Source of the DNA: Escherichia phage anhysbys
Sequence record: NC_052656.1
DNA: 64,000 nt
Reading direction: 5' to 3' (one strand)
Shown: piece by piece, positions 1 to 64,000 of the stretch
Layout: each line of letters opens with the position of its first letter
How positions within the stretch are numbered: the stretch's first letter is position 1
Made by a program: the position numbers and the translations under genes
The notes under the pieces: model-generated
The model's input: the letters and a program-made list of their open reading frames with translations, nothing else
Database searches by the model: none
What the model was told of the DNA's origin: nothing

Positions 1-310
1 CACCTTTACGGAAGGGAATATAATGTCCCAATGTGAATGCCTTATTGTTCTTTAAACGTCCAGCTAAATTAAGATTAACAATAAGACTACGAAACACGTA
101 GTATTGATAAAGATTGTCAACAGTATATACAGAGTAGTATGCTCTAAGTGCATTATCTCTACTAAGATTACCAACATCCAAACTGCACCAGTTTAAATTA
201 CTTGGATCGTAGTTGTGATTATCAATCCATTCTTCTCTTTCCTCAAATTCTGCATTAACAGCAGACTGCCCTGCTGTAGATACAAAAAGAGAATTTGCAT
301 CAAAGAACAT
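1..310 (-). CDS. hypothetical protein, C-terminus beyond window edge
   Basis: ATG at 308-310 (minus) after GGGGGAG-like RBS; frame open to position 1 (MFFDANSLFVSTAGQ...). Confidence 0.5.
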   Translation of the reverse strand, partial: MFFDANSLFVSTAGQSAVNAEFEEREEWIDNHNYDPSNLNWCSLDVGNLSRDNALRAYYSVYTVDNLYQYYVFRSLIVNLNLAGRLKNNKAFTLGHYIPFRKG

Positions 311-325
311 ACTCACTCCCCCTTT

Positions 326-736
326 TTAGTTTACATCGTTTAGAGCATTACCAATCTTTAAGATAATAACATCATTAAGAGCTTCTTCTCCATTAAGACC
401 AGAGAAAGCAGGAGTAACGAAAGTTACCATATAATAATGGTCTTCTTGTAGGATTGCGATAACGCCGTCTAGTTTAACATCTCCTGTGAAACGAAAAACT
501 TTCAACTTTTGTTCTAAAGGAAGATCTCCTTCAACATTTAAAACCATATCTCCGACACCAAACTTTTCTGCCCCGATGTAGATGTAAGCTTGGTCCTCTT
601 TTTTATGATAATACAATGTTGCTTGTTTGTCTTGTAGTGTTGTGATACCAAACACATCTACATCAATAATATTTTTCAAAAATTCTCCTCCCAAATCCAA
701 TAATTGTCTACATAAGTGGGATGCCTTTTGTCCCAC
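326..736 (-). CDS. hypothetical protein
   Basis: ORF track 136 aa; start uncertain (ATG at 736 overlaps upstream gene by 61 nt; in-frame TTG near 683 follows GGAGGAG). Confidence 0.55.
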   Translation of the reverse strand: MGQKASHLCRQLLDLGGEFLKNIIDVDVFGITTLQDKQATLYYHKKEDQAYIYIGAEKFGVGDMVLNVEGDLPLEQKLKVFRFTGDVKLDGVIAILQEDHYYMVTFVTPAFSGLNGEEALNDVIILKIGNALNDVN

Positions 737-1044
737 TCTTTTCTAGCCCAAGCTACGGCTGCTACCAATACATCTCCATGACAAGGTTGAGGTGAGCAGA
801 AGCAAACTAAATCTTTCCCTTCTAACTCTAATAAATCTTCAAGAGTGATCTTACCACAACGAATTTGCTCCCACAACCACTCTTTATACCTTTGTATGGT
901 TGATCCTCGTGGTTCATCATCTTTTAACTTAAAAGGATTTGCAAACTTAGAGGCTTTTAGTCCCATATGTGGCATTGCTCTACCAATATAAACAGCACTC
1001 TCTGGGATTGTTTTGCCTAAATGGTAAAAGTTTAATACCTTCAT
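676..1044 (-). CDS. hypothetical protein with Cys/His motif (CFCSPQPCHGD)
   Basis: ORF track 122 aa; co-oriented tight packing. Confidence 0.55.
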   Translation of the reverse strand: MKVLNFYHLGKTIPESAVYIGRAMPHMGLKASKFANPFKLKDDEPRGSTIQRYKEWLWEQIRCGKITLEDLLELEGKDLVCFCSPQPCHGDVLVAAVAWARKEWDKRHPTYVDNYWIWEENF

Positions 1045-1045
1045 A

Positions 1046-1408
1046 TTAACCTAAACACATACGTGCGATCAGACCCTGGATAAGTTTATCTGCTTCTTCG
1101 CGATCATAGTCGGTATCTTCTATACCACCATCTTCGTCACGATAAACTTTACCTTCCAGGTACCCAGCATCGATCAAACCAATAATCAAATCGAACTGCC
1201 AGCAAGAGTTACCGAAAGGGCGTTTTCCACTGAAATTATCTTCTTCTTCCCAAAGCGTAGAGAGCAGTCGTCTGAAATATTCACGCACAGTAACAGTGCC
1301 AAGATCATCGTCTTCAAAAACAACATCTAAAGCATCTGGTTCAGCTTTCTCTACAACAGGCACATAACGTTGACCATTAATAACAACATCTACGATTGTT
1401 TCTCTCAT
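1046..1408 (-). CDS. hypothetical acidic protein
   Basis: ORF track 120 aa; 4-nt overlap with downstream gene. Confidence 0.55.
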   Translation of the reverse strand: MRETIVDVVINGQRYVPVVEKAEPDALDVVFEDDDLGTVTVREYFRRLLSTLWEEEDNFSGKRPFGNSCWQFDLIIGLIDAGYLEGKVYRDEDGGIEDTDYDREEADKLIQGLIARMCLG

Positions 1409-1767
1409 TTTTCCTCCTTTTTGTATTCAATGAACATATCTGCATAGTAAGCTTTACGTTCTTCAAATTTAGCAGGGTTTACCACAATGAACAAAACCTT
1501 TCTGTTGTCTTGTGGTTCTTTGACTGTAATATATAAATCTTTTGTGCAATAGAAACCTGTGGCTTTGTAAGCGTCACCCCAATTATCCACTCCACGATCT
1601 ATACGATCAAACTTGCAGTTATACTTTTTATCATCCACCTGGTAGACAGCTTCACCACCATACCAAGTGAAGAATTGGCTACCTTCCACCCCAATCTTGA
1701 AACCATCACGGGCGGCTGTAGCATTGGTGGCAATCATCAACATCAGGACACAAAGTAGCCTTTTCAT
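1405..1767 (-). CDS. putative secreted protein
   Basis: ORF track 120 aa; N-terminal signal-peptide-like MKRLLCVLMLMIATNATA. Confidence 0.6.
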   Translation of the reverse strand: MKRLLCVLMLMIATNATAARDGFKIGVEGSQFFTWYGGEAVYQVDDKKYNCKFDRIDRGVDNWGDAYKATGFYCTKDLYITVKEPQDNRKVLFIVVNPAKFEERKAYYADMFIEYKKEEK

Positions 1768-2073
1768 TTAGAATTCCTCTTCAGTCTTCTGTCGGTTTTT
1801 GAAGAATACTACGTCATACACCTCTCCGTAACCATCATTTACACAGAACATAATAAAACGATCATCTTCTGCTGTTGGTGCGCGATGTTCAAGTTCAAAA
1901 CTTTCAATAAAACCGCGTGAATTTACGTAGTAGATTTCATCCTCACCAGAGAACATCCAATCCCTGTCTATCAGATAGAAAGCTAAACTCACAGGCGACA
2001 ACTCATCCTTCACAGAATCATTGTACAGCATGTGGGCTGCAACTGCCAAACTTAAAGTCGTATTGTGCTGCAT
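1768..2073 (-). CDS. hypothetical protein (tandem paralog 1)
   Basis: ORF track 101 aa; shares LSLAV..H..Y...VKD...P and YELE(H/Y)RAP..EDD..IM(F/Y).VN.G.GE...VVF with next gene. Confidence 0.55.
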   Translation of the reverse strand: MQHNTTLSLAVAAHMLYNDSVKDELSPVSLAFYLIDRDWMFSGEDEIYYVNSRGFIESFELEHRAPTAEDDRFIMFCVNDGYGEVYDVVFFKNRQKTEEEF

Positions 2074-2384
2074 TACATCTCCTCGTCGGACTTCAAGGCT
2101 TTAGAGAATACTACATTAAACGTTTCACCGCAACCATTATTAACATAATACATGATGTGATTGTCATCTTCGTCTACAGGCGCACGATACTCCAGTTCAT
2201 AACTGTATAAATTAGAGTCACTTGTGCAACCCTGTGGATACCAAAAGTAAAGTTCACCACAAGATTCTACCCACTTAAGACCAGTTCTATCTTCAAACAC
2301 CAATGTAGAAGGATTTTCTGAATCTTTCACAGCTTCTTCATACTGTTGATGTACCATGACTGCTAATGATAATGTACTCATCAC
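2073..2384 (-). CDS. hypothetical protein (tandem paralog 2)
   Basis: ORF track 103 aa; paralog of 1768-2073. Confidence 0.55.
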   Translation of the reverse strand: MMSTLSLAVMVHQQYEEAVKDSENPSTLVFEDRTGLKWVESCGELYFWYPQGCTSDSNLYSYELEYRAPVDEDDNHIMYYVNNGCGETFNVVFSKALKSDEEM

Positions 2385-2584
2385 GCCTCCAAATAGTGTT
2401 TACAAATGACAAAACGCCATGTTTGTTTATAATAGTCTCTTTTTTCAAGAGCCTCTTTGTAAGAGGGTATACGTTGCGACAGAAGCATCCATTCACAATC
2501 TGCACCCATTCTTCCATAAAGCGCGTAACGGATGTTACTTTGTTTATCTCCCATAAATGCCTCCTTAATCTTGTTTACAAGCAT
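2381..2584 (-). CDS. hypothetical protein
   Basis: ORF track 67 aa; ATGA overlap with neighbour. Confidence 0.45.
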   Translation of the reverse strand: MLVNKIKEAFMGDKQSNIRYALYGRMGADCEWMLLSQRIPSYKEALEKRDYYKQTWRFVICKHYLEA

Positions 2585-2597
2585 ACCCTCTAATTAG

Positions 2598-2795
2598 TTA
2601 CACTTTTTCCCAAGTACCAAAAGCACAGGAAGGGTAGATTCCAACTTGAGGGTTTCCGTTATCATCTTTGAAAGTAAAACTGTTGTTGTCTTTATCAAGA
2701 ACTGTAGAATAAATCTTACCAACAGTAACGCAGTTGGAAGCTTGACCCAGTTCAGTGAGAGTAAGACATTTCATTTTCTGTTTCTTTGTAGCCAT
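2598..2795 (-). CDS. hypothetical protein
   Basis: ORF track 65 aa. Confidence 0.5.
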   Translation of the reverse strand: MATKKQKMKCLTLTELGQASNCVTVGKIYSTVLDKDNNSFTFKDDNGNPQVGIYPSCAFGTWEKV

Positions 2796-2877
2796 TTATA
2801 AAATCTCCTTAGTAAGTGAATCTTTATTCTACACAAAGAGCTTTGCACATGTCAAGTAACTCTTTGTCAGATTAGTC

Positions 2878-3147
2878 TTAATGATTAGTGATGTTGATGA
2901 CAATCTTAGTTTCAACCTTAGCCCAACAGTAATCTGCTTCATTAAAACGACTAGTCACAATGTATTCTCCTGCACGAGAACCTGTTAAGCACACTGCACC
3001 TGTATCTGTAGCTAAGTAGTAGTCCCGTTCTTGTTCACTTACTTCTGAATCGTAGTAGTAGAAAACAGACATAGGTTCAATTTCAGATAAACGGTATAAC
3101 TTTGGAACAGGGGATTTCTCGATAAACTCAACAGAAGTTTTACTCAT
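2878..3147 (-). CDS. hypothetical protein
   Basis: ORF track 89 aa. Confidence 0.5.
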   Translation of the reverse strand: MSKTSVEFIEKSPVPKLYRLSEIEPMSVFYYYDSEVSEQERDYYLATDTGAVCLTGSRAGEYIVTSRFNEADYCWAKVETKIVINITNH

Positions 3148-3380
3148 TTGTTTTCTCCTAGATCTAAACTAATTAAGAAGTCACGAAGGATGATCATTTG
3201 TTCTGTAGACAATGATAGTACACCTTCTCCATAAATATCACCAGACCATTCAGCAGTTAGATCTAGTGTACCAGTACCAGGAAACCAATCAACAGTGATC
3301 TGATTACCATTAGAGTCAGGTAATATTTCACTGACTAACATAACACACTCTCCTATTATTGTTCTTGATCTTACGATCAT
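3144..3380 (-). CDS. hypothetical protein
   Basis: ORF track 78 aa; preceded on minus strand by conserved 60-bp element. Confidence 0.5.
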   Translation of the reverse strand: MIVRSRTIIGECVMLVSEILPDSNGNQITVDWFPGTGTLDLTAEWSGDIYGEGVLSLSTEQMIILRDFLISLDLGENK

Positions 3381-3454
3381 CTACCGATAAGAACAAGTAC
3401 TTAAATCTCTGTTCTTCGAACATCTAACGATAGAGATTAATCTATTACATAATC

Positions 3455-3514
3455 TATACTCGCTATCGCTCGACCCTTCGGGGTTAGGGTAGCATATTTT
3501 TTGAAAAAAGTCAA
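3455..3514. repeat. conserved ~60-bp intergenic element, copy 1
   Basis: TACTCGCTATCGCTCG-(hairpin)-TTAGGGTAGCATATTTTTTGAAAAAAGTCAA. Confidence 0.55.
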
Positions 3515-3517
3515 CAC

Positions 3518-3835
3518 TTATTTTTTGGTAAGTAGATAAATCAATTGTTCACCTGCTTCTGGTGCATATAGTGCTTTAGTATCGAAGTCAAAGAAGTGAG
3601 TGACTCCTGTTACTTTGGATGCATGAATAGATAATCGTGCAAGCTTAAGCAGATTATCCATTTCCGCAATCTTTGCACGAAATACTGCACGTGTAGCGTC
3701 AAAAGCTGCATGTGGCATGTATTTACGATTTAGACTACTACGCTTAAATTTACGATAATCTGCAATGATCCTGTTACGTTCTTTGTTCAAATGTTTTACC
3801 AGTGCAGTATATACATGTGGTTCTTTGTTAGCCAT
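3518..3835 (-). CDS. hypothetical basic protein
   Basis: ORF track frame; start refined to MANKEPHVY (AAGAGGAG RBS), overlapping stop of upstream gene. Confidence 0.55.
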   Translation of the reverse strand: MANKEPHVYTALVKHLNKERNRIIADYRKFKRSSLNRKYMPHAAFDATRAVFRAKIAEMDNLLKLARLSIHASKVTGVTHFFDFDTKALYAPEAGEQLIYLLTKK

Positions 3836-4040
3836 TGTTAATCTCCTCTTCATATGTTGGTAGTGCATGGTATGCGATCACAGGTGCCAAGTCAAAATAA
3901 AAATGACCATTGATAACAGCTATCGTGCCATTGCGTGTTTTGTTAACTTCACAGAATCCCTTCTTGCCGTTTGCCATGATTACAAGCCACTCTCCGATAG
4001 GAACATCCTCGGTACCAGATACTTTAATCCATCCACTCAC
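3828..4040 (-). CDS. hypothetical protein
   Basis: ORF track 70 aa. Confidence 0.5.
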   Translation of the reverse strand: MSGWIKVSGTEDVPIGEWLVIMANGKKGFCEVNKTRNGTIAVINGHFYFDLAPVIAYHALPTYEEEINNG

Positions 4041-4297
4041 TTTACTTCCCCTTTGTAATCGGACACTATACCAGGTCTTACTTTTGCCTTAAGATGTTTC
4101 AACTCTGCCATAGGAGTTGCCACTTGTATAAGGTTAATAATTTCAACCTCGTAGATAGTATACTCATAACCCGCATACTTCCCGATGGAATGTAGGTATT
4201 TGATAGCATGTTCAGGCGAATCTGCTTCAACATACCCCAAATCTTTTGTAGTGCGGCCTTCACAGTCGCCTTCTGTAGTTACGTGATAAAGTGTCAT
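4037..4297 (-). CDS. hypothetical protein
   Basis: ORF track 86 aa. Confidence 0.5.
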   Translation of the reverse strand: MTLYHVTTEGDCEGRTTKDLGYVEADSPEHAIKYLHSIGKYAGYEYTIYEVEIINLIQVATPMAELKHLKAKVRPGIVSDYKGEVK

Positions 4298-4443
4298 AAA
4301 ACCTCCTCATAGTAAGGTAAAGCCTTGATCAGTTGTTCTGAAGTGCCATTTTGCACCCACGTAACACCCTTGTCAAGAGAAACATACCCTTTCTTATTGA
4401 TAAATTTACGGAGACAACCAGTGAACTTGTTTTTGTAGATCAT
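4294..4443 (-). CDS. small hypothetical protein (~49 aa)
   Basis: Own translation MIYKNKFTGCLRKFINKKGYVSLDKG...; fills gap between co-oriented genes with start/stop overlaps. Confidence 0.35.
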   Translation of the reverse strand: MIYKNKFTGCLRKFINKKGYVSLDKGVTWVQNGTSEQLIKALPYYEEVL

Positions 4444-4883
4444 TTCTTCTTTCCTTTCTTTAATTTGTTGTGACCTTTACCCTTATAAAGCTTGTGATTA
4501 CGAGTAGACGGGTTATTTTGGTTCTCCAGTCGGCTAACAGGTGTATTCCAAAGGTTTCCTGCTACAAAAGATGCTGCCACAAGTTCTTCCAGGTATACAA
4601 AATCCAAAGCAGGTATCTTTGTTTCCCTCATCTCGCGTTCTACATTAGACAACACGCCTTCTTCCTTACTGTCTTCTTTTTCAATTACAGACCAACCCTC
4701 TTCCTGCCAAGCTTCCCCTCTGAACCAAGTTTCCATGTTATAACCTTGTTCGTCGAGAATAACACCATCTCGCATCTCAAACCATTCACCACCACAAAAA
4801 TGGTGGTGCTCAACACGTCTACCTTCCTTCATTGCTTCTTTAGCTTCGGGCCAAGTCAGTTTGATGTTTTGGATGTTTTGCAT
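4440..4883 (-). CDS. hypothetical protein
   Basis: ORF track 147 aa; first gene of minus block at divergent region. Confidence 0.55.
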   Translation of the reverse strand: MQNIQNIKLTWPEAKEAMKEGRRVEHHHFCGGEWFEMRDGVILDEQGYNMETWFRGEAWQEEGWSVIEKEDSKEEGVLSNVEREMRETKIPALDFVYLEELVAASFVAGNLWNTPVSRLENQNNPSTRNHKLYKGKGHNKLKKGKKK

Positions 4884-4997
4884 TTGTTTTCTCCTTTTGT
4901 TTGGTAGGAGTTGATCTTAACAAGATTAAAAAGTATGTCAATACTTGATCTGAAATTATTTTCAGGTATCATGTATGAACATTAACAAGAGAGGTAG

Positions 4998-5291
4998 ATG
5001 ATGAACATTACTTTAGCAACTAAGAATATTTCTGAAACAATTAACGGTTTTGGTGTGATTGTAGCCTTGCACGGTAACAATGAGAAATGGTTGGCTTCTT
5101 TTGAAGAGGATCGTCAACACAACATTATTTTAGATGCCCCTATAAAAGTTATGCATATCGTTGGTGAAAGCAAAGTGCTCACTTCCTCCCGTTCAAAAGA
5201 ACAAATTACAAATGAATTAGTAAAACTGCTTGACAATGTTCTTAACATGTTTGATAATGCACCCATCGATACAAAACGTGTCTTAATGTGA
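4998..5291 (+). CDS. hypothetical protein
   Basis: ORF track 97 aa; GAGAGG RBS. Confidence 0.55.
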   Translation: MMNITLATKNISETINGFGVIVALHGNNEKWLASFEEDRQHNIILDAPIKVMHIVGESKVLTSSRSKEQITNELVKLLDNVLNMFDNAPIDTKRVLM

Positions 5292-5303
5292 GAGGAGAAC
5301 AAA

Positions 5304-5591
5304 ATGTACTATTCACAAGACGAAGTAGCAAACATTAAACTGGCAGTGGGCGATCTTATTGTGTCACCTAACTACTATTGGGATAACACAGATTTGGTTG
5401 AAGTAGTAACCTATGTTGGAGTTGAAGGTATTGTGCTCTACACATTAGGTGGAGGTGTTGTTGGGGAAATGGAACGTTATACGACAACGAAGAAACTGGT
5501 AAGCTCTTATCACATGTTTTTACACCAAGGTTCGGAAGAGTATACAGCTTTCTTGTTGAAATTAGATGCAGATCGGGAGAAGGCACGATGA
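5304..5591 (+). CDS. hypothetical protein
   Basis: ORF track 95 aa. Confidence 0.55.
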   Translation: MYYSQDEVANIKLAVGDLIVSPNYYWDNTDLVEVVTYVGVEGIVLYTLGGGVVGEMERYTTTKKLVSSYHMFLHQGSEEYTAFLLKLDADREKAR

Positions 5592-5944
5592 AAATTGTAC
5601 ACGATGAAATTCAAATAGAAGAAAGTGACCTGATGGATTTGGATGCAGCTTTGGGGAAGGTAATCTATGCAGGAATTAAAGCCTTCCGTGAGAAGGCAAA
5701 CAATAGCACGTTTGTCATGATCCCCACTAAACTGATGCGTGTTTTGTATCCAAATAGAAGTGCGCCGTATACAGATGAAGAAGAGGAGACAGGTAGAAGA
5801 GAGTGGTTAAATATTTTAGAAAAGATGGAGAATGCTTTTATTGATAGTGGTAATCCAGAAATCGTGTATGCTGAAGATCAAAGGAAGGCACGATTAGAAG
5901 GCCGTCTTTTATTCGCTAGTTATTTTGATAATCTTTGGAGCTAA
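5588..5944 (+). CDS. hypothetical protein
   Basis: ORF track 118 aa; ATGA overlap. Confidence 0.55.
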   Translation: MKIVHDEIQIEESDLMDLDAALGKVIYAGIKAFREKANNSTFVMIPTKLMRVLYPNRSAPYTDEEEETGRREWLNILEKMENAFIDSGNPEIVYAEDQRKARLEGRLLFASYFDNLWS

Positions 5945-5946
5945 AT

Positions 5947-6123
5947 ATGTCTGAATTCTTCACAATGGCTTTCTTAGGGATCTATTTGATTATTAGTGCT
6001 GTTGGCTTAATCATGTCTCTAATAGAGGAAATGGGAATTAAGTGGAATTGTGTATTCGGTATAGCTCTTATGCTCACTCCAGTTTGGATTTACATTTGCA
6101 AATCGGTTGAACTAATTGGTTAA
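5947..6123 (+). CDS. small hydrophobic (membrane) protein
   Basis: Track frame 5935-6123; start refined to MSEFFTMAFLGIYLIISAVG. Confidence 0.5.
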   Translation: MSEFFTMAFLGIYLIISAVGLIMSLIEEMGIKWNCVFGIALMLTPVWIYICKSVELIG

Positions 6124-6133
6124 TGGAGGTAAT

Positions 6134-6472
6134 ATGTTTAGTAAAGAAATGAGAGAGGTGATCGCTACTCTGGTAGTTGATCATGGTGTTGAAGTTGAGC
6201 GTCACGTTTGGAAAGATGAGCCTCCTTTCTTTGATTTGGCATCACGGGCTAAAAGTCACATGTATCTCCTTGAAGATGATAAGGATTTTATTCTGCGTAT
6301 GCGTTATGATCGAGAGTTTAGAATTCCTCTTGACACAGATCCTGATGATGTAGTATTGTGGTTGGCAGAGCATTTCGCATTTAACGCTCTACATGGAAGA
6401 AGTTTTGGTAATGAACGTTGGGATACCATTTGTCGTAAACATAATATTGAACCAGAATACGGGAGTATGTAA
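6134..6472 (+). CDS. hypothetical protein
   Basis: Track frame; start refined to MFSKEM after GGAGG RBS. Confidence 0.55.
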   Translation: MFSKEMREVIATLVVDHGVEVERHVWKDEPPFFDLASRAKSHMYLLEDDKDFILRMRYDREFRIPLDTDPDDVVLWLAEHFAFNALHGRSFGNERWDTICRKHNIEPEYGSM

Positions 6473-6723
6473 TGTTAAGCGTTAAGCCTAAGATGATCAG
6501 TGAAGACCAGAAAGATTTCATTTACAAGTGTGGACGAATCTGGAGAGAGTATACCAAGGGTAACGAGGTCGTGGTGGTTACTGAACACCAGATTGAAATC
6601 TCTGATCTTTTCGGTGATTATTTGCAAGTGATCAAATTAGGCATTGACAGAGGTTTGGTGCAGGTGTTAACATTATCCCAAGTTGAAGCAGAACACTTAG
6701 ACAAAATCATTGTCGAGTTCTAA
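6472..6723 (+). CDS. hypothetical protein
   Basis: ORF track 83 aa. Confidence 0.5.
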   Translation: MLSVKPKMISEDQKDFIYKCGRIWREYTKGNEVVVVTEHQIEISDLFGDYLQVIKLGIDRGLVQVLTLSQVEAEHLDKIIVEF

Positions 6724-6736
6724 GAGGAGAAAGAAT

Positions 6737-6901
6737 ATGATCTCTTTAGAATCAATAGCTTTTAAGAAAGGGTATACCGCAGGGTTCAAGTTTGGTATGT
6801 TTAATAAAGTAAATCCATATTGTCCAAAGACACACAAAAAGGAATTCGAAGAATGGGAAGATGGATTTTCTAAAGGCTATCAGGCAAAAGGTTGGTTGTA
6901 A
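6737..6901 (+). CDS. hypothetical protein
   Basis: Track frame; start refined to MISLESIAF after AAGAGGAG. Confidence 0.45.
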   Translation: MISLESIAFKKGYTAGFKFGMFNKVNPYCPKTHKKEFEEWEDGFSKGYQAKGWL

Positions 6902-6910
6902 GGAGAGAAT

Positions 6911-7075
6911 ATGATTTTAAACTTCATCATCAACTTGTGTTTGACATTGGGATTACTCTGTGCAATAGTATCCCCTCTGGTTGGTGAATATTGTTCTGAA
7001 CTGGCGATGTTTATAGTTCTTGGTGCGGCTATTGCTAATATGTTTGTCGCTGCGATTTGTATGTTGTGGGAATAG
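6911..7075 (+). CDS. small hydrophobic (membrane) protein (~54 aa)
   Basis: Own translation MILNFIINLCLTLGLLCAIVSPLVGEYCSELAMFIVLGAAIANMF...; AGGAGAG RBS. Confidence 0.4.
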   Translation: MILNFIINLCLTLGLLCAIVSPLVGEYCSELAMFIVLGAAIANMFVAAICMLWE

Positions 7076-7086
7076 GAGGGAAGTTT

Positions 7087-7443
7087 ATGAAAAAACTAAT
7101 CTTAGCCACATTGCTGGCTACCGTAAGCTTCACCACTTACGCTCAAAAATTTGTAGCAGTTAAAACGGATATTGGTAAAGATGTTGTGATCACAGGCAAC
7201 AAATTTTACTATACACCTGGAAATGGTGTTCTGGAAGAGTGCCAAGATGTTGAGGCATATACAGGAAAAGAAGATAACACGGAACGTCCTTTTTATTCGA
7301 TTATAGCTACTTGCAAAAATGAAATAGTAGCTATTAAACAATACAAAGATGCCCCTGGAGGAGAATACTTGTTAGTCAAGAATATTAAGAGTGAAAAAAC
7401 TGCAAAGTTTACAGTAATTATTTTAAAAGGAGAAACGTTCTAA
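7087..7443 (+). CDS. putative secreted protein
   Basis: Track frame; start refined to MKKLILATLLATVSFTTYAQ (signal peptide) after AGGAGGG. Confidence 0.6.
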   Translation: MKKLILATLLATVSFTTYAQKFVAVKTDIGKDVVITGNKFYYTPGNGVLEECQDVEAYTGKEDNTERPFYSIIATCKNEIVAIKQYKDAPGGEYLLVKNIKSEKTAKFTVIILKGETF

Positions 7444-8582
7444 TGAAATACACTATTTTTGGAGATGTAGCTGTTGTAAATAAGGAATATGGCGTTGAAG
7501 CTAATAAACTTCCTGCTGGAGTTTGGGTTGTCAACTGCGATCCGCACGGTAACTACTCTTTAGTGCGTGGCGAAAGTTTCTCTCTTCCGAACACTCTTTA
7601 TGGGGAAACTAAAGATCGCGCCGCACATGTTATTAAAACATTTGCTCGTCGTAGTAAAGAAGGTAAAAATACTGGGGTGTTACTGACAGGGACAAAGGGC
7701 AGTGGTAAGACGATGTTAGCTAAACTGATTAGCATGTCCCTAATGTCCACAGAAGGTTTAGGTATTCCAACCATTTTGGTGACACAGCCTTACACAGATG
7801 CTGGATTCTTAGAATTTATGAGTAAAATTACAGATCGTGCTGTTGTTTTATTTGACGAATTTGATAAAGTGTACGCTAAGAAAGAAGATCAGGAAGCACT
7901 GTTGACCTTGTTGGATGGAACAGGAAGTGGGAATAAACTTTACATCCTAACTAAAAATAGTGGTTATATCTCGGAATATTTTGTAAACCGTCCTAGTCGT
8001 ATCTATTATAGTTTCAATTACGATAAACTGTCTAGTGAAACTATGTTAGATTACTTGGATAAGAACTTGGTAAATAAAAAACACGTAGATAACTTCCAAC
8101 GTTTATGGGATGTTAGCACAGAGTTGTCTTTCGATGTTATTCAAGGTATTGTAGAAGAATTGAATTTCTATCCAAAAATGACTTTTAAAGAATGTCTTGA
8201 AATGATGGGTATTTCTTTAGGCAACGATGCTAAATGGAATGTGGCTTCTATCGTAGCTAATGGCAAAACCTTGAAGGTGAATTGGATCAATAACTGGCAC
8301 GACTTCACCCCTACTAAGTTTTTGTCGGGTGCTTGTTCCCTGAACATATATCTGCAAAGCTTGAAAGATGATGAAGTGGAAGCAATGGAAACCAACAGTT
8401 ATGTTATCCTGGATGAAGATGGTGATCCACATATTGATCTATGTGCAACTGCTGATGGTCTAACTTGTGATCTGATTGAAGGTGGTAAGATTCTGGTGAT
8501 GAGCACCACACCAGGAAACACTCTGCGAGTGGTACTGGAGCCTGTAACACAACGTTCCACCACACTGGGTAGCGTGTTCTAA
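7443..8582 (+). CDS. AAA+/P-loop ATPase
   Basis: Walker A GTKGSGKT, Walker B-like VVLFDEFDK; 379 aa. Confidence 0.7.
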   Translation: MKYTIFGDVAVVNKEYGVEANKLPAGVWVVNCDPHGNYSLVRGESFSLPNTLYGETKDRAAHVIKTFARRSKEGKNTGVLLTGTKGSGKTMLAKLISMSLMSTEGLGIPTILVTQPYTDAGFLEFMSKITDRAVVLFDEFDKVYAKKEDQEALLTLLDGTGSGNKLYILTKNSGYISEYFVNRPSRIYYSFNYDKLSSETMLDYLDKNLVNKKHVDNFQRLWDVSTELSFDVIQGIVEELNFYPKMTFKECLEMMGISLGNDAKWNVASIVANGKTLKVNWINNWHDFTPTKFLSGACSLNIYLQSLKDDEVEAMETNSYVILDEDGDPHIDLCATADGLTCDLIEGGKILVMSTTPGNTLRVVLEPVTQRSTTLGSVF

Positions 8583-8587
8583 TAAAG

Positions 8588-8612
8588 ATGCCCCACAAGG
8601 GGCATTTCTTAT
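8588..8612 (+). terminator. rho-independent terminator-like hairpin
   Basis: GATGCCCC-ACAA-GGGGCATT then TCTTAT, after ATPase gene. Confidence 0.5.
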
Positions 8613-8623
8613 AGGATGAAATC

Positions 8624-9832
8624 ATGAGTAAAGCTAAAAGTTGGGAAGAATATAAAGCAGAATGCGAGATCATAGCTCTCTCTAAAGGATATAAAATTTT
8701 AGGCCATAAAGAATGGAAAGGGTGTGAGACTAAACTCCTGATAGAATGTCCTGTGCACGGTGTATGGGATACTTGTAAAATAGCTAACTTTAAAAGTGGG
8801 AAGTCTTGCCCTTCTTGTGGTGAATTAACAAAAAGGGAGAAGAGAACGAAGAGCAGGGAGGACCAAGAGAAAGAGTGTGAAGAAGAAGCGTTAAAAAGAG
8901 GTTGGCGCTTCTTGGGTATCTACGGAGAATGGCTCAAAGCTAAAAAGACACGAGTAATCTTACGTTGTGACAGGGGTCACGAGTTTAACACATCTACCAT
9001 AGACAACTTTAAGAATAATAAACAAGGTTGTCCAGTTTGTCGTTTAGAGGATATAGGTAAACACCATAAGCTTTCAGACGATCAGCACATACAAGATTTC
9101 ATGCGTACGGGTGTGTTTCCCGAAGGCACTACCTTCACTAATACAGGGGAAAGAGCTGGGAGGAGCGAAATACTTTGGAGTGTATTTTGCCCTATCTGTG
9201 CTATAGATGAGTTTTCCAAAGCTGGGGTAGGAACGGGATATTTTATCGGTAGAGGTAGTTCATTAAAACAGGGTATGCGCCCTTGTCGTTGTTCTGCCAG
9301 TTACAAATATTCTGAAGAAGAGATGACATTTAGAGCAAAAAGTGACGTAGAACGTAGAGGGTACGTGTGGTTGGGGTGGATCGGGAAAGCTTCTATACTT
9401 GGGGATTTTGAATATGGTTGCAAGGATCATGGGAAACATGTGTGTAGTGCTAATAATTGGTTAAATAAGGGGTGTGGTTGCCCTGGTTGTGCAGGTATGA
9501 ATCAACAACAAGCCTACATTAATTATATTTACGATGAGCAAGATATTATCTGTGCACTGAAGTTTGGTATTGCTAATAATAGTGATCGCCGTATCAAAGA
9601 ACAAAATAGTCGTAATGTGTTTACTATGAAACAGAACCAAGTGTGGCACTTCCCTACTGTGAAGCAATGCAAAGATGCAGAGAAGCGTTGTAAACGTGTC
9701 CTTAACACGGAAGCGGTGAGCAAATATGCTATGCCAGATGGCTACACAGAAACAGTAGAGTTATCTTGCATGGCCTCAATACAAAACATTTATAAACTTT
9801 ATGGTGGAATATTACAGGAGGAAACATGTTAG
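8624..9832 (+). CDS. cysteine-rich zinc-ribbon repeat protein with C-terminal GIY-YIG-like segment
   Basis: Repeated C..HG...CP.CG / C.RGHEF...CPVCR modules; C-terminal YINYIYDEQD ... FGIANNSDRR resembles GIY / YIG+Arg motifs. Confidence 0.6.
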   Translation: MSKAKSWEEYKAECEIIALSKGYKILGHKEWKGCETKLLIECPVHGVWDTCKIANFKSGKSCPSCGELTKREKRTKSREDQEKECEEEALKRGWRFLGIYGEWLKAKKTRVILRCDRGHEFNTSTIDNFKNNKQGCPVCRLEDIGKHHKLSDDQHIQDFMRTGVFPEGTTFTNTGERAGRSEILWSVFCPICAIDEFSKAGVGTGYFIGRGSSLKQGMRPCRCSASYKYSEEEMTFRAKSDVERRGYVWLGWIGKASILGDFEYGCKDHGKHVCSANNWLNKGCGCPGCAGMNQQQAYINYIYDEQDIICALKFGIANNSDRRIKEQNSRNVFTMKQNQVWHFPTVKQCKDAEKRCKRVLNTEAVSKYAMPDGYTETVELSCMASIQNIYKLYGGILQEETC

Positions 9833-10191
9833 TTGACGTTCAAATTATGCGCAACGAAAGAATGGACTTCTTTGAAGCAGTAGAGAAACATCTGATTCGA
9901 TGGGACTATGAATTTGTTCCTGCTGGATGTGGACCAGTAGAGCATTTAGCGGAAGACGATGATGTATACATGATCATTCGTCAAGTGTACCAGACAGACC
10001 AGTGTGAAGAAACTCCTGAACTAATTTTGTTTGAGTGCAAAGATCTTGCAAAATATTTTGACTATGGCGGAAAAGAGGGTCATAATCTCTCCAGATACAA
10101 TAAACGTCTACTTATCTTAGACTACATGCGGAACAACAAACACAAACTCATCGACGCAGACGCAGTTTATGGCTACTGGTGGATGGATTAA
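9826..10191 (+). CDS. hypothetical protein
   Basis: ORF track 121 aa. Confidence 0.55.
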   Translation: MLVDVQIMRNERMDFFEAVEKHLIRWDYEFVPAGCGPVEHLAEDDDVYMIIRQVYQTDQCEETPELILFECKDLAKYFDYGGKEGHNLSRYNKRLLILDYMRNNKHKLIDADAVYGYWWMD

Positions 10192-10204
10192 CAAAGGAGA
10201 AACT

Positions 10205-10393
10205 ATGGCACGTTTAGCAGATAACCCTGTATTCTACCCCGTTCTTGATCTTTATGATGAATTGACATATGTTGTGGAGCGGTATAATTACAATGAAGAC
10301 CTCTTGGAGACAAACCTTAAAGTAGTTCTGATGAAAGCCTATCAGCAAGGGCAACGTGAAATTTTGGAGAGTATGAAAAATGCGAATAACTGA
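10205..10393 (+). CDS. hypothetical protein
   Basis: Track frame; start refined to MARLADNP after AAAGGAG. Confidence 0.5.
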   Translation: MARLADNPVFYPVLDLYDELTYVVERYNYNEDLLETNLKVVLMKAYQQGQREILESMKNANN

Positions 10394-10922
10394 TGAATAT
10401 GTATTCTTCTTTTCACATAAAGATGTGTTTAGTAATTGGTATATTGCACCCTTTACAGAAACCGAACCAGGTTACAATCAGACATTTAATTGTGTCGAAC
10501 AATACATGATGTGGCGTAAAGCTTTGCTTTTTAATGATCACAACACTGCACAGGCTATTCTGACTCATAGTTTGATACGGAAAGATGAGAAGATCCAAGC
10601 TTATTACAAACGTATGGGTAGGGCAGTGTCAGATTTTGATAACAACGTATGGGAAGAGAACCGTGAGCGTATTGTTATGCGAGGTTTATGCTTGAAATAT
10701 GTACAGAATCCAGATTTGTATGCAGACTTACACCTTTACCAATACAAAACGTTTGTTGAAGCAAGTCCTTACGATAAGGTTTACGGTATTGGAATGGGAA
10801 TGTATGAACCAGGGGTGCTAAATCCGGTCAACTGGAAAGGGCAAAATCTTTTAGGTAAATATCATAACAAACTGATCGAAATACTTTTCCCAGACAAAAT
10901 ACCGCAGAGACGATATTTGTGA
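10380..10922 (+). CDS. NADAR-domain (YbiA-like) protein
   Basis: FSN(W/F), CVEQYMMWRKA, MGR, Y(D/G)IGMG and LLGKYH.. blocks align with E. coli YbiA family from memory. Confidence 0.75.
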   Translation: MRITDEYVFFFSHKDVFSNWYIAPFTETEPGYNQTFNCVEQYMMWRKALLFNDHNTAQAILTHSLIRKDEKIQAYYKRMGRAVSDFDNNVWEENRERIVMRGLCLKYVQNPDLYADLHLYQYKTFVEASPYDKVYGIGMGMYEPGVLNPVNWKGQNLLGKYHNKLIEILFPDKIPQRRYL

Positions 10923-10976
10923 TATTTTAACTTTTTTCATTTTTAGAACAAAGGCGTCACTTTGTAGCACAGAAAT

Positions 10977-11012
10977 AAGGCTCCTACAGCACCGTAGAGA
11001 GCCTATTATTTT
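10977..11012 (+). terminator. rho-independent terminator
   Basis: AGGCTCCTAC...GTAGAGAGCCT stem then ATTATTTT, after NADAR gene. Confidence 0.55.
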
Positions 11013-11166
11013 GTCCTATACAAACCCTTGTCTTTTTCAGTTTGCATCACTAGGATTCGATCTGAGTGGGTTCCTGAAGGTCTGCCAATAAGATTAAAGG
11101 TTATCTCAAATTCCCATTACCTATTATCTCAAAAATCCCTCAAATTATTTAAACTTTTTAAGAATT

Positions 11167-11212
11167 TACAAAAGTGAAAGTTGAAAACCAAAATTTAAAG
11201 TTTAGGAAAATT
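11167..11212 (+). repeat. AT-rich ~45-bp direct repeat, copy 1
   Basis: TTACAAAAGTGAAAGTTGAAAACCAAAATTTAAAGTTTAGGAAAATT. Confidence 0.6.
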
Positions 11213-11303
11213 ATCTTAAAATGTTAGATACAAAACAAAACTCAAAAGTCAAGGAAAATTTTAAAAATTTTGCGCGCCCACAGTATTTAAAGTTTTTTTG
11301 CTT

Positions 11304-11350
11304 TTACAAAAATGAAAGTACAAAAGCAAAATTTAAAGTTTACAAAAATT
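11304..11350 (+). repeat. AT-rich ~45-bp direct repeat, copy 2
   Basis: TTACAAAAATGAAAGTACAAAAGCAAAATTTAAAGTTTACAAAAATT. Confidence 0.6.
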
Positions 11351-11389
11351 TATGCAGATGGGGATGAGAAGAGTTCTCATGTGGAAATG

Positions 11390-11470
11390 CAAATGATAAT
11401 GATTCGCATTTAGGTTTATAAATGAGAATGATTCTTATTTAATAAAGTAAATGATAATCATTCTCATTTA
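11390..11470 (+). promoter_or_regulatory. three tandem Fur-box-like 21-bp palindromic sites
   Basis: AAATGATAATGATTCGCATTT / AAATGAGAATGATTCTTATTT / AAATGATAATCATTCTCATTT, about 30 bp apart. Confidence 0.5.
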
Positions 11471-11727
11471 GAGAATGACGCGCAGGGGCGGTGTTTGTCT
11501 CGCGCTCCCGTGTCCCCTCGCCATGTAATAAGAATAACAGATCCAACCAGGAAAGCAAGCGATTATTTTATCTTTACATTTCTTTACGAATATATAGCGC
11601 CCAGCCTACCGGCGATCAACCTTCCAACCAGTGCCCCTGGTATGTTAGCCCCGCCTTTACGCCGTGGGGTGGCGCTTCCTCTTCTGTATGTAAAACAGTA
11701 TAAGCCCTATCCCTGGGCTTGTCAAGA

Positions 11728-11994
11728 TTATTTTTTGTTTTCTTGCCAGGTCAGGACACCTAGCCAAAAATGAATATCACCTTTTCCCCAATGTGGTATA
11801 TTGCTTTCTTTCCCACCTTCACGCGCCCAGGTAAAACCGCCCGTGTAACTTTGTAATTGATAACTATCCTCGACCTTATAATCTGATAGGTTGAGAACGG
11901 TTTCAACCTTTAAGCCCGTTGCGCTTGCTACCTGGTGTACCGTGCCGCCTTGCCAGCCCAATGAGTGCATAAGGTGTAATGTAGTAGTTGTCAT
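11728..11994 (-). CDS. hypothetical protein in GC-rich island (doubtful)
   Basis: ORF track 88 aa; atypical GC-rich composition; isolated on minus strand. Confidence 0.25.
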   Translation of the reverse strand: MTTTTLHLMHSLGWQGGTVHQVASATGLKVETVLNLSDYKVEDSYQLQSYTGGFTWAREGGKESNIPHWGKGDIHFWLGVLTWQENKK

Positions 11995-12104
11995 GGTATC
12001 GCCCTTTCTTTGTTGTGCGCCCTGGTTGGCGCGGTAGAAAGATGATAGCCTTTTCCTTTATATATAGCAAGCAAAAAGAAAATAAAAAAGATTGAAAAAG
12101 TGGT

Positions 12105-12132
12105 TGACGTTCCTCACCTGGTAGCGTAGTAT
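12105..12132 (+). promoter_or_regulatory. candidate promoter for first gene of plus array
   Basis: TTGACG-16-TAGTAT; ~130 nt leader to ATG 12268. Confidence 0.4.
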
Positions 12133-12267
12133 TCATCTTGTCGAGGGGGGCGCGGCACAACGACAATAAACAACAGGAGGGCGCAATGTAGGACGGGCAA
12201 AGGTGAGGATCTCCATAATCCACCGTCAACCAACAAAAAACATCATTCATCACCTGGAGTTAAAATC

Positions 12268-12465
12268 ATGGCAACATTGCACATAGTAGCGAAAGCAGGA
12301 CAAATCAGCGTCGTGGTAAACGGTTTTACTGAGTTCAGTCATCCCCAGGATGATCATGAAACGGTTTTATCTTTCATTGATTCCCTGTTAGAAATGGGAG
12401 TCATTACAGAAGACCAGCACGCTACAAAGTGCAAGCGCGTTAATCAAATTGCAGGGATAGAATAA
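12268..12465 (+). CDS. hypothetical protein
   Basis: ORF track 65 aa; GGAG RBS; first gene of plus array. Confidence 0.5.
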   Translation: MATLHIVAKAGQISVVVNGFTEFSHPQDDHETVLSFIDSLLEMGVITEDQHATKCKRVNQIAGIE

Positions 12466-12471
12466 AAAGTA

Positions 12472-12530
12472 TTGACAACAAACAACAACCTGATAAGATG
12501 TATCACATAGGGCGGGAAGTGGTTTCCCGC
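12472..12530 (+). promoter_or_regulatory. promoter + 5' stem-loop cassette (PeSL-like)
   Basis: TTGACA, -10 TAAGAT, then GCGGGAA-GTGGT-TTCCCGC hairpin before gene 12556. Confidence 0.6.
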
Positions 12531-12555
12531 TCGTAACAGAAGAGAGATTATCATC

Positions 12556-12828
12556 ATGGCATCATATAGCGCAACAATGATCGTAGCTGGCACAACTGGT
12601 AAACCTATGAGCGGTGGCGGATCTTTCGCTAATATCAACATTGACGGGCGTTTATCCCTGGACGCAGCGATCACCGTGGCGCGGGAAACATTTAAGAAAG
12701 AATGTAAATTCAATAAACAAGATTATCTCGGTTTCGCTATTGAAAAAACCGCGCGTTTTGTTGATTATAAAAGCCCAAAAATGGTTGATACTACACTAAA
12801 AGCGCAAGATGTAGCGTTTTTGCTTTAA
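12556..12828 (+). CDS. hypothetical protein
   Basis: ORF track 90 aa; preceded by promoter/stem-loop cassette. Confidence 0.6.
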   Translation: MASYSATMIVAGTTGKPMSGGGSFANINIDGRLSLDAAITVARETFKKECKFNKQDYLGFAIEKTARFVDYKSPKMVDTTLKAQDVAFLL

Positions 12829-12831
12829 GGC

Positions 12832-12886
12832 TTGACATTAACGAATAATTTGTTAATATGTTACATAAAGCGGGAATAGTTCCCGC
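12832..12886 (+). promoter_or_regulatory. promoter + 5' stem-loop cassette
   Basis: TTGACA, TTAATAT, GCGGGAA-TAG-TTCCCGC. Confidence 0.6.
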
Positions 12887-12904
12887 TATTTGTAAGGTGG
12901 TAGA

Positions 12905-13162
12905 ATGTTTTACATCAAATTAAAAGGTCACGTGATCGCGTTCAAAGATAACGCTTTTTACAGATTAGCAAAATATGCGTTAATACATCCCCACTATGTT
13001 TATATAAGGGGGCGTGATGAAATAAATATCTTTGATCAAACAACATGCGAGAACATCGAGATCCGCAAGGTTGGCGTACGTGATTATCGTACATCTTTCT
13101 ACCCTTGCAAGGATTCAGCAAGTCTTTTTAAAGTATGCCAATTGTTGAAAAAAGGTGGTTAA
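12905..13162 (+). CDS. hypothetical protein
   Basis: ORF track 85 aa; cassette upstream. Confidence 0.55.
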   Translation: MFYIKLKGHVIAFKDNAFYRLAKYALIHPHYVYIRGRDEINIFDQTTCENIEIRKVGVRDYRTSFYPCKDSASLFKVCQLLKKGG

Positions 13163-13721
13163 TATGGGCCGCGAATATGTGATCCAGTCTTGGGTAAAAC
13201 ATGAAGCAGATGATCCGCGCATCGTTCCCGATCATCTTATCGATGAATCCACGGGATATAGCGGTGAGCAAATAGGTAACAGATTAGCACGTAGTAACGG
13301 CAACGTAAAAGCGCGTTATGTGCGCCCTGGTTGGCTGGCAAATGGTAACGCTGATTTATCCAGTGCGGAAGATGCGAGCGACGGCGCGAAAGATAATCCT
13401 TTGTACAAAATTGATCCGGCTTTTCGTGTCCTGGATGAATACCCCAGCAAGATAGCGGCGCTTGATGAAGCTCTGGAAAGTAAGCGCATCACCTGGACCG
13501 CTTACAACATGGCAAAAAACGTACTTGATGGTAAATTGATTCAAGCCGAAAGAAAATTAGCCAAAATTGCAGCCATAGCCCAGGAGGAAGACGAGGAGAC
13601 AACGGAAGAGGAAGAGTACGAAGAGATCCCGCCGTTGTTGTGTGTTGATGCTTTTCCTGATTATCAGCCGACAGAGGAAGAAAAAAGGATCGCACTAGAA
13701 AACTTTGAAAATAGTCTTTGA
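13155..13721 (+). CDS. hypothetical protein with acidic C-terminus
   Basis: ORF track 188 aa. Confidence 0.6.
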   Translation: MVNMGREYVIQSWVKHEADDPRIVPDHLIDESTGYSGEQIGNRLARSNGNVKARYVRPGWLANGNADLSSAEDASDGAKDNPLYKIDPAFRVLDEYPSKIAALDEALESKRITWTAYNMAKNVLDGKLIQAERKLAKIAAIAQEEDEETTEEEEYEEIPPLLCVDAFPDYQPTEEEKRIALENFENSL

Positions 13722-13775
13722 CATATCGCCGCCACTGGCATAATATTTACCACGTAGGGCGGCAATGGTGCCGCT
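13718..13775 (+). promoter_or_regulatory. promoter + 5' stem-loop cassette
   Basis: TTGACA, CATAAT, GGCGGCA-ATGG-TGCCGC. Confidence 0.6.
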
Positions 13776-13783
13776 CATAGTGA

Positions 13784-13879
13784 AATTATGCAAGAGGTTT
13801 ACAATGATTAATAAAGAAAATAGCTTGACGGTTGGAACGATTAACGCTATCATTTTCGCCGTTCCATTTTGGGTTGTAG
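13784..13879 (+). CDS. tiny hydrophobic protein (~31 aa)
   Basis: Own translation MINKENSLTVGTINAIIFAVPFWVVVAAIIF; sits between two cassettes. Confidence 0.4.
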
Positions 13880-13887
13880 TAGCGGCT

Positions 13888-13949
13888 ATTATTTTCTAAA
13901 AAATATTCTTGACAACGTTTTTTAATCTGATAAGATGTATCACATAGGG
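13888..13949 (+). promoter_or_regulatory. promoter + 5' stem-loop cassette
   Basis: TTGACA, TAAGAT, GGCGGCGGAA-TAC-TTCCCCGCC. Confidence 0.6.
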
Positions 13950-13989
13950 CGGCGGAATACTTCCCCGCCAAAACAAAAAGGGTAACACA

Positions 13990-14352
13990 ATGAGCAAGCA
14001 AATTAATACTATCATGTTTAATCTGGTATCTTTCCGCGACGATATGAAAAATTTACCACGTGAAACGGTTGATATTCATGTTTCAGCTTATCGCGCCCTT
14101 ATTGACATGTTACCGCTAAAACGTGATCAATATGCCGCTAACACGATGCTTAATGCTATGCTTAAAAAGATGATTCAAACGGATCTCACCCTAGCGTATG
14201 AGTATCAAGGGCGCTTATATGCAACTTATAACAAGGCGGTACCTGGTCTGGGAAGTACCGAAGAGTTGCACGGCTTAAACCTGGATCAAAACACTTGGGA
14301 TAGTATGCGCCGCGTTATGGTATGGGCCGAAAGCGGTAAAATTTACGAATAA
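13990..14352 (+). CDS. hypothetical protein
   Basis: ORF track 120 aa; cassette upstream. Confidence 0.6.
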   Translation: MSKQINTIMFNLVSFRDDMKNLPRETVDIHVSAYRALIDMLPLKRDQYAANTMLNAMLKKMIQTDLTLAYEYQGRLYATYNKAVPGLGSTEELHGLNLDQNTWDSMRRVMVWAESGKIYE

Positions 14353-14358
14353 AAACGG

Positions 14359-14417
14359 TTGACACTGTTTAAACTTCTGGTATAGTTTACCACATAGGGC
14401 GGGAAGTGGTTTCCCGC
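14359..14417 (+). promoter_or_regulatory. promoter + 5' stem-loop cassette
   Basis: TTGACA, TATAGT, GCGGGAA-GTGGT-TTCCCGC. Confidence 0.6.
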
Positions 14418-14440
14418 CAACAATGAAAAAGGTTATCATC

Positions 14441-14806
14441 ATGGCTATTAATATTAATGTTTCCGCTTATGCTACCCTGGCTGCCACGGCTAAAATTGAA
14501 TTGTCCAGCATTGAGGCGGTGCACATTAGCGCCCGTCGCTGGTTTCAACAGTCTTACGGTAACACATATTTTTCTTTAATGGTTGACGTTGAGATCGGCG
14601 GTAAACTGATCGAGGTGGTTAACGTTCCGTTTCAATATGGCTATGGTGATCATTTTGATACCGTCGCCCTGGAAGAATTTAGCAAGGTTATTAATATGGA
14701 AGGTAAAGAGTTTTCACGCGGCGCGTATCTTTCCCGTTTTTGCCGTGACAATGGGATCACTGTATACAGTCATGCGAGCGATGTTAAACGTAAAAAAGAT
14801 TTATAA
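14441..14806 (+). CDS. hypothetical protein
   Basis: Track frame 14423-14806; start refined to MAININ (pattern ..ATCATCATGGC shared with other array genes). Confidence 0.6.
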   Translation: MAININVSAYATLAATAKIELSSIEAVHISARRWFQQSYGNTYFSLMVDVEIGGKLIEVVNVPFQYGYGDHFDTVALEEFSKVINMEGKEFSRGAYLSRFCRDNGITVYSHASDVKRKKDL

Positions 14807-14813
14807 AAAGCAT

Positions 14814-14872
14814 TGACAGCACGAATAAAAAGAGTAAACTGTATTACATAGAGAGCGGGAACACTTCCCGCC
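14814..14872 (+). promoter_or_regulatory. promoter + 5' stem-loop cassette
   Basis: TTGACA, TAAACT, GCGGGAA-CAC-TTCCCGC. Confidence 0.6.
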
Positions 14873-14895
14873 TCACTGAAAAAGAGAGAAAAATC

Positions 14896-15135
14896 ATGGC
14901 TAAATCTAAAATGTACAACGGTCACAAAAACAAAACTCATTGGAATGTAAACCTTTGGATTAATAACGATGAATCGTTATACCGGTTGGCCCAAGATTTT
15001 ATTAACGCTAATGCTAATCGTAATGATGCGGCGCGGGATATGATGCTTTTTCTGGAACAAACTGGACAAGATAAAACGCCAGACGGTTTCAAATATAGCA
15101 CTACTGCGATCCGTGCCGCGATGGTTGGAATGTAA
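14896..15135 (+). CDS. hypothetical protein
   Basis: ORF track 79 aa; cassette upstream. Confidence 0.6.
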   Translation: MAKSKMYNGHKNKTHWNVNLWINNDESLYRLAQDFINANANRNDAARDMMLFLEQTGQDKTPDGFKYSTTAIRAAMVGM

Positions 15136-15144
15136 TAAAAACAG

Positions 15145-15203
15145 TTGACAACGTTTAAAATTAGTGTAAGATGTATCACATAGGGCGGGAAGTGGTTTCC
15201 CGC
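15145..15203 (+). promoter_or_regulatory. promoter + 5' stem-loop cassette
   Basis: TTGACA, TAAGAT, GCGGGAA-GTGGT-TTCCCGC (same as 12472 copy). Confidence 0.6.
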
Positions 15204-15225
15204 CAAAACAGAGAGATTAAAGATT

Positions 15226-15453
15226 ATGGCTATCAATATTGTTCGCGTATCTGGCACCGTTGGCACTTCCCAGGTCATTGCCGTTGTAACAAACAAAAAG
15301 ATTAATGATGTATGTGAGATCTTGAATAAGTGGGCTGTTGCTAATTTTGGGGAATATGCAAGCGTTGAGTACATCGAATCCTACCAGGTGCCAACCATCA
15401 GCCTAACCGATCTCAACGTTGATCGCCTGTTATGCCTGGACGAATTAATCTGA
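15226..15453 (+). CDS. hypothetical protein
   Basis: ORF track 75 aa; cassette upstream. Confidence 0.6.
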   Translation: MAINIVRVSGTVGTSQVIAVVTNKKINDVCEILNKWAVANFGEYASVEYIESYQVPTISLTDLNVDRLLCLDELI

Positions 15454-15462
15454 AAAAGATTG

Positions 15463-15519
15463 TTGACACCGGAAAGAAAAAGAGTAAACTGTATTACGTA
15501 GGGCGGCAATGGTGCCGCT
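15463..15519 (+). promoter_or_regulatory. promoter + 5' stem-loop cassette
   Basis: TTGACA, TAAACT, GGCGGCA-ATGG-TGCCGC. Confidence 0.6.
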
Positions 15520-15543
15520 CACAACAGAAGAGAGATTATTACG

Positions 15544-15759
15544 ATGGCCAATATCCGCACACTGTTAAAAAATGCAAGTCAAGTTTTATTTTCAGATGAC
15601 GAGTATTTCAATAAAGACATTACAGGCGTAAAAAATCTTAAAGATGTAAAGGATGTGATAGGTATTCGCGGATCTTTACGTAAAGGTGACTACTACGGCA
15701 ATAAAGTACAATATAAATTAAATCAGTCTTATGATTTTACTTTGACAATTATTTCATAA
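15544..15759 (+). CDS. hypothetical protein
   Basis: ORF track 71 aa; cassette upstream. Confidence 0.55.
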   Translation: MANIRTLLKNASQVLFSDDEYFNKDITGVKNLKDVKDVIGIRGSLRKGDYYGNKVQYKLNQSYDFTLTIIS

Positions 15760-15764
15760 AACCG

Positions 15765-15827
15765 CTTGCAATCTTAATAAAATAAAGTAAACTGTATTAC
15801 ATCAAGGCGGCGGAATGGTCCACCGCC
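15765..15827 (+). promoter_or_regulatory. promoter + 5' stem-loop cassette
   Basis: CTTGCA, TAAACT, GGCGGCGGA-ATGG-TCCACCGCC. Confidence 0.55.
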
Positions 15828-15851
15828 TAACAAAGAGAAGAGGAAAACACC

Positions 15852-16019
15852 ATGATCACTTTCGCTACCCGTGAAGCCGCTCGCAACGTTGCCCGTAAAG
15901 TTAACGCCGCCAACCTGGGCGCTACGTTTAAAGCACCTGTAAAAGATGAATCAGGAAAATGGATCTTCCCTGGTCTGCGTCACGCTGATAAGCTAGGCAC
16001 TTTAAGCCTTAAAAAATAA
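15852..16019 (+). CDS. small hypothetical protein (~55 aa)
   Basis: Own translation MITFATREAARNVARKVNAANLG...; cassette upstream; shares 5' leader and first codons with 16094 gene. Confidence 0.45.
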   Translation: MITFATREAARNVARKVNAANLGATFKAPVKDESGKWIFPGLRHADKLGTLSLKK

Positions 16020-16022
16020 TCG

Positions 16023-16059
16023 TTGACTTTTCGTTATAGCGCCTTATAATGGGCGCTAT
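16023..16059 (+). promoter_or_regulatory. near-consensus sigma70 promoter with -10 inside a palindrome
   Basis: TTGACT-16-TATAAT; inverted repeat ATAGCGCC-TTATAATG-GGCGCTAT encloses -10. Confidence 0.6.
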
Positions 16060-16093
16060 AGAGAAGAGAAACCACTACTGACAAGGAAACACC

Positions 16094-16315
16094 ATGATCA
16101 CTTTCGCTATTGTCGCCGTTGTTGCTGGTCAAGTTTACGTAAACGATACATTCACCACAGAAGACAAGGCCGCAGGAGATATAACCGCCGTTTACAACGA
16201 GTGCAAGGCAGTAGAAAGGATGTTAGCGCCTTGTATGTTAATGAGTGAACGCCAGGACGGGATAACAGTGTTTACTAACATTGAGACAGGGTACCAAATG
16301 GTAGTAACAAAATAA
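16094..16315 (+). CDS. hypothetical protein
   Basis: ORF track 73 aa; TTGACT-16-TATAAT promoter upstream. Confidence 0.55.
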   Translation: MITFAIVAVVAGQVYVNDTFTTEDKAAGDITAVYNECKAVERMLAPCMLMSERQDGITVFTNIETGYQMVVTK

Positions 16316-16318
16316 AGC

Positions 16319-16375
16319 TTGACACGGATTTAATTTTCAGTAAACTGTTACACGTAGGGCGGGAATAGTTCCCGC
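16319..16375 (+). promoter_or_regulatory. promoter + 5' stem-loop cassette
   Basis: TTGACA, TAAACT, GCGGGAA-TAG-TTCCCGC. Confidence 0.6.
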
Positions 16376-16393
16376 TAAAAAGAGAGAAAAACC

Positions 16394-16747
16394 ATGAAAG
16401 CACAAAATGCAATTAAAGAGTACATCCTTGCCGCTATCGATTTTAATGATTACGGTATTACAACCGAAAAAGAGAAGATCGCGGAATTGATGCGCCGTTT
16501 TAATTCCGAGTACTGGTACCCTGATAACCAATCACGTTTTAATTATAGTATTGTTAAAGCACTTGCATCATGGTTACAAGGTTTGCCATCAGATATTAAT
16601 ATCGCTTTCGAATATTGGGAAATTGATCGCTTGTTAACATCCTGGGGATACATTAAAGAGAATAGCAGCGATGATAAAATCCAACGAGAAAGGGAAAATT
16701 ATTGGCTTTATATTGCAGGCGTGATCCTTGCTTGCTCTTATGAATGA
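16394..16747 (+). CDS. hypothetical protein
   Basis: ORF track 117 aa; cassette upstream. Confidence 0.6.
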   Translation: MKAQNAIKEYILAAIDFNDYGITTEKEKIAELMRRFNSEYWYPDNQSRFNYSIVKALASWLQGLPSDINIAFEYWEIDRLLTSWGYIKENSSDDKIQRERENYWLYIAGVILACSYE

Positions 16748-16753
16748 TAAACC

Positions 16754-16807
16754 TTGACAATTTTACAAAACAGTTTAAATTAATAATATAGCGGCAATGG
16801 TGCCGCT
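16754..16807 (+). promoter_or_regulatory. promoter + 5' stem-loop cassette
   Basis: TTGACA, TAATAA/AATATA, GCGGCA-ATGG-TGCCGC. Confidence 0.55.
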
Positions 16808-16826
16808 CATATAAAGAGGAAACAAA

Positions 16827-16973
16827 ATGAATACATCTAATCGCGCAGAAAAAATCCAATCTTCCAAGATCCGCAAGGCCTGGAACGAGGAAGTGATCCG
16901 CAAAGGCGACAAGCGCAATAAAACAAAGCGCGGGAAGAGTGACAAATATAATTGGATGGATTTAGAGGATTAA
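16827..16973 (+). CDS. small basic protein (~48 aa)
   Basis: Own translation MNTSNRAEKIQSSKIRKAWNEEVIRKGDKRNKTKRGK...; cassette upstream, terminator downstream. Confidence 0.45.
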   Translation: MNTSNRAEKIQSSKIRKAWNEEVIRKGDKRNKTKRGKSDKYNWMDLED

Positions 16974-16979
16974 CATAAC

Positions 16980-17007
16980 AAGGGCGCACCAAGCGCCCTT
17001 TCTTTTT
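16980..17007 (+). terminator. rho-independent terminator
   Basis: AAGGGCGC-ACCA-AGCGCCCTT + TCTTTTT. Confidence 0.7.
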
Positions 17008-17028
17008 ACATGTAGAGGATAAACAAAG

Positions 17029-17214
17029 ATGACTTTAAGCGAGCTTAAAACAGCCTACAACGCAACGTTAAAAATAGCCGTGCGTTACCGTGATGCGTAC
17101 GGTTTTATCGCGCAGGGCGTGATCCTGGGCTTTTCTGACGATGGTTTGATCTATGTTGATGCACATTATAACAAGGTAAAACCTGAAAACGTCATTAGCA
17201 TAAAATATCTTTAA
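17029..17214 (+). CDS. hypothetical protein
   Basis: ORF track 61 aa. Confidence 0.5.
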   Translation: MTLSELKTAYNATLKIAVRYRDAYGFIAQGVILGFSDDGLIYVDAHYNKVKPENVISIKYL

Positions 17215-17220
17215 AAGTGG

Positions 17221-17280
17221 TTGACACCATAACCGGACCTGTTAAACTGTATTACATCAGGCGGGGAATAGTTCCCCACC
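17221..17280 (+). promoter_or_regulatory. promoter + 5' stem-loop cassette
   Basis: TTGACA, TAAACT, GCGGGGAA-TAG-TTCCCCAC. Confidence 0.6.
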
Positions 17281-17299
17281 ATACAAAAAGGTAAATATT

Positions 17300-17506
17300 A
17301 TGATCACCGCAAAACAAGAGAAAATCATTATCGACGTTGCAGCCGTTGCCGCTATTGCTATTATTGGATCTTATTATGATACCCGTTTCCCGTCGGCTAT
17401 GCATGAGATCGCCGCCGTTGCATCAGTTGGCGTACTGTTTTACGTTGGTAAACGCTATTTATCACCAATGATTAACAAGCTGACACCGTGGAAAAATAAA
17501 GGTTGA
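17300..17506 (+). CDS. small membrane protein
   Basis: ORF track 68 aa; hydrophobic IIIDVAAVAAIAIIGSYY / AAVASVGVLFYVG. Confidence 0.55.
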   Translation: MITAKQEKIIIDVAAVAAIAIIGSYYDTRFPSAMHEIAAVASVGVLFYVGKRYLSPMINKLTPWKNKG

Positions 17507-17557
17507 TCCTGTTTTATATTGTGTTATAGTTATCGTGTAGGGCGGCAATGGTGCCGC
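17503..17557 (+). promoter_or_regulatory. promoter + 5' stem-loop cassette
   Basis: TTGATC, TATAGT, GGCGGCA-ATGG-TGCCGC. Confidence 0.55.
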
Positions 17558-17577
17558 GCCCCTTTGAGGATGCAATC

Positions 17578-17862
17578 ATGAGTAAAGCTAACACCGTGCT
17601 AATGTTTTCCCTGATTAATGATCCCGCTTACTTGTCCAACATGACGCAGGAGGGTAACACATTAACGGCAACATTCACCAATAAGCTTGACCGGGTGATC
17701 ATCATCTCACTGAAAACAGTTAGTAAAGGCTTTTACTCGTTAGCTTATCATTGGATCACCGATACCGATGAGACAAGCCAGGACTATAGCGCCCCTTTCC
17801 CTGAATCAATGGCACGGGAGATCATCGCCGCCGTTGTAAATGATGGTTTGTTTACTGCATAA
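17578..17862 (+). CDS. hypothetical protein
   Basis: Track frame; start refined to MSKANTVLMF downstream of cassette. Confidence 0.6.
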   Translation: MSKANTVLMFSLINDPAYLSNMTQEGNTLTATFTNKLDRVIIISLKTVSKGFYSLAYHWITDTDETSQDYSAPFPESMAREIIAAVVNDGLFTA

Positions 17863-17880
17863 AATAATTTAGAAAAAGGC

Positions 17881-17937
17881 TTGCAATCATTTTGAGATAG
17901 TGTATATTTAATTCATAGGGCGGCGGGAATAGTTCCC
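17881..17937 (+). promoter_or_regulatory. promoter + 5' stem-loop cassette
   Basis: TTGCAA, TATATT, GGGAA-TAG-TTCCC. Confidence 0.55.
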
Positions 17938-17960
17938 AAAGCAAACGAGAGGATTACACG

Positions 17961-18080
17961 ATGAGCAAGTACACAGTAGAATACACGGTAGAAAATCCGG
18001 CAGTATCCGAAGGTAAAAAGATGACATTTGCCATCAGTATAATCGCTTTCGTTGTCACTATCTTATCAATCATCTTATAA
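17961..18080 (+). CDS. tiny membrane protein (~39 aa)
   Basis: Own translation MSKYTVEYTVENPAVSEGKKMTFAISIIAFVVTILSIIL; cassette upstream. Confidence 0.4.
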   Translation: MSKYTVEYTVENPAVSEGKKMTFAISIIAFVVTILSIIL

Positions 18081-18090
18081 GGTGCACACC

Positions 18091-18252
18091 ATGAAAACAA
18101 CAGATATTATCAAAGAGATCGCCCATGCCGCTGGCGTTGAGATCGAGGAAGTGATCGCGCTCAATCTTACAGAAAACGATCTGCGCAACTATGAAGCGGA
18201 AAGCGTGAAAGCAAGCGGCGCGGTCCTGGTATATGATCCGGCTAACAAGTAA
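18091..18252 (+). CDS. hypothetical protein
   Basis: Track frame 18052-18252; start refined to MKTTDIIKE after AAGGTG. Confidence 0.5.
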   Translation: MKTTDIIKEIAHAAGVEIEEVIALNLTENDLRNYEAESVKASGAVLVYDPANK

Positions 18253-18261
18253 GGGGATAAC

Positions 18262-18372
18262 ATGAATCCGAAAGATATGCAAGCATGGAAAGGGTACGAC
18301 GATCTAAGCGCCTTGCGCAATAAGTCAAGCCGTAACCTTAGACGGTTGGAAGCAAAGAAAAAGAAAAAATAG
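18262..18372 (+). CDS. tiny basic protein (~36 aa)
   Basis: Own translation MNPKDMQAWKGYDDLSALRNKSSRNLRRLEAKKKKK; AAGGGGA RBS. Confidence 0.35.
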   Translation: MNPKDMQAWKGYDDLSALRNKSSRNLRRLEAKKKKK

Positions 18373-18373
18373 T

Positions 18374-18430
18374 TTGACAAGTCCGCCTAGTCTGATAATA
18401 TGTATCTTGTAGGGCGGCAATGGTGCCGCT
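18374..18430 (+). promoter_or_regulatory. promoter + 5' stem-loop cassette
   Basis: TTGACA, TAATAT, GGCGGCA-ATGG-TGCCGC. Confidence 0.6.
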
Positions 18431-18450
18431 CACAAGAAGAGAGAAAAATC

Positions 18451-18735
18451 ATGAAAATCACAAAAAGCCTAACTAATTATGCAGCACGTCGCGGATTATG
18501 TTTAACCGTTGAAAACTTAGGGAAAGAAGACTTTTTGTGTTTTTGGGAGCTTGAAAATGATTGCGAGTGGATGTTTTCTTATTCTATCTGCGAAGATCAA
18601 AACGGTTGTTTGTTAACCTGGCGCGGTAATATCTATTTACCGGAAGAAATTAAAGAAGAGTTACCAGGTACGATCATGACAGAGAGACAGCTTAAGGAAA
18701 TGATTAATTTTGTAGGGCAAAACATTAAAAAATAA
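18451..18735 (+). CDS. hypothetical protein
   Basis: Track frame; start refined to MKITKSL downstream of cassette. Confidence 0.6.
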   Translation: MKITKSLTNYAARRGLCLTVENLGKEDFLCFWELENDCEWMFSYSICEDQNGCLLTWRGNIYLPEEIKEELPGTIMTERQLKEMINFVGQNIKK

Positions 18736-18736
18736 T

Positions 18737-18797
18737 TTGACAGCACGCAAACAACGTAGTAAAGTTTACCACATAGGGCGGCGGAATGGTCCACCGC
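18737..18797 (+). promoter_or_regulatory. promoter + 5' stem-loop cassette
   Basis: TTGACA, TAAAGT, GGCGGCGGA-ATGG-TCCACCGC. Confidence 0.55.
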
Positions 18798-18820
18798 TCA
18801 CAACAGAAGAGAAACAAATC

Positions 18821-18991
18821 ATGATCCCGACTATGTTTTATGTATCGCGCAAAGGTCACAATATTTTTTGGTCTGAAGATTTAAATGAAGCTATGACGTT
18901 TGCCCGTGATCGTGTTGCTATCGGTGGCGTTAACATCACCGTAACCGATGAAAATGGCATTGAATACTATAACGGCGACGATGAAGAATAA
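18821..18991 (+). CDS. hypothetical protein
   Basis: Track frame; start refined to MIPTMFYVSRKG downstream of cassette. Confidence 0.5.
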   Translation: MIPTMFYVSRKGHNIFWSEDLNEAMTFARDRVAIGGVNITVTDENGIEYYNGDDEE

Positions 18992-19038
18992 TTAATGAGG
19001 CGGGGGAGTATTCCCCGCCGTCAATAAAGAGGTAAATC

Positions 19039-19308
19039 ATGAAAATATCATTGGACGTTGCAATCAAGGCCATCGAATCCGGTTACATCCTGGTAAAAGA
19101 TGATAAGGCTAAAATAGTGCATCATGTTAACAAGGAAACAGGCGAAAGCATGATCACATATAAAGCCGCCTACTTTCTCCAATCAGTAGCAGATCCGCGC
19201 GTACAACGCCAGGTTATGGCGGCTATTGCTAAAAAATTATGTGCTTTACAGGGTACAAGTTTTAACGAGATCGCCCCGTGTTTTGAGTGGTCAAGCTTGA
19301 AAAAATAA
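19039..19308 (+). CDS. hypothetical protein
   Basis: ORF track 89 aa; GC hairpin upstream. Confidence 0.55.
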   Translation: MKISLDVAIKAIESGYILVKDDKAKIVHHVNKETGESMITYKAAYFLQSVADPRVQRQVMAAIAKKLCALQGTSFNEIAPCFEWSSLKK

Positions 19309-19309
19309 T

Positions 19310-19370
19310 TTGACAACAATTATAAATCGGGTAGAATGTATTTCGTAGGGCGGGGCAATAAAGCAACGCC
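19310..19370 (+). promoter_or_regulatory. promoter + degenerate 5' stem-loop cassette
   Basis: TTGACA-16-TAGAAT; GGGCG...CGCCC weaker stem. Confidence 0.5.
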
Positions 19371-19389
19371 CATTAATGAGGGTAGAATC

Positions 19390-19494
19390 ATGTTAGAGAA
19401 AATTTTCACGGTTGTAATAGTGGGCCTGGCGTTATCGGTTGGAGTGGTTGCAACTATGGCTAACATGATCCTATCTTCCCACGGTATCGGTTAA
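19390..19494 (+). CDS. tiny membrane protein (~34 aa)
   Basis: Own translation MLEKIFTVVIVGLALSVGVVATMANMILSSHGIG; cassette upstream. Confidence 0.35.
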   Translation: MLEKIFTVVIVGLALSVGVVATMANMILSSHGIG

Positions 19495-19504
19495 GGTGAA
19501 ACAA

Positions 19505-19720
19505 ATGATCACGAACAAAACAGGCAAAACGGAATTTTTACGCGGCTTACAAGTTGGTAAGCCTGAGATCTGGCATTGCACGAAGTCCGCGCATAATGAA
19601 ATGAAAGATTTTACCGCTACTTTACAACGTGTTAAAATATCTATCACACAGAAAAAAGCCTTGTTAGTAGTAGAAAACGAGATCCCGCAAACTATTATTA
19701 TTGTCGAGCGTACAGCATGA
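19505..19720 (+). CDS. hypothetical protein
   Basis: Track frame 19496-19720 (GTG) ; ATG at 19505 preferred. Confidence 0.5.
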   Translation: MITNKTGKTEFLRGLQVGKPEIWHCTKSAHNEMKDFTATLQRVKISITQKKALLVVENEIPQTIIIVERTA

Positions 19721-20103
19721 AAACAGAAATCATTATTGAAATCATCAACGGCTATAAAGAAGCCTTTATTTTTGCTGAATCAGCAAGGGATCATGAAGGT
19801 AATTTTATTGATAACTTAGACGATTATGATTTTTCTCCTAGCGCGGATCAACGGATCGCACAGGATGTAACAGCCTTTATTAATGCTAATCTTGCCGCTA
19901 TCTCTGAGGCAATGAGCGACGGCGCAACAGCCAACCAGATCGGGAATGATTTACATTTTACCCGTAACGGTCACGGCGTAGGCTTTTGGGATCGCCCTGA
20001 AATATACACCACTAACACGGCGAACCGCCTAACCAATGCAGCTAAGTTTATGCCGAACGTGTCGGCTTACGTTGGTGAAGATAATTTTATTTATATTGAA
20101 TAA
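19717..20103 (+). CDS. hypothetical protein
   Basis: ORF track 128 aa; ATGA overlap. Confidence 0.6.
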   Translation: MKTEIIIEIINGYKEAFIFAESARDHEGNFIDNLDDYDFSPSADQRIAQDVTAFINANLAAISEAMSDGATANQIGNDLHFTRNGHGVGFWDRPEIYTTNTANRLTNAAKFMPNVSAYVGEDNFIYIE

Positions 20104-20109
20104 AAAGTA

Positions 20110-20166
20110 TTGACACAGATCGCCAGTGTGCTAATATTTACCACGTAGGGCGGCAATGGTGCCGCT
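20110..20166 (+). promoter_or_regulatory. promoter + 5' stem-loop cassette
   Basis: TTGACA-16-TAATAT, GGCGGCA-ATGG-TGCCGC. Confidence 0.6.
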
Positions 20167-20187
20167 CCCCGAAAAAGGTAAAACATT

Positions 20188-20379
20188 ATGAAAACTATCA
20201 GCTACCTGGAATCGAATAACATGTTTTTTGCGCCCGTTGATGAAATCATCGAAGCATTAAACAACGAGGAAGGGATCAATGGTTTATCTTATAGCCAGCT
20301 TTTAGGAATGGTTGCAGCAAATGAGGAGCTTGCTTACTATGTTGAAAATTTTGATGAAGCTGTAATCTTTACAAAATAA
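20188..20379 (+). CDS. hypothetical acidic protein
   Basis: ORF track 63 aa; cassette upstream. Confidence 0.55.
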   Translation: MKTISYLESNNMFFAPVDEIIEALNNEEGINGLSYSQLLGMVAANEELAYYVENFDEAVIFTK

Positions 20380-20382
20380 TCC

Positions 20383-20439
20383 TTGATCTAATCTCTCAGA
20401 TAACTTATATTTAATGCGTAGGGCGGCAATGGTGCCGCC
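20383..20439 (+). promoter_or_regulatory. promoter + 5' stem-loop cassette
   Basis: TTGATC, TATATT, GGCGGCA-ATGG-TGCCGCC. Confidence 0.55.
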
Positions 20440-20457
20440 GATAATGAGGAAAACAAA

Positions 20458-20757
20458 ATGGAAACTATCGCTATTGTTACCGTAGAAAAACTGGTTGTTG
20501 GTGATGTATTCGCGTTAATGGTGCCTAACAGCAGCAAGCTGGGCGCTTATGAAGTAATGGATCATAAAAATGAATCATTTGGCGACGGTTGCACAATGGC
20601 GGTAAAATCTTTAAAGGATGGAATCATCCGCCAGGCTAACTGGCACAAAGGGAATCAAGTCGGTTTAATATCAGCTAATTTCTTGCCAGAAGAGCAAACA
20701 TTAGATCAACTATCAGGCGGTAAGACGTTAGCCGAACTACTGGAAACAGCGATCTAA
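20458..20757 (+). CDS. hypothetical protein
   Basis: ORF track 99 aa; cassette upstream. Confidence 0.6.
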   Translation: METIAIVTVEKLVVGDVFALMVPNSSKLGAYEVMDHKNESFGDGCTMAVKSLKDGIIRQANWHKGNQVGLISANFLPEEQTLDQLSGGKTLAELLETAI

Positions 20758-20810
20758 TCGACAAGGGGCGGCAACGCCCCCATTAAACGCAATAGGAAGA
20801 GGATAGACAC

Positions 20811-21095
20811 ATGAAAAAGATGATCGCAGTAGTTGCCCTGGTTGTTGGTATTAACGCGCCTGTAATGGCGAAAGAGTTGCCAGAATCCATCACGTTAACC
20901 GATATTAACGCAGTGAATCGGATCGGTGTTAATTATCGCCTATGCCTTGCCGCTAAAACTTTCCAGGACGGCACAACAGAGTACTACGGATTCGAGGGTA
21001 TCCGCTGCGGTGAGCTTTCACGCGACCTTAAGGAAGATCCAGACCTTGAGGCCATACCGATGACCGTAAACGGTAAAGCCCACGTAAACCGCTAA
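20811..21095 (+). CDS. putative secreted protein
   Basis: ORF track 94 aa; signal-peptide-like MKKMIAVVALVVGINAPVMA. Confidence 0.6.
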   Translation: MKKMIAVVALVVGINAPVMAKELPESITLTDINAVNRIGVNYRLCLAAKTFQDGTTEYYGFEGIRCGELSRDLKEDPDLEAIPMTVNGKAHVNR

Positions 21096-21097
21096 CC

Positions 21098-21232
21098 ATG
21101 AGAAAGGTAATCATCACAATGGGGATCGTAGTAGCAACGCTGGCGCTTATCCCTTTCATGGTTGAATATGTGCTGATTAATGTTGTCCTGGTAGTCAGTG
21201 ACCTATTGGAAACGGTTGGCACCTGGTTTTAA
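21098..21232 (+). CDS. tiny membrane protein (~44 aa)
   Basis: Own translation MRKVIITMGIVVATLALIPFMVEYVLINVVLVVSDLLETVGTWF. Confidence 0.4.
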   Translation: MRKVIITMGIVVATLALIPFMVEYVLINVVLVVSDLLETVGTWF

Positions 21233-21405
21233 GATAATAAATAGGGCTTGCAATAGTCCTATTTTTTGTTATACTTATTGAACGGGCGGCACCTGGGAGC
21301 AGGGGAAGATAATCACCGGAAGACCCCGCTATATATTGATAACTAACGCCTATCAAACAACAAAACATCAAAGGAACAAACTATCAAATCTTTACAATTC
21401 TACCT

Positions 21406-21467
21406 ATTGACACCGGATCACGCTTACATTATTATTTATCACGTAGGGCGAGCAATACAGCAAGCCC
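21406..21467 (+). promoter_or_regulatory. promoter + degenerate 5' stem-loop cassette
   Basis: TTGACA, ATTATT, GGGCGAGCAA...GCAAGCCC imperfect stem. Confidence 0.45.
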
Positions 21468-21484
21468 ACAAAGAGGAAAAGAAG

Positions 21485-21853
21485 ATGAGCAAATCAGCAA
21501 TTAAAGCAGTTGAAAAAGCGCAAGAAGTGATCGCAACGTCTACCACTGGCGCAAAGGTTAATCTGATCGGTTATCTGACAGATGAAACTATCCGTAAAAA
21601 TTGGCGTAATGCTGATTTACTGGCTTGCTTATTGATTAATAGTGTCGCTAATGCTTTCCAGTGTGAAACAGCCGAGAGCCTGGAGGAAAACTTGTTTGAT
21701 AATATGGATCAAGCCATTGAAACCTATATACAATCAAACCTGGATAGCTGGAACAGTAAAACATGGCCAGACAGTTTACGCGATACAACTGATCAACTGA
21801 TCCGCCTTGCCGTGATGGTTGAACGCGATAACGTTTACAACAGCACAAAGTAA
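21485..21853 (+). CDS. hypothetical protein
   Basis: Track frame; start refined to MSKSAIKAVEKAQ after AAGAGGAAAAG; terminator downstream. Confidence 0.6.
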   Translation: MSKSAIKAVEKAQEVIATSTTGAKVNLIGYLTDETIRKNWRNADLLACLLINSVANAFQCETAESLEENLFDNMDQAIETYIQSNLDSWNSKTWPDSLRDTTDQLIRLAVMVERDNVYNSTK

Positions 21854-21861
21854 GATTATAC

Positions 21862-21890
21862 AAGGGGCGCACCAAGCGCCCTTTCTTTTT
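21862..21890 (+). terminator. rho-independent terminator (same sequence as 16980 copy)
   Basis: AAGGGGCGC-ACCA-AGCGCCCTT + TCTTTTT at end of plus array. Confidence 0.7.
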
Positions 21891-22097
21891 GCCCGAACAA
21901 TGTTGATAGCTTTCGCCTATGAAAAACCGACACAGAACAAAATTGAATAAATCGCGGTATCGAGCTAATCAACCATTAAACGAATAACCATACCTCCCAG
22001 GGTAACAGGCTGTTAGAGAGCCATTTATAGCGGTTAAAATCGATCAACAACCAACAACAAACCATCAAAAACACCCTTTTACCTCCTTTCTAGTGCA

Positions 22098-22539
22098 ATG
22101 ATAACCATTATCATCTACCCATGATTATCTATGCAATATAAGCGCATAATTATAATGTTGATAATAGTTCGCAACAACTAACCAACAAACAACATAAAAC
22201 AAGAAGCAAACTAATCATAATCAAAGGAATAATAGCAAGATGATTGATAACGACAAACAATCAAACCATGATGAATACTAAGCAAGATAACGATAACACG
22301 ACAAAACAACCAACTAACGAACAATAACAAACGAAACCATTAAAATAATAACTATTGCCATAATAGTGACTGAATGAAATCATTACAAAACGAATCATTC
22401 CCAGGATCATCATTAGCACGCTATGCCGGACACATAGCGAGCTAATAATAAGCCAACTACACCCCAACAATCATAACCATCGGTGATGGTTATTTCTTGT
22501 TACTGCGTAGCTTGCAATAATTGCAAGCGTAATTACGCT
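22098..22539. repeat. cluster of perfect palindromes in ORF-free region
   Basis: ATGATAACCATTATCAT (22098), ATAACCATCGGTGATGGTTAT (22474), GCTTGCAATAATTGCAAGC (22510), AGCGTAATTACGCT (22526). Confidence 0.5.
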
Positions 22540-22732
22540 TACACTTATTGCGCTGGCTTATTATTAGCATTATATGTAATTACCAAGATCATAACATTAA
22601 CGCAATAACAATAATCATTGTAATGGTTACAATATGAAATCATTGGCAAGATGAATAATTGCACGTAGCAACATGAGCGAATAGCGACAGGTTGCATAGT
22701 GTGCACATAATAGAATAAAAGTCAATAATTTT

Positions 22733-22855
22733 GGGGGCGAAATGTTACCGCCACAGGCGGGAATGTTGAGCACTAAGAAAAGAGATAAACCTTAATCATG
22801 GGGGCGTAAATATCCGCAGGATTGCCAACGGCGATCCGGTAGGATGTTGAGCATC
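22733..22855 (+). repeat. two tandem related units beginning TGGGGGCG and ending GATGTTGAGCA
   Basis: Unit 1 ~22733-22775, unit 2 ~22799-22855; internal GC stems. Confidence 0.4.
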
Positions 22856-22923
22856 TTCTCTTAAACGTAAATAAAATCAGAAAATTCTTGATTTATTTTA
22901 GTTTTTATGTTAATAAACGTTTA

Positions 22924-22950
22924 AATAATAATCATTCTCATATGAATAAT
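22924..22950 (+). promoter_or_regulatory. Fur-box-like site
   Basis: AATAATAATCATTCTCATATGAATAAT. Confidence 0.4.
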
Positions 22951-23101
22951 AGTCTGCTTGTCATGAGCGGGATTAGTTGACATTGTTCCGTCATATGATG
23001 AGGTTGCCAACCTATTGATAAATAAGTGTTTGTGTGATTTATAATCAAGTGGCCCACCTTGTCGCTATGTTGGCATGAGCCTTGCATAAGTCATTGAATA
23101 C

Positions 23102-23130
23102 GAATGATAATTATTCTCATTCGCATGATA
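23102..23130 (+). promoter_or_regulatory. Fur-box-like site
   Basis: GAATGATAATTATTCTCATTCGCATGATA. Confidence 0.4.
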
Positions 23131-23462
23131 TTTGGGAATTGTCGCTGCGTGGACCTGACGGCCCGAAAATTCGCGTTAAGCACTTCTTACGTATGCGCCA
23201 TGATTTTTGCCATATGATATTGATTCTATTAGATATTCTTGCCATGATTGCCATGAAACAGGGTGTCCCGAAATAATCTCTCCCCGTAGATATTTTGGGT
23301 TACTTTTTATACAAGAGTGGGGTGTCAAAAATAATCGATATATATGGGATAATTGATAGGAATCCCCTATGGTAATTCGATTGTAATTGCCGAAGATTGA
23401 TCGTATGATGTTGGTGATTGATGATTGCCATGAAAGATGGCTAACGATGAGAGGAGATTGTC

Positions 23463-23807
23463 ATGCAAGAGAGTAAAAATGTTCCGTTAAGTAGTTTACG
23501 TCTAATGAAGTTTTACAAAGCTTGGCTTGCTGGTGAGGTAGAAGGTCACACAACGAGTGGTTTGTGCATATGTTTGATTAAGTATGTGGAGGGAACATAT
23601 CCTGATGAACTGTTACCTCGTCTACAACAAGAGATGAAATCCCAGTTTATTGGTGCAGGACTAGATTACAATTTTCCGTTTAATGAAGGTGGTTATGAGG
23701 AATACACCTTCGAACATAAAAAACATATTTGCCATAAAAACAAACATCGTATACAATGGGTGTTAGATAGAATTCAGGATTATGAAGGAGAGAAAAATGA
23801 CAAATAA
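23463..23807 (+). CDS. FY-WL/GLC/WVKDR family protein, paralog 1
   Basis: ORF track 114 aa; family motifs FYKAWL, SGLCICL, QFIGAGLDYNFPFN, RIQWVLDRI. Confidence 0.65.
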   Translation: MQESKNVPLSSLRLMKFYKAWLAGEVEGHTTSGLCICLIKYVEGTYPDELLPRLQQEMKSQFIGAGLDYNFPFNEGGYEEYTFEHKKHICHKNKHRIQWVLDRIQDYEGEKNDK

Positions 23808-24165
23808 TATTCCGTTGAGCAGTGCAGCATTGCTTCGCTTCTACAAAGCATGGATTGCCAACTATCCTGCAATGAATCGCACAACGAGTGGCTTATGTGG
23901 TTGTCTGGTAGATTATGTAGATGATTTTGTTGGTGAGACAACTAGAGAAGAAGATAGAAGATGGCGGGATAGTTTGTTAGACCGTTTGAAATATGAAATG
24001 AGGAAACAATTTACATGTGCAGGGCTGGACTACAATCTTCCGTTCAATGCAGATTGCATGGATTACCTTTCAGAGTGTATAAACTTGGCGTGTCATACCA
24101 ACACGTTACGTCTTCAATGGGTGAAAGATCGCATTGAAGATGCAAATAATGCTTGCATTGAATAA
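23797..24165 (+). CDS. FY-WL/GLC/WVKDR family protein, paralog 2
   Basis: Track frame; start refined to MTNNIPLSS; FYKAWI, SGLCGCL, LDYNLPFN, RLQWVKDRI. Confidence 0.65.
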   Translation: MTNNIPLSSAALLRFYKAWIANYPAMNRTTSGLCGCLVDYVDDFVGETTREEDRRWRDSLLDRLKYEMRKQFTCAGLDYNLPFNADCMDYLSECINLACHTNTLRLQWVKDRIEDANNACIE

Positions 24166-24223
24166 AAATGTCTGTATAGTGGTTTGCATACCGCGCATAA
24201 CAAATAGCCAATGAGGAGATGAA

Positions 24224-24445
24224 ATGAAGAATTTGAAAACTGTCACAATGTTCTTGACTGATCCTACACGTGTGCAAGCACTGGCTAAAGCCAGCCGTGT
24301 AGCTGTAGAATTCCAAAACTTTAAGCCGTCCGTTGTGACAGGCAGTGAAACGTGTGTTATCGATTTCATTAACGAATACTTCCGAGGGAATCCGGTTAGT
24401 CGTTACTTCATTAAAAACTTGAAGGATGTGGAGCAGGTACAATGA
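24224..24445 (+). CDS. hypothetical protein
   Basis: ORF track 73 aa. Confidence 0.5.
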   Translation: MKNLKTVTMFLTDPTRVQALAKASRVAVEFQNFKPSVVTGSETCVIDFINEYFRGNPVSRYFIKNLKDVEQVQ

Positions 24446-24681
24446 TCCTTCCAGTAGATAATGAGATAGCTATGAATGTTCTGGATACAGAATACTTCTA
24501 CAATCACTACTCTGAGACAGAGTGGATGAACACGCAAACTCTAAAAGAGAAGACGCAAGCTTTGATTAAGTGTGATCGCTACTTGCAACGTGCCGAGGAA
24601 GATAATATAACATTAGCATCTCGCGCACGACGCGTTTCCATTTTCAATAAAATGTTAGCATTATGGGGAGGTAGAAAATGA
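24442..24681 (+). CDS. hypothetical protein
   Basis: ORF track 79 aa. Confidence 0.5.
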   Translation: MILPVDNEIAMNVLDTEYFYNHYSETEWMNTQTLKEKTQALIKCDRYLQRAEEDNITLASRARRVSIFNKMLALWGGRK

Positions 24682-25139
24682 GACAATTCACTATACTGGC
24701 AGCTTATGTGCAATGTGTTCACGATTATGTTAGTGCTCATACAGGTGTGCTGGAAGTTACCAGTAAAATTGAAGGTAATATGGGTACTGTCTGTGTGCAA
24801 CATACTTTATCCAATGTGCCGTTTAAAGTGTTCACTGTTGTAGCTGCCGATTACAATCGCGTAGATGTGCGTTTCTTGGATCGTAATTTTCGTAACGCAC
24901 TAGATAATATCGAAGATTATCTTCCCGTGAAACCTTTGTCATTTCCACCGAGTCGTGCAAATAATGTAGTGACAAATCTTAATGAAAGAAATGTGGCTAT
25001 GCACAAAAAAGTCCGTCAATTGAAAATGCTGATGGAAATGCAAGAAGAGATTGAAAAAGAACTAAAAGAAGATTTTGGTATGCTTCCAAAAGACGCTTTG
25101 AAATGGTATGATGAACTAGGAGGAGAAAGCTATGAATAA
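24678..25139 (+). CDS. hypothetical protein
   Basis: ORF track 153 aa. Confidence 0.55.
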   Translation: MRQFTILAAYVQCVHDYVSAHTGVLEVTSKIEGNMGTVCVQHTLSNVPFKVFTVVAADYNRVDVRFLDRNFRNALDNIEDYLPVKPLSFPPSRANNVVTNLNERNVAMHKKVRQLKMLMEMQEEIEKELKEDFGMLPKDALKWYDELGGESYE

Positions 25140-25326
25140 AGGAACTACTGTATATTTAGTGACTAAGAATACCCCAGGTTGGAGCCAATGCAGCACTGTT
25201 CCTTACAAGATCTGTGCAACATTAGAACTAGCACAACGTGCAGAAGCAGAAGTTGATGCTATGCGATACAGCTACGGTGAAATCATTCCTTTTACTCTTG
25301 AACAAGAAGGAGCACATCATGTTTAA
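25132..25326 (+). CDS. hypothetical protein
   Basis: ORF track 64 aa. Confidence 0.5.
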   Translation: MNKGTTVYLVTKNTPGWSQCSTVPYKICATLELAQRAEAEVDAMRYSYGEIIPFTLEQEGAHHV

Positions 25327-25774
25327 AGTAGGGTTTACTTATAAATTCAAAAGTGTTGTTGACCAAGGAGCTATGGCAACACAGGACAAAGCAAATATTG
25401 CTGTTTGCCAAGCAATTGGAAACGAAGTTTTCAAAGTTATGAATACAGATGATAAGTATGGTCATGTTCTTGAGTTTTATATCAATGGTACCCTCTATAC
25501 AGCAGGTGTTACCCCAGGGTTTAATTCGTATACTTATTTGATTGATAACGAAGAATTTAAATATTTTGAAGAAGTAAAGGAGGAAACAATGGGTAAAGCA
25601 GAACCACAATGGCATGTTGTGATCGTAGGATCAGAGTGTGTAGATGTTTGTTCTAGTTTTGAAAAAGCTTCTGAAGTCGCTACAAAAGCTAAGAAGGATT
25701 ATCCGTCGAAGACGGTTGAGATTTACGCTCGTGTTGCAGTAGCAAACGCCACAATCACTATTGATAAGGAGTAA
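25319..25774 (+). CDS. hypothetical protein (MFK-family tandem paralog 1)
   Basis: Track frame; start refined to MFKVGFTYKFKS; C-terminal region similar to next gene. Confidence 0.55.
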   Translation: MFKVGFTYKFKSVVDQGAMATQDKANIAVCQAIGNEVFKVMNTDDKYGHVLEFYINGTLYTAGVTPGFNSYTYLIDNEEFKYFEEVKEETMGKAEPQWHVVIVGSECVDVCSSFEKASEVATKAKKDYPSKTVEIYARVAVANATITIDKE

Positions 25775-25779
25775 AGCCA

Positions 25780-26235
25780 ATGTTCAAAGAAGGTCATGTC
25801 TACCGTTTCCAGGATGAAGATTATATGCGATTATATTCTACCTTTGATAACAGTATGGCTGCTATCATTGGAGAGAATTTTTTCGAGGTGTTGAGCACTG
25901 ATGCAAATGGTAATATCTTGTCAATTGTTGTGATAGGGAGAGACGGTATTATCACTGCTAGTGATGGGGATCGTTACATAATCAATTCTGCTCATATAGA
26001 TTATTTTGTTGACGGTGGTATTCGTGGTAGTCGTGGAAAACCCCAAGAAGAACCTGTTGATACAACAAAAGAAGAGTGGTATGTTGTAATGACTGATGAC
26101 ACCTGTATTTCTGGATTTGAAAGTTATGAAGAAGCTTTGAAAGAAGCAGCAGAGCATAAAATGGCTAATCCTACAGAAGAGGTTGAAGTTTATAAACGTT
26201 TGGTTGTTGCTACCATCGGCGTATCTTTTGTTTAA
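25780..26235 (+). CDS. hypothetical protein (MFK-family tandem paralog 2)
   Basis: ORF track 151 aa; MFKEGHVYRFQD; C-terminal ..W(H/Y)VV..(S/D)...(F/S)..(A/E)...A....(D/N)P...VE(I/V)Y.R. Confidence 0.55.
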   Translation: MFKEGHVYRFQDEDYMRLYSTFDNSMAAIIGENFFEVLSTDANGNILSIVVIGRDGIITASDGDRYIINSAHIDYFVDGGIRGSRGKPQEEPVDTTKEEWYVVMTDDTCISGFESYEEALKEAAEHKMANPTEEVEVYKRLVVATIGVSFV

Positions 26236-26247
26236 AAGGGGAATGTT

Positions 26248-26685
26248 ATGTTTAAAGTTAATGCTGTTTACTGTTTCAAAAGTAAAGCTGCCTGTGAAGC
26301 TTTCTCTATGATCTCTGATGAAAATTTCAAAATGGCAGCTTTGATTGAAGGGTCTTGTTTCCGCGTCGAAGATGTTAGTGAATCAGGTTCTGTTTGCTCA
26401 TTGACTTTATTGGACAGCGGGGATATTATTGAAGCTGGACAGTATCCGTTCAGAAGTTGGGAGATATTGTTAGCTCGCGGAGAGCGTAACTTTTTTATGT
26501 GCGTGTCTGCGGGGGAAGTTGTGAAAGAAACTAAGGATGTTTCTGTTTACAATTCTGAATTTATAAGTTATAGTGAGTATCAACATCTGGAAGGCATTGT
26601 TGGTCACTTGTTATCTCTGATTGACATTGAATGTGACTTGCCTGAATCATTGAAAGAAGAGTTGAAAGCATTAGATCTGCTGTAA
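26248..26685 (+). CDS. hypothetical protein (MFK-family tandem paralog 3)
   Basis: ORF track 145 aa; MFKVNAVYCFKS. Confidence 0.55.
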   Translation: MFKVNAVYCFKSKAACEAFSMISDENFKMAALIEGSCFRVEDVSESGSVCSLTLLDSGDIIEAGQYPFRSWEILLARGERNFFMCVSAGEVVKETKDVSVYNSEFISYSEYQHLEGIVGHLLSLIDIECDLPESLKEELKALDLL

Positions 26686-26712
26686 TGTTTGACACAACGA
26701 AAGGAGAATAAG

Positions 26713-27012
26713 ATGAATCTGACTGAACAGTTACGCCGTATTGCAAAAGAAGCTTCCTTCAACTTCCCTGTTGAAGAAGTGATCGAGACATGTTTTGCTG
26801 AAGCACGAGCGGGAAACTCTTCAAGAAATTTCACACCATCTGATTTTGGTTTGGATAATTCTCCTACTCATCCAGGGGAAATCTACAATCAGGTGAAGTG
26901 GATGGATGAAGCAGTAGCAATTCTTCGTGAGCGTGGGCTTATTGTTTATAAAGAAATGGATCTGAACGGGGCATACGAGTGGATCACTATTGATTGGTCC
27001 GAGGTGAAATGA
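26713..27012 (+). CDS. hypothetical protein
   Basis: Track frame; start refined to MNLTEQLRR after AAAGGAG. Confidence 0.55.
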   Translation: MNLTEQLRRIAKEASFNFPVEEVIETCFAEARAGNSSRNFTPSDFGLDNSPTHPGEIYNQVKWMDEAVAILRERGLIVYKEMDLNGAYEWITIDWSEVK

Positions 27013-27245
27013 TGAAAGGTAACAAGATGAAAGTTAATCAAGTGCCGAGCGCATACACTTTGTGGCTTGCGCGAGCGTTACACCAGACGATCAAAAACCC
27101 TAAGAAGCCAATGAAGAGCGGGAAGAAGTTTATGTCTAAGGGCAAAACAACCTTTGGCTTCACTCGTATGTCTGTTAAGATGAAAAGACTGGGGTACAAG
27201 CCAAACTACGCTCGTTACCCTTCTGAATACAACTGGTTTGACTAA
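27009..27245 (+). CDS. hypothetical basic protein
   Basis: Track frame; Lys/Arg-rich. Confidence 0.5.
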   Translation: MMKGNKMKVNQVPSAYTLWLARALHQTIKNPKKPMKSGKKFMSKGKTTFGFTRMSVKMKRLGYKPNYARYPSEYNWFD

Positions 27246-27257
27246 AAGGAGAAAGCA

Positions 27258-27731
27258 ATGGCAGGTTTGAAACTGGAGATGTTGACAAAGCAAGAATTTG
27301 TTCCCGAACACGGTGAAACTTACATTGCTTTCTTGATTAGTGATTTTTATGGGGATTTAGAGTATGTTGAACTGGAATGTGAGTTTCACTACCAAATGAT
27401 TGACGCAGAAACTGGTCATTGTCTGGGTACGTCTGCGGTGTATAATGGTGATAATGGCATTCCTTTTCATACCCCAATGAGGTACGAAGCGAAAAACCGA
27501 TTCAAACTTCTCACAGAAGAAGAAAAAGAGACATATAAATATCACGAAGAGGAGGATCAACGCTTCTGGTGGGAGAAAACTTGGTTCCTGTCTGATCGCC
27601 GTAATCTTCAGATTCACCCAGAAGAACTGGATGAAATGTCTATTGGCATTATGAAGAAGAAAGACTTCATGTTCCAGGTGAGAGAAGCTAATAAGCTCCG
27701 TATTGCAATTAAAGAGGAGAACAAAACATGA
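27258..27731 (+). CDS. hypothetical protein
   Basis: ORF track 157 aa; AAGGAG RBS. Confidence 0.55.
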   Translation: MAGLKLEMLTKQEFVPEHGETYIAFLISDFYGDLEYVELECEFHYQMIDAETGHCLGTSAVYNGDNGIPFHTPMRYEAKNRFKLLTEEEKETYKYHEEEDQRFWWEKTWFLSDRRNLQIHPEELDEMSIGIMKKKDFMFQVREANKLRIAIKEENKT

Positions 27732-28012
27732 AAACATCTATTCGCGTAAAACATGATCCAAACAGCAGTTACCCATACGCGGATGTTGAACGTCATGAAG
27801 GAGACTATTACACCATAAAACGTAAAGTCCCAACTGATACAGGGTTTAACTTTGATGTTATTGCGCTGGATGATCAAGGTGTTGATAATCTGGTGAACGC
27901 ATTACTCGCATTGAAGGAAGTACGACATGAAAATCAGACTAAAGGTAAAGTGGCTTTCGATTCTTGTGATCGTTTAGCCGAAGAGATTGCCGAATGGCGT
28001 GACACTAACTAA
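27728..28012 (+). CDS. hypothetical protein
   Basis: ORF track 94 aa. Confidence 0.55.
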   Translation: MKTSIRVKHDPNSSYPYADVERHEGDYYTIKRKVPTDTGFNFDVIALDDQGVDNLVNALLALKEVRHENQTKGKVAFDSCDRLAEEIAEWRDTN

Positions 28013-28027
28013 AACAGGAGAAAGATT

Positions 28028-28204
28028 ATGGCTACTTTTCAACAACTGAAAGATGTTTCACGTTTAGTAAGAAAAATCCGAGAAGCAGACGCTGCTGTGC
28101 GGAATGCACTAACGCCAGCAGAGCGTGAAGATCTTGAAGAGGAGGTGAAAACAGCCGAGAATGCTTTTGCTGTGTATCTTGCAACACTGCATACAGGAGG
28201 TTAA
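28028..28204 (+). CDS. small hypothetical protein (~58 aa)
   Basis: Own translation MATFQQLKDVSRLVRKIREADAAVRNALTPAERED...; AGGAGAAAG RBS; fills gap. Confidence 0.4.
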   Translation: MATFQQLKDVSRLVRKIREADAAVRNALTPAEREDLEEEVKTAENAFAVYLATLHTGG

Positions 28205-28519
28205 ATGTCAGAGGAACTTAAAGAATTTTATCAGGCATATCATAACTGGCTATTAGCTGGTGCTCCAGATAATAATCCTTTCTGGCATGATAAAGGATTA
28301 TGTAGTTGTCTCTACCTTTGGACTGGTGGTTACGATGATCTAAATTATGAAATGCAAATGCAATTTCGAGAAGCAGGGTTGTCTGAAGAATACCCGTTTG
28401 ATGACGGAGACTGGTTTAAATATGATTTTGCACAAAGAAACGGGCTATTGCATTTGAATGCTGCCCGTATAAAATGGGTAAAAGATCATGCTACACAGGA
28501 GGATGTGCAATGCCAATAG
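28205..28519 (+). CDS. FY-WL/GLC/WVKDR family protein, paralog 3
   Basis: ORF track 104 aa; FYQAYHNWLLAGAP, KGLCSCL, RIKWVKDH. Confidence 0.65.
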   Translation: MSEELKEFYQAYHNWLLAGAPDNNPFWHDKGLCSCLYLWTGGYDDLNYEMQMQFREAGLSEEYPFDDGDWFKYDFAQRNGLLHLNAARIKWVKDHATQEDVQCQ

Positions 28520-28710
28520 TGTTTAGTTTCTTGGTAATTGTTATGGTTGTTCTTTTCGCAGCATGGCTTTGGGATTTTGACCCAGGAGCAGCGCAGCAAA
28601 GAGCTACAGACTGGAAAGAACAATGTATTGTGCTCAAACATGAACGAAATGCGGAGAAATTTCTTGACCTGGAGTGTGATCGCCTTGTAAGATACAAGCA
28701 AGATAAATAA
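28510..28710 (+). CDS. small membrane protein
   Basis: Track frame; start refined to MPIVFSFLVIVMVVLFAAWLW. Confidence 0.45.
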   Translation: MPIVFSFLVIVMVVLFAAWLWDFDPGAAQQRATDWKEQCIVLKHERNAEKFLDLECDRLVRYKQDK

Positions 28711-28724
28711 CTTTGAGGTGCAAA

Positions 28725-28913
28725 ATGGTAATTGAGATTAAACTTGAATATGCTGGCGCTGTTGCTCTGATCGCACAAATGCTTGGAGCAAAGATTGAAG
28801 AAGTGTATATCAATGCCTGGAGCGTAGAGATTGATGTTCCTATGGACAACATTGCTAATCGCTTGCTGGTGGCAGAGTGTGAACGCACCAACATAATCTA
28901 CAAAGGAGCATAA
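28725..28913 (+). CDS. hypothetical protein
   Basis: Track frame; start refined to MVIEIKLEY. Confidence 0.45.
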   Translation: MVIEIKLEYAGAVALIAQMLGAKIEEVYINAWSVEIDVPMDNIANRLLVAECERTNIIYKGA

Positions 28914-28914
28914 T

Positions 28915-29136
28915 ATGAAAATTAGAGTTTGTGATGTATTGGGTTATGTTGGTTTTGAGAATGTTCAGATTCCTTTTGTTGTTGAAGCACATCTTGTTAG
29001 CGATGACATGACAACATTCTTTGTTACGATAGAAGAAATGTCCAAAGTTGAGGGATGGGAGTGGTTTGAAGAAGATGTTTGGGAAGGTTGTGATTACGTA
29101 TTTTTCTCTGATGAAGTGAATGTTCTTTCGGAGTAG
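28915..29136 (+). CDS. hypothetical acidic protein
   Basis: ORF track 73 aa. Confidence 0.5.
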   Translation: MKIRVCDVLGYVGFENVQIPFVVEAHLVSDDMTTFFVTIEEMSKVEGWEWFEEDVWEGCDYVFFSDEVNVLSE

Positions 29137-29138
29137 GT

Positions 29139-29345
29139 ATGTCTTGTTTTACAAAAGCAGTATCCATATGTAAGAAACAGTATGAAAGTGACTACGGAAT
29201 ATTTAATATTCCAGTGGATCATACGGAGTATTGTTCATGTGGTGGCAGAATGAAGAAAACAGTGATTTATGCGGATAATGGAGATGAACTTGTTCCGGTT
29301 ATGGTTTGCAAAGCTTGTCATTCTGTTAAAACATTAAAAGCGTAA
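29139..29345 (+). CDS. small zinc-ribbon protein
   Basis: ORF track 68 aa; C..C ... CSCGG ... CKAC. Confidence 0.5.
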   Translation: MSCFTKAVSICKKQYESDYGIFNIPVDHTEYCSCGGRMKKTVIYADNGDELVPVMVCKACHSVKTLKA

Positions 29346-29440
29346 GGAGTCGGGACACCCGACGATTGGAGCTAAAAATTTTGCGTACAACCCTTTCCGC
29401 CCAACAGGGGCGCGTCGGGTAAATAAAGAGGAGAGTTTAT

Positions 29441-29839
29441 ATGAAAAAGATCATCGTAGGTTTATTGTTACTCATTGCGTCACTTGGAACAGCAAATGCG
29501 TCTCAAGTTTATGAGTGTGTGTCAGATGTGGTTGTTAAAAATCTGAAAGGTGAAGTGATTTCTGGTCCTAAGAAAATGGCTTCTGTTGTCATTAATAAAG
29601 ATAACTCCTTTATCCTTAAAAATTCAGGTGGTGCTTTGATGAGTGGCATTCTGCAATACACAGGAGAAAAAAGTAAAGATGGTAGTGCTATGTACGGTTC
29701 GCAACAGTTTATTGGCACTACTGAAGTTGTGATGATGCGCACAGAGTATCGAGACACTTTAGCTTGGTTTGCATTTCTAAAAAATGATAAAACAATAACG
29801 AATGTTCTTACTCTAGAAGCTGATTGTACGCAACGATAA
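29441..29839 (+). CDS. putative secreted protein
   Basis: ORF track 132 aa; signal peptide MKKIIVGLLLLIASLGTANA; AGGAGAG RBS. Confidence 0.6.
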   Translation: MKKIIVGLLLLIASLGTANASQVYECVSDVVVKNLKGEVISGPKKMASVVINKDNSFILKNSGGALMSGILQYTGEKSKDGSAMYGSQQFIGTTEVVMMRTEYRDTLAWFAFLKNDKTITNVLTLEADCTQR

Positions 29840-29849
29840 GGGGGTATTT

Positions 29850-30296
29850 ATGACTAAAGTGCGACATTATGCTGTAAACTGCAATGATGTTTGGCGTTTG
29901 TGTCCTGATGATCCGACAGAAGGCACATTTGTAAAATATGAGGATTATAAAGAGTTATCGGATGCTGTGATCGCATTGTTAACTGATATCCGTTCACGTT
30001 ATCCAGGACAAGATTTCACTTGCCCTCACATCAAACTTCTTGCTTGTCTGGTAGAAGATGAGAAAGAAGTGGAAGATGGCTTCAAGCGTGTAGAGTATCA
30101 AGGTGAAACTTTAGATGTTCCTGAATTTGTTAATTATATTGCAACAGACTCGGATGGTGATCGTTATGGTTACAGCCATAAGCCAGAGATTCCTGATTGG
30201 ATTCCCGCTTGGCGTATTTCCGTTAGTACCGGAGACTATATCTTCCTTGGCGTAGGTAGTAGTAAGGATTGGCGTTTCTCTTTGACAGAGGTTTAA
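29850..30296 (+). CDS. hypothetical protein
   Basis: ORF track 148 aa. Confidence 0.55.
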   Translation: MTKVRHYAVNCNDVWRLCPDDPTEGTFVKYEDYKELSDAVIALLTDIRSRYPGQDFTCPHIKLLACLVEDEKEVEDGFKRVEYQGETLDVPEFVNYIATDSDGDRYGYSHKPEIPDWIPAWRISVSTGDYIFLGVGSSKDWRFSLTEV

Positions 30297-30300
30297 TAAT

Positions 30301-30564
30301 ATGAAAGAGACATTGCCAGCAGCATACCGTTTGAATGATGAGCGTATTTGGGAGTGGACCGACGTTTCTTGTTTTTACCCTGAGATAGTTCAATATTGGC
30401 GAGCGAAAGGGTGTGTTGTAGTTATCAACCCTTGTGGACCAGTAGATGAAGATTGCTTGTATCTCGATGGAAAGTGGCACAGTTATTGTCGCTGGCCTTT
30501 TGAGTGGATGTGTAAAGAAGATCTCCCAGAGGGTTGGGAGTATCCAAAAGCAAATAGGAGATAA
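30301..30564 (+). CDS. hypothetical protein
   Basis: ORF track 87 aa. Confidence 0.5.
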   Translation: MKETLPAAYRLNDERIWEWTDVSCFYPEIVQYWRAKGCVVVINPCGPVDEDCLYLDGKWHSYCRWPFEWMCKEDLPEGWEYPKANRR

Positions 30565-30565
30565 T

Positions 30566-30928
30566 ATGTCTAAAGATTTTGTTGAAGTATTTGTCAAAGA
30601 TGAAGAAACTGGTTTAGGCACGGGTTTCATTTGTGAAGAAACTTTTAAGCGTGAACAAGAAAAAGCCATTCTTATGCACCGCTATGATCATGCATTAGAA
30701 CAATGGAAAAATGCAGAACAAAAATGCAAAAACCTTTACGCAGAAAATAGAAAACTACAAGATCAAATGGAGTTGTTAGCTATCAGTTTACGATCTCTCA
30801 TTTTGGCTGTAGAAGATGGTTTTAAAAATCCAGATGGTTTTCCTGTGAGCGATATTGAACATGATTTGTATCTTGCTCGTGGTGCTTACTTTTATGTTAA
30901 ACAGAAGCCTGTAGAAGGAGAGAAATGA
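30566..30928 (+). CDS. hypothetical protein
   Basis: Track frame 30446-30928; start refined to MSKDFVEVF after AGGAGA. Confidence 0.55.
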   Translation: MSKDFVEVFVKDEETGLGTGFICEETFKREQEKAILMHRYDHALEQWKNAEQKCKNLYAENRKLQDQMELLAISLRSLILAVEDGFKNPDGFPVSDIEHDLYLARGAYFYVKQKPVEGEK

Positions 30929-31125
30929 TGGAAGAAAAACTGGAACGTATTATCGAGTTAGCCATGTCTATTGGCTACGACGATTGTTTTCTCCAAACTA
31001 TTGGAGAAACACAGAACGATTACGACTCTTGGGTGAAAGAGTTGGAAGAACTCAAAACTTCCTTGATTGCTGACTTTGCTTACGCAGAGAATAAAGCAGA
31101 TCGTTACAACTATCTGTGTCGATAA
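30925..31125 (+). CDS. hypothetical protein
   Basis: ORF track 66 aa. Confidence 0.5.
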   Translation: MMEEKLERIIELAMSIGYDDCFLQTIGETQNDYDSWVKELEELKTSLIADFAYAENKADRYNYLCR

Positions 31126-31187
31126 GCCTTGACATTTATTTTATGTATGGTATACATACATTATCAACGTGAGAAAGGTGGTGTAAT

Positions 31188-31460
31188 ATGAATAAAGATC
31201 GGTTTCTTTCTTTAGTCGCGGAAGCGCCTTTTGATGTTCTTGGGGTGAGATTATGGAAAGACAGAAACTATGGGTTAGATGTTCAAACATATTCTCTTTG
31301 GTTGGTTGGGGAGCACAGCTTAGATGAAAGCTTGTGCATGGGTAGGGATTCTCGTTCCCTTTGTTTAAAGTTTAGAAGCTTAGAACGCGCAAACAAAGAG
31401 CAAGAAAAACTAACGAGGTGGCTAAATGAAAACAAGCGCAGGGTTGATGGAGTTTTATAA
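31188..31460 (+). CDS. hypothetical protein
   Basis: ORF track 90 aa; TTGACA promoter-like upstream. Confidence 0.5.
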   Translation: MNKDRFLSLVAEAPFDVLGVRLWKDRNYGLDVQTYSLWLVGEHSLDESLCMGRDSRSLCLKFRSLERANKEQEKLTRWLNENKRRVDGVL

Positions 31461-31752
31461 AATTTATCTAGCATGGATTGATGTTGGTGCTCCTGATGGT
31501 AAACCTTTTCGGCGAGATTGCGGTTTGTGTGCCAACTTGTTCGATTATGTGCACGCAGATGGCTACAATCTCCTTATAACAACCTTGTCAGACGAAATGC
31601 ACTCACAGTTCTACTACAAAGGGTTGAGTCAACAACTCCCTTTCAATGAGAACTACGATGCATATGTCTTAGAATCAGATGCAGAGGTATGTCACCTGAA
31701 CGTGGACAGGATTAATTGGGTAAGAGATCGTATTGCAGAGGAGGATGAATAA
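31426..31752 (+). CDS. FY-WL/GLC/WVKDR family protein, paralog 4
   Basis: ORF track 108 aa; FYKIYLAWIDVGAPDGKPF, CGLCANL, RINWVRDRI. Confidence 0.65.
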   Translation: MKTSAGLMEFYKIYLAWIDVGAPDGKPFRRDCGLCANLFDYVHADGYNLLITTLSDEMHSQFYYKGLSQQLPFNENYDAYVLESDAEVCHLNVDRINWVRDRIAEEDE

Positions 31753-31979
31753 TGTCGGATTATAACTGGTATGAACTTGAGGCTGTTTGTCAGTTTTATG
31801 ACTCAATAGTTCTGCGTGATCCAATCTGTCAAGAATTGAGTCGCCGTGCAAGTGCATTGGCAATCAATGTTAAAGTGCACGATTGGAACGCAGATCTGGA
31901 AAAAGAATTGGAATTCCTTTTGGAAACAACCTGTGTCTTCCATAAAGTGTTCCCTGAATGGTTTGAGATGGAGGAATAA
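31752..31979 (+). CDS. hypothetical protein
   Basis: ORF track 75 aa. Confidence 0.5.
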   Translation: MSDYNWYELEAVCQFYDSIVLRDPICQELSRRASALAINVKVHDWNADLEKELEFLLETTCVFHKVFPEWFEMEE

Positions 31980-31981
31980 GC

Positions 31982-32194
31982 ATGTGGATTGTCCGTCTTA
32001 AGTATGATGGCAAGTTTCCGTGGGAGAAAGATGTTTGTGCCTGTGATTCAGCAGCACATGCCAAAGCAGCGGGTCAGGCAGTAGTTGACATGTATAACAA
32101 CACCCCCTTTGATCCAGAAATGGCAGGTGTTACAATGAGCATGTTCACTTACTATTCTTTTGAGGTTTACTATCACGAAGGAGAGTGGAAATGA
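31982..32194 (+). CDS. hypothetical protein
   Basis: ORF track 70 aa. Confidence 0.5.
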   Translation: MWIVRLKYDGKFPWEKDVCACDSAAHAKAAGQAVVDMYNNTPFDPEMAGVTMSMFTYYSFEVYYHEGEWK

Positions 32195-32511
32195 GCGAAG
32201 AGCTATTAACATTTTACCGCACGTATTTGGCATGGTTGGAAGCTGGTGCTCCTGAAGGTGAACCGTTCACCCGTTGCACAGGTTTGTGCACGAACCTCTA
32301 TGATTTTTACGACATAGGAGAAAGCGAACGATACGAACCTGTACTGGATGAAATGCATGAGCAGTTCTACCTCAAAGGTTTGGTTATGGTGTTGCCTTTC
32401 AACAGTAATTTTGGAAAGTACACCTTAGAAGCGGAAAAAGGCCGTTGTCATTTGAATGTGGATCGTGTGAACTGGGTAAAAGAACGTGTAGCAGAAGAAA
32501 TAATTGGTTGA
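32191..32511 (+). CDS. FY-WL/GLC/WVKDR family protein, paralog 5
   Basis: Track frame; FYRTYLAWLEAGAPEGEPF, TGLCTNL, RVNWVKERV; closest to paralog 4. Confidence 0.65.
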   Translation: MSEELLTFYRTYLAWLEAGAPEGEPFTRCTGLCTNLYDFYDIGESERYEPVLDEMHEQFYLKGLVMVLPFNSNFGKYTLEAEKGRCHLNVDRVNWVKERVAEEIIG

Positions 32512-32565
32512 CAGAAGGATCTGTCTTTGTCATAATCGTCTCATCGAAACAGAGAGGAGAAAATC

Positions 32566-32979
32566 ATGAAAAAGTTTATTTGCACCCGTTCCACTAACAG
32601 TGATATCCTTGTAGGTAAAGTTATCAAAGGAGAACTCTTCCATGCAAACGGTAAGAAATATATTCTGCTGAAAGATTCTTTCAACGGGGAATATCCGCGC
32701 TGCACTTTCTTCAATTACAATACTCCATTTGCTTTAGAAGGAGATGCTTGGGACTGGGCTGAACTTCATCCTTGTTGTGAGGAAGAAGAATCTATGTTCT
32801 TAGGTTTAAACGTTTACCGTGTAGATTACACCATGTGCGGAGCGGAATATTCTGTTCGCGTAGAAGCCGAATCCAAACTACAAGCACCTTTCAAGGCGGG
32901 ATTGACTTTGGGTCATTGTTTGGCAAACATTGAAGATGTTGTGATCCAAAGAGTTGTTTTAGAGAAAGAGGCTATTTGA
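32566..32979 (+). CDS. hypothetical protein
   Basis: ORF track 137 aa; GAGAGGAG RBS. Confidence 0.55.
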   Translation: MKKFICTRSTNSDILVGKVIKGELFHANGKKYILLKDSFNGEYPRCTFFNYNTPFALEGDAWDWAELHPCCEEEESMFLGLNVYRVDYTMCGAEYSVRVEAESKLQAPFKAGLTLGHCLANIEDVVIQRVVLEKEAI

Positions 32980-33031
32980 CAGAAGACGGTACAATATTTA
33001 AAATATAAAGATTAACCACAAAGGAGAGAAT

Positions 33032-33331
33032 ATGCAAGTTGAAGACCTGATCCACATTCTGAATAAAGCTAAAGAGAAGGGTGCTATCAAAGACTGGAAA
33101 CGTGAAACAAGTGAAGATTTATCTCATTGTTGCCGAGAATTTTACATCGAAGGTATTGCTGACGATCATTATACTATTGAATGGTATATCAACTTAATGA
33201 CTCTTAAGCACGGTTCATTTGAGGTTTGGTTTGATGATATTGATGTAAATGGTTTCCATCCTGGCTATAAAATCGCTATGCAGTTATCTTATCGTAGAGA
33301 AGTTGTAGCACATTTGGGTTTACATAACTAA
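33032..33331 (+). CDS. hypothetical protein
   Basis: ORF track 99 aa. Confidence 0.55.
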   Translation: MQVEDLIHILNKAKEKGAIKDWKRETSEDLSHCCREFYIEGIADDHYTIEWYINLMTLKHGSFEVWFDDIDVNGFHPGYKIAMQLSYRREVVAHLGLHN

Positions 33332-33341
33332 GGAGAAAAGA

Positions 33342-33665
33342 ATGCAAGCAGTTGTTAACGAAGCTATTATGAACTTATCCTTCTTGTTAGCTGGTTTAGG
33401 AGGTGTTCTCATAGGTTTGGCTCTTATCTGGTGTATTCGTCGATTAATCGGGTACCGACAAAAAGGTGTTTCATGTTTTGTATCTTACAATTTTACAACT
33501 GCTTACAGCAATGAGGTTGGATCTGGCAATGCTCAAGCATTTTTACCAACATATCCTCCTACGGTGGAAGATATTCGAAACTTGGAAGTAGAACTTATGG
33601 GACTAGGTGATAACTATACATCTCTAGTTATTCAAAATATTTTTCGACTAAAACAGGGGGCGTGA
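33342..33665 (+). CDS. membrane protein
   Basis: ORF track 107 aa; hydrophobic LSFLLAGLGGVLIGLALIWCI. Confidence 0.5.
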   Translation: MQAVVNEAIMNLSFLLAGLGGVLIGLALIWCIRRLIGYRQKGVSCFVSYNFTTAYSNEVGSGNAQAFLPTYPPTVEDIRNLEVELMGLGDNYTSLVIQNIFRLKQGA

Positions 33666-33878
33666 ATGAAGGTATATTACCCTCATCCGTTTGATCCTAA
33701 AAACAAAGCCGTAATTCTTCGTCAGTGGCAACGGGTTTGTCGTACTAAATGTCCAATCAATAGCCCACACAATGTAGACAAGGACTATCTTGGGACATTT
33801 GTTGAATACACTTACATAGACAAAAACAAGCGTAAACAACATGTCGAGGAATACTGCTTAAGAGTAGAATGGCTGTAA
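33666..33878 (+). CDS. hypothetical protein
   Basis: ORF track 70 aa. Confidence 0.5.
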   Translation: MKVYYPHPFDPKNKAVILRQWQRVCRTKCPINSPHNVDKDYLGTFVEYTYIDKNKRKQHVEEYCLRVEWL

Positions 33879-33948
33879 ATAATAAATACCTTGACAAGTG
33901 TTTATTCATTTTGTAAAGTGAGAATACAGCAATGGTTTAGGAGTGGTT

Positions 33949-34620
33949 ATGAAAAAGTTTGTTGTTTACAGTCGTCTTTCTAAACAGAAAAAAGGCGAGG
34001 CACAATATGGTATGGAGAGCCAAGAGAACGATATCCGTTACTTCTTAGACTCTGTGCCTGATGCGGAAGTTATTGGTCAATTTTCTGAATACTATTCGGG
34101 TAAGGGCGATTGGAAGCAACGTAAGGAACTGGTTAAAGCGGTTGAAATGTGTAAAGCTACCGGAGCAACTTTATTGGTAGCTAAAGTTGACCGCTTGGGT
34201 CGTAACAACGCCTCCGTAGCAACTCTTCTAGAAATGATTGATGTTAAGATAGCCATTATGCCAGATGCAGATAAAATGGTTATACAGCTTCTGTCTGTTC
34301 TGGCTGAACAAGAGGTTAGAGGTATTGCTGATCGTATTAAAAAGGGTCTTGCTGTAGCAAAAAGCAAAGGTGTTTTATTAGGCAGTGCTAATCCTAAAAC
34401 TGCCGCTGCACGTAGAAAAGGAAAAATGGAATACAACTCTGTTAAAGCAGACGCTTTTGCAGAGACATTTCGTGAACGTTTGGAGATCCTGAGAGATTTA
34501 AATACACCTTACAAAACTATTGCTGAAAAATTCAATAGTAAGAAAATAGCAACAGCACGTGGTGGTAAATGGGATGCTAAGACTGTTTCTCGTTTGTGTG
34601 CCAGACTGAACATTAAATAG
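33949..34620 (+). CDS. serine recombinase (resolvase/invertase family)
   Basis: N-terminal VYSRLS (catalytic Ser context), LLVAKVDRLGRN, E.R.I..RIKKGL..AK; C-terminal ARGGKWDAKTVSRL; own TTGACA promoter upstream. Confidence 0.7.
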   Translation: MKKFVVYSRLSKQKKGEAQYGMESQENDIRYFLDSVPDAEVIGQFSEYYSGKGDWKQRKELVKAVEMCKATGATLLVAKVDRLGRNNASVATLLEMIDVKIAIMPDADKMVIQLLSVLAEQEVRGIADRIKKGLAVAKSKGVLLGSANPKTAAARRKGKMEYNSVKADAFAETFRERLEILRDLNTPYKTIAEKFNSKKIATARGGKWDAKTVSRLCARLNIK

Positions 34621-34628
34621 GAGAGGAT

Positions 34629-35051
34629 ATGAAACAAGAAAATGAATCTGTAGATCACTTAATCATGCTGTCAGCCCTTTTTGCAGGATGGGACGTATTT
34701 TTTGAAAATTTGTTCAATTCTGCTACAGATGGTTCCGATTTTATGCGCCAATTTAAACGACGAACTGTTGAGGACTATACCTTCTATTCAGGTCTGATTG
34801 AAAAAGGTTACGAAGATACAAATACAACACTCACCATTAAAGTTTTAGATGTGATGTTTAGTGTTATAGATGCTATCGACGAAAGTCTTCCGATCCTAGA
34901 CAATTGTAATACGAAAGCCTATGTTTACAAAATAGCTCGTGCTTATGTGTCTGCAAACAGTTGTCTTCTTTCCACCCAGATTGCCGTGAACAATCTTGCC
35001 AACTTGTTTGATGAAGGAGAAACTTTTTATGACAATCGATTTGAAGTGTAA
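34629..35051 (+). CDS. hypothetical protein
   Basis: ORF track 140 aa. Confidence 0.55.
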   Translation: MKQENESVDHLIMLSALFAGWDVFFENLFNSATDGSDFMRQFKRRTVEDYTFYSGLIEKGYEDTNTTLTIKVLDVMFSVIDAIDESLPILDNCNTKAYVYKIARAYVSANSCLLSTQIAVNNLANLFDEGETFYDNRFEV

Positions 35052-35394
35052 GAGGATTCTTTTAGATTTCTATAATAATTGGTTAGAACACCTCCGTCTC
35101 TTTCCAAGAGAAAGTGGTTACGCTGATGTTGGCTTATGCCGAGGTCTGCGTATGTATATAAGCGATGAATTTCGGGCAGAGCATTCTTTAGCATATTCTG
35201 TTTATGGTATGCAATTAGCCAGTTTTGAAAACGCTGGCTTAGATACAACTTTCCCATTTAACACAGCAAAATCTTTTGAGCAAGAGTGTAAGGAAAAACG
35301 TTGTATGTTTAATGAAAAACGTGTACAGTGGGTTAAGGATCGAGTTAAACAACTGGAACAAGAGTTGGATTTCTTTTATGACGAGGCAGAATAA
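35029..35394 (+). CDS. FY-WL/GLC/WVKDR family protein, paralog 6
   Basis: Track frame; LLDFYNNWL, VGLCRGL, FENAGLDTTFPFN, RVQWVKDRV. Confidence 0.6.
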   Translation: MTIDLKCKRILLDFYNNWLEHLRLFPRESGYADVGLCRGLRMYISDEFRAEHSLAYSVYGMQLASFENAGLDTTFPFNTAKSFEQECKEKRCMFNEKRVQWVKDRVKQLEQELDFFYDEAE

Positions 35395-35666
35395 TGGATA
35401 GACAAACCTTAAAAACAATGGCAGATGCTACTAATTCTCCGTACTTTGAAAAAGTAAGTAAATTGGTAGCTCAAGCCGCAGAGGAAGGATATTATAACAT
35501 AAACATCCACAACCCAAGTCTTATACTAGAAATGCCAAGTGATAAAAAGATACAAGAGAGTATCTGTGAAGGTATTGTTAGTTACTGGCGCGAGCGTGGG
35601 TGTGGTGCAAACATGGCTTTAGACAGTGCAAACATTGTAAGATATATAAATATTTCTTGGGGGTGA
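35394..35666 (+). CDS. hypothetical protein
   Basis: ORF track 90 aa. Confidence 0.5.
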   Translation: MDRQTLKTMADATNSPYFEKVSKLVAQAAEEGYYNINIHNPSLILEMPSDKKIQESICEGIVSYWRERGCGANMALDSANIVRYINISWG

Positions 35667-35670
35667 TTTT

Positions 35671-36282
35671 ATGATTCAATGCACTCATATCCAAATTACT
35701 TGGAGAGATGAACTTTACCATTTGGGACAATTTACTGTAGGGGAAACATACCCTATCATTAAACATAATCCTAACATCGCAAACTTTGACAGGATGGTTC
35801 TTGTTGAGGACGATCTAGGTCAAACTTATTCTTTAGATCTAAAATATCCGTTTTCTTACGGCTACGATTGGATCGTTACTTTTGAAGACGCGGAGGAAAA
35901 TAAAACAATGAACGAAAAAAATTCTTGGTATTATCGTTGCGAACTGCCGCCAGTAGGTGAAAAGGTTATCTTTGTTCCCGATTTGGAAAGATATTCTTGG
36001 GATAGTTCTTATTCTGTTCCTAAAGAAGGCACCGAAGTTGAAGTTATTGCACATCGCACAACTTCGCATGGTAACGACGTAGCAGTTGTTTTCTGGGATG
36101 ATGAAGGTGCTGCTTGTGCAGGTGGCTTTGTTGCAGGTAATTTTGAACCCCTGCCAGATCCTCTGAAGGAGGCAATTTTAGGCGTAGCTTCTTTTGGACT
36201 CTCTTACACGTCTGCACAAGAGATTGTAGAAGGTATTTTAAACGGTACCGTTCCAAACGAAATTTTCAAACAGATTAAATAA
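35671..36282 (+). CDS. hypothetical protein
   Basis: ORF track 203 aa; hairpin/terminator downstream. Confidence 0.6.
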   Translation: MIQCTHIQITWRDELYHLGQFTVGETYPIIKHNPNIANFDRMVLVEDDLGQTYSLDLKYPFSYGYDWIVTFEDAEENKTMNEKNSWYYRCELPPVGEKVIFVPDLERYSWDSSYSVPKEGTEVEVIAHRTTSHGNDVAVVFWDDEGAACAGGFVAGNFEPLPDPLKEAILGVASFGLSYTSAQEIVEGILNGTVPNEIFKQIK

Positions 36283-36287
36283 CAGTT

Positions 36288-36312
36288 GCACCCCGTTCTT
36301 CGGGGTGTTATT
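36288..36312 (+). terminator. terminator-like hairpin
   Basis: CACCCCG-TTCTT-CGGGGTG + TTATTGTAT. Confidence 0.45.
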
Positions 36313-36333
36313 GTATACGTAAAGGAGGAGATA

Positions 36334-36672
36334 ATGTATTACACTGAAGACTACATACTGTATAACTTTTTTAAAGGCTGGTTGGAATGGGCGGAAAAAG
36401 CTCCTGTTGGAGATTGTGTTTTTCCTTGGGACTCTCGTCAAGGTTTGTGTCGTTGTTTGGAAGACTGGCTTATAACCACAAGCTACAACTCAGAAACTAA
36501 GAAATCTACATCACAAAGGTTAAAAATTTTATTTGAAGAAGATGGTTTAGATCCAATTTATCCTTTCGGTGAGGAAAGTTTCCACAATGGTCTTTTCCTT
36601 GGCACTCAACATTATGATAAAGATCGTGTAGATTGGGTAAAAGAAAAGGTAGCACAGTATGAATGGGGTTAA
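36334..36672 (+). CDS. FY-WL/GLC/WVKDR family protein, paralog 7
   Basis: Track frame; start refined after AAAGGAGGAG; FFKGWLEWAEKAP, QGLCRCL, RVDWVKEKV. Confidence 0.6.
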   Translation: MYYTEDYILYNFFKGWLEWAEKAPVGDCVFPWDSRQGLCRCLEDWLITTSYNSETKKSTSQRLKILFEEDGLDPIYPFGEESFHNGLFLGTQHYDKDRVDWVKEKVAQYEWG

Positions 36673-36862
36673 GAATTATCACCGCTGGTTACAAAGCTAT
36701 CTTAAGAAATGTGAACTTGGTGTTCCAGGTTATACTTACGACACAGACGAGATCCTTGATGAAATGGAAGTTTGGTTTAAAGAACCTCGTGAGCTATTGG
36801 CAAATATTCTAATGGCTTGGGATGGTACGGCACAAAGCATCGAAGGGGGTAGAAATGAGTAA
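36659..36862 (+). CDS. hypothetical protein
   Basis: ORF track 67 aa. Confidence 0.45.
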   Translation: MNGVKNYHRWLQSYLKKCELGVPGYTYDTDEILDEMEVWFKEPRELLANILMAWDGTAQSIEGGRNE

Positions 36863-36989
36863 GAAATTGTTTAATATTCGTGAGAATCGTGATGGATCGT
36901 TCTCTGTAGTCAATGAATTTAACGTTTCGGTTGGGACTTTTATTACTAAACGTCAAGCAGAACAAGTAAGAGATACTTTAAACAAGTAA
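36855..36989 (+). CDS. small hypothetical protein (~44 aa)
   Basis: Own translation MSKKLFNIRENRDGSFSVVNEFNVSVGTFITKRQAEQVRDTLNK. Confidence 0.35.
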   Translation: MSKKLFNIRENRDGSFSVVNEFNVSVGTFITKRQAEQVRDTLNK

Positions 36990-37006
36990 ATTTTTAAGGG
37001 GGACTT

Positions 37007-37426
37007 ATGTTAGGTAAGATCAAAGCTTTTTTCAAACGTATTGTTGAAGGAAGTCCAACAGAAGGTGCATTAGGAAGATCTCTAACAGGAGAACCACTTG
37101 CCATAATTTCTATCAGTCGGCATGGCGGATATTCCATTCGACAAACACCTTTAGGTATAAAAGGTAGTATGCTTTCTTGGACAATATCTCAAGTTGGTGA
37201 TAACAGACTTGCAGCTATAGCATTGCTTCGTGGGGAGTATGACTATTGTTTATCAGCATCTTGTAAAAAGCACCTCATAGAGCACATTAGAGACAGAGTA
37301 GAAAGAGAAGGCGGATACTTCTTCGAAACTAAGAGAAACGAACAAGGAACTCTTGACTTCACTAAGGTTTACTGGGACAATCATACTCGTCAAACTGTTG
37401 AACAACTTCTGGAGGAAAGATGTTAA
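37007..37426 (+). CDS. hypothetical protein
   Basis: ORF track 139 aa; AAGGGGGA RBS. Confidence 0.55.
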   Translation: MLGKIKAFFKRIVEGSPTEGALGRSLTGEPLAIISISRHGGYSIRQTPLGIKGSMLSWTISQVGDNRLAAIALLRGEYDYCLSASCKKHLIEHIRDRVEREGGYFFETKRNEQGTLDFTKVYWDNHTRQTVEQLLEERC

Positions 37427-37629
37427 AAGCTTTTGCTGTATACTCTACTGTAGGATTCTTTTATTGGATTATAGTTATTGTCGGATGTTGGTTAGGTTCT
37501 TGTGTTGTGATGGGAGAATGGTTAACATACAACGTATTTGAATGGGATGTAGTTTGTAGATCATTACTTGTTATATGGACTGCTATTGTTTGTTGGACAA
37601 CTGTTAGTCTAACATTGGATCTATACTGA
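37420..37629 (+). CDS. small membrane protein
   Basis: ORF track 69 aa; hydrophobic, Trp/Cys-rich. Confidence 0.5.
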   Translation: MLKAFAVYSTVGFFYWIIVIVGCWLGSCVVMGEWLTYNVFEWDVVCRSLLVIWTAIVCWTTVSLTLDLY

Positions 37630-37730
37630 TTAATAGATGGTAGATAGATGATCATAGTTTATCTACCTTCACTTACGTTTCATACCTCACTATCGTGAGT
37701 AACATGAAACATTATTATATAGAAATCTAC

Positions 37731-37788
37731 TACTCGCTATCGCTCGTAAACATATGTTTAGGGTACCATATTTTTTTGAAAAAGTCAA
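37731..37788. repeat. conserved ~60-bp intergenic element, copy 2
   Basis: TACTCGCTATCGCTCG-(AAACATATGTTT palindrome)-TTAGGGTACCATATTTTTTTGAAAAAGTCAA. Confidence 0.55.
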
Positions 37789-37797
37789 TGCTGATTC

Positions 37798-37889
37798 ACC
37801 TATCAATTATCTGTTTAAGATAAGTCTTACCTATCAATCTAACTCTTAACTAGTATTGCACCTATAGTAAGATTATTCCTATGGTTATT
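37798..37889 (+). repeat. iteron-like ACCTAT(C/A) repeats (4 copies)
   Basis: CACCTATCAATTA, TACCTATCAATCTA, CACCTATAGTAAG, TCCTATGGTTATT. Confidence 0.45.
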
Positions 37890-37989
37890 AACCCTCTTCT
37901 TCTATAGAATGTAATTAGATCCTTGACAAACTCACAAAACTTGTGTTACATTGTGTCTCACAGGTGAATAATACCGAACAGGAGGAAGA

Positions 37990-38205
37990 ATGAGTTCCAA
38001 TTTTCTATACAAAGCAAAAGATTCACGAGATGGAGAGAAACATTGGTGGTTGATCACAGGAGATGGTGTTATCATCCTACCGTGGGACGGAGAGACAAAA
38101 GTTCAAATACTGGAGAAAGTAAAAGGTGTTAGTTTTAATGTTAGTCATGACATAACAACTTTCAAAGCTTTTGCAATGAATCCCAGTCTTGTTGCTGAAT
38201 GGTAA
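37990..38205 (+). CDS. hypothetical protein
   Basis: ORF track 71 aa; TTGACA promoter and AGGAGGAAG RBS upstream. Confidence 0.5.
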   Translation: MSSNFLYKAKDSRDGEKHWWLITGDGVIILPWDGETKVQILEKVKGVSFNVSHDITTFKAFAMNPSLVAEW

Positions 38206-38218
38206 TCCAGGAGAAAAT

Positions 38219-38437
38219 ATGACTAAAATGTATGCAGCCGTTGATAAGCTGGATGGGTCTGATTCTGTTTTTATTTTGAATAAAATGGGTGTCTTAGTTT
38301 ATGCCCGAACTTCTCAAAACATAGAGCACCAAGTGGAAGCAGCACAAATTTTAGAGCAAATAACCCCTCCATACCTATACTCAAATGTTGAGCGTTTTAA
38401 CGATGCACTTGGTTTGACGTTAATAGCGGAATGGTAA
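38219..38437 (+). CDS. hypothetical protein
   Basis: Track frame 38189-38437; start refined to MTKMYAAV after CAGGAGAAAA. Confidence 0.5.
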   Translation: MTKMYAAVDKLDGSDSVFILNKMGVLVYARTSQNIEHQVEAAQILEQITPPYLYSNVERFNDALGLTLIAEW

Positions 38438-38439
38438 TA

Positions 38440-38637
38440 ATGGCGAAAATGTTGAAAATTGATAATGTCGTAACAATCACTACGTCTATACCTTGTCCTC
38501 CTATGCCTTGCCCCTATTGTGGTGGTGCAGGATATGTTATGGCGGATGTAGGTCAAATTTACGAGTGTAACCCGTGCAAAACCACAGGTTATATCCAAAT
38601 AGAATCAGAGGAGAAACACTATGAGCCAAAACGCTAA
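38440..38637 (+). CDS. small zinc-ribbon protein
   Basis: Track frame; CPPMPCPYCGG ... CNPCKTTG. Confidence 0.45.
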   Translation: MAKMLKIDNVVTITTSIPCPPMPCPYCGGAGYVMADVGQIYECNPCKTTGYIQIESEEKHYEPKR

Positions 38638-39070
38638 AGAAAAAGAAGTAATCACGGTAATCCGTCAGATGGAAGGTGCCGAAAACAATGCTTTTGTTAC
38701 TAAGATTCTTCTTAATATCTTTGAAGATGTTATTTTAAACAACCCTGGTCATAAAGATTATCAGTATGATGTTATGATGGGTGCTTTACTTGAGATTAAC
38801 AAAAACACTTTTGCTGAATATGAGCAACACATGCTTTTACCAGAGGAAGATCAGGATTATTTGTTATCTGGTGCTTTAAGTGCACAAGAAAATTTCTACC
38901 ACGTTCTTAATATGGCTTATGCAGATGAACTTGCTGTTTCCCTTGAAGAGCGGATTCAAATGGTTCGTGACGTAATGAATGAACAAATCCAAGAAGTTGA
39001 AGACTTGGTAGCAGAACCTTTAGCAGAAATTCGTGCAGCTATTGAAAAACAAAAAGGAACTCAATCATGA
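38621..39070 (+). CDS. hypothetical protein
   Basis: ORF track 149 aa. Confidence 0.55.
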   Translation: MSQNAKEKEVITVIRQMEGAENNAFVTKILLNIFEDVILNNPGHKDYQYDVMMGALLEINKNTFAEYEQHMLLPEEDQDYLLSGALSAQENFYHVLNMAYADELAVSLEERIQMVRDVMNEQIQEVEDLVAEPLAEIRAAIEKQKGTQS

Positions 39071-39234
39071 TGCAAGTAGGTGATGTGGTTTGTCTTAAAG
39101 GTGCAAACAAACAAATGACAGTAATAGAAAGTTATGGTGAATCTTGTAAAGTAACTTGGTTCGATGAAAACGGGGAATTGCAACACGCCATATTCGATCA
39201 AAAAGCTTTGAGGAAGGTTGAAGAAAAAGAATGA
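39067..39234 (+). CDS. small hypothetical protein (~55 aa)
   Basis: Own translation MMQVGDVVCLKGANKQMTVIESYGESCKVTWFDENGELQHAIF... Confidence 0.4.
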   Translation: MMQVGDVVCLKGANKQMTVIESYGESCKVTWFDENGELQHAIFDQKALRKVEEKE

Positions 39235-39494
39235 GCCATCCGTCAATATTTTTCTGTTTTGTAGATCTTGAAAACGAGTCTTTAATCGTTGATAGTGAGG
39301 GTTACTTCACTTATTGGGAATCCGAGCACGAAACTATAAGTGTAGTGAAAGAAATTATGCAAACCAATCCAAGCCTACCAGCGCATAAGTACGGTATTGC
39401 AAAAGTGTTTGTTACTAAAACAGAGTACACAAAAGAGCGAAGCACTTTGTACCATAATATTGAAGTGATTCACTATTTCAAAGATGTTATTTAG
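39231..39494 (+). CDS. hypothetical protein
   Basis: ORF track 87 aa. Confidence 0.5.
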   Translation: MSHPSIFFCFVDLENESLIVDSEGYFTYWESEHETISVVKEIMQTNPSLPAHKYGIAKVFVTKTEYTKERSTLYHNIEVIHYFKDVI

Positions 39495-39502
39495 GAGGTT
39501 AT

Positions 39503-40111
39503 ATGGAAGAGAAGATTTGGGATGGTAAAGATCCTTTAGAAGTTGGACACGTAGCGCGTGTCAAAAAATCTACTACAGGTCCTGGTTTTTCTGGTTTGTA
39601 TCATATACCAGAAGAAGGTCAGCACGTTACAATTTTGGCTCGTGACAAACAAAACGGAGCAACGCCTGTGTGGATTGTTCGTTGGTATGACAAAGATCTT
39701 AACATTTGCTTGTCACCTATTATGGCTCATTTGCTGGAAGCCCCTTGCTCTGAAGAAGCTCTAATTTTTGTTTCGGCTTTTCAGAAAGCCACAGGTTTAA
39801 CATTAGATGCAAAAGATGTGCAAAAAGCATTTGACATTATTCAGGAAGACAACGATACTACATCTAACGACGAACTGGTTGAAGTTACAATCTTATCTTC
39901 AGCAGATATCCGAGAGATTGATAATTGTGATTTTCCAATCACATTTAAAATGTCGCAGAAAGACATGCAGTCATCTGGAAGTTGTTTTGGTATACCTCGT
40001 TGGTTTTTTGATTCTATCAAAAATTCTACTACAGAGGGATCAGACTATGATCAAGATGACGTGCTTTGGTTCTTAAAAAACCGAGAGATTGTTCTCTCAC
40101 CACTTAAATAA
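39503..40111 (+). CDS. hypothetical protein
   Basis: ORF track 202 aa; AGGAGG RBS. Confidence 0.6.
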   Translation: MEEKIWDGKDPLEVGHVARVKKSTTGPGFSGLYHIPEEGQHVTILARDKQNGATPVWIVRWYDKDLNICLSPIMAHLLEAPCSEEALIFVSAFQKATGLTLDAKDVQKAFDIIQEDNDTTSNDELVEVTILSSADIREIDNCDFPITFKMSQKDMQSSGSCFGIPRWFFDSIKNSTTEGSDYDQDDVLWFLKNREIVLSPLK

Positions 40112-40121
40112 GGAGAAATAA

Positions 40122-40223
40122 TGGTTTCATTTATCGTAGGTGTAGTTGTAGGCTATCTTATTAACAAATATCAAGACGTTATCACGGCAAAAGTAAAAGA
40201 CATTTTAGACTCATCTAAATAAT
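40122..40223 (+). CDS. tiny membrane protein (~33 aa)
   Basis: Own translation MVSFIVGVVVGYLINKYQDVITAKVKDILDSSK; AAGGAGA RBS. Confidence 0.3.
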
Positions 40224-40274
40224 CTATCAAAGCTGCATCTTCAATAGGTGCAGCCTTTTAAAAGGAGATATGGC

Positions 40275-40448
40275 ATGACTAAACGCACTGATTTTAAATG
40301 TATGCATTGTGGGAAATCTTTTGGGGATCATCAAGCTCGCACATTCAACTGTCCACGTAAAGGTCGCGGAAATTTTAAAGGTTTTAATCCCGCACATGTT
40401 TATTCTCCAGATTACGATAAGCCAGAAGAAGAAAAATTTGTTATTTAA
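40275..40448 (+). CDS. small zinc-ribbon protein
   Basis: Track frame 40248-40448; start refined to MTKRTDFKCMHCGKSFGDHQARTFNCPRKG. Confidence 0.5.
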   Translation: MTKRTDFKCMHCGKSFGDHQARTFNCPRKGRGNFKGFNPAHVYSPDYDKPEEEKFVI

Positions 40449-40460
40449 TAAGGAGGTCAT

Positions 40461-40742
40461 ATGGAACTCGTTCAAGAATTGTATAATGCTTTAGGAGCAA
40501 AAGGAAAAGATTGGCCCGAACATGCGCTTATTGCTATAAGAGACTCCGATGGTGAGATTAAGTTTTCAAGCGTAAGTAAAGAGCACATCGTAGAAACAAA
40601 ACTGGGTATTTACATGCGTGGAACTTATTGCTTATTCAACACCAGAATGGTAGAAGCCCCTGTTATCGAGGATGGAACAAAAGATTGCCCCACAATCGTA
40701 ACAAAATCTGAATATGAGAAGTTTTTCTACGCTAAGGCTTGA
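40461..40742 (+). CDS. hypothetical protein
   Basis: ORF track 93 aa; AAGGAGG RBS. Confidence 0.55.
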   Translation: MELVQELYNALGAKGKDWPEHALIAIRDSDGEIKFSSVSKEHIVETKLGIYMRGTYCLFNTRMVEAPVIEDGTKDCPTIVTKSEYEKFFYAKA

Positions 40743-40782
40743 CACAGAAACAATACTATAGGATAGTGATCCTATCGTAGCA

Positions 40783-40806
40783 ATAGAACCCGCTTCGGCG
40801 GGTTTT
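40783..40806 (+). terminator. rho-independent terminator
   Basis: AACCCGC-TTCG-GCGGGTT + TTTTCAT. Confidence 0.65.
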
Positions 40807-40833
40807 TTCATATCTGTAGCAATAGGAGGTCGT

Positions 40834-41064
40834 GTGTTAAATAAAATCGAAGAAGGTTGTATGGCATTTTTGGTAGATAACCCGTTTCCCTTTATGGTTA
40901 AGGTCCATGTAGGAGAGTATTTAGGTTATGACGAATGGGATTGTAGTATCAATAGTGAAATGCACCACTACCAACCAACAATACTTAAGACGGATCAAAT
41001 GGCGCGTATTACAGTAGAGGATGAATTGATCATTGAGTTATACGAGAGAGCACTACACAAGTAA
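40834..41064 (+). CDS. hypothetical protein
   Basis: ORF track 76 aa (GTG start after AGGAGG; alternative ATG ~40861). Confidence 0.45.
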   Translation: MLNKIEEGCMAFLVDNPFPFMVKVHVGEYLGYDEWDCSINSEMHHYQPTILKTDQMARITVEDELIIELYERALHK

Positions 41065-41107
41065 GCTAGAACCCACCTAAATCGAACAGAGACGCTCTAA
41101 AATAGAA

Positions 41108-41139
41108 AAGGCACCCACTTGGGTGCCTTTGTTTTATTC
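41108..41139. terminator. bidirectional terminator between convergent blocks
   Basis: AAAGGCACCCA-CTT-GGGTGCCTTT flanked by T-runs on both strands. Confidence 0.65.
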
Positions 41140-41406
41140 TTCGTTAGATTGCGTCTCAGACGCGTTAAATTCGGTTTCAGTACAACTTGCTAAGTAACTT
41201 ATATTTTGCATCACTACAACTACAGGTGTTTGAAGTTTATCTTCTAGCCCCGCAGCCACTTGAGCCAAGGCATTATCAATATTTGATTTCCTAACGCCTG
41301 TTCCATGTCCTGTTGCCAAGTAAAGATTACCTTCCCCTTTTTGTGTAGCATTGGCAAAGTAGTAAACGTAATGTGCAAGGTAGTAATCACGGATTTCTTC
41401 AGTCAT
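41134..41406 (-). CDS. hypothetical protein
   Basis: ORF track 90 aa; AGGAGAA RBS; last gene before bidirectional terminator. Confidence 0.55.
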   Translation of the reverse strand: MTEEIRDYYLAHYVYYFANATQKGEGNLYLATGHGTGVRKSNIDNALAQVAAGLEDKLQTPVVVVMQNISYLASCTETEFNASETQSNEE

Positions 41407-41424
41407 TTTATTCTCCTAATAAGA

Positions 41425-41442
41425 AAGGGGCCGAAGCCCCTT
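41425..41442 (-). other. intercistronic CUUCGG-type hairpin
   Basis: Minus-strand AAGGGGC-UUCG-GCCCCUU between Sir2 gene and 41134 gene. Confidence 0.55.
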
Positions 41443-41449
41443 GAGTGGT

Positions 41450-42265
41450 TTATTTGTTTAAGTGGTCTTCGACCATTTTAATGAAACCTTCATTGCTGAA
41501 GGCTGTTGCAGCTTTTTCTCGGTAAACAAAAACTCCACGATCTTCATAGAGAAGTGTTTCTTCGTAATTAACTCCAGGGTTAACTACAACCATTTTTGTA
41601 CCCATACTAAGTGCAGGAAATAATTCCCAATTAAAATTGATAATTTGGTTTGAACATCCTACTACTACAACCAAATCTTGCATGGTCAAAGTATCGAACA
41701 AGTGAGCCATATCTGCATACAAAGGTGCAGCCTCACCAAAAAATACAACATTAGGCTTCACCCAGTTATAATCATCTATGTTTATACTATTGTAACCAAT
41801 ATCTACCAGTGTTTTGTAATCTCCAGGATGCATACGGTAAACTACTTCAGGAAGATAGCCGTGTACGTGAATAACAGAATCTCTGTCTACACCTGCTCGC
41901 TCTAGTAGATCATCAACGTTTGTTGTCAAGTTTACTATTTGGTTAGGATATTCCTTAAACCACTTTGCTATTTGAATATGTGCAGCATTAGGTTGTACAT
42001 CTTTAAGCTCAACACGTCTTTTGTTATAAAATTCGTGTGTTTTGGCATACAAATCCATACCGTTCTCGTCTACACCACCGACCACTGGAAGATCTGGAGA
42101 TGTTCTAACACGATAACCTGCTTGGAAAGCTCCAATATCGCAGACCTCTTCTAAATCATATTCTTCCCATAAAGCACGACCACTATCTGTGTCTGTTCTA
42201 AATGTTCGAATCCCACTGTCTGCACTTAAACCTGCACCGCTTACAAAAATCACTCGTCTTGGCAT
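41450..42265 (-). CDS. SIR2-family NAD-dependent protein
   Basis: N-terminal VIFVSGAGLSADSGIRTFR resembles sirtuin GAG(I/L)S..GIP.FR NAD-binding motif; 271 aa. Confidence 0.7.
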   Translation of the reverse strand: MPRRVIFVSGAGLSADSGIRTFRTDTDSGRALWEEYDLEEVCDIGAFQAGYRVRTSPDLPVVGGVDENGMDLYAKTHEFYNKRRVELKDVQPNAAHIQIAKWFKEYPNQIVNLTTNVDDLLERAGVDRDSVIHVHGYLPEVVYRMHPGDYKTLVDIGYNSINIDDYNWVKPNVVFFGEAAPLYADMAHLFDTLTMQDLVVVVGCSNQIINFNWELFPALSMGTKMVVVNPGVNYEETLLYEDRGVFVYREKAATAFSNEGFIKMVEDHLNK

Positions 42266-42735
42266 TCTTCCTCCTCAAATGGATCATAAGAATTGTACTC
42301 GTAAGTATCATCTTCTGAAAATTCTACTTCGAAATAAATATCAAACTCTGCAAACAGACGTAGGATGTTAGACATGCTGTAATAATTATCGTAGGCAGAT
42401 TCAGCTTCATAGTAAACATAAAGCAAATGGTTAGCCTTATCATCTTCCAAATATTTCCCGTCTGCATACGCATAGTCTGCATATGCTTTACCTGCATCTT
42501 CCACAAGAGAACGATCAAGCAGAGTAGGAAATGGTTTCTCTTTTTCTTTTAGTTTGCTCACTAACCAATGTGCAATATCATTCCATTCTGCATCCATACC
42601 ACTAAAGCAACTTGCTTCTTCTCCAAAAGAAGCTTCTCCTAAATCGCCACTAATACGAATAACATTAGATGAATTATAGCCACACGTTTCACAATCAGAG
42701 TAACTATTATGCACATTGACATTTACTTGAAACAT
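42250..42735 (-). CDS. hypothetical acidic protein
   Basis: ORF track 161 aa; overlaps Sir2 start by 16 nt. Confidence 0.55.
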   Translation of the reverse strand: MFQVNVNVHNSYSDCETCGYNSSNVIRISGDLGEASFGEEASCFSGMDAEWNDIAHWLVSKLKEKEKPFPTLLDRSLVEDAGKAYADYAYADGKYLEDDKANHLLYVYYEAESAYDNYYSMSNILRLFAEFDIYFEVEFSEDDTYEYNSYDPFEEEECQDE

Positions 42736-42793
42736 ATTCCCTCCTATAAAAGAAAAGCCCCCTGAAACAGGAGGCTTTGTTCAGATGCTGGCA

Positions 42794-43447
42794 CTATACC
42801 AGACTTTGTAGGTATTTGTCAAGGGCTTCTTGATCGCCTTGACAAACATAGCAACGGAAGTCTTGAGCCGAAGGTTGTTTATTTTCATCCCAGTCCCAAT
42901 AAACATTACCCTTATAACGTGAACCAGGAAACTCAAAAGAGGCTGTATGTGTAATGTATCCTGGGCCACCAGTGAAATCACAGAATGAGAATTGGGGGTA
43001 TGCCGCCTTTACTGCCTCAATAAACCAAGCTTTACGATCTAAAGCTTCATTGATGCTATACGCATGTCTCTCCATTTCTTCCCACGTTTTCCAGACACTT
43101 CTCTCATCAGGAGAAAAGACAAGCCATTCTGGAAGGTATAGAGTGTCATAGTAATCATCATATTCGATCTCGGAGGCGCACGAAGCTGACTCCTCCAGTT
43201 TTGAGTAATCAAAAGCAGAATATACCCACCAACCATCTTCCAGTAACGCTTTGATAGGGACGAAGCCTTTATCAGCATATTGATCGAATTGTTTGACACG
43301 GTGGCTTGTGCAGTCTTCAAACTCACATTCTAAACGATATGCACCTTTTCGACGAGCCTCAAGACCGTGTGTACTGAAAATAACAACACTTCCTTCACCA
43401 TCATTACGATCTACTTGATAAGCAACCACTGGTTTTGAATTTGACAT
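42794..43447 (-). CDS. hypothetical protein
   Basis: ORF track 217 aa. Confidence 0.6.
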   Translation of the reverse strand: MSNSKPVVAYQVDRNDGEGSVVIFSTHGLEARRKGAYRLECEFEDCTSHRVKQFDQYADKGFVPIKALLEDGWWVYSAFDYSKLEESASCASEIEYDDYYDTLYLPEWLVFSPDERSVWKTWEEMERHAYSINEALDRKAWFIEAVKAAYPQFSFCDFTGGPGYITHTASFEFPGSRYKGNVYWDWDENKQPSAQDFRCYVCQGDQEALDKYLQSLV

Positions 43448-44130
43448 TATTTCTCCTTATCTAGAAGATTGTTAGACAAAAACACTGCACGAGCAAAACC
43501 ACGTGCGGTTAGTGATCTAAGTTGTTTTGTTTTTGCACTAGCTCCACCTAAGCTTTTCCAACCCCAGAAGCAGCCTATATGATCTACTGGTTTCTTAACT
43601 GGTTGAACAAAACCATTGCCGTGCCAAATACAAGTTTTCTTTGTATACCCATCACGGGTAGGCATTTTAGGATGAAAGCTTCCTTCCTCTTCAAACAAAT
43701 ACCCACCATACTCATAAGGATCAAAGTAAAAATCGGGTTTACGCCATAAGGTTGAAAGTTTACCTACTGGGTTCTCAATCATCCAAGGAACATTATATTT
43801 GTTACCCAAAGCTTCCACTACACGAATATTAGCTAAAGCTTCATCCAATTCCTCTGTGCTGCGTTCGTGTTTGCTACCACTACCTGCTAACATAGTGCAA
43901 GGTGGAAATCCAAAAATAATATCGGGTTTAGGTATCCCATGATCTTCAGGGTTGAATGTAGAATCTATCCAGGCATTCACATAGGTTATGTTTGGGTGCT
44001 CCATCCTAACCTCGTATTTACCGTGATCCCCTTCATCAGCGTTTACACAAAAACACTTGTGACCTGCTTCGGCATAACGTAACACCATGATCCCAGATCC
44101 GTCAAACATAGACAAAACTGTTTTACTCAT
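43447..44130 (-). CDS. C5-cytosine methyltransferase-like protein
   Basis: Start refined to MSKTVLSMFDGSG (motif I-like F.G.G), FGFPPCT (PC motif IV-like), IENPVG (ENV motif VI-like); short for a complete MTase. Confidence 0.5.
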   Translation of the reverse strand: MSKTVLSMFDGSGIMVLRYAEAGHKCFCVNADEGDHGKYEVRMEHPNITYVNAWIDSTFNPEDHGIPKPDIIFGFPPCTMLAGSGSKHERSTEELDEALANIRVVEALGNKYNVPWMIENPVGKLSTLWRKPDFYFDPYEYGGYLFEEEGSFHPKMPTRDGYTKKTCIWHGNGFVQPVKKPVDHIGCFWGWKSLGGASAKTKQLRSLTARGFARAVFLSNNLLDKEK

Positions 44131-44536
44131 TACCCCTCCATTCAAGACAAGCCATAACTTTACGCCAATCACTTTCTGTAAGAAAAATCTCGTTTGCTTT
44201 CTTCCACAAATCTAAATCGTGAAGGGTTGGAATACGATATGTTAGTTCACAGAATCTATGCTCTTCTTCTGTAATATAACCAAAATGCAGAGCCACATCG
44301 TGAAACCAACACCAACCATGCATCTCTCGAACAACATGGTCATGTTGAGACATTATTTTATGCCGTAAACCTAACCAACAAGGAACAGATACTTTAGTAG
44401 TCTTTAATCTGTGATCAACAGTATTAGAGTATTCAATAATAGCTGTCAGTTTCAATCGTGCTTTTTCTAAATCCTCATGCGTCACTTTGAAATAACTTTC
44501 TGAAAGATATCCACACATATTAATAACCTCCTTCAA
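44123..44536 (-). CDS. hypothetical protein
   Basis: ORF track 137 aa. Confidence 0.55.
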   Translation of the reverse strand: MKEVINMCGYLSESYFKVTHEDLEKARLKLTAIIEYSNTVDHRLKTTKVSVPCWLGLRHKIMSQHDHVVREMHGWCWFHDVALHFGYITEEEHRFCELTYRIPTLHDLDLWKKANEIFLTESDWRKVMACLEWRGNE

Positions 44537-45461
44537 AAGGCTTTACTACATGTTGATTAGCTTTAAAACGTTCAACATAGTCGTTTTCGCCCATGTTTTC
44601 ATATAGCTTAATAACAACATAAAAGTTTTCCCAAGCATATTCCCTAAACCAACCACTAGTGATGGATGTGCAGACTTTAGATAAAGCCATTATAAAACTT
44701 TGCTTAGGGGTTGGACCTCCGATCTCTCCACCGAAAGGAATTTGTGAACGTTCCAAAGCCAAAACACACGCTTCTTCATAAACACCTAACAGGCGCACAT
44801 GTTTTGGTTGAGCAAAAAACTTTTCTTTGCTGGTCATAACTTCACTTCCATCTTTCATATAAGATTTATATGCTGGGGCATCCATTACCGCGATTGCTTC
44901 ATGGATAGAATCATGATCATAAACATACGGAACCTCATCACCTTTAAAAAAGTCTTTACTTTTTACGTTTAAGTTCGGATGAGAGTAAGTGTATGTTTCT
45001 TTCTCACGCAACTCATAAATACTCTTAAGATTTTCTGGGATCTTTGCGCCAAGTGACCGCATGAAATGAATATCTTTCATAGTTTTAAAGAAGTGAGGAC
45101 TATCCTTTTTAAAACGATGACTCATTTTAAGAAGGTAGAGCACATCTAAAGGAGCAACAACATGTCCAGCATAAGTTCGACGAACATCATCAGAATCTTC
45201 ACAATAACTAATCAAAGCTTCTGTGCTATCTCCTTGAGAAGCAATATCGTATTCCAAATGTGCACCAGCTATCATTTTGACATGGCCTTTGTTCCCTTTA
45301 CGTTCTACAAGTTCAACAAACTCATCTTGAGAGAACATTTTTGATAATTCTTCCCACTCTTGTTCTGTACACAGGTAATCTAAATCTACACAAGGGCGAT
45401 ACAAGTCTTTTCCCATGTCCATAGCATGAATTTGTAATGCACGGCTACCAATTAACACCAT
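44520..45461 (-). CDS. hypothetical protein (possible nucleotidyltransferase-like N-terminus)
   Basis: ORF track 313 aa; N-terminal LIGSRAL...DMGKD...DLDYL loosely resembles GS..D.D motif; TTGACA-17-TAAACT promoter upstream. Confidence 0.55.
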   Translation of the reverse strand: MVLIGSRALQIHAMDMGKDLYRPCVDLDYLCTEQEWEELSKMFSQDEFVELVERKGNKGHVKMIAGAHLEYDIASQGDSTEALISYCEDSDDVRRTYAGHVVAPLDVLYLLKMSHRFKKDSPHFFKTMKDIHFMRSLGAKIPENLKSIYELREKETYTYSHPNLNVKSKDFFKGDEVPYVYDHDSIHEAIAVMDAPAYKSYMKDGSEVMTSKEKFFAQPKHVRLLGVYEEACVLALERSQIPFGGEIGGPTPKQSFIMALSKVCTSITSGWFREYAWENFYVVIKLYENMGENDYVERFKANQHVVKPFEGGY

Positions 45462-45474
45462 AATATTTCTCCTC

Positions 45475-45520
45475 TATTGGTTGATAGGTTAAGTTTATCA
45501 AGCTTCCAGATTCCTGTCAA
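45475..45520 (-). promoter_or_regulatory. candidate promoter (minus strand)
   Basis: Reverse complement TTGACA-17-TAAACT upstream of gene 44520-45461. Confidence 0.45.
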
Positions 45521-45524
45521 TAAA

Positions 45525-45544
45525 AAACCCGCCGAAGCGGGTTA
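45525..45544 (-). terminator. rho-independent terminator (minus strand)
   Basis: Minus-strand AACCCGC-TTCG-GCGGGTT + TTTTTATT. Confidence 0.6.
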
Positions 45545-45551
45545 TTATTTA

Positions 45552-45824
45552 CTAACACATTGAGGAAGAAGAGATCCAAACACCTCTTGTGGTTAAACCA
45601 TTTTCATCCAACTCTACACCATAATCTTCACAAATGAAATCAATATAGTGATCTGCGGCTGGCGTTCCTGTAGGGTAATAAGTTTCTCCGTTACCGTAGT
45701 CACCTATCCAAGCTTGTTCCTGAAACTGTTCACAAAGTTCTTCAATTTCCTTACGAAACTTTCTTTGTGCTTGTTCCATCTCTTTAACTTTCTTTTTTAT
45801 CAGCAGTTCGCCTTCAGACTCCAC
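45552..45824 (-). CDS. small acidic protein with C-terminal GVWISSSSMC
   Basis: ORF track 90 aa; terminator hairpin downstream. Confidence 0.55.
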   Translation of the reverse strand: MESEGELLIKKKVKEMEQAQRKFRKEIEELCEQFQEQAWIGDYGNGETYYPTGTPAADHYIDFICEDYGVELDENGLTTRGVWISSSSMC

Positions 45825-45833
45825 AATCTCTCC

Positions 45834-46052
45834 TTAACAGCTACTACTGTGCCAAACGCCTTGAGAATTAACGACGAAACCATCATCACCTTCACCATAA
45901 CAAGAAGAGGATTGCCAATCTTCAAAACAGATTGCGTCATTTTCTAAACTAAGACCAAAACCAGCATCTTCAGCTTCTTTTGTAAGTTCGTCCACTAAAG
46001 CCATAATAGCTTGGGCTTTTTCAGTTAATTCTTCAACATTACGATCACTCAT
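45834..46052 (-). CDS. small acidic protein with C-terminal GVWHSSSC
   Basis: Track frame 45834-46094; start refined to MSDRNVEEL after AGAGGAGAAA. Confidence 0.5.
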   Translation of the reverse strand: MSDRNVEELTEKAQAIMALVDELTKEAEDAGFGLSLENDAICFEDWQSSSCYGEGDDGFVVNSQGVWHSSSC

Positions 46053-46360
46053 TAGTATTTCTCCTCTGGTTGGAAAACTGAACGACAGGCCCACATAGAA
46101 GCTTCTTTCAACTTAGTCTTTGCTATTGAAATTTGGTCAAGGCGGGTGGATATATTGGTAGACTCTTCCAAATCTTCACAATCATCCAGTTCAGCCCACA
46201 ATTCAGACATTAGAGCATCAAAGATTAATCCTAATCGAACTTCAGCATCTTTAATAGCATTCACTTTACCAATTTTGTCATCGGTATGCGGTTTATAACC
46301 TTTGATATCTTCGATTCCCACTTTACCTCCTATTAACAACTTAAAGAAGATGGATGCCAA
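46052..46360 (-). CDS. hypothetical protein
   Basis: ORF track 102 aa. Confidence 0.5.
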   Translation of the reverse strand: MASIFFKLLIGGKVGIEDIKGYKPHTDDKIGKVNAIKDAEVRLGLIFDALMSELWAELDDCEDLEESTNISTRLDQISIAKTKLKEASMWACRSVFQPEEKY

Positions 46361-46530
46361 TTTGTTCCAGTATTCTCATTTTCATCTTCTGGATCATAAT
46401 AACCTCCCATCCCATATTCAGGGGAGAAACTGAAACCTTCACCAGTCTCGTCTGCTAACTGTTCTGCTTCCGCTAAAGCCTCATAAGCTGCTTTTACGGC
46501 TTCTTCTACTGTTTTAAACTTGGTCGTCAT
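46333..46530 (-). CDS. small acidic protein with C-terminal NWHPSSLSC
   Basis: ORF track 65 aa. Confidence 0.5.
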   Translation of the reverse strand: MTTKFKTVEEAVKAAYEALAEAEQLADETGEGFSFSPEYGMGGYYDPEDENENTGTNWHPSSLSC

Positions 46531-46804
46531 AAAATTTCTCCTCTCCTAAAGACATGTTGACATGAAATGCACGATATGTAAATTCGTTGTCCGTTGTGTT
46601 TGAATAAAACTCAAATTGAACAACACCGTCTTGAGAAGACAGATACATGCCAATTTGAACTGTTCCTTCTGGTACCAGGTAAGCATACTCTGGACGTAGT
46701 GTTACATTGTAAAAATAAAGTTCCCCAACACCCATTTCATCCCAAGCTTCCCAAGCGGTAACGAAGTTACTTTCAAAACTTGTTACTGATCCGAACTCTG
46801 CCAT
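46514..46804 (-). CDS. hypothetical protein
   Basis: ORF track 96 aa. Confidence 0.55.
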   Translation of the reverse strand: MAEFGSVTSFESNFVTAWEAWDEMGVGELYFYNVTLRPEYAYLVPEGTVQIGMYLSSQDGVVQFEFYSNTTDNEFTYRAFHVNMSLGEEKFYDDQV

Positions 46805-47295
46805 AAAACCTCCTCAATCTTGTAGTTTGACTCCATCTCCAACACATTTCCACGAACGTCTCTCCGAAGAAAGGCATAAGCTTTATTAGGTATTGTAGAC
46901 TCATATTTAACCATATCTGGCACAGCAAAAGATACTACTACTCCTGCTGGGCTTCTGTCAAGAGCCTTATTAATATTTCTAAGGATATCGTTAGCCAAAA
47001 TTTCTGCCAATTCTCCAAGAACGGTTTCGGTTATATCTTTATATCCCATTAAGTATTTGTTGATATCTTTCATCTCTGTATTGTTCAGAGTATAATCCAA
47101 AGGATAGAAATTCAAAGCGGAGTCACTTTTATGTGTCCACATGAAATGCACCCGATCCGAGCAGAATCGTAACCCTCTTTGAAGAATATCTTCTACAACA
47201 GGCAGAATTTCTTTTGTCACATCATTAACCATGTTGTAATCTAAGATTTCTGCCAAGTTTGTTCTTTGTTCACCACGTTTACGTTTAGGAATCAC
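46783..47295 (-). CDS. hypothetical protein
   Basis: ORF track 170 aa. Confidence 0.55.
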   Translation of the reverse strand: MIPKRKRGEQRTNLAEILDYNMVNDVTKEILPVVEDILQRGLRFCSDRVHFMWTHKSDSALNFYPLDYTLNNTEMKDINKYLMGYKDITETVLGELAEILANDILRNINKALDRSPAGVVVSFAVPDMVKYESTIPNKAYAFLRRDVRGNVLEMESNYKIEEVLWQSSDQ

Positions 47296-47890
47296 TTGTT
47301 ATTGCCCTCATTACCAAAGGTCGTAGAAAATCGTAAATCTCTTGTTTTGTTTTCCCACGAATGTTTAAACAAGGAACATTATTGGCTTTAGCTATCTTCC
47401 AAGCCGTAGCTGTTCCACCTTTTGCATCTCCATGTTTATCAGTATTAGCACAAGCCAACAAGAAACATGATGGAGCAGGATTCTCCAAATCTCTACCTAA
47501 CACTTGATGCACATTACGTTGGTGCAATTTTCTAGCACCCTGCTTAAGCTTTTCATAGGCTGGGTGAACATCTTTGATCCATTGCACAGAGATAGCATAG
47601 TTCATTGTATCTGGTTTTGCAAGAACAATAACATCCCCTGGAATCTGATTACCTTTGAAATTTTCCCAAGGAACATAAATCTCCTTGTTAGTAGGATTTT
47701 CAGACTCTTGGACACCTGTTTCAAAAGCAGAATCACTACCCTCTGCCTTCCCAGACCTTAATTTAAACCCAAGGTTTGAAAGCCATTTCCCTATGCCTAC
47801 CATCAAAGCCCACTCTTCTTCGGATATGTCTCTACTTCCAACTCCCGTATAGAACAGTTCTGCCATAATCACCTCAACAAGTAATTTCAA
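47285..47890 (-). CDS. DprA/Smf-like Rossmann-fold protein
   Basis: TGVGSRDIS..., RSGKAEGSDSAFETG, GGTATAWKIAKANNVPCLNI resemble DprA/SLOG-type nucleotide-binding fold (by eye). Confidence 0.5.
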   Translation of the reverse strand: MKLLVEVIMAELFYTGVGSRDISEEEWALMVGIGKWLSNLGFKLRSGKAEGSDSAFETGVQESENPTNKEIYVPWENFKGNQIPGDVIVLAKPDTMNYAISVQWIKDVHPAYEKLKQGARKLHQRNVHQVLGRDLENPAPSCFLLACANTDKHGDAKGGTATAWKIAKANNVPCLNIRGKTKQEIYDFLRPLVMRAITSDS

Positions 47891-48182
47891 AAGGTGTATA
47901 GGGTTCCGTATTTCTCATGATCCAAGGACTGCTAGGATTGCTCGGATCATAAGGGCCAAAAGGTTTTATGGTAGGTTGTGTTTCTTTCTTCTGAATCTCT
48001 TCAAAAATACGACGAAGTTCAGAATATTCTTGATCCACCATAAGATTCGGTGCATCTGATTCTACAGCTTGCAGGTTATCTTCCTTAAGAACAATCTCAC
48101 GAACAAGATTAACATCTTCTGTTTCTAAGATAACTTCTTTACGGATATTACCTACACTTTGAATAATTGTAATCTTATACAT
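47874..48182 (-). CDS. hypothetical protein
   Basis: ORF track 102 aa. Confidence 0.5.
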   Translation of the reverse strand: MYKITIIQSVGNIRKEVILETEDVNLVREIVLKEDNLQAVESDAPNLMVDQEYSELRRIFEEIQKKETQPTIKPFGPYDPSNPSSPWIMRNTEPYTPFEITC

Positions 48183-48925
48183 TAATCCTCCTCAAGAGTT
48201 GAATAAAATTGAAGACCACCGTCCATATCGAAATAAGCAAATGTTAAGTTATTATTGAACACAGATCCAGTATCCATATAAACACGATTCGCATTGATAA
48301 TAGGTGTTTTTACATAAGAGTGTCCATGAAACACATAATCCACACCCATCACAACAGGAAGTTTCATTCCCTCTTTAGCACAATCCACCATATCTCTGTC
48401 CCACATAAGTGCTTCAGCAAAACGGTTTTCCTGTGTTTTTGTCATCTTCGAAGTGTATTCTGGAATATCTGTTACAGGGAGATATTCCAAAGAAGACGGA
48501 TACCCACCATGAATAAACGCAAGTTTCATGCCTCTGTAGTTAACAATGAGAACAACAGGTAAATCTTCTGTCATCATTGCTAAGGCTGTAGCTCCTTCTT
48601 CACCACATTCTTCAAAGACCGTATATCCTCCATTTTGATACCAACACTCGTAGTAGCTACGATCTCCTTCCAGCATACCTTTAATCATCATGTCTTCATG
48701 ATTGCCACGAATAGCGTAGCGATTGTGTTTACGAGTAAATTCTAAAACACAACGAAAATTTTGCTTTCCACGGTCAGTAAGATCTCCTAGAGATACAACC
48801 ACATCTGTATCTCGGATACCTAACTTTGCCTTTCCTTTTTCATACAAATTATAACAACCGTGTAGATCTCCAATTATAAAAAGATCTTGATCGCTTTTAA
48901 CAGTAATTTCTCTGTGTATGATCAC
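48182..48925 (-). CDS. Ser/Thr protein phosphatase (calcineurin-like metallophosphoesterase)
   Basis: GDLHGC, GDLTDRG, GNHE signature motifs in order. Confidence 0.8.
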   Translation of the reverse strand: MIIHREITVKSDQDLFIIGDLHGCYNLYEKGKAKLGIRDTDVVVSLGDLTDRGKQNFRCVLEFTRKHNRYAIRGNHEDMMIKGMLEGDRSYYECWYQNGGYTVFEECGEEGATALAMMTEDLPVVLIVNYRGMKLAFIHGGYPSSLEYLPVTDIPEYTSKMTKTQENRFAEALMWDRDMVDCAKEGMKLPVVMGVDYVFHGHSYVKTPIINANRVYMDTGSVFNNNLTFAYFDMDGGLQFYSTLEED

Positions 48926-49251
48926 TTATCCTCCTCAAAATCTAAGAAAATAAAAATATTCACCTTTCCTTCAATCTCTTGTTCTAAAACAAGATCGGCA
49001 AATTCTGCATAAGCTTTCTCTTCAACTTTTTCAATATGTTCTGCGGCATCTTTAAAAGGCGTATCCCCATCCACCTTTACTAATAAGAAAAGAGATCGCA
49101 TTTCGACGTTTTTACTGTTACGAGGAAGGAAATCTACAGCTTCAACAATTCTCCAACCCAAATAGCCAGGGGTTTTATGAATCTCCCCTAAATACTTTTC
49201 TAAGATTTTACGACCCTCGTCGATAAGGGCTTGTTCTGTAGTAATTTCCAT
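48922..49251 (-). CDS. hypothetical protein
   Basis: ORF track 109 aa. Confidence 0.55.
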   Translation of the reverse strand: MEITTEQALIDEGRKILEKYLGEIHKTPGYLGWRIVEAVDFLPRNSKNVEMRSLFLLVKVDGDTPFKDAAEHIEKVEEKAYAEFADLVLEQEIEGKVNIFIFLDFEEDK

Positions 49252-49261
49252 TCCTTCCTCC

Positions 49262-49852
49262 TCAAATTATTAACGAAACCGCATGACTAAATCTTGGTTC
49301 AGATATAACCTCTGCTACAGTCACATATGTATCGTGCAGCCAAAAAGATTCTACTCTACAAACACAAATACCGTTGATAATGAAATCTACACAGGCTTTA
49401 TTATTTTCGCACACTTGTTGACTATAAACAACCCCTAAAGAGTCATAAAGTGATCTCACTGTTGCTACCATTTCATCTGTTTCGTCTTCCTGTGAAACAA
49501 AGAAAACGAATACAGACAAGTTATTAGCGAAAGTATTGCTATTCTCTACTTCAACCGACTTACAAGGTAAAAAGGAGTAATATTTACCGTTAGGTATCAA
49601 TTTCGCCTCAACCTGGTTAAGTATGCTTTGAGATGGTTTTGTTACATAAAAAAGATTTTCTGTTGGGTTTTCAACATTGCTCCTTACTATGCAACGAGTG
49701 GGGTTCGAAGGATCAAAAACATGATCGAAATCGACACACACAGGTAAGTTAACAACTTTAAACTTTTTGCTAAGAATGCTTACTGCTGTAAAAATCAAAC
49801 CAGCATTTATTTTGCCAGTGAAAGTTGAACGCATAACTACTCCTCGGATCAT
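49262..49852 (-). CDS. hypothetical protein
   Basis: ORF track 196 aa. Confidence 0.55.
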   Translation of the reverse strand: MIRGVVMRSTFTGKINAGLIFTAVSILSKKFKVVNLPVCVDFDHVFDPSNPTRCIVRSNVENPTENLFYVTKPSQSILNQVEAKLIPNGKYYSFLPCKSVEVENSNTFANNLSVFVFFVSQEDETDEMVATVRSLYDSLGVVYSQQVCENNKACVDFIINGICVCRVESFWLHDTYVTVAEVISEPRFSHAVSLII

Positions 49853-50043
49853 TCTACCAAAGAGAATTCCGCCTCTTCTAGGTAGATTACAGACCTTGTT
49901 GCATGATATTTAACGCTCCAGAAATTACCTTCGCGCCGTAAAAGTATCTCATTCACATCAAGATTGCTTAGAAAAACCATATAACTTAAAGCTTGTTGAC
50001 GCGTTGAGAATTGTTTCTCTAAAAGTTCTTCTCCGCTCTGCAT
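49849..50043 (-). CDS. hypothetical protein
   Basis: ORF track 64 aa. Confidence 0.5.
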   Translation of the reverse strand: MQSGEELLEKQFSTRQQALSYMVFLSNLDVNEILLRREGNFWSVKYHATRSVIYLEEAEFSLVE

Positions 50044-50089
50044 AATCCCTCCTTAAAAATACTCCCTCCGAAAAGGGAGTATAAGTATA

Positions 50090-50293
50090 TCACGTAGTTG
50101 TTATGTTGTCTTCTTGGATACTAGAATCCACTTCTGCAAACATATCTTCTGCACTGTAATTATTTCCAGTCCAGCGTGATAAAAGGATAGCACCAATCTC
50201 TTTTGCATGAGATTCGGACTCCGCATAAACGTTAGTCCCAGTGTCACCTTTTTTCTTTTCATGTGCATAAATGCAGTAATAATTGTAAGCCAT
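50090..50293 (-). CDS. hypothetical protein
   Basis: ORF track 67 aa. Confidence 0.5.
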   Translation of the reverse strand: MAYNYYCIYAHEKKKGDTGTNVYAESESHAKEIGAILLSRWTGNNYSAEDMFAEVDSSIQEDNITTT

Positions 50294-50529
50294 TAATCTT
50301 CCCAGTCATTGCCCTCGGTAGAGTGAACTAAAGCTCGCACGATACCACCGTAATCTACTGCCTGATTTGCAGCATGTTCGGCATAAACTTCAATGGCTTT
50401 TTTGAAGAAAAGAGCAGTAGCTGCTTCAATATTATCCATTTCGCCATCTACGTCAGTAGAAAGTGAAAGGTTGAGGCTTTCATCTACTTCATCAAAATCA
50501 ATAGCCACTGTCATAATTAGTTTACCCAT
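50293..50529 (-). CDS. hypothetical acidic protein
   Basis: ORF track 78 aa. Confidence 0.5.
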   Translation of the reverse strand: MGKLIMTVAIDFDEVDESLNLSLSTDVDGEMDNIEAATALFFKKAIEVYAEHAANQAVDYGGIVRALVHSTEGNDWED

Positions 50530-50541
50530 AGTTCACACTCC

Positions 50542-51051
50542 TTAAACAAAATAAAATGGTTGAGAGAGGCCCAAACGATTCTTTGGGTCGTATACATACC
50601 AAGCGTATGCTGTTTTATCTGTTCCACCTGCAACAAACGAAGGCCGTTCTGAAAGGACTATAAGGTTTGTTGGTGGATTCTTTTGATGGAACTCTCGTCG
50701 TTTCTTTGACTCCAAGAAGCCCAACCGAAGAAGATAAATACAAACATCCGCCTCTTTTAAGCTCTTTTCCAAGAACTCCATTGCTAACTTAAATGGAGGA
50801 TTTGTGATTATAATGTCGGGACGATTTTCCCATTCATGACTAAAATAATCTTTACCTTCTTCAAGTTCGCAATATTCTGAACCTTCAGGAAAATGGCGAT
50901 AAATCGCTTCAGCTTCACCTCTGCAAGGTTCTGCAAAAACCCAACCTTCTTCCTTTAGATTTTTGAAATCTATAACACTAAACAAACTATTGATTGCTTT
51001 TTGCGGTGTCGGATAATAATCGCTCGTTGGGCGATCATAATCTAATGCCAT
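50542..51051 (-). CDS. putative DNA N6-adenine/N4-cytosine methyltransferase (small, NPPF motif)
   Basis: IIITNPPF catalytic tetrapeptide; YYPTP near N-terminus; 169 aa. Confidence 0.55.
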   Translation of the reverse strand: MALDYDRPTSDYYPTPQKAINSLFSVIDFKNLKEEGWVFAEPCRGEAEAIYRHFPEGSEYCELEEGKDYFSHEWENRPDIIITNPPFKLAMEFLEKSLKEADVCIYLLRLGFLESKKRREFHQKNPPTNLIVLSERPSFVAGGTDKTAYAWYVYDPKNRLGLSQPFYFV

Positions 51052-51469
51052 CTAAAATCTCCTCTTTTGTAATATTATCCAACTCTTTAAAGGATGAAAT
51101 CTCGTTTAATAATCCTATTTGATCAGCTTCTAGAGGATAAGTGTTTTTATCTGTTTTTCTAGACAGAATATCTTCAACAAACTTATCAATAGCCAAAGAA
51201 GAATCATAAAATTTTAAAAGTTGGTAATCCATAGGAGATATTTTGTCATCTCTTAGAAATATTTCTAACATGTTTTCAGGAGTATCATGGTTTAGTTTAT
51301 GTTCACCAAAAATATTAACTTCGTAAACATCTTTGCCAAACCAACGTTTCTTCTTTTCAACAGTATAGGTTTTTTCCACCAGACCATCTAAACAGTTTCT
51401 TGCCCTCTTACATGTTTGACGGTAAGAGTGGATAGCGCCTTCAACAAACTTAGCAGGAACTTGTAACAT
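51035..51469 (-). CDS. hypothetical protein
   Basis: ORF track 144 aa. Confidence 0.55.
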   Translation of the reverse strand: MLQVPAKFVEGAIHSYRQTCKRARNCLDGLVEKTYTVEKKKRWFGKDVYEVNIFGEHKLNHDTPENMLEIFLRDDKISPMDYQLLKFYDSSLAIDKFVEDILSRKTDKNTYPLEADQIGLLNEISSFKELDNITKEEILDGIRL

Positions 51470-51493
51470 TATTAATCTCCTATGTTTAAGAAA

Positions 51494-51509
51494 TGCCCCC
51501 GAAGGGGCA
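51494..51509 (-). other. intercistronic CUUCGG-type hairpin
   Basis: Minus-strand UGCCCC-UUCG-GGGGCA after HslV-like gene. Confidence 0.5.
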
Positions 51510-51514
51510 GTTTG

Positions 51515-52207
51515 TTAAATAGCGGTTCCTTCGAAATCCGCCACATTTACGAGATTAATATTTTCAGATTTAGAAGTCAAGTTGTTTTCTGCAACAGATT
51601 TTTCTTCAGTATCCGCCTCGTTACCTGCCACGTTACGAGGTTCTTCTTCACCGTAGGGATTACCGAATTTCAAAAGATTGATCAATTCTTCTTTGGAGAA
51701 GTTTTCTAAATCATCATCTGTTAATTCAATAATCTCGTCTTGTTCTTCAATAAATGTTTCACCACCAGAAAAAGCATCTCGCTTTTTAGCTACTTCCATA
51801 GCCTGTTCTGGTGTTGCTCCTGCATCAAGAGCAGCTAAAGCAAAGTCTGACCCGCTTCCTACCGCATAATATTCTTCATCAATCGGATATGCACGTGTTG
51901 GGTTGTTACCTTCGTGCAGGAAAATACGTCCGTCTGGATGAACAACAAGTGCAATAAACTCTTCATCTTCTTTATCTGGATCAGAGTGAATCATCAAACC
52001 AGGGACAGCATCACGTGCTGCTTCGCACTGTAGATTTTGTTCAAACCATTGAAAGAAAGAAAGCACGGAGGTCAGACGACCAGCACCACCTACAAGGTAA
52101 TCTCCAATTTTTCGGACCTTTTTGAAATTAATAGAATCTACACGTCCACCAAAAGTTACCTTACCGTCACTCAAAATCTTATTTTTGGTCGCAATAATTG
52201 TCGTCAC
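51515..52207 (-). CDS. HslV-like N-terminal-threonine peptidase with acidic C-terminal extension
   Basis: MTTIIATKNK (Thr after Met), KKVRKIGDYLVGGAG, YAVGSGSDFALAALDAG match HslV/ClpQ blocks from memory. Confidence 0.65.
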   Translation of the reverse strand: MTTIIATKNKILSDGKVTFGGRVDSINFKKVRKIGDYLVGGAGRLTSVLSFFQWFEQNLQCEAARDAVPGLMIHSDPDKEDEEFIALVVHPDGRIFLHEGNNPTRAYPIDEEYYAVGSGSDFALAALDAGATPEQAMEVAKKRDAFSGGETFIEEQDEIIELTDDDLENFSKEELINLLKFGNPYGEEEPRNVAGNEADTEEKSVAENNLTSKSENINLVNVADFEGTAI

Positions 52208-52710
52208 TATTCTTCCTCCTCTGTTAATGTTTTAAGAACCGCTTTCCCGCCATTCACATATTTGCAGATGTATTCTATCGCACGTAGTGTCTCTTTGTCA
52301 ACAAAAATTTGATCAGACGTTGCGAGCGGGTTATTAAGAAGATCACTGCAATCACGAACAAGCAGTGCTTTCTTATTAAACAAATTACTTAAGAACAGTA
52401 ACTTCGCCTCTTCTTCTGTTATGTGCAGAAGGCTAGGATCGGAGCCAGCTATTCCTATTATACAATCAAACAAGCTTTCTTTACTATCAGAAAGTTCTTG
52501 AAAATGGTTTAAAAGCCAATCTTCTCCTAGACACCAACATTTAAACATTTCCAGTTTATCTCGGAGGGTCATATTCTCTAAAGTAAGAGCAATCTCTTTT
52601 TCAATATGGTTTACACAAATTTGACGAAATTCGTTAGGTTTTACGAGTCCCGTTTGATAGCACTCATCTATACCGCTTCTTCCGATAGCTATTGTTGCTA
52701 CACCCATCAA
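52207..52710 (-). CDS. hypothetical protein
   Basis: ORF track 167 aa; ATGA-coupled upstream of HslV-like gene. Confidence 0.55.
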   Translation of the reverse strand: MMGVATIAIGRSGIDECYQTGLVKPNEFRQICVNHIEKEIALTLENMTLRDKLEMFKCWCLGEDWLLNHFQELSDSKESLFDCIIGIAGSDPSLLHITEEEAKLLFLSNLFNKKALLVRDCSDLLNNPLATSDQIFVDKETLRAIEYICKYVNGGKAVLKTLTEEEE

Positions 52711-52742
52711 TCCTCCTTATAAATGGCTTCCCTGCCACATTA

Positions 52743-53501
52743 TTAAATAAACACTTCAGTAATCAGTTTAGACAAACGTCCACGTTTATTATCGTCCGTT
52801 GTCAGTTCAACATATCCAATAAAATCTACAATTGGCTCACGAACACCTTCTTCATTCTCTGGATATAAAAGTTCCAAAATTTGATGCAGACCATTGCTAC
52901 GTTTTTTAATTGCATATGTCTGGCGAACATCGCCTAATACAATAACATGCGTATTAATACCTGCACGTTCAATAAGAAGTTTAAGTGTTTCTGTTGACAT
53001 AAGTTGTGCTTCGTCAATAATGACGATTGTATTATCCAGGGTAGCCCCCAACAAATAGTTAGGAATATTCAATTCGATCTTACCTGATCCAATATCGTTT
53101 TCCAATTTGTTGGCTGTCATGAATTGCTGGAAAATACGTTTTGTAGATTCATAGTGTGCTGCTAGTTTATCTGTTTTATCCCCAGACAAGAAACCAATCT
53201 GGTCATCTCCGACTTCAGTAGGGTTCTTGATAAAAAGTAGTTTACGGAAGTCTCCTGAACGAAGCATCTGCAAAGCTTTCCATAAAGCAACAGAGGTTTT
53301 ACCAGTCCCTGCCGGAGCATTTACAACAGTCAGATCATTCCAAATCATGCTTTGAACAATCTTATTTTGGTCCCCTTCAGGCATAAATTCATCTAAACGG
53401 TAATCGTCATTACCTACCGCTTTTGCTGCATAACGGCTTTCAATCTTTGCTGAATTAGCCAGTTTCTGCCGTTGTGTTTTAGCTGCGGTTTTATTTCCCA
53501 T
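52743..53501 (-). CDS. phoH: PhoH-like ATPase
   Basis: Walker A NAPAGTGKTS; Walker B VIIDEAQ; start refined to MGNKTAAKT (AAAGGAG RBS) to clear hairpin and lysozyme. Confidence 0.8.
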   Translation of the reverse strand: MGNKTAAKTQRQKLANSAKIESRYAAKAVGNDDYRLDEFMPEGDQNKIVQSMIWNDLTVVNAPAGTGKTSVALWKALQMLRSGDFRKLLFIKNPTEVGDDQIGFLSGDKTDKLAAHYESTKRIFQQFMTANKLENDIGSGKIELNIPNYLLGATLDNTIVIIDEAQLMSTETLKLLIERAGINTHVIVLGDVRQTYAIKKRSNGLHQILELLYPENEEGVREPIVDFIGYVELTTDDNKRGRLSKLITEVFI

Positions 53502-53518
53502 AGTAGCACTCCTTTTAG

Positions 53519-53536
53519 AAGGGGCCGAAGCCCCTT
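53519..53536 (-). other. intercistronic CUUCGG-type hairpin
   Basis: Minus-strand AAGGGGC-UUCG-GCCCCUU between lysozyme and phoH. Confidence 0.55.
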
Positions 53537-53538
53537 TA

Positions 53539-54039
53539 TTAGTTGTAAGCATCTAAAGTTCCAGAAGTCAGAACTTTAATTACTCGTTCAGCACGGTTTG
53601 GCGTCTGGCTATACCATCGGCTTTTACGCATGTTTTTACCTGCTTGAGTATAATATGCATTGCTGATTAAAGTCAAGCTATTTTGAAACCCTTCAGCACC
53701 TTTTAACCCCAACTGGAAAACCATGTTGATTATTCCCAATTTACGAGTATCACTAACCTTATCATAGATTGGTGATAAGATAGTACTGTTTTTTATGTCT
53801 CTCTTCACTTTTGCAACATCGTCAGCAAAGATTTGACGGGCTTCTTTTTCTGTGATAACTCCATTAGTCTTACGACCAAGAAGATTATCTAAGATTTGAA
53901 TAGCCTTTGCTTTATCTTTTATTTTAGTCAGAAGGTGTCCTATGCCGACTGTCCAATAACCAAGATGGTCTTGATAAACAGTAAGCTTCAGTCCTTCATC
54001 GACTCGTAGCATATCAAACTCATCTACTACTTTAGCCAT
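53539..54039 (-). CDS. T4-type lysozyme (endolysin)
   Basis: MLRVDEGLKLTVYQDHLGYWTVGIGHLLTK ... INMVFQLG ... KSRWYSQTPNRAERVI closely parallels T4 gene e. Confidence 0.9.
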   Translation of the reverse strand: MAKVVDEFDMLRVDEGLKLTVYQDHLGYWTVGIGHLLTKIKDKAKAIQILDNLLGRKTNGVITEKEARQIFADDVAKVKRDIKNSTILSPIYDKVSDTRKLGIINMVFQLGLKGAEGFQNSLTLISNAYYTQAGKNMRKSRWYSQTPNRAERVIKVLTSGTLDAYN

Positions 54040-54046
54040 TTACTTC

Positions 54047-54196
54047 CTACTCGTCGTCTCCTACTCCGTGATCCAACTCGTTAAACAACAGATGTTCTGG
54101 AGAAGTTTCACGTTTTGGTTTCGTTTTCTTTATGTTGGACTTCAGCTCATTTGCCAAAGCACGAGAAAAGATCTTACGTTTCTGTTTACTTTTCAT
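54047..54196 (-). CDS. small basic protein (~49 aa)
   Basis: Own translation MKSKQKRKIFSRALANELKSNIKKTKPKRETSPEHLLFNELDH... Confidence 0.35.
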   Translation of the reverse strand: MKSKQKRKIFSRALANELKSNIKKTKPKRETSPEHLLFNELDHGVGDDE

Positions 54197-54201
54197 AATT
54201 G

Positions 54202-54462
54202 TTACTCCGCAATTTGAGCCATGAGATCACGCAGTTCGGTAAAACCGCCTACGTATGTTACCTCCCCGTTCACTTCAGACAGAATTTGTGGAAATGTGCG
54301 TGGAGGAACTCCGGTAAGATCAACAACTGTTTTAGTCATTGATTCTAAATCATAGTCTTGATCAAGACTTAAATATTCAAACTGTTTATTGCGCATGGTT
54401 AATAGTTGTTTTGACATTTCGCAAAATTGACAGTTAGGTTTACCAAAAATTACAAATTCCAT
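54202..54462 (-). CDS. glutaredoxin/NrdH-like redoxin
   Basis: CQFC active site near N-terminus (FGKPNCQFCEMSK); 86 aa; adjacent to nrdAB. Confidence 0.75.
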   Translation of the reverse strand: MEFVIFGKPNCQFCEMSKQLLTMRNKQFEYLSLDQDYDLESMTKTVVDLTGVPPRTFPQILSEVNGEVTYVGGFTELRDLMAQIAE

Positions 54463-55304
54463 TACCTCTCCTTATTAAGTAATACTGCTAAAGACTGTTC
54501 AATACCTTTATTTAAATCTGATTTTGTAAGATAGTGACTGGTTACTAATTGTGACTTCACCGGACGTGCTGCTGGAGCATTATAGGTTGAAGCTGATACC
54601 GCCGATATCTTAACAGGTTCTGGCATCTGTGTCAAGATCTTTTCCGCAAACTCCGCCCAAGAAATAAAATGGCTTCCTGCAAAATGGTAAGTCTTAACAG
54701 ACCTTGACCAACCTGTTTTTAATACTTCAAAAATAGCTTCTGCTAAATCTGGAGCATATGTTGGACAAGAGAACTGATCAGCAACAACAATAAAATCACG
54801 TTGTCCATCATTATAGCGAGACAACATGGTTTTTAGAAAGTTATTTCCAAATTCGCTATATACCGAGGCTGTTCGAATAATATATGCATTTGGGTTAACT
54901 CCTCGCACCATTTTTTCACCGAGTTCTTTCGTATACCCATAATTGTTTATTGGGTTAGGTGTAGTATCTTCAAAAATAGGATGAGAATAATTAAAAATAT
55001 AATCTGTAGAAATATGCACAAAATCAATTTTAAGTTTGCTGCACACTGCCGCAATATTTGCAGGTCCATACGCATTAACAGCCAAAGCAGTAGCAAAATC
55101 ATGTTCTGCTTTATCTACAGCCGTATAAGCAGCGCAGTTAATAACACCGTCTACATAATCTTCAACAATAGCGTTTCGCACAGCTTCAAAATTTGTAATA
55201 TCTACACGTTCTTTAGGATAAATTAAAGATACATTCGAAGGAACCACTTTACGTAAAGCTTGTCCCAGTTGTCCATTACCACCTAATACCAGATATGTTA
55301 GCAT
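54462..55304 (-). CDS. rmlD: dTDP-4-dehydrorhamnose reductase-like (RmlD family)
   Basis: N-terminal Rossmann LVLGGNGQLGQAL; 280 aa; overlaps rmlC by 7 nt. Confidence 0.75.
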   Translation of the reverse strand: MLTYLVLGGNGQLGQALRKVVPSNVSLIYPKERVDITNFEAVRNAIVEDYVDGVINCAAYTAVDKAEHDFATALAVNAYGPANIAAVCSKLKIDFVHISTDYIFNYSHPIFEDTTPNPINNYGYTKELGEKMVRGVNPNAYIIRTASVYSEFGNNFLKTMLSRYNDGQRDFIVVADQFSCPTYAPDLAEAIFEVLKTGWSRSVKTYHFAGSHFISWAEFAEKILTQMPEPVKISAVSASTYNAPAARPVKSQLVTSHYLTKSDLNKGIEQSLAVLLNKER

Positions 55305-55864
55305 ACACCCTCACTACGTAGCTGTTGAAAAGATTTAGCCATTGCATCTTTTGTTGATAAAATAGGTTTAAAATCTTCATCAAAAATCATATCAAAGCCC
55401 CAATCGATCCCTATATCAGGATCATCCCAACGTAAACTTTGTTCACTAGAAGGGTCGTATGGAGTTGTGCATTTGTATTCAAAGATAGCATCCATACTCA
55501 AAACTATAAAACCGTGTGCCAAACCAGGTGGAAGCCAAAACTGCGTATGGTGTCGTGCACGAAGAACAACACCGTCCCAAGCACCGTAAGTTGGACTATC
55601 TTTACGTAAATCTACAGCGAAATCCAATACTTCTCCACTTACACAACGAACAAGCTTACCTTGCGGGTTGTTTGTTTGGAAGTGCATTCCTCGCAAAACA
55701 CCGAAGTTTGATTTAGACATGTTATCTTGAACGAAAGTTTGTCTACCAATAATATCTTCGTATTTTTGTTCATTGTATGTTTCTAAAAAGAAACCACGAT
55801 CATCTTTATAAACGTCTGGTTTGATAATTACCGCACCTTCAATTTTTGTTTTTTCTACTTTCAT
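55298..55864 (-). CDS. rmlC: dTDP-4-dehydrorhamnose 3,5-epimerase (RmlC cupin)
   Basis: DDRGFFLETY, LRGMHFQ, KLVRCVSGEVLDFAVDLRKDSPTYG, PPGLAHGF match RmlC. Confidence 0.85.
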   Translation of the reverse strand: MKVEKTKIEGAVIIKPDVYKDDRGFFLETYNEQKYEDIIGRQTFVQDNMSKSNFGVLRGMHFQTNNPQGKLVRCVSGEVLDFAVDLRKDSPTYGAWDGVVLRARHHTQFWLPPGLAHGFIVLSMDAIFEYKCTTPYDPSSEQSLRWDDPDIGIDWGFDMIFDEDFKPILSTKDAMAKSFQQLRSEGVC

Positions 55865-55873
55865 TTTCTCTCC

Positions 55874-56200
55874 TTACCAGACATGTTGAGAAATAATAGT
55901 TTCCGTTTTAATGTTATATTTTTCAAGTAGCTCTGCATAGGCTTCTTTTGCATTCTCATTTAATTGCTCAAGATCTACAGCTACGCTTCCTTCTCCGCCT
56001 TCTAAATAAATACCATATATGCAATAAGACTCATCAGCATCGTAGAAAGGAGAGATGCGACTTAAGTCCAGACCTTCTTGTAAGAACCAGTTAAAATCTC
56101 CGTCAAATTCTTCTTCAATTCTAGGATCTTCTCCTACAGCCTCTTCCCACTTATTAAAAGGTGCACCCTGTAACATACGCCATTCGATATCAATACCCAT
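55874..56200 (-). CDS. hypothetical acidic protein
   Basis: ORF track 108 aa. Confidence 0.55.
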   Translation of the reverse strand: MGIDIEWRMLQGAPFNKWEEAVGEDPRIEEEFDGDFNWFLQEGLDLSRISPFYDADESYCIYGIYLEGGEGSVAVDLEQLNENAKEAYAELLEKYNIKTETIISQHVW

Positions 56201-56354
56201 TTTTCATCTCCTCCTCTTCTTGAGCAGCTTTAATAATTGCTTCATAAATATCGTAAGCAATGCCTCCACAACATCTAGCTTCGAAAGCTATTGCTTCTGC
56301 AATGTGGTCTGTTAATTCTCGTGGAATTCGGACATACTCTTTTTCACTCTCCAT
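56190..56354 (-). CDS. small hypothetical protein (~54 aa)
   Basis: Own translation MESEKEYVRIPRELTDHIAEAIAFEARCCGG...; GGAGG RBS. Confidence 0.35.
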   Translation of the reverse strand: MESEKEYVRIPRELTDHIAEAIAFEARCCGGIAYDIYEAIIKAAQEEEEMKNGY

Positions 56355-56496
56355 CTTCTACCTCCGACCCTGCTTTTTCAAATACTACTACTCGTCCTTC
56401 ACCATGACAATTCAGGCAAGGAAATGTTACCATAATTTCCACTTCCATCTGTCCAGTCCCACCACACACAGGACAAAAAATAAGTTTTTCAGCCAT
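56344..56496 (-). CDS. small zinc-ribbon protein (~50 aa)
   Basis: Own translation MAEKLIFCPVCGGTGQMEVEIMVTFPCLNCHGEGRVVVFEKAG...; AGGAGGAA RBS. Confidence 0.4.
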   Translation of the reverse strand: MAEKLIFCPVCGGTGQMEVEIMVTFPCLNCHGEGRVVVFEKAGSEVEDGE

Positions 56497-56705
56497 TATT
56501 CCTCCTTAATTATTTCAAACTTGGCAACACCATTTACAATAATATGACCACAAGACATAACTCCTAGCCAAGGATCGCCGTTTTTCTTCAGGCGTTTACC
56601 GAATACATCACAAAAACCATTCTTCATTTCGGAGGCTTCATAAGAAGCCCCTTTGTCAAAAACGTCTTTGAATGTGTCGATTATACCAACACATCTCAAA
56701 ATCAT
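56496..56705 (-). CDS. hypothetical protein
   Basis: ORF track 69 aa; immediately downstream of nrdB. Confidence 0.5.
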   Translation of the reverse strand: MILRCVGIIDTFKDVFDKGASYEASEMKNGFCDVFGKRLKKNGDPWLGVMSCGHIIVNGVAKFEIIKEE

Positions 56706-57790
56706 TAGAAGTCAAGCTCCTCATCATCAGAGAGATCTTTGTTAGCTGAATTCAATTTGTAATTAGTTAACTGAATCTCTTGGGCTGCTGACTGAATCAA
56801 ATCAGGATTCAACCATTTTTCCATCCAAGCTAAAGGACTATGTTTAGGTGCTTTAAACTTGGCTTTCATTTTCAATCGACGATAAATAGGAGCAGCATTG
56901 AAATAAACCCACTGTTTAGACAATTCGGCGTTAAGACCTACAATAAAACGACCTTCACTAAACAGGTAGTCACACCACTGTTCCTCTTGTTCAACAACAG
57001 TGTCGAGGATCAAAGTCAACTCTTCAATATTGTCTTCGTAAATTTTACGCCAAATTGGGTCATGCATCAATGCATCAATTACAGCATAATCCATCTTAAC
57101 ATGCAAGATTTCATCTAGCATAATTTTCTGGATCAGCTTACAAGCCCCAACAAACAATTGTTGTTCTGCCATAGCAAAAGTAGCAGAGAAGGAAGATATA
57201 AACTGAATACCTTCTAATCCAATCAGGGCTACCATCCCTTTAAGAATCAGCAATCGAAGTTCATCGTTAGCTTCAATCAATCCTAGAGCATACTTATGAC
57301 CAGCTTCTTCCAACTGACCCATGATATCAGCAATGATACCCATACGATTGAAAATTTTATCATTAATCATAATCTGATTGATGACTTCAATTGGATCTGG
57401 AGTACATTGACGGATTATTTCAGAATACGTTAACGCATGGAGAACTTCCATTTCACTCTGCTTCATCATCATAGCACAGGCTTCATTGTTACTCAAGAAT
57501 GGAGAGAACAAAGTGATGATTGATTTTGCAAGAGAATCATTTTCCCATTGGAACGATAAGTTTTTAATCATAACATCATAGTTGTTTTTAGAACAAGCTA
57601 CGAAATCTTTACGTGTCTGATCCAAGTTAACTTCGTTTTCATCCCAATCTTGTGCTTTTTGAAGTTTGTAGAGTTTGTGCATTTCTGGATAAGTTACGTT
57701 AACAGAATCAAAGATCCCTAATTGCTCCCCCAAAAATACTGGATATTTTCCTGTTTTGTAAACTTCGTTGTGTAAATTAATTGCTGCCAT
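56705..57790 (-). CDS. nrdB: ribonucleotide reductase class Ia beta subunit
   Basis: Di-iron/tyrosyl radical blocks EMEVLHALTYSE and DEILHVKMDY; 361 aa. Confidence 0.9.
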   Translation of the reverse strand: MAAINLHNEVYKTGKYPVFLGEQLGIFDSVNVTYPEMHKLYKLQKAQDWDENEVNLDQTRKDFVACSKNNYDVMIKNLSFQWENDSLAKSIITLFSPFLSNNEACAMMMKQSEMEVLHALTYSEIIRQCTPDPIEVINQIMINDKIFNRMGIIADIMGQLEEAGHKYALGLIEANDELRLLILKGMVALIGLEGIQFISSFSATFAMAEQQLFVGACKLIQKIMLDEILHVKMDYAVIDALMHDPIWRKIYEDNIEELTLILDTVVEQEEQWCDYLFSEGRFIVGLNAELSKQWVYFNAAPIYRRLKMKAKFKAPKHSPLAWMEKWLNPDLIQSAAQEIQLTNYKLNSANKDLSDDEELDF

Positions 57791-57810
57791 TTAAAATTCT
57801 CCTCAATAAA

Positions 57811-57827
57811 AAGGGGCCGAAGCCCCT
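57811..57827 (-). other. intercistronic CUUCGG-type hairpin
   Basis: Minus-strand AGGGGC-UUCG-GCCCCU + UUUUUAUU between nrdA and nrdB. Confidence 0.6.
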
Positions 57828-57834
57828 AGTTTCA

Positions 57835-60075
57835 TCACATCTTGCAAGCTTCACAACCACCATCAGAATCTTCTTGTGCTAAAGAGTCTGCTGATTTTGT
57901 TCTACTATTAAGGTAATACAACGACTTACCACCCAGTCTAGCAAAATTCAGAATAAACTGCATCTCAGCTTTCACTGATAAACGTCCACCTACCAATTTA
58001 GAATAATCTAGCCAAGAATCACAAGAAATTCCTTGGTCCGTAAACTTGGTAAAGATACCATACATTTCTGCAAGGTCTTTAGCAGGAGTGTCCCAGGCGG
58101 ACTGGTAGAACATTTTCAGTTTTTCGTAGTCTGGAACAATAAATAATACACTACCTTTCTGACTTTGTTTATACATAATAGTATCACGAACAGGATACAG
58201 AGAGTTAGTAGTATTGCTTACCAAACTGCTGGACTCATTAGGTGCGATAGCAGCCAAGACACTGTTACGGATACCACCTTGTTCAATGATTTCAGCACGT
58301 AAGCCTTCCCAATCCATTTTAAGATCAAAATTACCGATACTATCTACTGTTTTAGCATAAGTGTCAATTGGTAGCCAACCTTGAGGCCATTTGGTCTTAT
58401 CGATCCATTCCGCATTACCTTTTTCCTTAGCCAGACGCAGAGAGGCTTTTGCCAACCAAAAGTAATGACGTTCTGCAAGTTCATGCATTAATTTTTTAGC
58501 ATAAGCATCTGAATAATTTACAAAATTACTTGCCAAGTAATGTGCTAAGTTTGTAATACCTACACCAATAGATCTACGTGCTTTAGCAGTTATTTCGTTA
58601 TGTTTAAATGGATAATCCATTGTTTCAATAACGTTGTCAATTGTCAATACAGTGTAGTATGCAACATCCTCATATTCTTCAGGTAAGACACGACCAGCAA
58701 CAATAGAAGATAAGAAGCATAAAGCCAATTCTTGATCTTCTGTATTCTCACCAGTAAAGAGATCCGGCATACTGTGGAAAGCTTTAGTTGGTAAGAAGAT
58801 CTCTTGACACAGGTTTGATTGATACACCGTATCCAGGAAAGGTGTATGGTTGTTAACGTTGTCCGCAAAGAACATGTAAATACGTCCTGTTTCTGCACGT
58901 TGAACAATAATCTCTGTCAGAAGATCACGAGCCTTAACAAATTTTTTCTTAATGCGACGACGGCTTACTTTGTCATAAACTGCATCAAACTCTTCTTCAC
59001 TTTTATACAAAGCTTCATAAAGTTCAGGAGCATCATCACAACTAACTAACATCCAATCTTCGTTTTTTGCTGCTCGACGCAAGAACGAACGGTTAACAAC
59101 AATAGAATAATCCAGTTTGTCTACTCGTTTATCTATAGGTGTTGTTGGATTCTTCAGTCGAATCAGATCGTCGAAGTCTGGTTCAAGTATGGTAAAGGTA
59201 ACTGTAGCACTACCTCCACGGCTTGCTTGCTTCGAAGCTCCAACACTATCTTCCATCCATTTCAGATACGGAAGAAGACCACCATGAATAATACGATTAT
59301 TCTTAACACCTTGACCTGTGGCACGAGTTTGAAGATTAACACCAATACCTGCGTTATTCAACGTATACTCATGAGCTAAGTAATTAGCAATGGCTAAAGA
59401 CTCTGCTGTGTCATCTGCACGGAATAAACAACAAGACGCACTTCCTTTGATTGGAGTTCGTAGAGTTGTCAGATATGGTGATGGCAGATTAATCTTAAGA
59501 TCGCTAACATAAGTATACAGTTTTTTAATATCTTCTATACGGCGTTCTTTTGGTTGGATCTCCATAACCTTCATTGCGATACCAATGAAAAGAAACTGTG
59601 GAGACTCATGCACCACATCGTTTACTGCATCTCGGATAAGATATTTATCCACCATCTGACGTAAAACAGAATAGCCATAAGTTAGATTTTTATTATGCTT
59701 TACAATCTTACCAATTTCTTTGATCTCTTCATCAGTATAATCCATTTTAGCCCAATGTCCACGTTCTACCATATCATGATAAAAGGTATTCAGTGAAGGG
59801 ATACTGTGGTATCCCCCATGAGCCTGTTTGTAAATCATACCCAGAAGAAGTCTTCCTGCCATATCACTGTAAGCTTGTGTTTTCTTGTCAATACACGCTG
59901 CAATCATTGCTTTATGCAGATCACGTGTAGACACACCGTCATAACACCGCTTCACAGCTTCTAATTCAATTTCAGACCAGTTTAGTTTACCTGCTGCAAA
60001 TTCAGACCACTTGCGAAGTTTTTCTGGATTAAACTCCTCTATCTTACCGTTAGATTTAGTTACAAAACGAATCAA
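57835..60075 (-). CDS. nrdA: ribonucleotide reductase class Ia alpha subunit
   Basis: 746 aa; N-terminal ATP-cone-like region, C-terminal Cys pair; paired with nrdB. Confidence 0.9.
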   Translation of the reverse strand: MIRFVTKSNGKIEEFNPEKLRKWSEFAAGKLNWSEIELEAVKRCYDGVSTRDLHKAMIAACIDKKTQAYSDMAGRLLLGMIYKQAHGGYHSIPSLNTFYHDMVERGHWAKMDYTDEEIKEIGKIVKHNKNLTYGYSVLRQMVDKYLIRDAVNDVVHESPQFLFIGIAMKVMEIQPKERRIEDIKKLYTYVSDLKINLPSPYLTTLRTPIKGSASCCLFRADDTAESLAIANYLAHEYTLNNAGIGVNLQTRATGQGVKNNRIIHGGLLPYLKWMEDSVGASKQASRGGSATVTFTILEPDFDDLIRLKNPTTPIDKRVDKLDYSIVVNRSFLRRAAKNEDWMLVSCDDAPELYEALYKSEEEFDAVYDKVSRRRIKKKFVKARDLLTEIIVQRAETGRIYMFFADNVNNHTPFLDTVYQSNLCQEIFLPTKAFHSMPDLFTGENTEDQELALCFLSSIVAGRVLPEEYEDVAYYTVLTIDNVIETMDYPFKHNEITAKARRSIGVGITNLAHYLASNFVNYSDAYAKKLMHELAERHYFWLAKASLRLAKEKGNAEWIDKTKWPQGWLPIDTYAKTVDSIGNFDLKMDWEGLRAEIIEQGGIRNSVLAAIAPNESSSLVSNTTNSLYPVRDTIMYKQSQKGSVLFIVPDYEKLKMFYQSAWDTPAKDLAEMYGIFTKFTDQGISCDSWLDYSKLVGGRLSVKAEMQFILNFARLGGKSLYYLNSRTKSADSLAQEDSDGGCEACKM

Positions 60076-60091
60076 CTTCTCCTCCCTATTA

Positions 60092-60346
60092 TTAATGCAT
60101 ATTCAAAACATCTACATCATAACCGAACTTCATTTCATTAAAAAGTCCATTAGCATATAGAAAACCTTCAAAATGAGTTATGTCATCAAACCCTTTTGCT
60201 TTTGCTCGACGGTCTGCTTCTTGTCTTTTAGGAGATAAACGTTTTGAAGTGTCTAGAATTACAGTTACATTACAACCAACAGTTTCATCAAAATAGACTT
60301 CGATTTCACAGCCTTCATATTTATTATCAGTCATTGTCCCTCTCAT
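60092..60346 (-). CDS. hypothetical protein
   Basis: ORF track 84 aa. Confidence 0.55.
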   Translation of the reverse strand: MRGTMTDNKYEGCEIEVYFDETVGCNVTVILDTSKRLSPKRQEADRRAKAKGFDDITHFEGFLYANGLFNEMKFGYDVDVLNMH

Positions 60347-60753
60347 TGATTAGTATCATCTGCTTTCGCAGGATCATAAGAGTTACCGAAATCATCCATC
60401 TTAATATGTGACGCACCCCAACCTGTAAATTCTTCATCACCAAAATGAAAAATATCGTTTTCTTGATAGATTCGTTTAAAACCACAATTAGGTGAAACAG
60501 GGAAAGTGAAAAGCGTTGTATTTGCAAACACTACTCGCTTATCGTTATTGCTTCGGATATTCACATTACGCTCAACAGAATAGTGTGAATCTTCAGCCAT
60601 ACCCAGCATTACAAGCGACGCTCTAATAACAGCATTTTGTTTCTCGTGTGGGATATTGCCATTGTGTTTATTTGATTCTAGTTTCCAGATAGGGGTAGAC
60701 ATTACAGTAGACATGCTTACGGTAGCCCAAGTTGTAGTATTTACTAATGACAT
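60343..60753 (-). CDS. hypothetical protein
   Basis: Track frame 60343-60786; start refined to MSLVNTTTWA after GAAGGAGAAAA. Confidence 0.55.
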   Translation of the reverse strand: MSLVNTTTWATVSMSTVMSTPIWKLESNKHNGNIPHEKQNAVIRASLVMLGMAEDSHYSVERNVNIRSNNDKRVVFANTTLFTFPVSPNCGFKRIYQENDIFHFGDEEFTGWGASHIKMDDFGNSYDPAKADDTNQ

Positions 60754-60851
60754 ATTTTCTCCTTCATTTTGAATGGGAGGACTCACCTCCTCCCAGTATT
60801 GTGCTATATTATACTAAAACTAATACTAAAGTCAATAATTATTTAAACAGA

Positions 60852-61850
60852 TCACCATTTAGTATGATTTGTTAAAAGTTGACGATGTTGAATCCAGCCT
60901 TTGAAATTGCCAGACCAAAACTTACCATTACGATCTACATGGGTAATACCTGGTTCCCAAGAGTTAAAATCCCAAGGAGCATTGATAAACAAATCTTCAA
61001 AACAGTTCTCCCCATATTGTTCGCATGTTTCTTGCATTGGGGTGGCTTGATGTTCAAACGGAGAAGCATGAACCTTGCGCCCAGTCAGCAAACGACCATA
61101 GATATCTAAAGCTTTATCTTTAGTTGCATTCAAACGACGATAGCTAACCTGTGCACAACACGAAGCTGAAATAGCTTTGGCTTCTTCCAAAGTAAGCACA
61201 ACAACTTCTCCAGATTCATCTTGAACATAGTATCCACCAAAAACAAAATGATCGTCACCTTCTGTGCCAATATTATCATAGAAATGGTCTACATAAGGTG
61301 TGTGCCATTGCCCTGGTTTCAGCACTTCTGGTGTAGATTCTTCATACTCTTTGTGCATCTCTTTAGCCAAAGCTTCGATAGTAGGATCGGCTTCTTTGTC
61401 ATCACGTAGCCACCAGAAATTTTCATATTCTGTTGCTGTCAGAACTGTTTTAATTCGTTGGAAAGGTTCCAGAAGACGGTTTGCAACTTGTTTGTGGTAC
61501 CCTGCCAAAGAGAATTCTTCTGCAAAACGTGCTGCACTAAGCGCGGCAAGATCCCACCACTCTTGAGCAGTATAACCTGCATCAATAAGAGCATCATGGT
61601 CAACACCTTTGTCCTGCATACCAGGTTGGTTAGCCCCAAAACGATAAGGACGAGCAGGCTGATTTCGAACCATTTCGATCAGTGTTTTAACAGGTATAGC
61701 ACGGCTAGAAGCAGCATTACGACTGAACAGGCGGTGAGTCATCAGTTCTGAATGAATAATACGTGGATATTCAAGTTCGAAAGTTACAATCTCTTTTCCG
61801 TCTTCAGTGATGGAATGCGCAATAATACTAGCCGAAATCTGTTTTGTCAT
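60852..61850 (-). CDS. thyX: flavin-dependent thymidylate synthase-like (ThyX family)
   Basis: HRLFSRNAASSRA fits ThyX HR.FS....S.R signature; 332 aa, longer than typical. Confidence 0.7.
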   Translation of the reverse strand: MTKQISASIIAHSITEDGKEIVTFELEYPRIIHSELMTHRLFSRNAASSRAIPVKTLIEMVRNQPARPYRFGANQPGMQDKGVDHDALIDAGYTAQEWWDLAALSAARFAEEFSLAGYHKQVANRLLEPFQRIKTVLTATEYENFWWLRDDKEADPTIEALAKEMHKEYEESTPEVLKPGQWHTPYVDHFYDNIGTEGDDHFVFGGYYVQDESGEVVVLTLEEAKAISASCCAQVSYRRLNATKDKALDIYGRLLTGRKVHASPFEHQATPMQETCEQYGENCFEDLFINAPWDFNSWEPGITHVDRNGKFWSGNFKGWIQHRQLLTNHTKW

Positions 61851-61859
61851 TTTTTCTCC

Positions 61860-62468
61860 TTAGTTTTTAAAATTGTTCAAAGTGTTAAAAACATCCAAAC
61901 ATGTTAGCCACTGATCTTCTAAACCTGTGATCACAACATTTGGTTTTTTCTTTAGTTCTTCTAGATGGTTATCTTTATAAGGCGTATTAAAATATATTTT
62001 AACCACTTCATCTGGAAAATATAGTAGGTTATCAGCCCTGTCATCTATTGCTATATCACAAGGCAATAAGTATTTTTCTTTCGTAGCAAAAAAGCCGTTG
62101 CCAGATCCTTTGCTAAAATCAATCGTATCTAATGTTCTTAAAACATGCTTATGTTTAGAACTTAAGTGACCACCTTTTGTCACACTTGCGATCAAAAGAT
62201 TGCTACCTTTCCTTGAAACATACTTTAAGAAATCTGGCATACCTGGAACAAAACCCATTGTATCATAGAGATGAGGATTATCCAGAAATCCGTAAGGATC
62301 TATATTGAACTCCTCCCTGAAACCAGGAAAGTAGTTGGTAAGATCATAGTCTGCATTTTTTGTGAATGTGTCTATCTTAACACCAAGTCCACTAATCTTA
62401 TTCAACCATTCTAACCAAGCAACATCTAATGGAGCCACAACTAAATCCCAATCACATACTATCTGCAT
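61860..62468 (-). CDS. HAD-superfamily hydrolase (possible 5'-nucleotidase)
   Basis: N-terminal DWDLV fits HAD motif I D.D.(T/V); later IASVTKGG and IAIDDRADN. Confidence 0.55.
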   Translation of the reverse strand: MQIVCDWDLVVAPLDVAWLEWLNKISGLGVKIDTFTKNADYDLTNYFPGFREEFNIDPYGFLDNPHLYDTMGFVPGMPDFLKYVSRKGSNLLIASVTKGGHLSSKHKHVLRTLDTIDFSKGSGNGFFATKEKYLLPCDIAIDDRADNLLYFPDEVVKIYFNTPYKDNHLEELKKKPNVVITGLEDQWLTCLDVFNTLNNFKN

Positions 62469-62504
62469 AAAACCTCCTCTCTCTTTTAGTATAGTTATCT
62501 TATA

Positions 62505-63080
62505 CTAACTTTCAATTTCCTGCAATAGGATTTTGACTATTTGTTTACGGCGTTTTGCTACTGTGCTTTCAGGTTCTATTTTACGCTTCTTCAGCCATGC
62601 TTTATCTTTCTTAGCTCTGCACAAAGCTATCGCTTCTTTTTCAGCTTTCGCTTCTTCAAAAGATATACCTTGTTTATCTGCATAAGCAAGAATAGAGTTG
62701 CACAATTTACAAACCATTCGCAAATCTTCTTCTTTCACATAGATTAAACGGAAAACAAAAAGAGGAATATCATCAAAACATTGAAGTTGTTTTGCTGCGT
62801 GAATATGATCCACTTGGAAGTCTTTCATTCCTCCTCTATGTCCACATATTTCGCACTCACAATTCCAAACTTGTTTTGGTTTTCCAGTTTTCTTGTCTAT
62901 CATCACATTGCCGTCTTTATCTACTCGATCAACTTTAAAACGCCTTGCATTGATAACCTTAATTTTATTAGGGTGTCTCATCCATGCTTTTCTAAAACAT
63001 CCCCTAAGATAAGTATAAAATTCAGCTTGTGTTTTCCAGGGTGTTCCTTCACCCCACATTATTTTTGGTTCACCTGCCAA
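62505..63080 (-). CDS. HNH endonuclease (likely free-standing homing endonuclease)
   Basis: CECEICGH ... QVDHIHA ... CKLCNSILA; flanked by terminator and own promoter region. Confidence 0.75.
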   Translation of the reverse strand: MAGEPKIMWGEGTPWKTQAEFYTYLRGCFRKAWMRHPNKIKVINARRFKVDRVDKDGNVMIDKKTGKPKQVWNCECEICGHRGGMKDFQVDHIHAAKQLQCFDDIPLFVFRLIYVKEEDLRMVCKLCNSILAYADKQGISFEEAKAEKEAIALCRAKKDKAWLKKRKIEPESTVAKRRKQIVKILLQEIES

Positions 63081-63138
63081 TATTGCTCACCTTTTTAGCT
63101 GTATATTCCCCTGGTGGGATATTGTGTTTAAAAAACAA

Positions 63139-63175
63139 AAGGCGGTCTAACCCCGCCTTGCACATTGTTTCTGGA
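63139..63175 (-). terminator. rho-independent terminator (minus strand)
   Basis: Minus-strand AAGGCGGGG-TTAGA-CCGCCTT + TTGTTTTTT between 63248 gene and HNH gene. Confidence 0.55.
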
Positions 63176-63247
63176 ATAGTCAAAGTTAGTAAAAGTTTAT
63201 CACCTTTTCGGTTGAATATTTTATAAACTTCTCCTGCTCCATATTGT

Positions 63248-63649
63248 TTAGTATTGCTCGCCACTAATACGTTCCTTAAGTTGTTTAATAGCTTCGATTG
63301 CATCTACATAAGAAGAGTTATACATGTGTTTCAGTGCTACTCGTACTAAAGGATCTTTTGTGAAGAAATCAATAAGAAGCATAGCTTGATCATGTTTAGC
63401 TGCATTTGTCATAGATGGATAATTTTCACGAACCATATACGTGTTATTTTGCATAAGGGTTCTTTCTAGTTCAATACAATGAATAGCTTTATCTAGGTTA
63501 ATCTGACGTTCACCTTTAATACGTGTTGCGTATTTTGCCAATTTGCAAAAACAAGGTGTGCCACCAACCAAATAAGCTAGTTCAATAGGTTGCATTGCCA
63601 TTTTTGTGTAGTGATCACCGTCAACCTGATTATCAAAAGCATTAGACAT
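63248..63649 (-). CDS. hypothetical protein
   Basis: ORF track 133 aa; terminator hairpin downstream. Confidence 0.55.
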   Translation of the reverse strand: MSNAFDNQVDGDHYTKMAMQPIELAYLVGGTPCFCKLAKYATRIKGERQINLDKAIHCIELERTLMQNNTYMVRENYPSMTNAAKHDQAMLLIDFFTKDPLVRVALKHMYNSSYVDAIEAIKQLKERISGEQY

Positions 63650-63869
63650 AATTTTCCTCCTGAATTCCTACTGCGCCTTCTTCTGGGTAATCTGTATAAT
63701 AAGCTACCCTACCTTGATAGATAACATCACCATCATCATTGTAGATTGCTGTATCTTCTTGAATTGTTATTTCAACGTCAAGTAAATCTGGGTCTTTCTC
63801 GATGGTATAGTTTAAACCTAACATTTCAAACAGTTCGAAAATTTCGTTACCTGTTAATGTAATGCTCAT
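63642..63869 (-). CDS. hypothetical protein
   Basis: Track frame 63642-63914; start refined to MSITLTGNEIF after AAAGGAGGAAA. Confidence 0.5.
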   Translation of the reverse strand: MSITLTGNEIFELFEMLGLNYTIEKDPDLLDVEITIQEDTAIYNDDGDVIYQGRVAYYTDYPEEGAVGIQEENYV

Positions 63870-63896
63870 ATTTCCTCCTTTTATTGTGGTTAGCAG

Positions 63897-63925
63897 AGTA
63901 TACACTAATATCAAATTTTTGTCAA
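63897..63925 (-). promoter_or_regulatory. near-consensus sigma70 promoter (minus strand)
   Basis: Reverse complement reads TTGACA-17-TATACT; drives gene starting ~63869. Confidence 0.6.
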
Positions 63926-63938
63926 TAAAAAAGGGAGC

Positions 63939-63957
63939 AATAAGCTCCCTGATTATT
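63939..63957 (-). terminator. rho-independent terminator (minus strand)
   Basis: Minus-strand GGGAGC-TTATT-GCTCCC + TTTTTTATT upstream of promoter 63897-63925. Confidence 0.55.
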
Positions 63958-64000
63958 AGATTCCAATAATAGTTGCTGCTCGTTTATCTTTGGATCTGGT

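Follow-up and report, generated by a model that had tools for sequence, protein, structure and literature searches.

Copies of the cassette and their gene context

The window, that is the whole stretch of 64,000 nucleotides from Escherichia phage anhysbys (NC_052656.1) that was analysed, comes from a Phapecoctavirus (phAPEC8-like) and contains two copies of a predicted promoter and leader-box cassette, which lie in direct orientation, were located on the plus strand and are read on the minus strand (copies A and B, Table 1). By the gene annotations of close relatives, both are intergenic. Copy A runs in the same direction as the minus-strand helicase, Nrd, primase and DNA polymerase I block and heads this leftward replication-gene block of 33 kb, in keeping with an earlier proposal that it lies upstream of a minus-strand gene. 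The second copy had been described as having no obvious minus-strand target, and no conserved minus-strand ORF is indeed present at copy B. Complete genomes carry exactly three copies each, separated from other matches by a clean score gap, and two of these fall in the window. The third (copy C) is on the opposite strand, ~38.6 kb past copy B and outside the window, within a 470-bp divergent gap upstream of gp005, tRNAs and terminase, where it heads the tRNA, lysis and terminase block. The small genes adjoining copies A and C matched no Pfam family and no candidate factor emerged from them. An annotation of the cassette was absent from every record inspected.

A sequence-only reading of the window had described an element of ~60 bp that occurs twice in intergenic regions, and both copies are verified by exact, mismatch and profile searches. 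Its end for the first copy (3514) stands, the start at 3455 was 2 nt early (3457), and its count of two holds for the window, the number per complete genome being three. Allowing up to 3 mismatches, the window has exactly two occurrences each of the 16-mer TACTCGCTATCGCTCG and the 19-mer TTAGGGTASCATATTTTTT, against chance expectations of 0.17 and 0.04, respectively. A search of the whole window for further degenerate copies, by 3-mismatch matching and by a profile HMM with 50 family members as input, recovered copies A and B alone, and the next-best profile match has E > 0.25.

Table 1. Positions of the cassettes and of associated features in the window
Feature	Position	Strand	Remark
Copy A, whole cassette (promoter and leader box)	3457..3514	-	profile E = 1e-15
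-35 hexamer TTGACT, copy A	3509..3514	-	TTGAC(T/A) conserved in 50-member family
Extended -10 TGC TACCCT, copy A	3486..3494	-	17-nt spacer to -35
Local palindrome ACCC-TTCG-GGGT, copy A	3473..3484		covers predicted start ~3479
Leader box CGAGC-GAUA-GCGAG, copy A	3459..3472	-	mini-hairpin with tandem G.A
Predicted 5' leader, copy A	3342..3479	-	138 nt, z = -1.9; predicted start site
65-aa gene after copy A leader (phAPEC8 gp030)	3341..3144	-	
Copy B, whole cassette	37731..37788	-	profile E = 3.5e-13
-35 hexamer TTGACT, copy B	37783..37788	-	
Extended -10 TGG TACCCT, copy B	37760..37768	-	17-nt spacer
Palindrome TAAACATATGTTTA, copy B	37747..37760		overlaps predicted start ~37753
Leader box CGAGC-GAUA-GCGAG, copy B	37733..37746	-	lengthened by flanking pairs UUA/UAG
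Conserved non-coding block around copy B	37639..37845	-	207 nt, 83% nucleotide identity to other-genus phage
Hairpin 2, putative copy B RNA	37677..37710	-	tip CUCAC-GAUA-GUGAG
Hairpin 3	37639..37667		possible end of copy B RNA and/or terminator of + strand gene 37420..37629
Two ACCTATCAAT repeats (ATTGATAGG on minus strand)	37798..37838		31 bp apart, upstream of copy B promoter

Anatomy of the predicted promoter

On the minus strand the cassette has the layout TTGACT-N17/18-TGnTACCCTA-(11-17 nt)-CGAGC-G(N)nA-GCGAG, and this geometry is kept in 50 distinct sequences, across several Stephanstirmvirinae genera, despite diverged spacer sequence. In both window copies the -35 agrees with TTGACA at 5/6 positions; most of the 50 members have TTGAC(T/A), and copy B of some genera has TTTACT or TTGATT. 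The spacer measures 17 nt in copies A and B and stays at 17-18 nt across 50/50 sequences, as in sigma-70 promoters (17 +/- 1 nt), while TGC/TGG TACCCT has the form TAnnnT with TG one base upstream and agrees with TATAAT at 3/6 positions. In these predicted elements the cassette fits a sigma-70 extended -10 promoter; it was not listed by a generic promoter scan of the window, for which the threshold was 9/12 positions. TGnTACCCTA is invariant in all copies retrieved without forcing that sequence, which are ~15 copies found by blastn; the independent evidence for the invariance of both TACCCTA and the box comes from these, most members having come from patterns that force the two blocks.

The CCC within the -10 is strictly invariant, beyond what sigma-70 recognition accounts for.

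Previously the element had been suggested to be a minus-strand promoter/operator with a short hairpin. The promoter part is supported by the geometry in the 50 sequences. The hairpin is present in both window copies (the palindromes in Table 1) and folds in only ~10/30 family variants; it is therefore not a general feature of the family and is unlikely to be an operator. An intrinsic terminator at the same place, for which a G+C-rich stem-loop with a U-run right after it would be needed, was also rejected, since there is a weak plus-strand call at copy A only and none at copy B, and the stem is not conserved.

The window also has an abundant early promoter class, TTGACA-N16-TAAGAT/TAAACT with a TAGGGCGG...CCGCC hairpin after it, of which at least 15 copies lie between 12.4 and 21.4 kb. 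Its -10 and its hairpin are different, and the view that the element forms a class separate from PeSL-type promoters is thereby upheld. Membership in the PeSL/early class was rejected, as TACCCT with the box is seen in 2 window copies only and the early class has the TAGGGCGG hairpin. No transcriptome paper for Stephanstirmvirinae was found in the literature.

The leader box

The TACTCGCTATCGCTCG block, earlier taken as linear sequence, is better read as a mini-hairpin on the sense strand with covarying flanking pairs. The box pairs as C-G, G.A, A.G, G-C and C-G around a GNA/GNRA-type loop, is extended by up to three covarying flanking pairs, and owing to its U.G wobbles and tandem G.A can fold on the promoter-sense strand only. 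Six of the seven loop types start with G and end with A (GAA, GCA, GAUA, GAAA, GUAA and GGGA), the exception being GAAU. The pair adjoining the box is C-G in 17/34, A-U in 12/34, G-U in 1/34 and other in 4/34; the covariation score is 0.346 against a shuffled mean of 0.157, a value reached in 0/500 shuffles, and slid controls gave at most 0.125. Alone, the box hairpin is thermodynamically weak (-2 to -5 kcal/mol, z from +0.3 to -1.2). In copy A, T faces T at the first flanking position, and the minimum-energy prediction does not favour the hairpin alone; in copy B the hairpin appears in the minimum-energy and centroid folds. Rfam gave zero matches in the window at gathering thresholds, and at E < 5 it gave noise only, around both copies and in the island leader described below.

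The non-coding locus at copy B

Copy B lies in a conserved non-coding block shared with a phage of another genus whose proteins are ~56% identical. The predicted copy B RNA of 124 nt has z = -2.67. It includes hairpin 2, whose tip is a Watson-Crick version of the leader box and which shows a compensatory change in another genus (TTTC/GAAA to TTGC/GCAA). Hairpin 3 may be the end of the copy B RNA and/or the terminator of the plus-strand gene next to it; a U-run at this hairpin is found on neither strand. Additionally, both ACCTATCAAT repeats are invariant between genera, and we consider the ACCTATCAAT/ATTGATAGG repeats a candidate regulator-binding site. Since there is no conserved minus-strand ORF, copy B is most naturally taken to give rise to a non-coding or antisense transcript, and because the ~200-nt non-coding block is conserved and holds two further hairpins, copy B is probably a small or antisense RNA gene.

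Distribution in phages and chromosomal islands

Among the matches listed by blastn, the cassette occurs at two places per Phapecoctavirus record, and the matches in isolated phages are Stephanstirmvirinae records where taxonomy was retrieved. The A/B arrangement is retained in FKP3 and Tr1 despite different flanking genes. The same -35/TGCTACCCTA/box cassette, of ~58 nt, is also found behind the integrase of islands in the chromosomes of Citrobacter (OP27), Buttiauxella and Scandinavium, which by tblastx are unrelated to the phages. One island matches a phage contig without a difference over a 38-nt core, and in the most diverged island lineage (proteins 33-57% identical) the sharing at the nucleotide level is confined to the 58-nt cassette. 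Island genes include integrase, EndoVII, a DUF5906 primase-like NTPase, an HTH repressor, a resolvase and restriction-modification cargo; no structural genes were found within the 8-15 kb read, and no capsid-redirecting genes in the island stretches read. The presence of the cassette in chromosomal islands hints at a trans-acting factor, and its occurrence in such unrelated elements suggests cross-talk of the phages with resident mobile elements.

Proposed mechanism and alternative explanations

We propose that host RNA polymerase with sigma-70 would bind TTGACT, the 17-18 nt A/T-rich spacer and TGnTACCCT on the minus strand, and from this layout we infer transcription that would start ~7 nt past the -10, at about 3479 and 37753. 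With such starts, the invariant box would lie in the first 25-30 nt of the transcript and fold on the sense strand only. Copy A would drive the leftward genes for replication and nucleotide metabolism, copy C the block of tRNA, lysis, terminase and structural genes, and copy B a structured non-coding RNA of ~115 nt or longer, antisense into the early-gene block. On the nascent transcript, the leader hairpin would serve as a signal specific to this class, most likely one recognised by a trans-acting factor that sets timing or processivity in the manner of nut, put or ops signals, and would also cap the 5' end. For this promoter-leader explanation as a whole, including the factor, we consider the chances to be even. 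Because so special and strongly conserved an element also occurs in integrase-bearing enterobacterial islands, the transcripts that it would head probably form a small set under regulation of their own.

A more specific version can be put forward only as a speculation that is unlikely to hold in all its parts: the box would be the cis-signal of a dedicated Stephanstirmvirinae factor acting on the nascent RNA or the non-template strand and switching on the replication and late blocks, copy B would provide antisense early shut-off, and a family of enterobacterial integrative islands would have copied the 58-nt signal so as to express its operon solely upon infection by such a phage, which would amount to helper sensing by promoter mimicry. 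The sharing with islands would make this helper-sensing hypothesis directly testable. As regards the factor, the annotations examined showed neither a phage sigma factor nor a late activator, genes like N, Q or NusG were likewise not identified, and the genome paper on rV5 reported no homologues of T4 late-transcription proteins.

The same promoter might instead carry a leader hairpin that merely protects transcripts from 5'-end-dependent decay, without a specific factor. In E. coli, 5' stem-loops of the ompA type stabilise mRNAs; in every member the predicted 5' end would lie 2-8 nt from the start of the hairpin and its flanks, and the early promoter class of the window likewise has a hairpin right after the promoter. 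Any stable stem should serve this role, yet the non-Watson-Crick CGAGC...GCGAG does not vary between genera or in unrelated islands, and the box is predicted to be of low stability, so that we regard protection alone as unlikely. Should the cassette amount to no more than a promoter plus a stabilising 5' hairpin, its value for annotation would remain.

Alternatively, GCTACCCTAA and the box (direct repeats AGCGA-N-AGCGA) could be operator or activator sites in duplex DNA for a phage regulator switching three promoters. Such sites would suit the invariance of the -10 CCC and the box beyond sigma-70 needs, sharing with islands suits any trans-acting regulator, and the conserved ATTGATAGG repeats beside copy B count as putative protein sites in the region. 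Duplex-DNA sites do not, however, account for the variable distances between the box halves (loops of 3-4 nt) and from the -10 to the box (11-17 nt), nor for flanks that covary as base pairs or a fold that is strand-specific. Counting these against it, we consider this explanation improbable and would place the action of the box at the RNA rather than the DNA level.

Transcription-primed replication origins are known from T4 oriF/oriG and ColE1, and by analogy the cassettes could be transcription-activated origins at which a purine-rich leader RNA hybrid primes DNA synthesis. This would explain a promoter lacking a gene at copy B, where no ORF is present. After copy C comes an extremely A/T-rich palindromic tract with GTAC-rich inverted repeats on either side, several other-genus copies are followed by TTAATTAA-rich tracts, and in the islands a non-coding stretch of 0.7-1.1 kb lies between the cassette and the primase-like gene after it. 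Copy A, however, enters its gene directly after the 138-nt leader, no iterons were found in the island region, and cumulative GC skew merely tracks gene direction, nothing linking the sites to replication; an origin thus appears quite improbable.

Action on the plus strand, as a terminator or as a nut-like site with CGCTCG as boxA and then a hairpin, is very improbable. A scan flags 3473-3490 (+) as terminator-like and CGCTCG resembles lambda boxA CGCUCUUA, but the terminator-like call is made at copy A alone and the short hairpin is not conserved, the box would hold U.C/C.U mismatches, the plus strand is antisense at copy A, and the -35/-10 geometry would be left unexplained. It is scarcely credible that the element is a functionless recombination scar or mobile-cassette end whose direct repeats bracket a variable early region by chance: copies A and B do bracket ~34 kb of small early ORFs in direct orientation, and PeSL cassettes are reported to mediate shuffling in T4-type phages, but the conservation extends to each block, both between genera at ~50% protein identity and in islands otherwise sharing nothing, and the third copy has the opposite orientation and lies in a divergent promoter region.

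With the promoter-leader explanation preferred, the cassette offers a tangible way into the temporal programme of rV5/phi92/phAPEC8-like phages, which are widely used in therapy collections, and provides three sites to map, mutate and use as bait, namely the replication head, the tRNA/late head and the putative antisense non-coding locus.

Comparison with known systems

The cassette is similar to sigma-70 extended -10 promoters of E. coli and lytic phages in its TTGACT, 17-18 nt spacer and TG at -15/-14, and it keeps T-12, A-11 and T-7 of the -10. Unlike them, it has an invariant G+C-rich TACCCT and an invariant box that would be transcribed, and it occurs only three times per 150-kb genome. 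PeSL cassettes of T4-type phages (PMC2839356, PMC4122927) and the early class of the window are likewise promoter-plus-stem-loop units, repeated and apparently portable, whereas our cassette has another consensus, another hairpin and a low copy number and, unlike PeSL, is not associated with gene shuffling junctions. A bacterial repeat hairpin abundant in soil and Chloroflexota contigs, GTCAT(T/C)CCGAGCG(NN)GCGAGG(A/G)AT, has a core identical to the box (Watson-Crick stem, CGAGC, GNA loop, GCGAG), but lacks an upstream sigma-70 promoter and belongs to different hosts; GCTACCCTA upstream of these repeats was forced by the search pattern and may be chance.

Lambda nut, HK022 put and RfaH ops also are short conserved hairpins just past the promoter heading very long operons, with few copies per genome and a GNRA-like loop, the analogy being functional only. 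A lambda-type nut site was rejected: such a site would carry, on the transcribed strand, a CGCUCUUA-like boxA and then a boxB hairpin whose 5-nt loop is GNRA-like, whereas here the sense strand has no boxA, the loops are 3-4 nt and CGCTCG is antisense only. The Phapecoctavirus box GCGATAGCGAG matches the ops sequence GCGGTAGCGTG at 9/11 positions. The ops element forms a small C:G-closed hairpin, and G5A in it abolishes RfaH recruitment (PMC5995543). With ops defined as GGCGGTAGnnTG, having G5 and T6 as loop bases and pausing at the TG of positions 11-12, identity with RfaH ops was rejected, as the box has A at G5 or a 3-nt loop, ends in GAG and is without the TG pause dinucleotide.

Helper phage P2 and satellite P4 share late promoters. 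In our case too, an unrelated integrative element bears the special promoter type of lytic phages of the same host family; a helper-satellite relation would be hypothetical here, and the islands have no capsid-redirecting genes in the stretches read and carry restriction-modification cargo.

A conserved cassette in the window

The window was assigned by megablast to the genus Phapecoctavirus (phAPEC8-like myoviruses, Stephanstirmvirinae), with ~98.5% identity to many isolates, and by gene orientation it falls into three blocks, leftward at 1-4883, rightward at 4998-41064 (~100 small ORFs) and leftward again from 41134. A sequence-only reading had reported an element, here called the cassette, present twice in this stretch, and this holds, both copies (A and B, see table) being intergenic in close relatives. 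According to the annotation of such relatives, copy A is located between two minus-strand genes (phAPEC8 gp029 and gp030) and copy B in a 360-bp gap with the plus-strand genes ESCO13 gp044 and gp045 on either side. With up to three mismatches allowed, each conserved half of the cassette has exactly two sites in the window, for chance expectations of 0.17 and 0.04. The same reading had suggested a search of the whole window for further degenerate copies, and none beyond the two was obtained with a loose regular expression or a profile HMM. The cassette is real and conserved, and it is probably functional.

Coordinates of cassette copies and of features at the copy B locus
Feature	Record	Position	Remarks
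Copy A (copy 1)	window	3457-3514	direct orientation with copy B; sequence match
Copy B (copy 2)	window	37731-37788	direct orientation with copy A; sequence match
Three copies	Phapecoctavirus 536P1	74792(-), 107344(-), 145970(+)	complete genome read
Three copies	Justusliebigvirus VEcB	73640(-), 100518(-), 140098(+)	complete genome read
Two ATTGATAGG repeats	window		upstream of copy B -35; within conserved block 37639-37845
Promoter and box of copy B	window		part of conserved block 37639-37845
Second hairpin	window	37677-37710	tip CUCAC-GAUA-GUGAG, a Watson-Crick version of the box
Third hairpin	window	37639-37667	in conserved block

Predicted promoter: anatomy and class

Read on the minus strand, each copy has TTGACT, then an A/T-rich spacer of 17 nt, TG(C/G)TACCCTAA, a copy-specific short palindrome and finally CGAGCGATAGCGAG. 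This is the layout of a sigma-70 promoter of the extended -10 type, with which the promoter part of the cassette agrees on sequence criteria: the -35 matches the consensus at 5/6 positions, the spacing is optimal, TG is found at -15/-14 in both copies, and T-12, A-11 and T-7 are retained in the -10 hexamer. Because TACCCT agrees with TATAAT at 3/6 positions only, a generic promoter scan missed the cassette. 'Host dependent promoters' (MEME-derived) are annotated elsewhere in the phAPEC8 record, with none at the cassette sites.

TACCCT is found in just these two among the 41 TTGAC[AT]-N16-18-TAnnnT sites of the window, and the abundant early promoter class at 12.4-21.4 kb differs in its -10 and has a leader hairpin particular to it (TAGGGCGG...CCGCC); the earlier proposal of a second promoter class therefore stands, and the cassette falls outside the PeSL-like early class of the window. 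On the plus strand at 12470-21450, at least 15 promoters of the early type were observed (TTGACA-N16/17-TAAGAT/TAAACT/TAATAT; for example at 12472, 13909, 15145, 18374 and 20110), each followed within ~10 nt by a G+C-rich conserved hairpin, (A/G)TAGGGCGG-N-CCGCC, and the abundant class thus also carries a class-specific leader hairpin.

Distribution and gene context

Searches by blastn with either copy detected two places per Phapecoctavirus record, among the records listed, and weaker matches in Justusliebigvirus, FKP3-type Klebsiella phages, the phiWec179 group and Citrobacter phage Tr1, which are Stephanstirmvirinae where taxonomy was retrieved. A third copy (copy C), missed by blastn, was found on reading complete genomes and lies outside the window, ~38.6 kb to the right of copy B. 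A profile HMM built from 50 members had exactly three matches per complete genome and exactly two in the window at E-values of 1e-16 to 1e-11, none of the next matches being better than E = 0.25.

Copy A is placed 1.5 kb into the head of a 33-kb leftward block coding for DNA helicase, ribonucleotide reductases, primase/helicase, DNA polymerase I, methylase, glycosyltransferases and endolysin. Copy C occurs in a 470-bp divergent intergenic region and is directed into gp005, gp267, gp124, a tRNA cluster, spanin and terminase (late block), and copy B sits within the rightward early block, opposed to its direction. FKP3 and Tr1 are organised alike, one of their copies running in the direction of minus-strand genes and another lying amid plus-strand genes, and the genes flanking these copies show no homology to those flanking the copies in the window. 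No Pfam families were found for the candidate regulator genes adjoining the copies.

The leader of copy A (3342-3456, minus strand) comprises two similar units, ATCG(T/G)TAGATG(T/A)TCG(A/T)AGA...GAACA, and the orthologous copy of another genus has a strongly similar leader (L011), which suggests a functional structured UTR. Downstream of copy C, an extremely A/T-rich palindromic tract (TAATAATTATTAAATATTAATAAATAATTATTA; 2440-2650 of L047, equivalent to phAPEC8 57939-58149, outside the window) is flanked in the divergent region by GTAC-rich inverted repeats (GTACTAAAGCACTGTAC / GTACAGTGTATCAGAAC), a layout that looks origin-like or operator-like.

Some records are of interest for odd host names (MG065650.1, OP562383.1 and OR584014.1). 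Copy A is identical to that of the window (100% over the 91-nt query) in records under the names Campylobacter phage B15 and Acinetobacter phage ABPW7, and copy B is matched at ~87% by one under the name Pseudomonas phage PsgM04F. Contigs assigned to a Proteobacteria MAG and to a Lysobacteraceae genome (L201, L208) carry a copy A segment, identical to the window over the ~90 nt shown. Wrongly assigned hosts, or phage contigs that ended up in genome bins, would seem to explain these cases.

Family alignment

The family of 50 distinct sequences was drawn from viral, metagenomic and genomic collections by pattern scans, of which only matches with the full architecture were retained. The patterns specified 17-21 bases with variable gaps, for which tens to ~100 chance matches are expected; only matches which also had a -35 at the right distance were accepted as family, and all others were treated as unproven. 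TACCCTA and the box, a mini-hairpin motif in the predicted leader, were forced by the scans, and their invariance is independent only for the ~15 copies obtained from blastn or genome reading, in which they are likewise invariant, the exception being TGG or TGA for TGC before TACCCT (n = 2). Family members keep the -35, a spacing of 17-18 nt and TGn and differ in the sequence of the spacer, which is a promoter signature.

Pattern matches included tRNA 3' ends (...TAGGGTACCA) resembling copy B. This tRNA likeness was judged to be chance, since ~100 such matches are expected for 17 specified bases with a variable gap and the resemblance does not extend; ARAGORN detected no tRNA in the window. 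Marine viral contigs with a divergent pair, TATACCCTATCCCCCCCAACGAGCGAAGCGAG, and other single matches are within chance expectation and were left out of the family. In ~30 small IMG/VR contigs (L048-L089), a back-to-back inverted pair, ...CTATTAGAATGAATCTATACCCTATCCCCCCC(A/T)ACGAGCG(A/G)AGCGAG, ~70 bp apart, was observed with the box again flanked by pairing bases (CCCA/TGGG); a chance match to the pattern, passed down in a single virus family, may account for it.

The box in the predicted leader

The box is a mirror repeat, CGAGC-loop-GCGAG, with possible sense-strand pairs C-G, tandem G.A/A.G, G-C and C-G, and its loops in the family are GAA, GCA, GAUA, GAAA, GUAA, GGGA and GAAU. Among 34 distinct sequences, the pair nearest the box is C-G (17), A-U (12) or G-U (1) and is unpaired in four, and the third flanking pair is U-G, U-A, C-G, A-U or G-U in 32. 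The flanks covary as base pairs, with a score of 0.346; shuffling gave a mean of 0.157, none of 500 shuffles scoring as high, and slid controls stayed at or below 0.125. Switches between C-G and A-U are found inside each orthologous copy type and are therefore repeated events. Owing to the G.A and U.G pairs, the box folds only on the promoter-sense strand, which argues for action in the transcript or non-template strand rather than as a duplex site or cruciform. By itself the hairpin is thermodynamically marginal, and copy A of the window has T.T as its first flanking pair and a predicted minimum-energy fold that lacks the box.

The hairpin, with its tandem G.A pairs, is unusual. Hammerhead, K-turn and SRP-like readings of these pairs were rejected on inspection, as the box lacks the core nucleotides conserved in such motifs. 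The hairpin core of the phage box (stem, tandem G.A, GNA loop) also occurs in a widespread bacterial repeat, GTCAT(T/C)CCGAGCG(AA/CA/TA)GCGAGG(A/G)AT, in contigs from soil and Chloroflexota (L094, L098, L099, L156, L188, L190, L207 and L212).

The sequence-only reading had suggested a possible promoter/operator with a hairpin, the hairpin being the short palindrome between the -10 and the box. The promoter largely survives and the role of the hairpin does not, for the palindrome folds in only ~10 of 30 distinct variants and is not a family feature. It would straddle the predicted start site, and an operator function for it is unlikely.

Copy B, a candidate locus for a non-coding RNA

Copy B had been described as having no obvious minus-strand target, rightly so, as the 64-aa minus-strand ORF after it (37461..37655) is not conserved; of the frames downstream, that of the plus-strand gene alone is conserved in a phage from another genus. 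The 207 nt around copy B show 83% nucleotide identity to this phage, whose proteins are ~56% identical. A compensatory change is present in the outer stem of the second hairpin, and folding of a 124-nt RNA from the predicted start gave z = -2.67. No U-run terminator was found after the copy B hairpins, so the RNA may run on antisense into the early block.

Two exact ACCTATCAAT repeats (37798-37807 and 37829-37838, 31 bp apart) sit between the divergent copy B promoter and a plus-strand promoter at 37923. Both are invariant in the other-genus phage, variants (TTGATAGC/G) occur in VEcB, FKP3 and Tr1, and the repeats are a candidate regulator-binding site.

Chromosomal islands

Chromosomal islands are an unexpected second home of the cassette. 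Five full-cassette loci without tblastx similarity to the phages are integrative elements, in which a tyrosine integrase is followed by the cassette ~30 nt past its stop codon and by 0.7-1.1 kb without conserved frames; the remainder consists of four ORFs, including EndoVII-like and DUF5906 primase-like ones, an HTH repressor, a resolvase and restriction-modification cargo. Genome scans located it in Citrobacter sp. OP27 (complete chromosome) and in assemblies named, by record titles, Buttiauxella and Scandinavium; a search of 5,426 complete E. coli genomes gave no copy of the cassette or of the island leader. The island leader contains no convincing iterons and has no relevant Rfam match.

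Islands and phages resemble one another over ~40 nt only, running from the -10 to the end of the box. One island has a 38-nt core identical to that of a phage contig, and in the island lineage that has diverged most (proteins 33-57% identical) nucleotide similarity is confined to the 58-nt cassette. An unrelated island would be expected to retain the cassette selectively in this way if it responds to a factor or signal provided in trans, as we infer it may.

On one cassette-bearing island (L067), an Eco29kI-type restriction enzyme and a C5 methylase are encoded at 11310-13165 and a further N6/N4 methylase upstream at 1006-1683, adjoining a second integrase; this island therefore doubles as a defence island.

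Proposed role and comparison with known systems

The element is read here as a promoter-leader cassette, its transcription and start site being predicted from sequence. We lean towards a box that would act at the RNA level; a dedicated trans-acting factor for it is doubtful, and control of read-through or processivity is less probable still, the whole basis of that idea being that copies A and C head 33- and ~43-kb blocks, together with an analogy to nut, put and ops. The biology would be only moderately surprising unless a helper-sensing or antisense shut-off reading were true.

Rfam returned nothing relevant, either for the whole window at gathering thresholds or for both loci at E < 5, and the literature searched held no description of the motif and no transcriptome of the subfamily. 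The Phapecoctavirus box is like the RfaH ops element at 9/11 positions, and ops likewise forms a small C:G-closed hairpin, but the cassette is not such a site, as it lacks the TG pause and has not retained the loop bases essential for RfaH (PMC5995543). Nor is the cassette an intrinsic terminator. By the criteria for lambda nut sites, it is not one of these. As a class-specific promoter-leader cassette, it stands out for its tandem-G.A hairpin and its home in chromosomal islands.

Follow-up and report, generated by a model that had tools for sequence, protein, structure and literature searches.

Escherichia phage anhysbys (NC_052656.1) carries, next to a conserved AAA+ ATPase gene, a gene whose 402-aa product is a further member of the already described CapR-T5orf172 family. 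This product is probably (at odds of roughly 65%) a free-standing, site-specific phage homing endonuclease, and the ATPase gene an independent neighbour. The protein has a CapR domain, homology to a named member of the family and the conserved arginine and glutamate, and its gene bears the signatures of mobility. The analysis covered a window of 64,000 nucleotides, in which both reading frames lie exactly where a preliminary description had placed them (Table 1).

The proposed mechanism has three steps. Four tandem zinc-coordinating modules of the CapR type (residues 1–292) would read an extended DNA site, as inferred from PLE CapR, for which DNA binding has been shown experimentally to depend on cysteines (Netter et al. 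2021, PMC8096241). The modules would bring in the C-terminal GIY-YIG-fold domain (residues 293–402), and nearby DNA would be cut by means of Arg323 and a Glu376-bound metal. The cutting step is modelled on ICP1 Odn: its T5orf172 domain cuts DNA in vitro, an activity that is lost when the equivalent glutamate is mutated, and Odn is the only member with nuclease activity demonstrated in vitro (PMC8263062). Lastly, when the phage infects a cell together with a relative that has another allele, the genome with the endonuclease gene would serve as template for repair of the break, and the gene would be copied together with its near flanks. Such copying would account for the mosaic observed at this locus. 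We infer that the gene may spread by homing, which by Barth et al.'s own statement has not been experimentally demonstrated for any CapR-T5orf172 member (PMC10448857).

Table 1. Features of the endonuclease locus and its flanks
Feature	Position	Strand	Remarks
AAA+ ATPase gene	7443..8582	+	379 aa; adjacent to the endonuclease but separate from it
Terminator-like GC-rich hairpin	8588..8605	+	ATGCCCC-acaa-GGGGCAT, then TTCTTAT; between ATPase stop and endonuclease start codons
Ribosome-binding site AGGA	8613..8616	+	7 nt 5' of the endonuclease ATG; sequence reading
CapR-T5orf172 putative homing endonuclease gene	8624..9832	+	402 aa and stop; Pfam CapR, phrog_681
Zinc module 1, aa 1–70	8624..8833	+	Proposed ligands C42, H45, C62, C65
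Zinc module 2, aa 74–144	8843..9055	+	Proposed ligands C115, H119, C136, C139
Zinc module 3, aa 150–226	9071..9301	+	Canonical CapR CxxC...CxC: C189, C192, C221, C223
Zinc module 4, aa 227–292	9302..9499	+	Proposed ligands C266, H269, C286, C289
T5orf172-type GIY-YIG nuclease domain, aa 293–402	9500..9829	+	Homolog Pfam matches, model, gp130 alignment
3'-terminal 30 nt of endonuclease gene	9803..9832	+	Contains AGGAGG ribosome-binding site (9813–9818) and ATG (9826) of the downstream gene
Downstream gene, 121 aa	9826..10191	+	phrog_24465 (function unknown); right-hand conserved flank

Zinc modules

The 402-aa protein matches Pfam CapR in four stretches (3e-23; 82.2 bits, cut-off 24.2) and phrog_681, ‘endonuclease’ (1.4e-73), with weak Pfam matches to DUF723 and DUF4379; 77 homologs were found. 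Its 24 cysteines (6.0% of residues) place it at the top of the 32 open reading frames of at least 150 aa in the window, for which the median is 1.5%. The CxxC motif occurs exactly four times, at residues 62, 136, 189 and 286, and the combination of cysteine-rich modules and motifs is far above chance expectation.

The preliminary description had proposed at least four modules with a uniform C..C...C..C pattern. The four modules hold, but the uniform pattern does not: three are of the form C-x(2-3)-H...CxxC and one is of the form CxxC...CxC, the motif described for CapR (PMC8096241). Modules 1, 2 and 4 are true repeats of one another (38% identity and E 1e-12 between modules 1 and 2; E 5.5e-4 between modules 2 and 4). 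Module 3 is a separate subtype and supplies the top Pfam CapR stretch (residues 157–224). Module 2 aligns with the CapR module of ICP1 gp130 (33% identity over 75 aa, E 2e-8), and C286 and C289 of module 4 are invariant or almost so among homologs.

Nuclease domain

The C-terminal segment belongs to the T5orf172 subfamily of the GIY-YIG superfamily, which bears out the earlier suggestion of a GIY-YIG-like region. In a direct comparison by BLASTP, the domain is 42% identical to ICP1 gp130 (tcgB) over 122 aa (E 8e-24). In an AlphaFold2 model (pLDDT 92.5), it has the beta-beta-alpha-beta-alpha-alpha topology of the GIY-YIG core fold. Across 40 diverse homologs, eight residues are invariant (Y298, K313, G315, R323, E353, G373, E376 and T377), and five of these (Y298, K313, G315, R323 and E376) are invariant in both a 40- and a 50-sequence alignment. 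The two strings originally taken to resemble the GIY and YIG elements, YINYIYDEQD and FGIANNSDRR, were located at residues 298–307 and 314–323. Between them they contain Y298, G315 and R323, and K313 directly precedes the second string, so that they account for four of the eight invariant residues.

Profile matches to the protein itself are slightly too low to pass, at 16.2–18.7 bits for Pfam T5orf172 (cut-off 20) and 17.4–20.1 bits for MUG113 (cut-off 22.3). Among the 40 homologs, 21–22 match one or the other (E up to 0.1; best 1.6e-5), and a phi92-type homolog and ICP1 gp130 exceed the T5orf172 cut-off. Pfam GIY-YIG (PF01541) matched neither the 402-aa protein nor the homologs scanned. Scans of the endonuclease with NCBIfam and PADLOC gave no matches, searches of PDB sequences with phmmer (whole protein) and hmmsearch (domain profile) returned nothing relevant, and Foldseek found no significant match for the model in the PDB.

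The first-strand tyrosine is Y298, within ‘AYI’, and the second motif has Lys-Phe-Gly (KFG) in place of Tyr-Ile-Gly. Judged by the order of the motifs and by where the residues lie in the model, R323 and E376 would be the equivalents of R27 and E75 of I-TevI, and E376 that of E180 of Odn. Because hhalign produced no alignment (probability 0.2) between the domain profile and a hand-entered sequence of residues 1–97 of I-TevI, the equivalences to I-TevI are putative. An equivalent of the asparagine of the GIY-YIG set was not located; a position that is asparagine in most homologs is Cys382 in the present allele.

The position of the nuclease at the C-terminus had been described as an inverted architecture. 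It is not unusual, as an N-terminal DNA-binding region followed by a C-terminal nuclease is the standard CapR/T5orf172 layout (PMC8096241, PMC10448857).

Gene neighbourhood

The upstream protein is an ATPase, as first proposed, with matches to Pfam AAA (8.7e-7, over the gathering score) and to phrog_2376, ‘ATPase’ (4e-111). Its model comprises an N-terminal beta domain (residues 1–42), an AAA core and lid (56–255) and a C-terminal beta-rich domain (264–368). The protein resembles protein-remodelling AAA+ ATPases of the classical clade (Bcs1, Trip13, NSF), rather than nuclease-coupled ATPases. It is encoded by an independent gene, widely conserved among phages and unrelated to the endonuclease. 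Homing endonuclease genes are usually found beside conserved genes.

A hairpin and T-run equivalent to those in Table 1 separate the two genes in 10 of 10 alleles, in two sequence types, one per allele, and the record of phage Paula annotates terminators at the same position. At the other end, the endonuclease gene overlaps the downstream gene by 7 nt. Its last 30 nt are 93–100% conserved, even where the entire endonuclease ORF has been swapped. Rfam and tRNA scans of the region found nothing.

Allelic variation and history of the locus

Comparison with Phapecoctavirus relatives reveals a mosaic. Identity is lost at 8585 or 8612 and regained at 9053, 9281 or 9803, within flanks that are 95–99% identical. 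Alleles carry three, four or five CapR modules and differ in length, for example 394 aa in phAPEC8, 326 aa in SKA64 and 486 aa in ESCO13. The DNA-binding half is replaced wholesale, while purifying selection on the nuclease domain is strong. In this domain, dN/dS is 0.11–0.28 (calculated without ESCO13, PsgM04F and Paula, in which indels put the last 113 codons out of register), and dS reaches 0.67, far over the level implied by the flanks. The endonuclease ORF is intact in 11 of 11 alleles. Repeat and domain shuffling and ‘boundaries of genetic exchange’ have been reported for the CapR-T5orf172 group (PMC10448857), and the sequence mosaic seen here matches that pattern.

Homing endonucleases in the strict sense occur sporadically and have a cleavable empty site. 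Neither was found for this gene, since 68 of 69 Phapecoctavirus records have some allele at the locus, as does Justusliebigvirus. The sole apparent empty site, in phage EP57, was set aside as unreliable: the 130-kb record has several other gaps in the region, and the junction deletes the stop codon of the ATPase gene. There is consequently no clean comparison of occupied and empty sites, and no known target site. Nuclease homologs in four distant phages lie in unrelated gene contexts. Within the window, neither tblastn nor HMMs built from the nuclease domain, the individual modules and the entire family detected paralogs or decayed copies of the endonuclease; a marginal match at 32409–32594 was dismissed, as its frame looks non-coding.

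Alternative explanations

The preliminary description had envisaged the ATPase and the nuclease as a pair that might degrade host DNA or act in recombination or anti-defence. Their adjacency is indeed conserved throughout Stephanstirmvirinae (Phapecoctavirus, Justusliebigvirus and PaulScherrer), but beyond the subfamily it fails in either direction: an adjacent AAA gene is absent beside all four distant nuclease homologs, as is an adjacent nuclease for the ATPase homologs in LAh_9, GAP32 and EF24C (three of three). The hairpin between the genes and the remodelling-type ATPase also argue against a functional pair, as does the lack of relevant PADLOC matches. Moreover, the ATPase stays 99–100% identical while the neighbouring nuclease allele is swapped, so the two do not co-evolve. 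The pair is therefore rejected as almost certainly wrong, being largely refuted by context, hairpin, allele swapping and ATPase clade. It is also very improbable that the protein is a CapR-like DNA-binding regulator that retains an inactive T5orf172 fold. The sub-threshold Pfam scores, the absence of the YIG tyrosine and of an assignable asparagine, and the family precedent of domestication into a pure repressor (PMC8096241) would fit such a loss of activity, but there is no variation in the arginine and glutamate important to Odn and I-TevI, nor in Y298 and G315, and the low dN/dS extends over the entire domain. CapR, for its part, shed its nuclease domain and kept no dead copy (PMC8096241).

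A third explanation, which we regard as unlikely, is that a domesticated nuclease or regulator is kept for the benefit of the phage, with variable zinc modules that track changing targets. Its role might be to keep out the markers of relatives in the same cell, to cut a satellite or other parasite, like ICP1 Odn, or to repress in a sequence-specific manner, like CapR and I-TevI. Fixation at a single locus in two genera with all alleles intact is consistent with such a benefit, as is purifying selection on the nuclease domain set against wholesale exchange of the DNA-binding half, and the same family offers precedents in Odn, a proven anti-satellite nuclease (PMC8263062), and CapR, a proven repressor (PMC8096241). 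These phages, however, have no known target, satellite or regulated promoter, and neither PADLOC nor NCBIfam gave a match. The same pattern of allele replacement is predicted by repeated re-invasion of selfish alleles with new specificities (discussed in PMC10448857), and a benefit to the phage is compatible with homing rather than its exclusive alternative. A more specific and rather doubtful version holds that the gene became fixed in Stephanstirmvirinae as a weapon against related phages or an unknown parasite, and is more than a selfish passenger, with the tandem zinc modules as a swappable specificity cassette. If this were true, the three-, four- and five-module allele classes would recognise and exclude each other's ATPase-to-gp121 junction, and would form a natural, programmable ‘allele-versus-allele’ exclusion system under balancing selection.

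Significance

The main value of a homing endonuclease assignment lies in annotation and in the reading of phage mosaicism. ‘CapR-T5orf172 putative homing endonuclease’ can replace ‘hypothetical protein’ or ‘endonuclease’, and no partnership with the adjoining AAA+ ATPase should be assumed. In E. coli phages that are nearly identical elsewhere, the alleles also provide a clean natural series in which one conserved nuclease scaffold bears three, four or five zinc modules. In this tractable host, the series could be used to test T5orf172 homing and to study the rules by which tandem CapR modules specify DNA sites. Finally, phAPEC8-like phages are included in therapy cocktails, so a nuclease that promotes recombination among relatives in the same cell would bear on cocktail stability.

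Comparison with known systems

The closest counterparts are the CapR-T5orf172 genes of ICP1, among them gp130, a named putative homing endonuclease gene with CapR homology (PMC8096241). They share N-terminal zinc modules of the CapR type, often repeated, and a C-terminal T5orf172 domain, and they too are free-standing, adjoin a conserved gene, contain intragenic repeats and exhibit domain shuffling among alleles (PMC8096241, PMC10448857). The present gene differs in its E. coli host and phage lineage, in having four modules, three with C-x(2-3)-H...CxxC ligands, and in falling just short of the Pfam T5orf172 cut-off that gp130 passes. ICP1 also has many paralogs per genome, in contrast to a single locus with many alleles, and no paralog in the 64-kb window, here.

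ICP1 Odn (gp88) similarly combines an N-terminal specificity domain with a C-terminal T5orf172 nuclease that has the catalytic Arg and Glu (PMC8263062), but its DNA-binding domain is RepA_N-like instead of CapR, and its target is a satellite replication origin. PLE CapR shares a zinc-finger DNA-binding domain with the CxxC...CxC signature of module 3; unlike the present protein, it has no nuclease domain and is a satellite-encoded transcriptional repressor of the capsid operon.

I-TevI and the T4 Seg proteins are the canonical GIY-YIG homing endonucleases, which home in phage co-infections from free-standing or intron-borne genes. They have the same modular ‘beads on a string’ design with a zinc finger, but in the reverse order, with the nuclease N-terminal and HTH or NUMOD elements in place of CapR repeats, and sequence-profile similarity to I-TevI was undetectable by hhalign (hand-entered I-TevI sequence). 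SLX1 and At-HIGLE, structure-specific nucleases of eukaryotic repair that have a RING/PHD finger at the C-terminus and partner with SLX4, resemble the nuclease domain in fold only, at 13–14% sequence identity.

Allelic replacement at the endonuclease locus

The endonuclease locus is a recombination hot spot, which is the most informative finding of the analysis. Window 7000–10300, which is 98% identical to the genomes of Escherichia phage ukendt and ESCO5, is matched by 69 records of phAPEC8-like phages (Phapecoctavirus, Stephanstirmvirinae, ~150 kb), only six of which carry the 402-aa allele. Other alleles encode proteins of 326–332 aa with three CapR modules, 394–409 aa with four, or 486 aa with five (~20 records; colinear from end to end at 33% identity). 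Relatives share 95–99% identity with the window across the ATPase gene, ending at 8585, 3 nt past its stop codon, or at 8612 in the ESCO13 class. Identity returns at 9053, 9281 or 9803, positions that lie within the endonuclease gene or at its end. At the nucleotide level, modules 1–2 of other alleles are unalignable to the window, modules 3–4 are 63–72% identical where aligned, the nuclease domain 82–93%, and the last 30 nt together with the downstream gene 97–100%. Conservation of these 30 nt is explained by the overlap with the downstream gene, whose ribosome-binding site and start codon lie within them.

An intact ORF is retained in all 11 alleles examined. Across the nuclease domain, the seven alleles with gap-free alignments show a dN/dS of 0.11–0.28 and a dS of up to 0.67, far above what the flanks allow. 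This combination argues that the alleles are old and functional, and were brought in by recombination.

Further downstream, relatives carry one of two versions of a second, small mosaic segment, with 72% or 97–100% identity to the window, and the version is unlinked to the endonuclease allele. Three phages with the 402-aa allele carry the 72% version, so the window phage is a recombinant whose breakpoint lies near 10192.

Features of the ATPase–endonuclease region and the adjoining downstream sequence
Feature	Position	Strand	Length	Remarks
AAA+ ATPase ORF	7443–8582	+	379 aa	
Spacer with hairpin	8586–8623			terminator-like
Endonuclease ORF	8624–9832	+	402 aa	
Zn module 1				C42/H45/C62/C65; C-x(2-3)-H...CxxC type
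Zn module 2				C115/H119/C136/C139; C-x(2-3)-H...CxxC type
Zn module 3				C189/C192/C221/C223; CxxC...CxC signature
Zn module 4				C266/H269/C286/C289; C-x(2-3)-H...CxxC type
Downstream gene	9826–10191	+	121 aa	
Second mosaic segment	10192–10379			
NADAR-domain gene	10380–10922	+		two genes downstream of endonuclease
AT-rich, ORF-poor region	10923–12260		1.3 kb	
Direct repeat	11141 and 11279		72 nt	
Three repeat units	11364–11471		~50 nt each	29 nt spacing
Inverted repeat	11419–11470		23 nt	TAAATGAGAATGATTCTTATTTA / TAAATGATAATCATTCTCATTTA

Domain structure of the endonuclease

Both ORFs named in the preliminary description exist as tabulated, and the first does encode a P-loop AAA+ ATPase (Pfam AAA, 8.7e-7; phrog_2376, 4e-111). 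The second had been described as a Zn-ribbon repeat protein. The repeats are real, given four CapR homology domains (Pfam, 3e-23, 82 bits against a cut-off of 24.2), repeated modules, and a Cys share of 6.0%, the highest in the window (median 1.5% for 32 ORFs of at least 150 aa), while the ligand pattern needs correction. There are exactly four CxxC motifs, one per zinc module. Modules 1, 2 and 4 are true internal repeats (38% identity and E 1e-12 between 1 and 2; E 5.5e-4 between 2 and 4), and module 3 is a subtype apart.

The C-terminus, earlier likened to GIY-YIG enzymes, was correctly assigned as a predicted GIY-YIG-type nuclease domain, based on invariant residues, modelled fold, and identity to a known relative. 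Residues 301–367 give sub-threshold Pfam matches to MUG113 (E 0.0067) and T5orf172 (E 0.015), both members of the GIY-YIG clan, and precomputed calls to these families are present in none of 77 database homologs. Scanned singly, homolog domains match MUG113 in 22 of 40 cases and T5orf172 in 21 (best E 1.6e-5). The domain is C-terminal in all homologs, and an alignment of 40 non-redundant domains shows no variation at Y298, K313, G315, R323, E353, G373, E376 or T377. AlphaFold models aa 286–402 with confidence (pLDDT 92.5), in the order beta-beta-alpha-beta-alpha-alpha that characterises GIY-YIG domains; searching the PDB with Foldseek gave no useful information. In Vibrio phage ICP1, gp130 (annotated as ‘tcgB, putative homing endonuclease’) has a C-terminal domain that shares 42% identity with this one (E 8e-24). 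The Pfam T5orf172 cut-off is passed by the gp130 domain and by the phi92-type homolog, which occupies the same locus in Justusliebigvirus. Because direct profile comparison with I-TevI failed to align, we infer the residue equivalences to that enzyme. A substitution (KFG) removes the second canonical Tyr, and no residue equivalent to the Asn could be located.

The adjacent ATPase gene

The ATPase next to the endonuclease is a case of coincidental synteny. A nuclease/ATPase pair had been proposed, and a functional partnership is rejected, as the neighbours of both genes differ in distant phages. The order ATPase, endonuclease, NADAR is kept only within Stephanstirmvirinae. Nuclease homologs in four distant phage contigs have unrelated surroundings (DNA ligase and small ORFs, baseplate and lysozyme genes, or runs of small ORFs), and none has an AAA gene beside it. 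The ATPase is widespread (393 phage records, 735 database homologs, contigs of 80–370 kb), ranging across Vequintavirus-like, jumbo, Felix-like and Herelleviridae-like phages, and no gene similar to this nuclease follows it in Aeromonas phage LAh_9, Cronobacter phage GAP32 or Enterococcus phage EF24C. In 61 records, the ATPase protein is 99–100% identical while the adjoining nuclease allele changes completely. Its N-terminal beta domain (aa 1–42) and C-terminal beta-rich domain (aa 264–368, ~105 aa) match no Pfam family.

The two genes are also separated by a GC-rich hairpin and T-run, directly 3' of the ATPase stop codon in all 10 alleles inspected. The hairpins (window, and related-phage loci L002, L003, L007, L017 and L020–L024) are terminator-like and of two unrelated sequence types, ATGCCCC-NCAA-GGGGCAT in the window, ESCO13 and PsgM04F, and AAACCCGC-TTCG-GCGGGTTT in the remaining alleles, including Justusliebigvirus. 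Hairpin type does not strictly track endonuclease allele class. Terminators are annotated at this spacer in the phage Paula record.

Downstream region and strand composition

The NADAR gene (Pfam NADAR, 1.8e-35; TIGR02464, 2.4e-32; PADLOC candidate defence family PDC-M42C, 2e-35) has an ESCO5 ortholog named ‘GTP cyclohydrolase II’ in RefSeq, a name apparently inherited from RibA-NADAR fusion proteins. Since enzymes of the NADAR type remove ADP-ribose from DNA bases, this could be an anti-defence gene. In the ORF-poor region that follows, Rfam and tRNA scans gave no match, and the inverted-repeat core AATGATAATCATT presumably fits the E. coli Fur-box consensus. Relatives have promoters, a terminator and a repeat region annotated in the equivalent interval. 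Cumulative GC skew across window 1–64000 has a minimum near 4 kb and a maximum near 42 kb, falling afterwards; these turns probably mark switches in transcription direction between gene blocks.

Homing, benefit and the known family

A selfish, homing role for the endonuclease gene ranks first, with a probability of roughly 0.65. A benefit to the phage ranks second, as an unlikely explanation that is compatible with homing; the gene could act in competitor exclusion, in parasite attack like the ICP1 origin-directed nuclease Odn, or in regulation like CapR and I-TevI. The gene is essentially fixed at the locus, and fixation with intact, selected alleles suits a beneficial role, but it equally suits repeated re-invasion by selfish alleles. 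Near-fixation therefore precludes comparison of occupied and empty sites.

One record, EP57 (vB_EcoM_EP57, OR544956.1, L016), was considered as an empty site and rejected, as it has several other gaps and has lost the ATPase stop codon. It spans 130.7 kb against ~150 kb in relatives, contains many tiny ORFs, and lacks window segments 6480–6603, 8573–9812, 10325–10687 and 11002–11124. The assembly appears gapped or collapsed, which makes it unsuitable as evidence for gene absence.

Homing of CapR/T5orf172 genes has had no experimental demonstration (PMC10448857). In vitro DNA cleavage has been shown for one T5orf172 protein, Odn, and mutation of the Glu that corresponds to I-TevI E75 abolishes its activity (Barth et al. 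2021, PMC8263062). The satellite protein CapR binds DNA via a Cys-dependent zinc finger, and the N-terminal domains of ICP1 proteins ending in T5orf172, including gp130, are related to it (Netter et al. 2021, PMC8096241). Among 229 catalogued phage T5orf172 putative homing endonuclease genes (Barth et al. 2023, PMC10448857), 87% have CapR, DUF723 or DUF4397 zinc fingers, frequently repeated and shuffled, at the other end of the protein from the nuclease. The ‘inverted architecture’ of the preliminary description, with N-terminal zinc modules and a C-terminal nuclease, is thus accurate as a layout and is the family norm rather than an anomaly (PMC10448857, PMC8096241). Boundaries of genetic exchange are likewise known to coincide with T5orf172 putative homing endonuclease genes (PMC10448857). 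The architecture is already published, and the mosaic signature at this locus is tidy but expected.

Follow-up and report, generated by a model that had tools for sequence, protein, structure and literature searches.

What does a NADAR-domain protein do for a lytic phage of Escherichia coli? The question is raised by a short gene in a 64-kb window of phage DNA (the whole stretch of 64,000 nucleotides that was analysed), whose product a preliminary description had read as a NADAR protein that might counter DarTG-like host defences.

The NADAR gene and its genomic setting

Around the gene, the DNA shares 99.3% identity with Escherichia phage SKA64 and 93-99% with a large number of phAPEC8-like phages (genus Phapecoctavirus, subfamily Stephanstirmvirinae). 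The window comes from a phAPEC8-like myophage of E. coli, a member of Phapecoctavirus. The features of the locus are as follows.

7443..8582, + strand: AAA-type ATPase gene (PF00004, E 8.7e-7; phrog_2376, E 4e-111)
8624..9832, + strand: endonuclease-like gene with three CapR homology domains (PF21817, E 3e-23, three matched stretches)
9826..10393, + strand: two small ORFs of 121 aa (phrog_24465) and 74 aa (phrog_22330), with no Pfam domain
10366..10371, + strand: Shine-Dalgarno-like GGAGAG, 8 nt 5' of the NADAR ATG, as read from the sequence
10380..10922, + strand: NADAR gene, 180 aa plus stop; orthologue of AdfN-Bas60
10978..11014, + strand: intrinsic-terminator-like hairpin AGGCTC...GAGCCT, then ATTATTTTGT, closing the rightward gene block

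The ORF at 10380-10922 (+) is present exactly as the preliminary description had placed it. Reading of the sequence gives ATG as its start codon, MRITD is the N-terminus in all NADAR orthologues compared, and the product shows 100% protein identity to its phAPEC8 homologue. The start of the gene shares 14 nt with the end of the upstream 74-aa ORF, an overlap that is compatible with translational coupling. The NADAR gene ends a rightward block of small genes of accessory type, most of them lacking annotation. The hairpin that closes this block has a folding energy of -21.8 kcal/mol (z -5.7), the phAPEC8 record carries an annotated terminator at the equivalent locus, and an ORF-poor gap of 1.35 kb lies 3' of it.

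The AAA+ ATPase and the GIY-YIG-like protein that had been pointed out nearby are both real and as described, the latter being the CapR-domain endonuclease, which has a sub-threshold match to MUG113/T5orf172 (GIY-YIG-type). Functional coupling of the NADAR gene to these two genes was considered and rejected: the adjacency occurs within Stephanstirmvirinae only and is absent in Seunavirus, where phages 4MG and EC152 carry a 42% identical NADAR among entirely different genes. In phi92-like phages the 121-aa and 74-aa ORFs are absent and the endonuclease gene abuts the NADAR gene. The endonuclease itself is 402 aa long in the window, 333 aa in EF1-1 and 467 aa in Bas60, and window positions 8584-9348, covering its N-terminal part, have no counterpart in the close relative EF1-1. 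With its length and N-terminus varying between relatives, the CapR/T5orf172 endonuclease is likely a variable homing-endonuclease insert. A Pfam search of the ORFs flanking the NADAR gene found no ART domain; the NADAR product is a stand-alone orphan without an adjoining cognate DarT or other ART. Three long contigs with distant NADAR homologues resemble jumbo phages rather than bacteria and are thus uninformative on any ancestral bacterial NADAR operon.

The gene is under purifying selection, with pairwise dN/dS values of 0.03-0.16 among orthologues from five Phapecoctavirus and three Justusliebigvirus phages. Megablast recovered it in 69 phage records (full-length in 68) and the neighbouring ATPase gene in 63. 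Since every Phapecoctavirus genome recovered by either search carries the NADAR gene, it is a core gene of the genus. Its DNA identity to these records is bimodal: 37 records match at 90% or more and 32 at 80-90%, and the two allele classes differ mainly in aa 28-94 (window 10461-10661), whereas identity of the ATPase gene is 95-99% throughout. Positive selection on this segment was rejected because dS rises along with dN, and dN/dS stays low (0.07-0.2 in comparisons with the window). This pattern points to a recombination mosaic of two allele lineages.

Fold and ADP-ribose site

Assignment of the product to the NADAR family, which had been proposed from four motif blocks, holds. All four blocks are present (FSNW at aa 17-20, EQYMMWRKA at 40-48, MGR at 79-81 and YGIGMG at 135-140). 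Pfam PF08719 (DUF1768) covers aa 11-161 of the protein with E 1.8e-35 and 123 bits against a cut-off of 35.1, and a Pfam search of its 180 residues found no domain besides NADAR. It also matches phrog_1017, a PHROG family lacking functional annotation (E 5e-52), and its sole solved relative in a single-sequence search is PDB 8BAU (E 4e-15). An AlphaFold2 model built from a 70-sequence alignment reached a mean pLDDT of 95.7. Foldseek matched this model to 8BAU (PnNADAR:ADP-ribose) with TM 0.78, E 1.8e-10 and 28% identity, and to E. coli YbiA (2B3W) with TM 0.69 and E 3.8e-7; beyond these two, the Foldseek search against the PDB returned nothing at E <= 0.001. The best structural match is therefore the NADAR of Phytophthora nicotianae (8BAU; Mol Cell 2023), a eukaryotic protein from which the phage protein differs by an insert at aa 63-71.

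Ten residues hold ADP-ribose in PnNADAR: E43, K50, K75, R79, Y84, W89, R93, E125, D130 and W133 (PMC11543638). We mapped them onto the phage protein through a HMMER alignment, accepting an offset of 2 in the chain numbering of 8BAU because all ten residues then agreed in identity. In the phage protein they correspond to E40, K47, K77, R81, F86, W91, R95, E127, D132 and Y135, so that all ten contacts are kept, eight as identical residues and two as aromatic swaps (F86 for Y and Y135 for W). Among 70 homologues E40, K47 and E127 never vary, and K77 and R81 hardly do. Three codons are of particular importance.

10497..10499, + strand: codon of E40, equivalent to PnNADAR E43, E. coli C7 NADAR E88 and AdfN-T4 E36; distal ribose contact
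10518..10520, + strand: codon of K47, equivalent to PnNADAR K50, E. coli C7 NADAR K95 and AdfN-T4 K43; essential
10758..10760, + strand: codon of E127, equivalent to PnNADAR E125; class-defining acidic residue

The equivalent of K47 makes a phosphate/adenine contact, and alanine mutants of AdfN-T4 at E36 and at K43 lose counter-defence. The class-defining position holds Glu in the phage protein, PnNADAR and YbiA, Asp in DarT1-linked NADARs and His in T4-type proteins. A family profile searched against the PDB matched 8BAU (1.5e-34) and YbiA (2e-17), and the DarG1 structure 8BAT was absent from its matches at E <= 1. Given Glu127 and a profile that matches 8BAU and YbiA but not 8BAT, the phage protein belongs to the general, PnNADAR-like NADAR family.

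Kinship with YbiA raises the possibility of a housekeeping N-glycosidase engaged in damage control of riboflavin intermediates. The phage protein passes the cut-off of NCBIfam TIGR02464 (riboflavin biosynthesis intermediates N-glycosidase domain; 112.3 bits against 73.7), it shares the fold of YbiA and the YbiA-type active-site residue Glu127, and public records label such proteins 'YbiA-like N-glycosidase' or 'GTP cyclohydrolase II'. However, identity to YbiA is 29% and confined to the C-terminal half, the family profile favours PnNADAR over YbiA, and AdfN-Bas60, a related phage NADAR considered below, lies outside the YbiA clade in the published LeRoux-lab phylogeny. Pfam finds the NADAR domain only, and the GTP cyclohydrolase II domain is absent. 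In the related phage EF1-1, the 64 kb that correspond to the window have no annotated riboflavin gene, and the NADAR locus shows neither fusion to or clustering with riboflavin genes (RibA/RibD) nor the E. coli rhlE-ybiA-dinG-ybiB neighbourhood. On this annotation a riboflavin context is absent, and a lytic phage would have no evident need for riboflavin damage control. We consider a YbiA-like housekeeping role very unlikely. The 'GTP cyclohydrolase II' label of several GenBank records is wrong, having been carried over from RibA-NADAR fusions, and a recurrent mis-annotation of public phage records is thereby corrected.

Two assignments to bacterial defence systems were also rejected. The protein matches PADLOC PDC-M42C (E 2e-35), but no component of PDC-M42 is found among its neighbours; and it scores 16.5 bits against a cut-off of 240 for the NCBIfam DS32_2 NADAR anti-phage protein, the gene lying in a lytic phage genome. 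Both matches are domain-level only.

Orthology to AdfN-Bas60 and the proposed counter-defence role

The chemistry of the family is established. NADARs hydrolyse ADP-ribose linked to guanine N2 and serve as antitoxins of DarT1 (Schuller et al. 2023, Mol Cell; PMC11543638). T4 gp30.3 (AdfN) is necessary and sufficient against DarTG1 (Johannesman et al., bioRxiv 2024; Nat Commun 2025, PMC11825919), and T4 adfN emerged as conditionally essential on DarTG1 hosts in an independent transposon screen. [quoted passage not shown] The evidence on AdfN-Bas60 comes from ectopic expression only. The same authors infer several independent acquisitions of NADARs by phages (PMC11825919).

We located the Bas60 NADAR as bas60_0111 (QXV83846.1) in MZ501100, the genome of phage PaulScherrer/Bas60. 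Bas60-62 are phi92-like phages, now placed in Justusliebigvirus, the sister genus of Phapecoctavirus within Stephanstirmvirinae. AdfN-Bas60 and the window protein are 59% identical over 172 aa (E 4e-69), with a 7-residue deletion in the N-terminal loop in their alignment; they have equal catalytic residues and the same stand-alone, orphan architecture. Their genes occupy the same genomic slot, in which an ATPase gene, an endonuclease gene and the NADAR gene are followed by a long ORF-poor gap, the window differing by the two additional small ORFs that separate its endonuclease and NADAR genes. The phages belong to different genera, and synonymous divergence between the two NADAR genes is saturated. 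The 59% identity, together with the shared slot, therefore identifies the window protein as the syntenic orthologue of a factor whose action against DarTG1 has been validated by experiment. The counter-defence role against DarTG-like systems that the preliminary description had proposed is, by this analogy, supported by phage NADARs of proven activity, the 59%-identical syntenic AdfN-Bas60 among them (PMC11825919).

By analogy with these proteins, the window protein probably strips guanine-linked ADP-ribose off phage DNA during infection and so defeats DarTG1. Under the mechanism that we propose, a stand-alone NADAR-family ADP-ribosylglycohydrolase would cleave the N-glycosidic bond between ADP-ribose and guanine N2 in phage DNA. 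The marks erased would be those that DarT1, the toxin of host DarTG1 systems, puts on the DNA, and with these gone replication of the phage DNA could go on. Such a protein would be an antitoxin mimic of the AdfN type, acting enzymatically and not by binding the toxin. Support for this reading is of two kinds: the fold, active site, selection, core status and orthology come from our analysis, and the anti-DarT1 activity comes from the literature on the orthologue. The anti-DarT interpretation of phage NADARs has already been published and is not new; since the mechanism and the phage-NADAR concept are both in print, the locus raises no fresh question. If correct, the proposal would carry counter-defence of the AdfN type into a second genus of E. 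coli phages in therapeutic use, and phAPEC8-like phages are predicted to have natural resistance to DarTG1.

The window protein can be set beside other members of the superfamily that act on DarT1 marks. AdfN-T4 (gp30.3) shares with it the superfamily, the E and K residues at a 7-residue spacing and the proposed job of removing guanine-linked ADP-ribose to counter DarTG1, but pairwise similarity is undetectable (BLASTP E 4.2) and T4 has His at the position of Glu127. DarG1 (E. coli C7; G. lovleyi 8BAT) shares fold and chemistry, and the phage protein would be its functional mimic. Unlike the window gene, which lacks a DarT neighbour, DarG1 has DarT1 as its operon partner; and DarT1-linked NADARs carry a catalytic Asp (C7 D171) and an N-terminal YbiA-fold extension, where the window protein has Glu127.

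Activity in vitro does not always translate into protection. [quoted passage not shown] Because some NADARs that are active in vitro fail against DarT1 in cells, in-cell specificity cannot be read from the fold. Three further points were counted against the DarTG1 reading, namely that the TIGR02464 cut-off is passed, that residue 127 is Glu of the YbiA/PnNADAR type and not Asp, and that 8BAT goes undetected by the family profile.

A rival reading is that the protein is a broader or different eraser, one that would act on cytidine-ADPr or RNA guanosine-ADPr made by ARTs other than DarT1, or on small immune signals derived from ADP-ribose. DarTG1 would then be one target among others, or even a secondary one. 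Among solved structures the nearest is PnNADAR (8BAU), of the general family; those members of this family that have been assayed take off G-ADPr as well as C-ADPr, on DNA and on RNA, a range that DarG1 and T4 NADAR lack (PMC12945103). The nearest metagenomic relatives lie in jumbo-phage-like contigs, one of which also carries NAMPT and phosphoribosyltransferase genes. Since general-family NADARs act on C-ADPr and RNA as well, the natural substrate range of the window protein may be wider than DarT1 marks. Yet the clade's sole experimental data, those for AdfN-Bas60, record anti-DarT1 activity and none against DarT2, and on balance we regard a broader or different eraser as unlikely. A wider form of this reading, that the Stephanstirmvirinae NADAR would be a broad-spectrum eraser directed against several ART-based defences, some of them undiscovered, besides DarTG1, is likewise unlikely. 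On such a view, the division of residues 28-94 into two sharply different allele classes might be an adaptation to the ARTs of different hosts.

A further candidate role lies within the phage itself. The window contains a Sir2-family gene (41450-42265), and the literature notes sirtuin or ART domains paired with Macro or NADAR domains in some phage toxin-antitoxin-like modules; the NADAR protein could thus be the partner of such a phage NAD-using enzyme, reversing or limiting ADP-ribosylation that the phage installs. However, about 30 kb separates the Sir2-family gene from the NADAR gene, the two are encoded on opposite strands, and NADAR homologues in other phages have unrelated neighbours. 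Such a partnership seems extremely improbable, and removal of DarT1 marks remains the preferred reading.

The downstream gap and other observations

The gap 3' of the NADAR gene contains further conserved features, which begin some 0.5 kb beyond the gene and are common to Stephanstirmvirinae and Vequintavirinae. A 19-bp palindrome, AATGAkAATnATTCTnATT, occurs there in three copies at 29-nt spacing (11392-11468), and two more copies (22924-22942 and 23103-23121) lie in a second ORF-poor gap; these five sites compare with 0.11 expected by chance. The pattern is very similar to the E. coli Fur box, GATAATGATAATCATTATC. The palindrome cluster is also found in Bas60, at the equivalent place (L004 3992-4103), and in the distant phage 4MG (L019 1450-1497), where one copy agrees with the Fur core at 16 of 16 positions. 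Between the NADAR terminator and the palindromes, the AT-rich segment 11141-11350 contains a 72-nt direct repeat in two copies that are 82% identical, plus shorter related repeats. The second gap (21875-23463, ~1.6 kb) corresponds to an unannotated 1.5-kb gap in EF1-1.

In the element directly after the palindromes (window 11478-11770), Phapecoctavirus and Justusliebigvirus share 91-100% identity despite the saturated dS of the NADAR gene alongside. Its core of ~125 nt (about 11571-11694) keeps 75-85% identity in Vequintavirinae of Klebsiella, Cronobacter, Pectobacterium, Proteus and Serratia (232 phage records). Within the element are two hairpins, a CU-rich tract and a TCTTTACA motif that occurs doubled. 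Indels in a hairpin loop are not multiples of three, and the element is therefore non-coding. RNAalifold detected weak covariation on both strands, and searches of the gap downstream of the NADAR gene found no tRNA, no Rfam family and no match in E. coli genomes. The element could be a Fur-regulated phage sRNA or else a DNA-level element. Given that in 4MG the palindromes and element form a module 48 kb from the NADAR gene, they are unrelated to the NADAR finding. An 88-aa ORF (phrog_19316; 11728-11994, - strand) lies directly after the element, and most of the distant phages that we compared likewise have a small opposite-strand ORF (60-88 aa) after it.

Elsewhere in the window, the Sir2-family protein encoded at 41450-42265 (-) is accompanied by a small Sir2-like ORF (41134-41406, -), the two being 99-100% identical to EF1-1 gp65 and gp64. 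At about 55869-55873, ~1.9 kb of EF1-1 is missing, comprising the genes for glucose-1-phosphate thymidylyltransferase and a nucleotide-sugar epimerase; the remaining genes of the dTDP-sugar cluster (nucleotide-sugar epimerase and dTDP-4-dehydrorhamnose 3,5-epimerase) are in the flanking region that aligns with EF1-1. Finally, the records matching window 9800-11100 include near-identical phages labelled 'Campylobacter', 'Pseudomonas' and 'Acinetobacter' (for example MG065650, 98.8%), which are probably host mislabels or contaminants among E. coli phage genomes.
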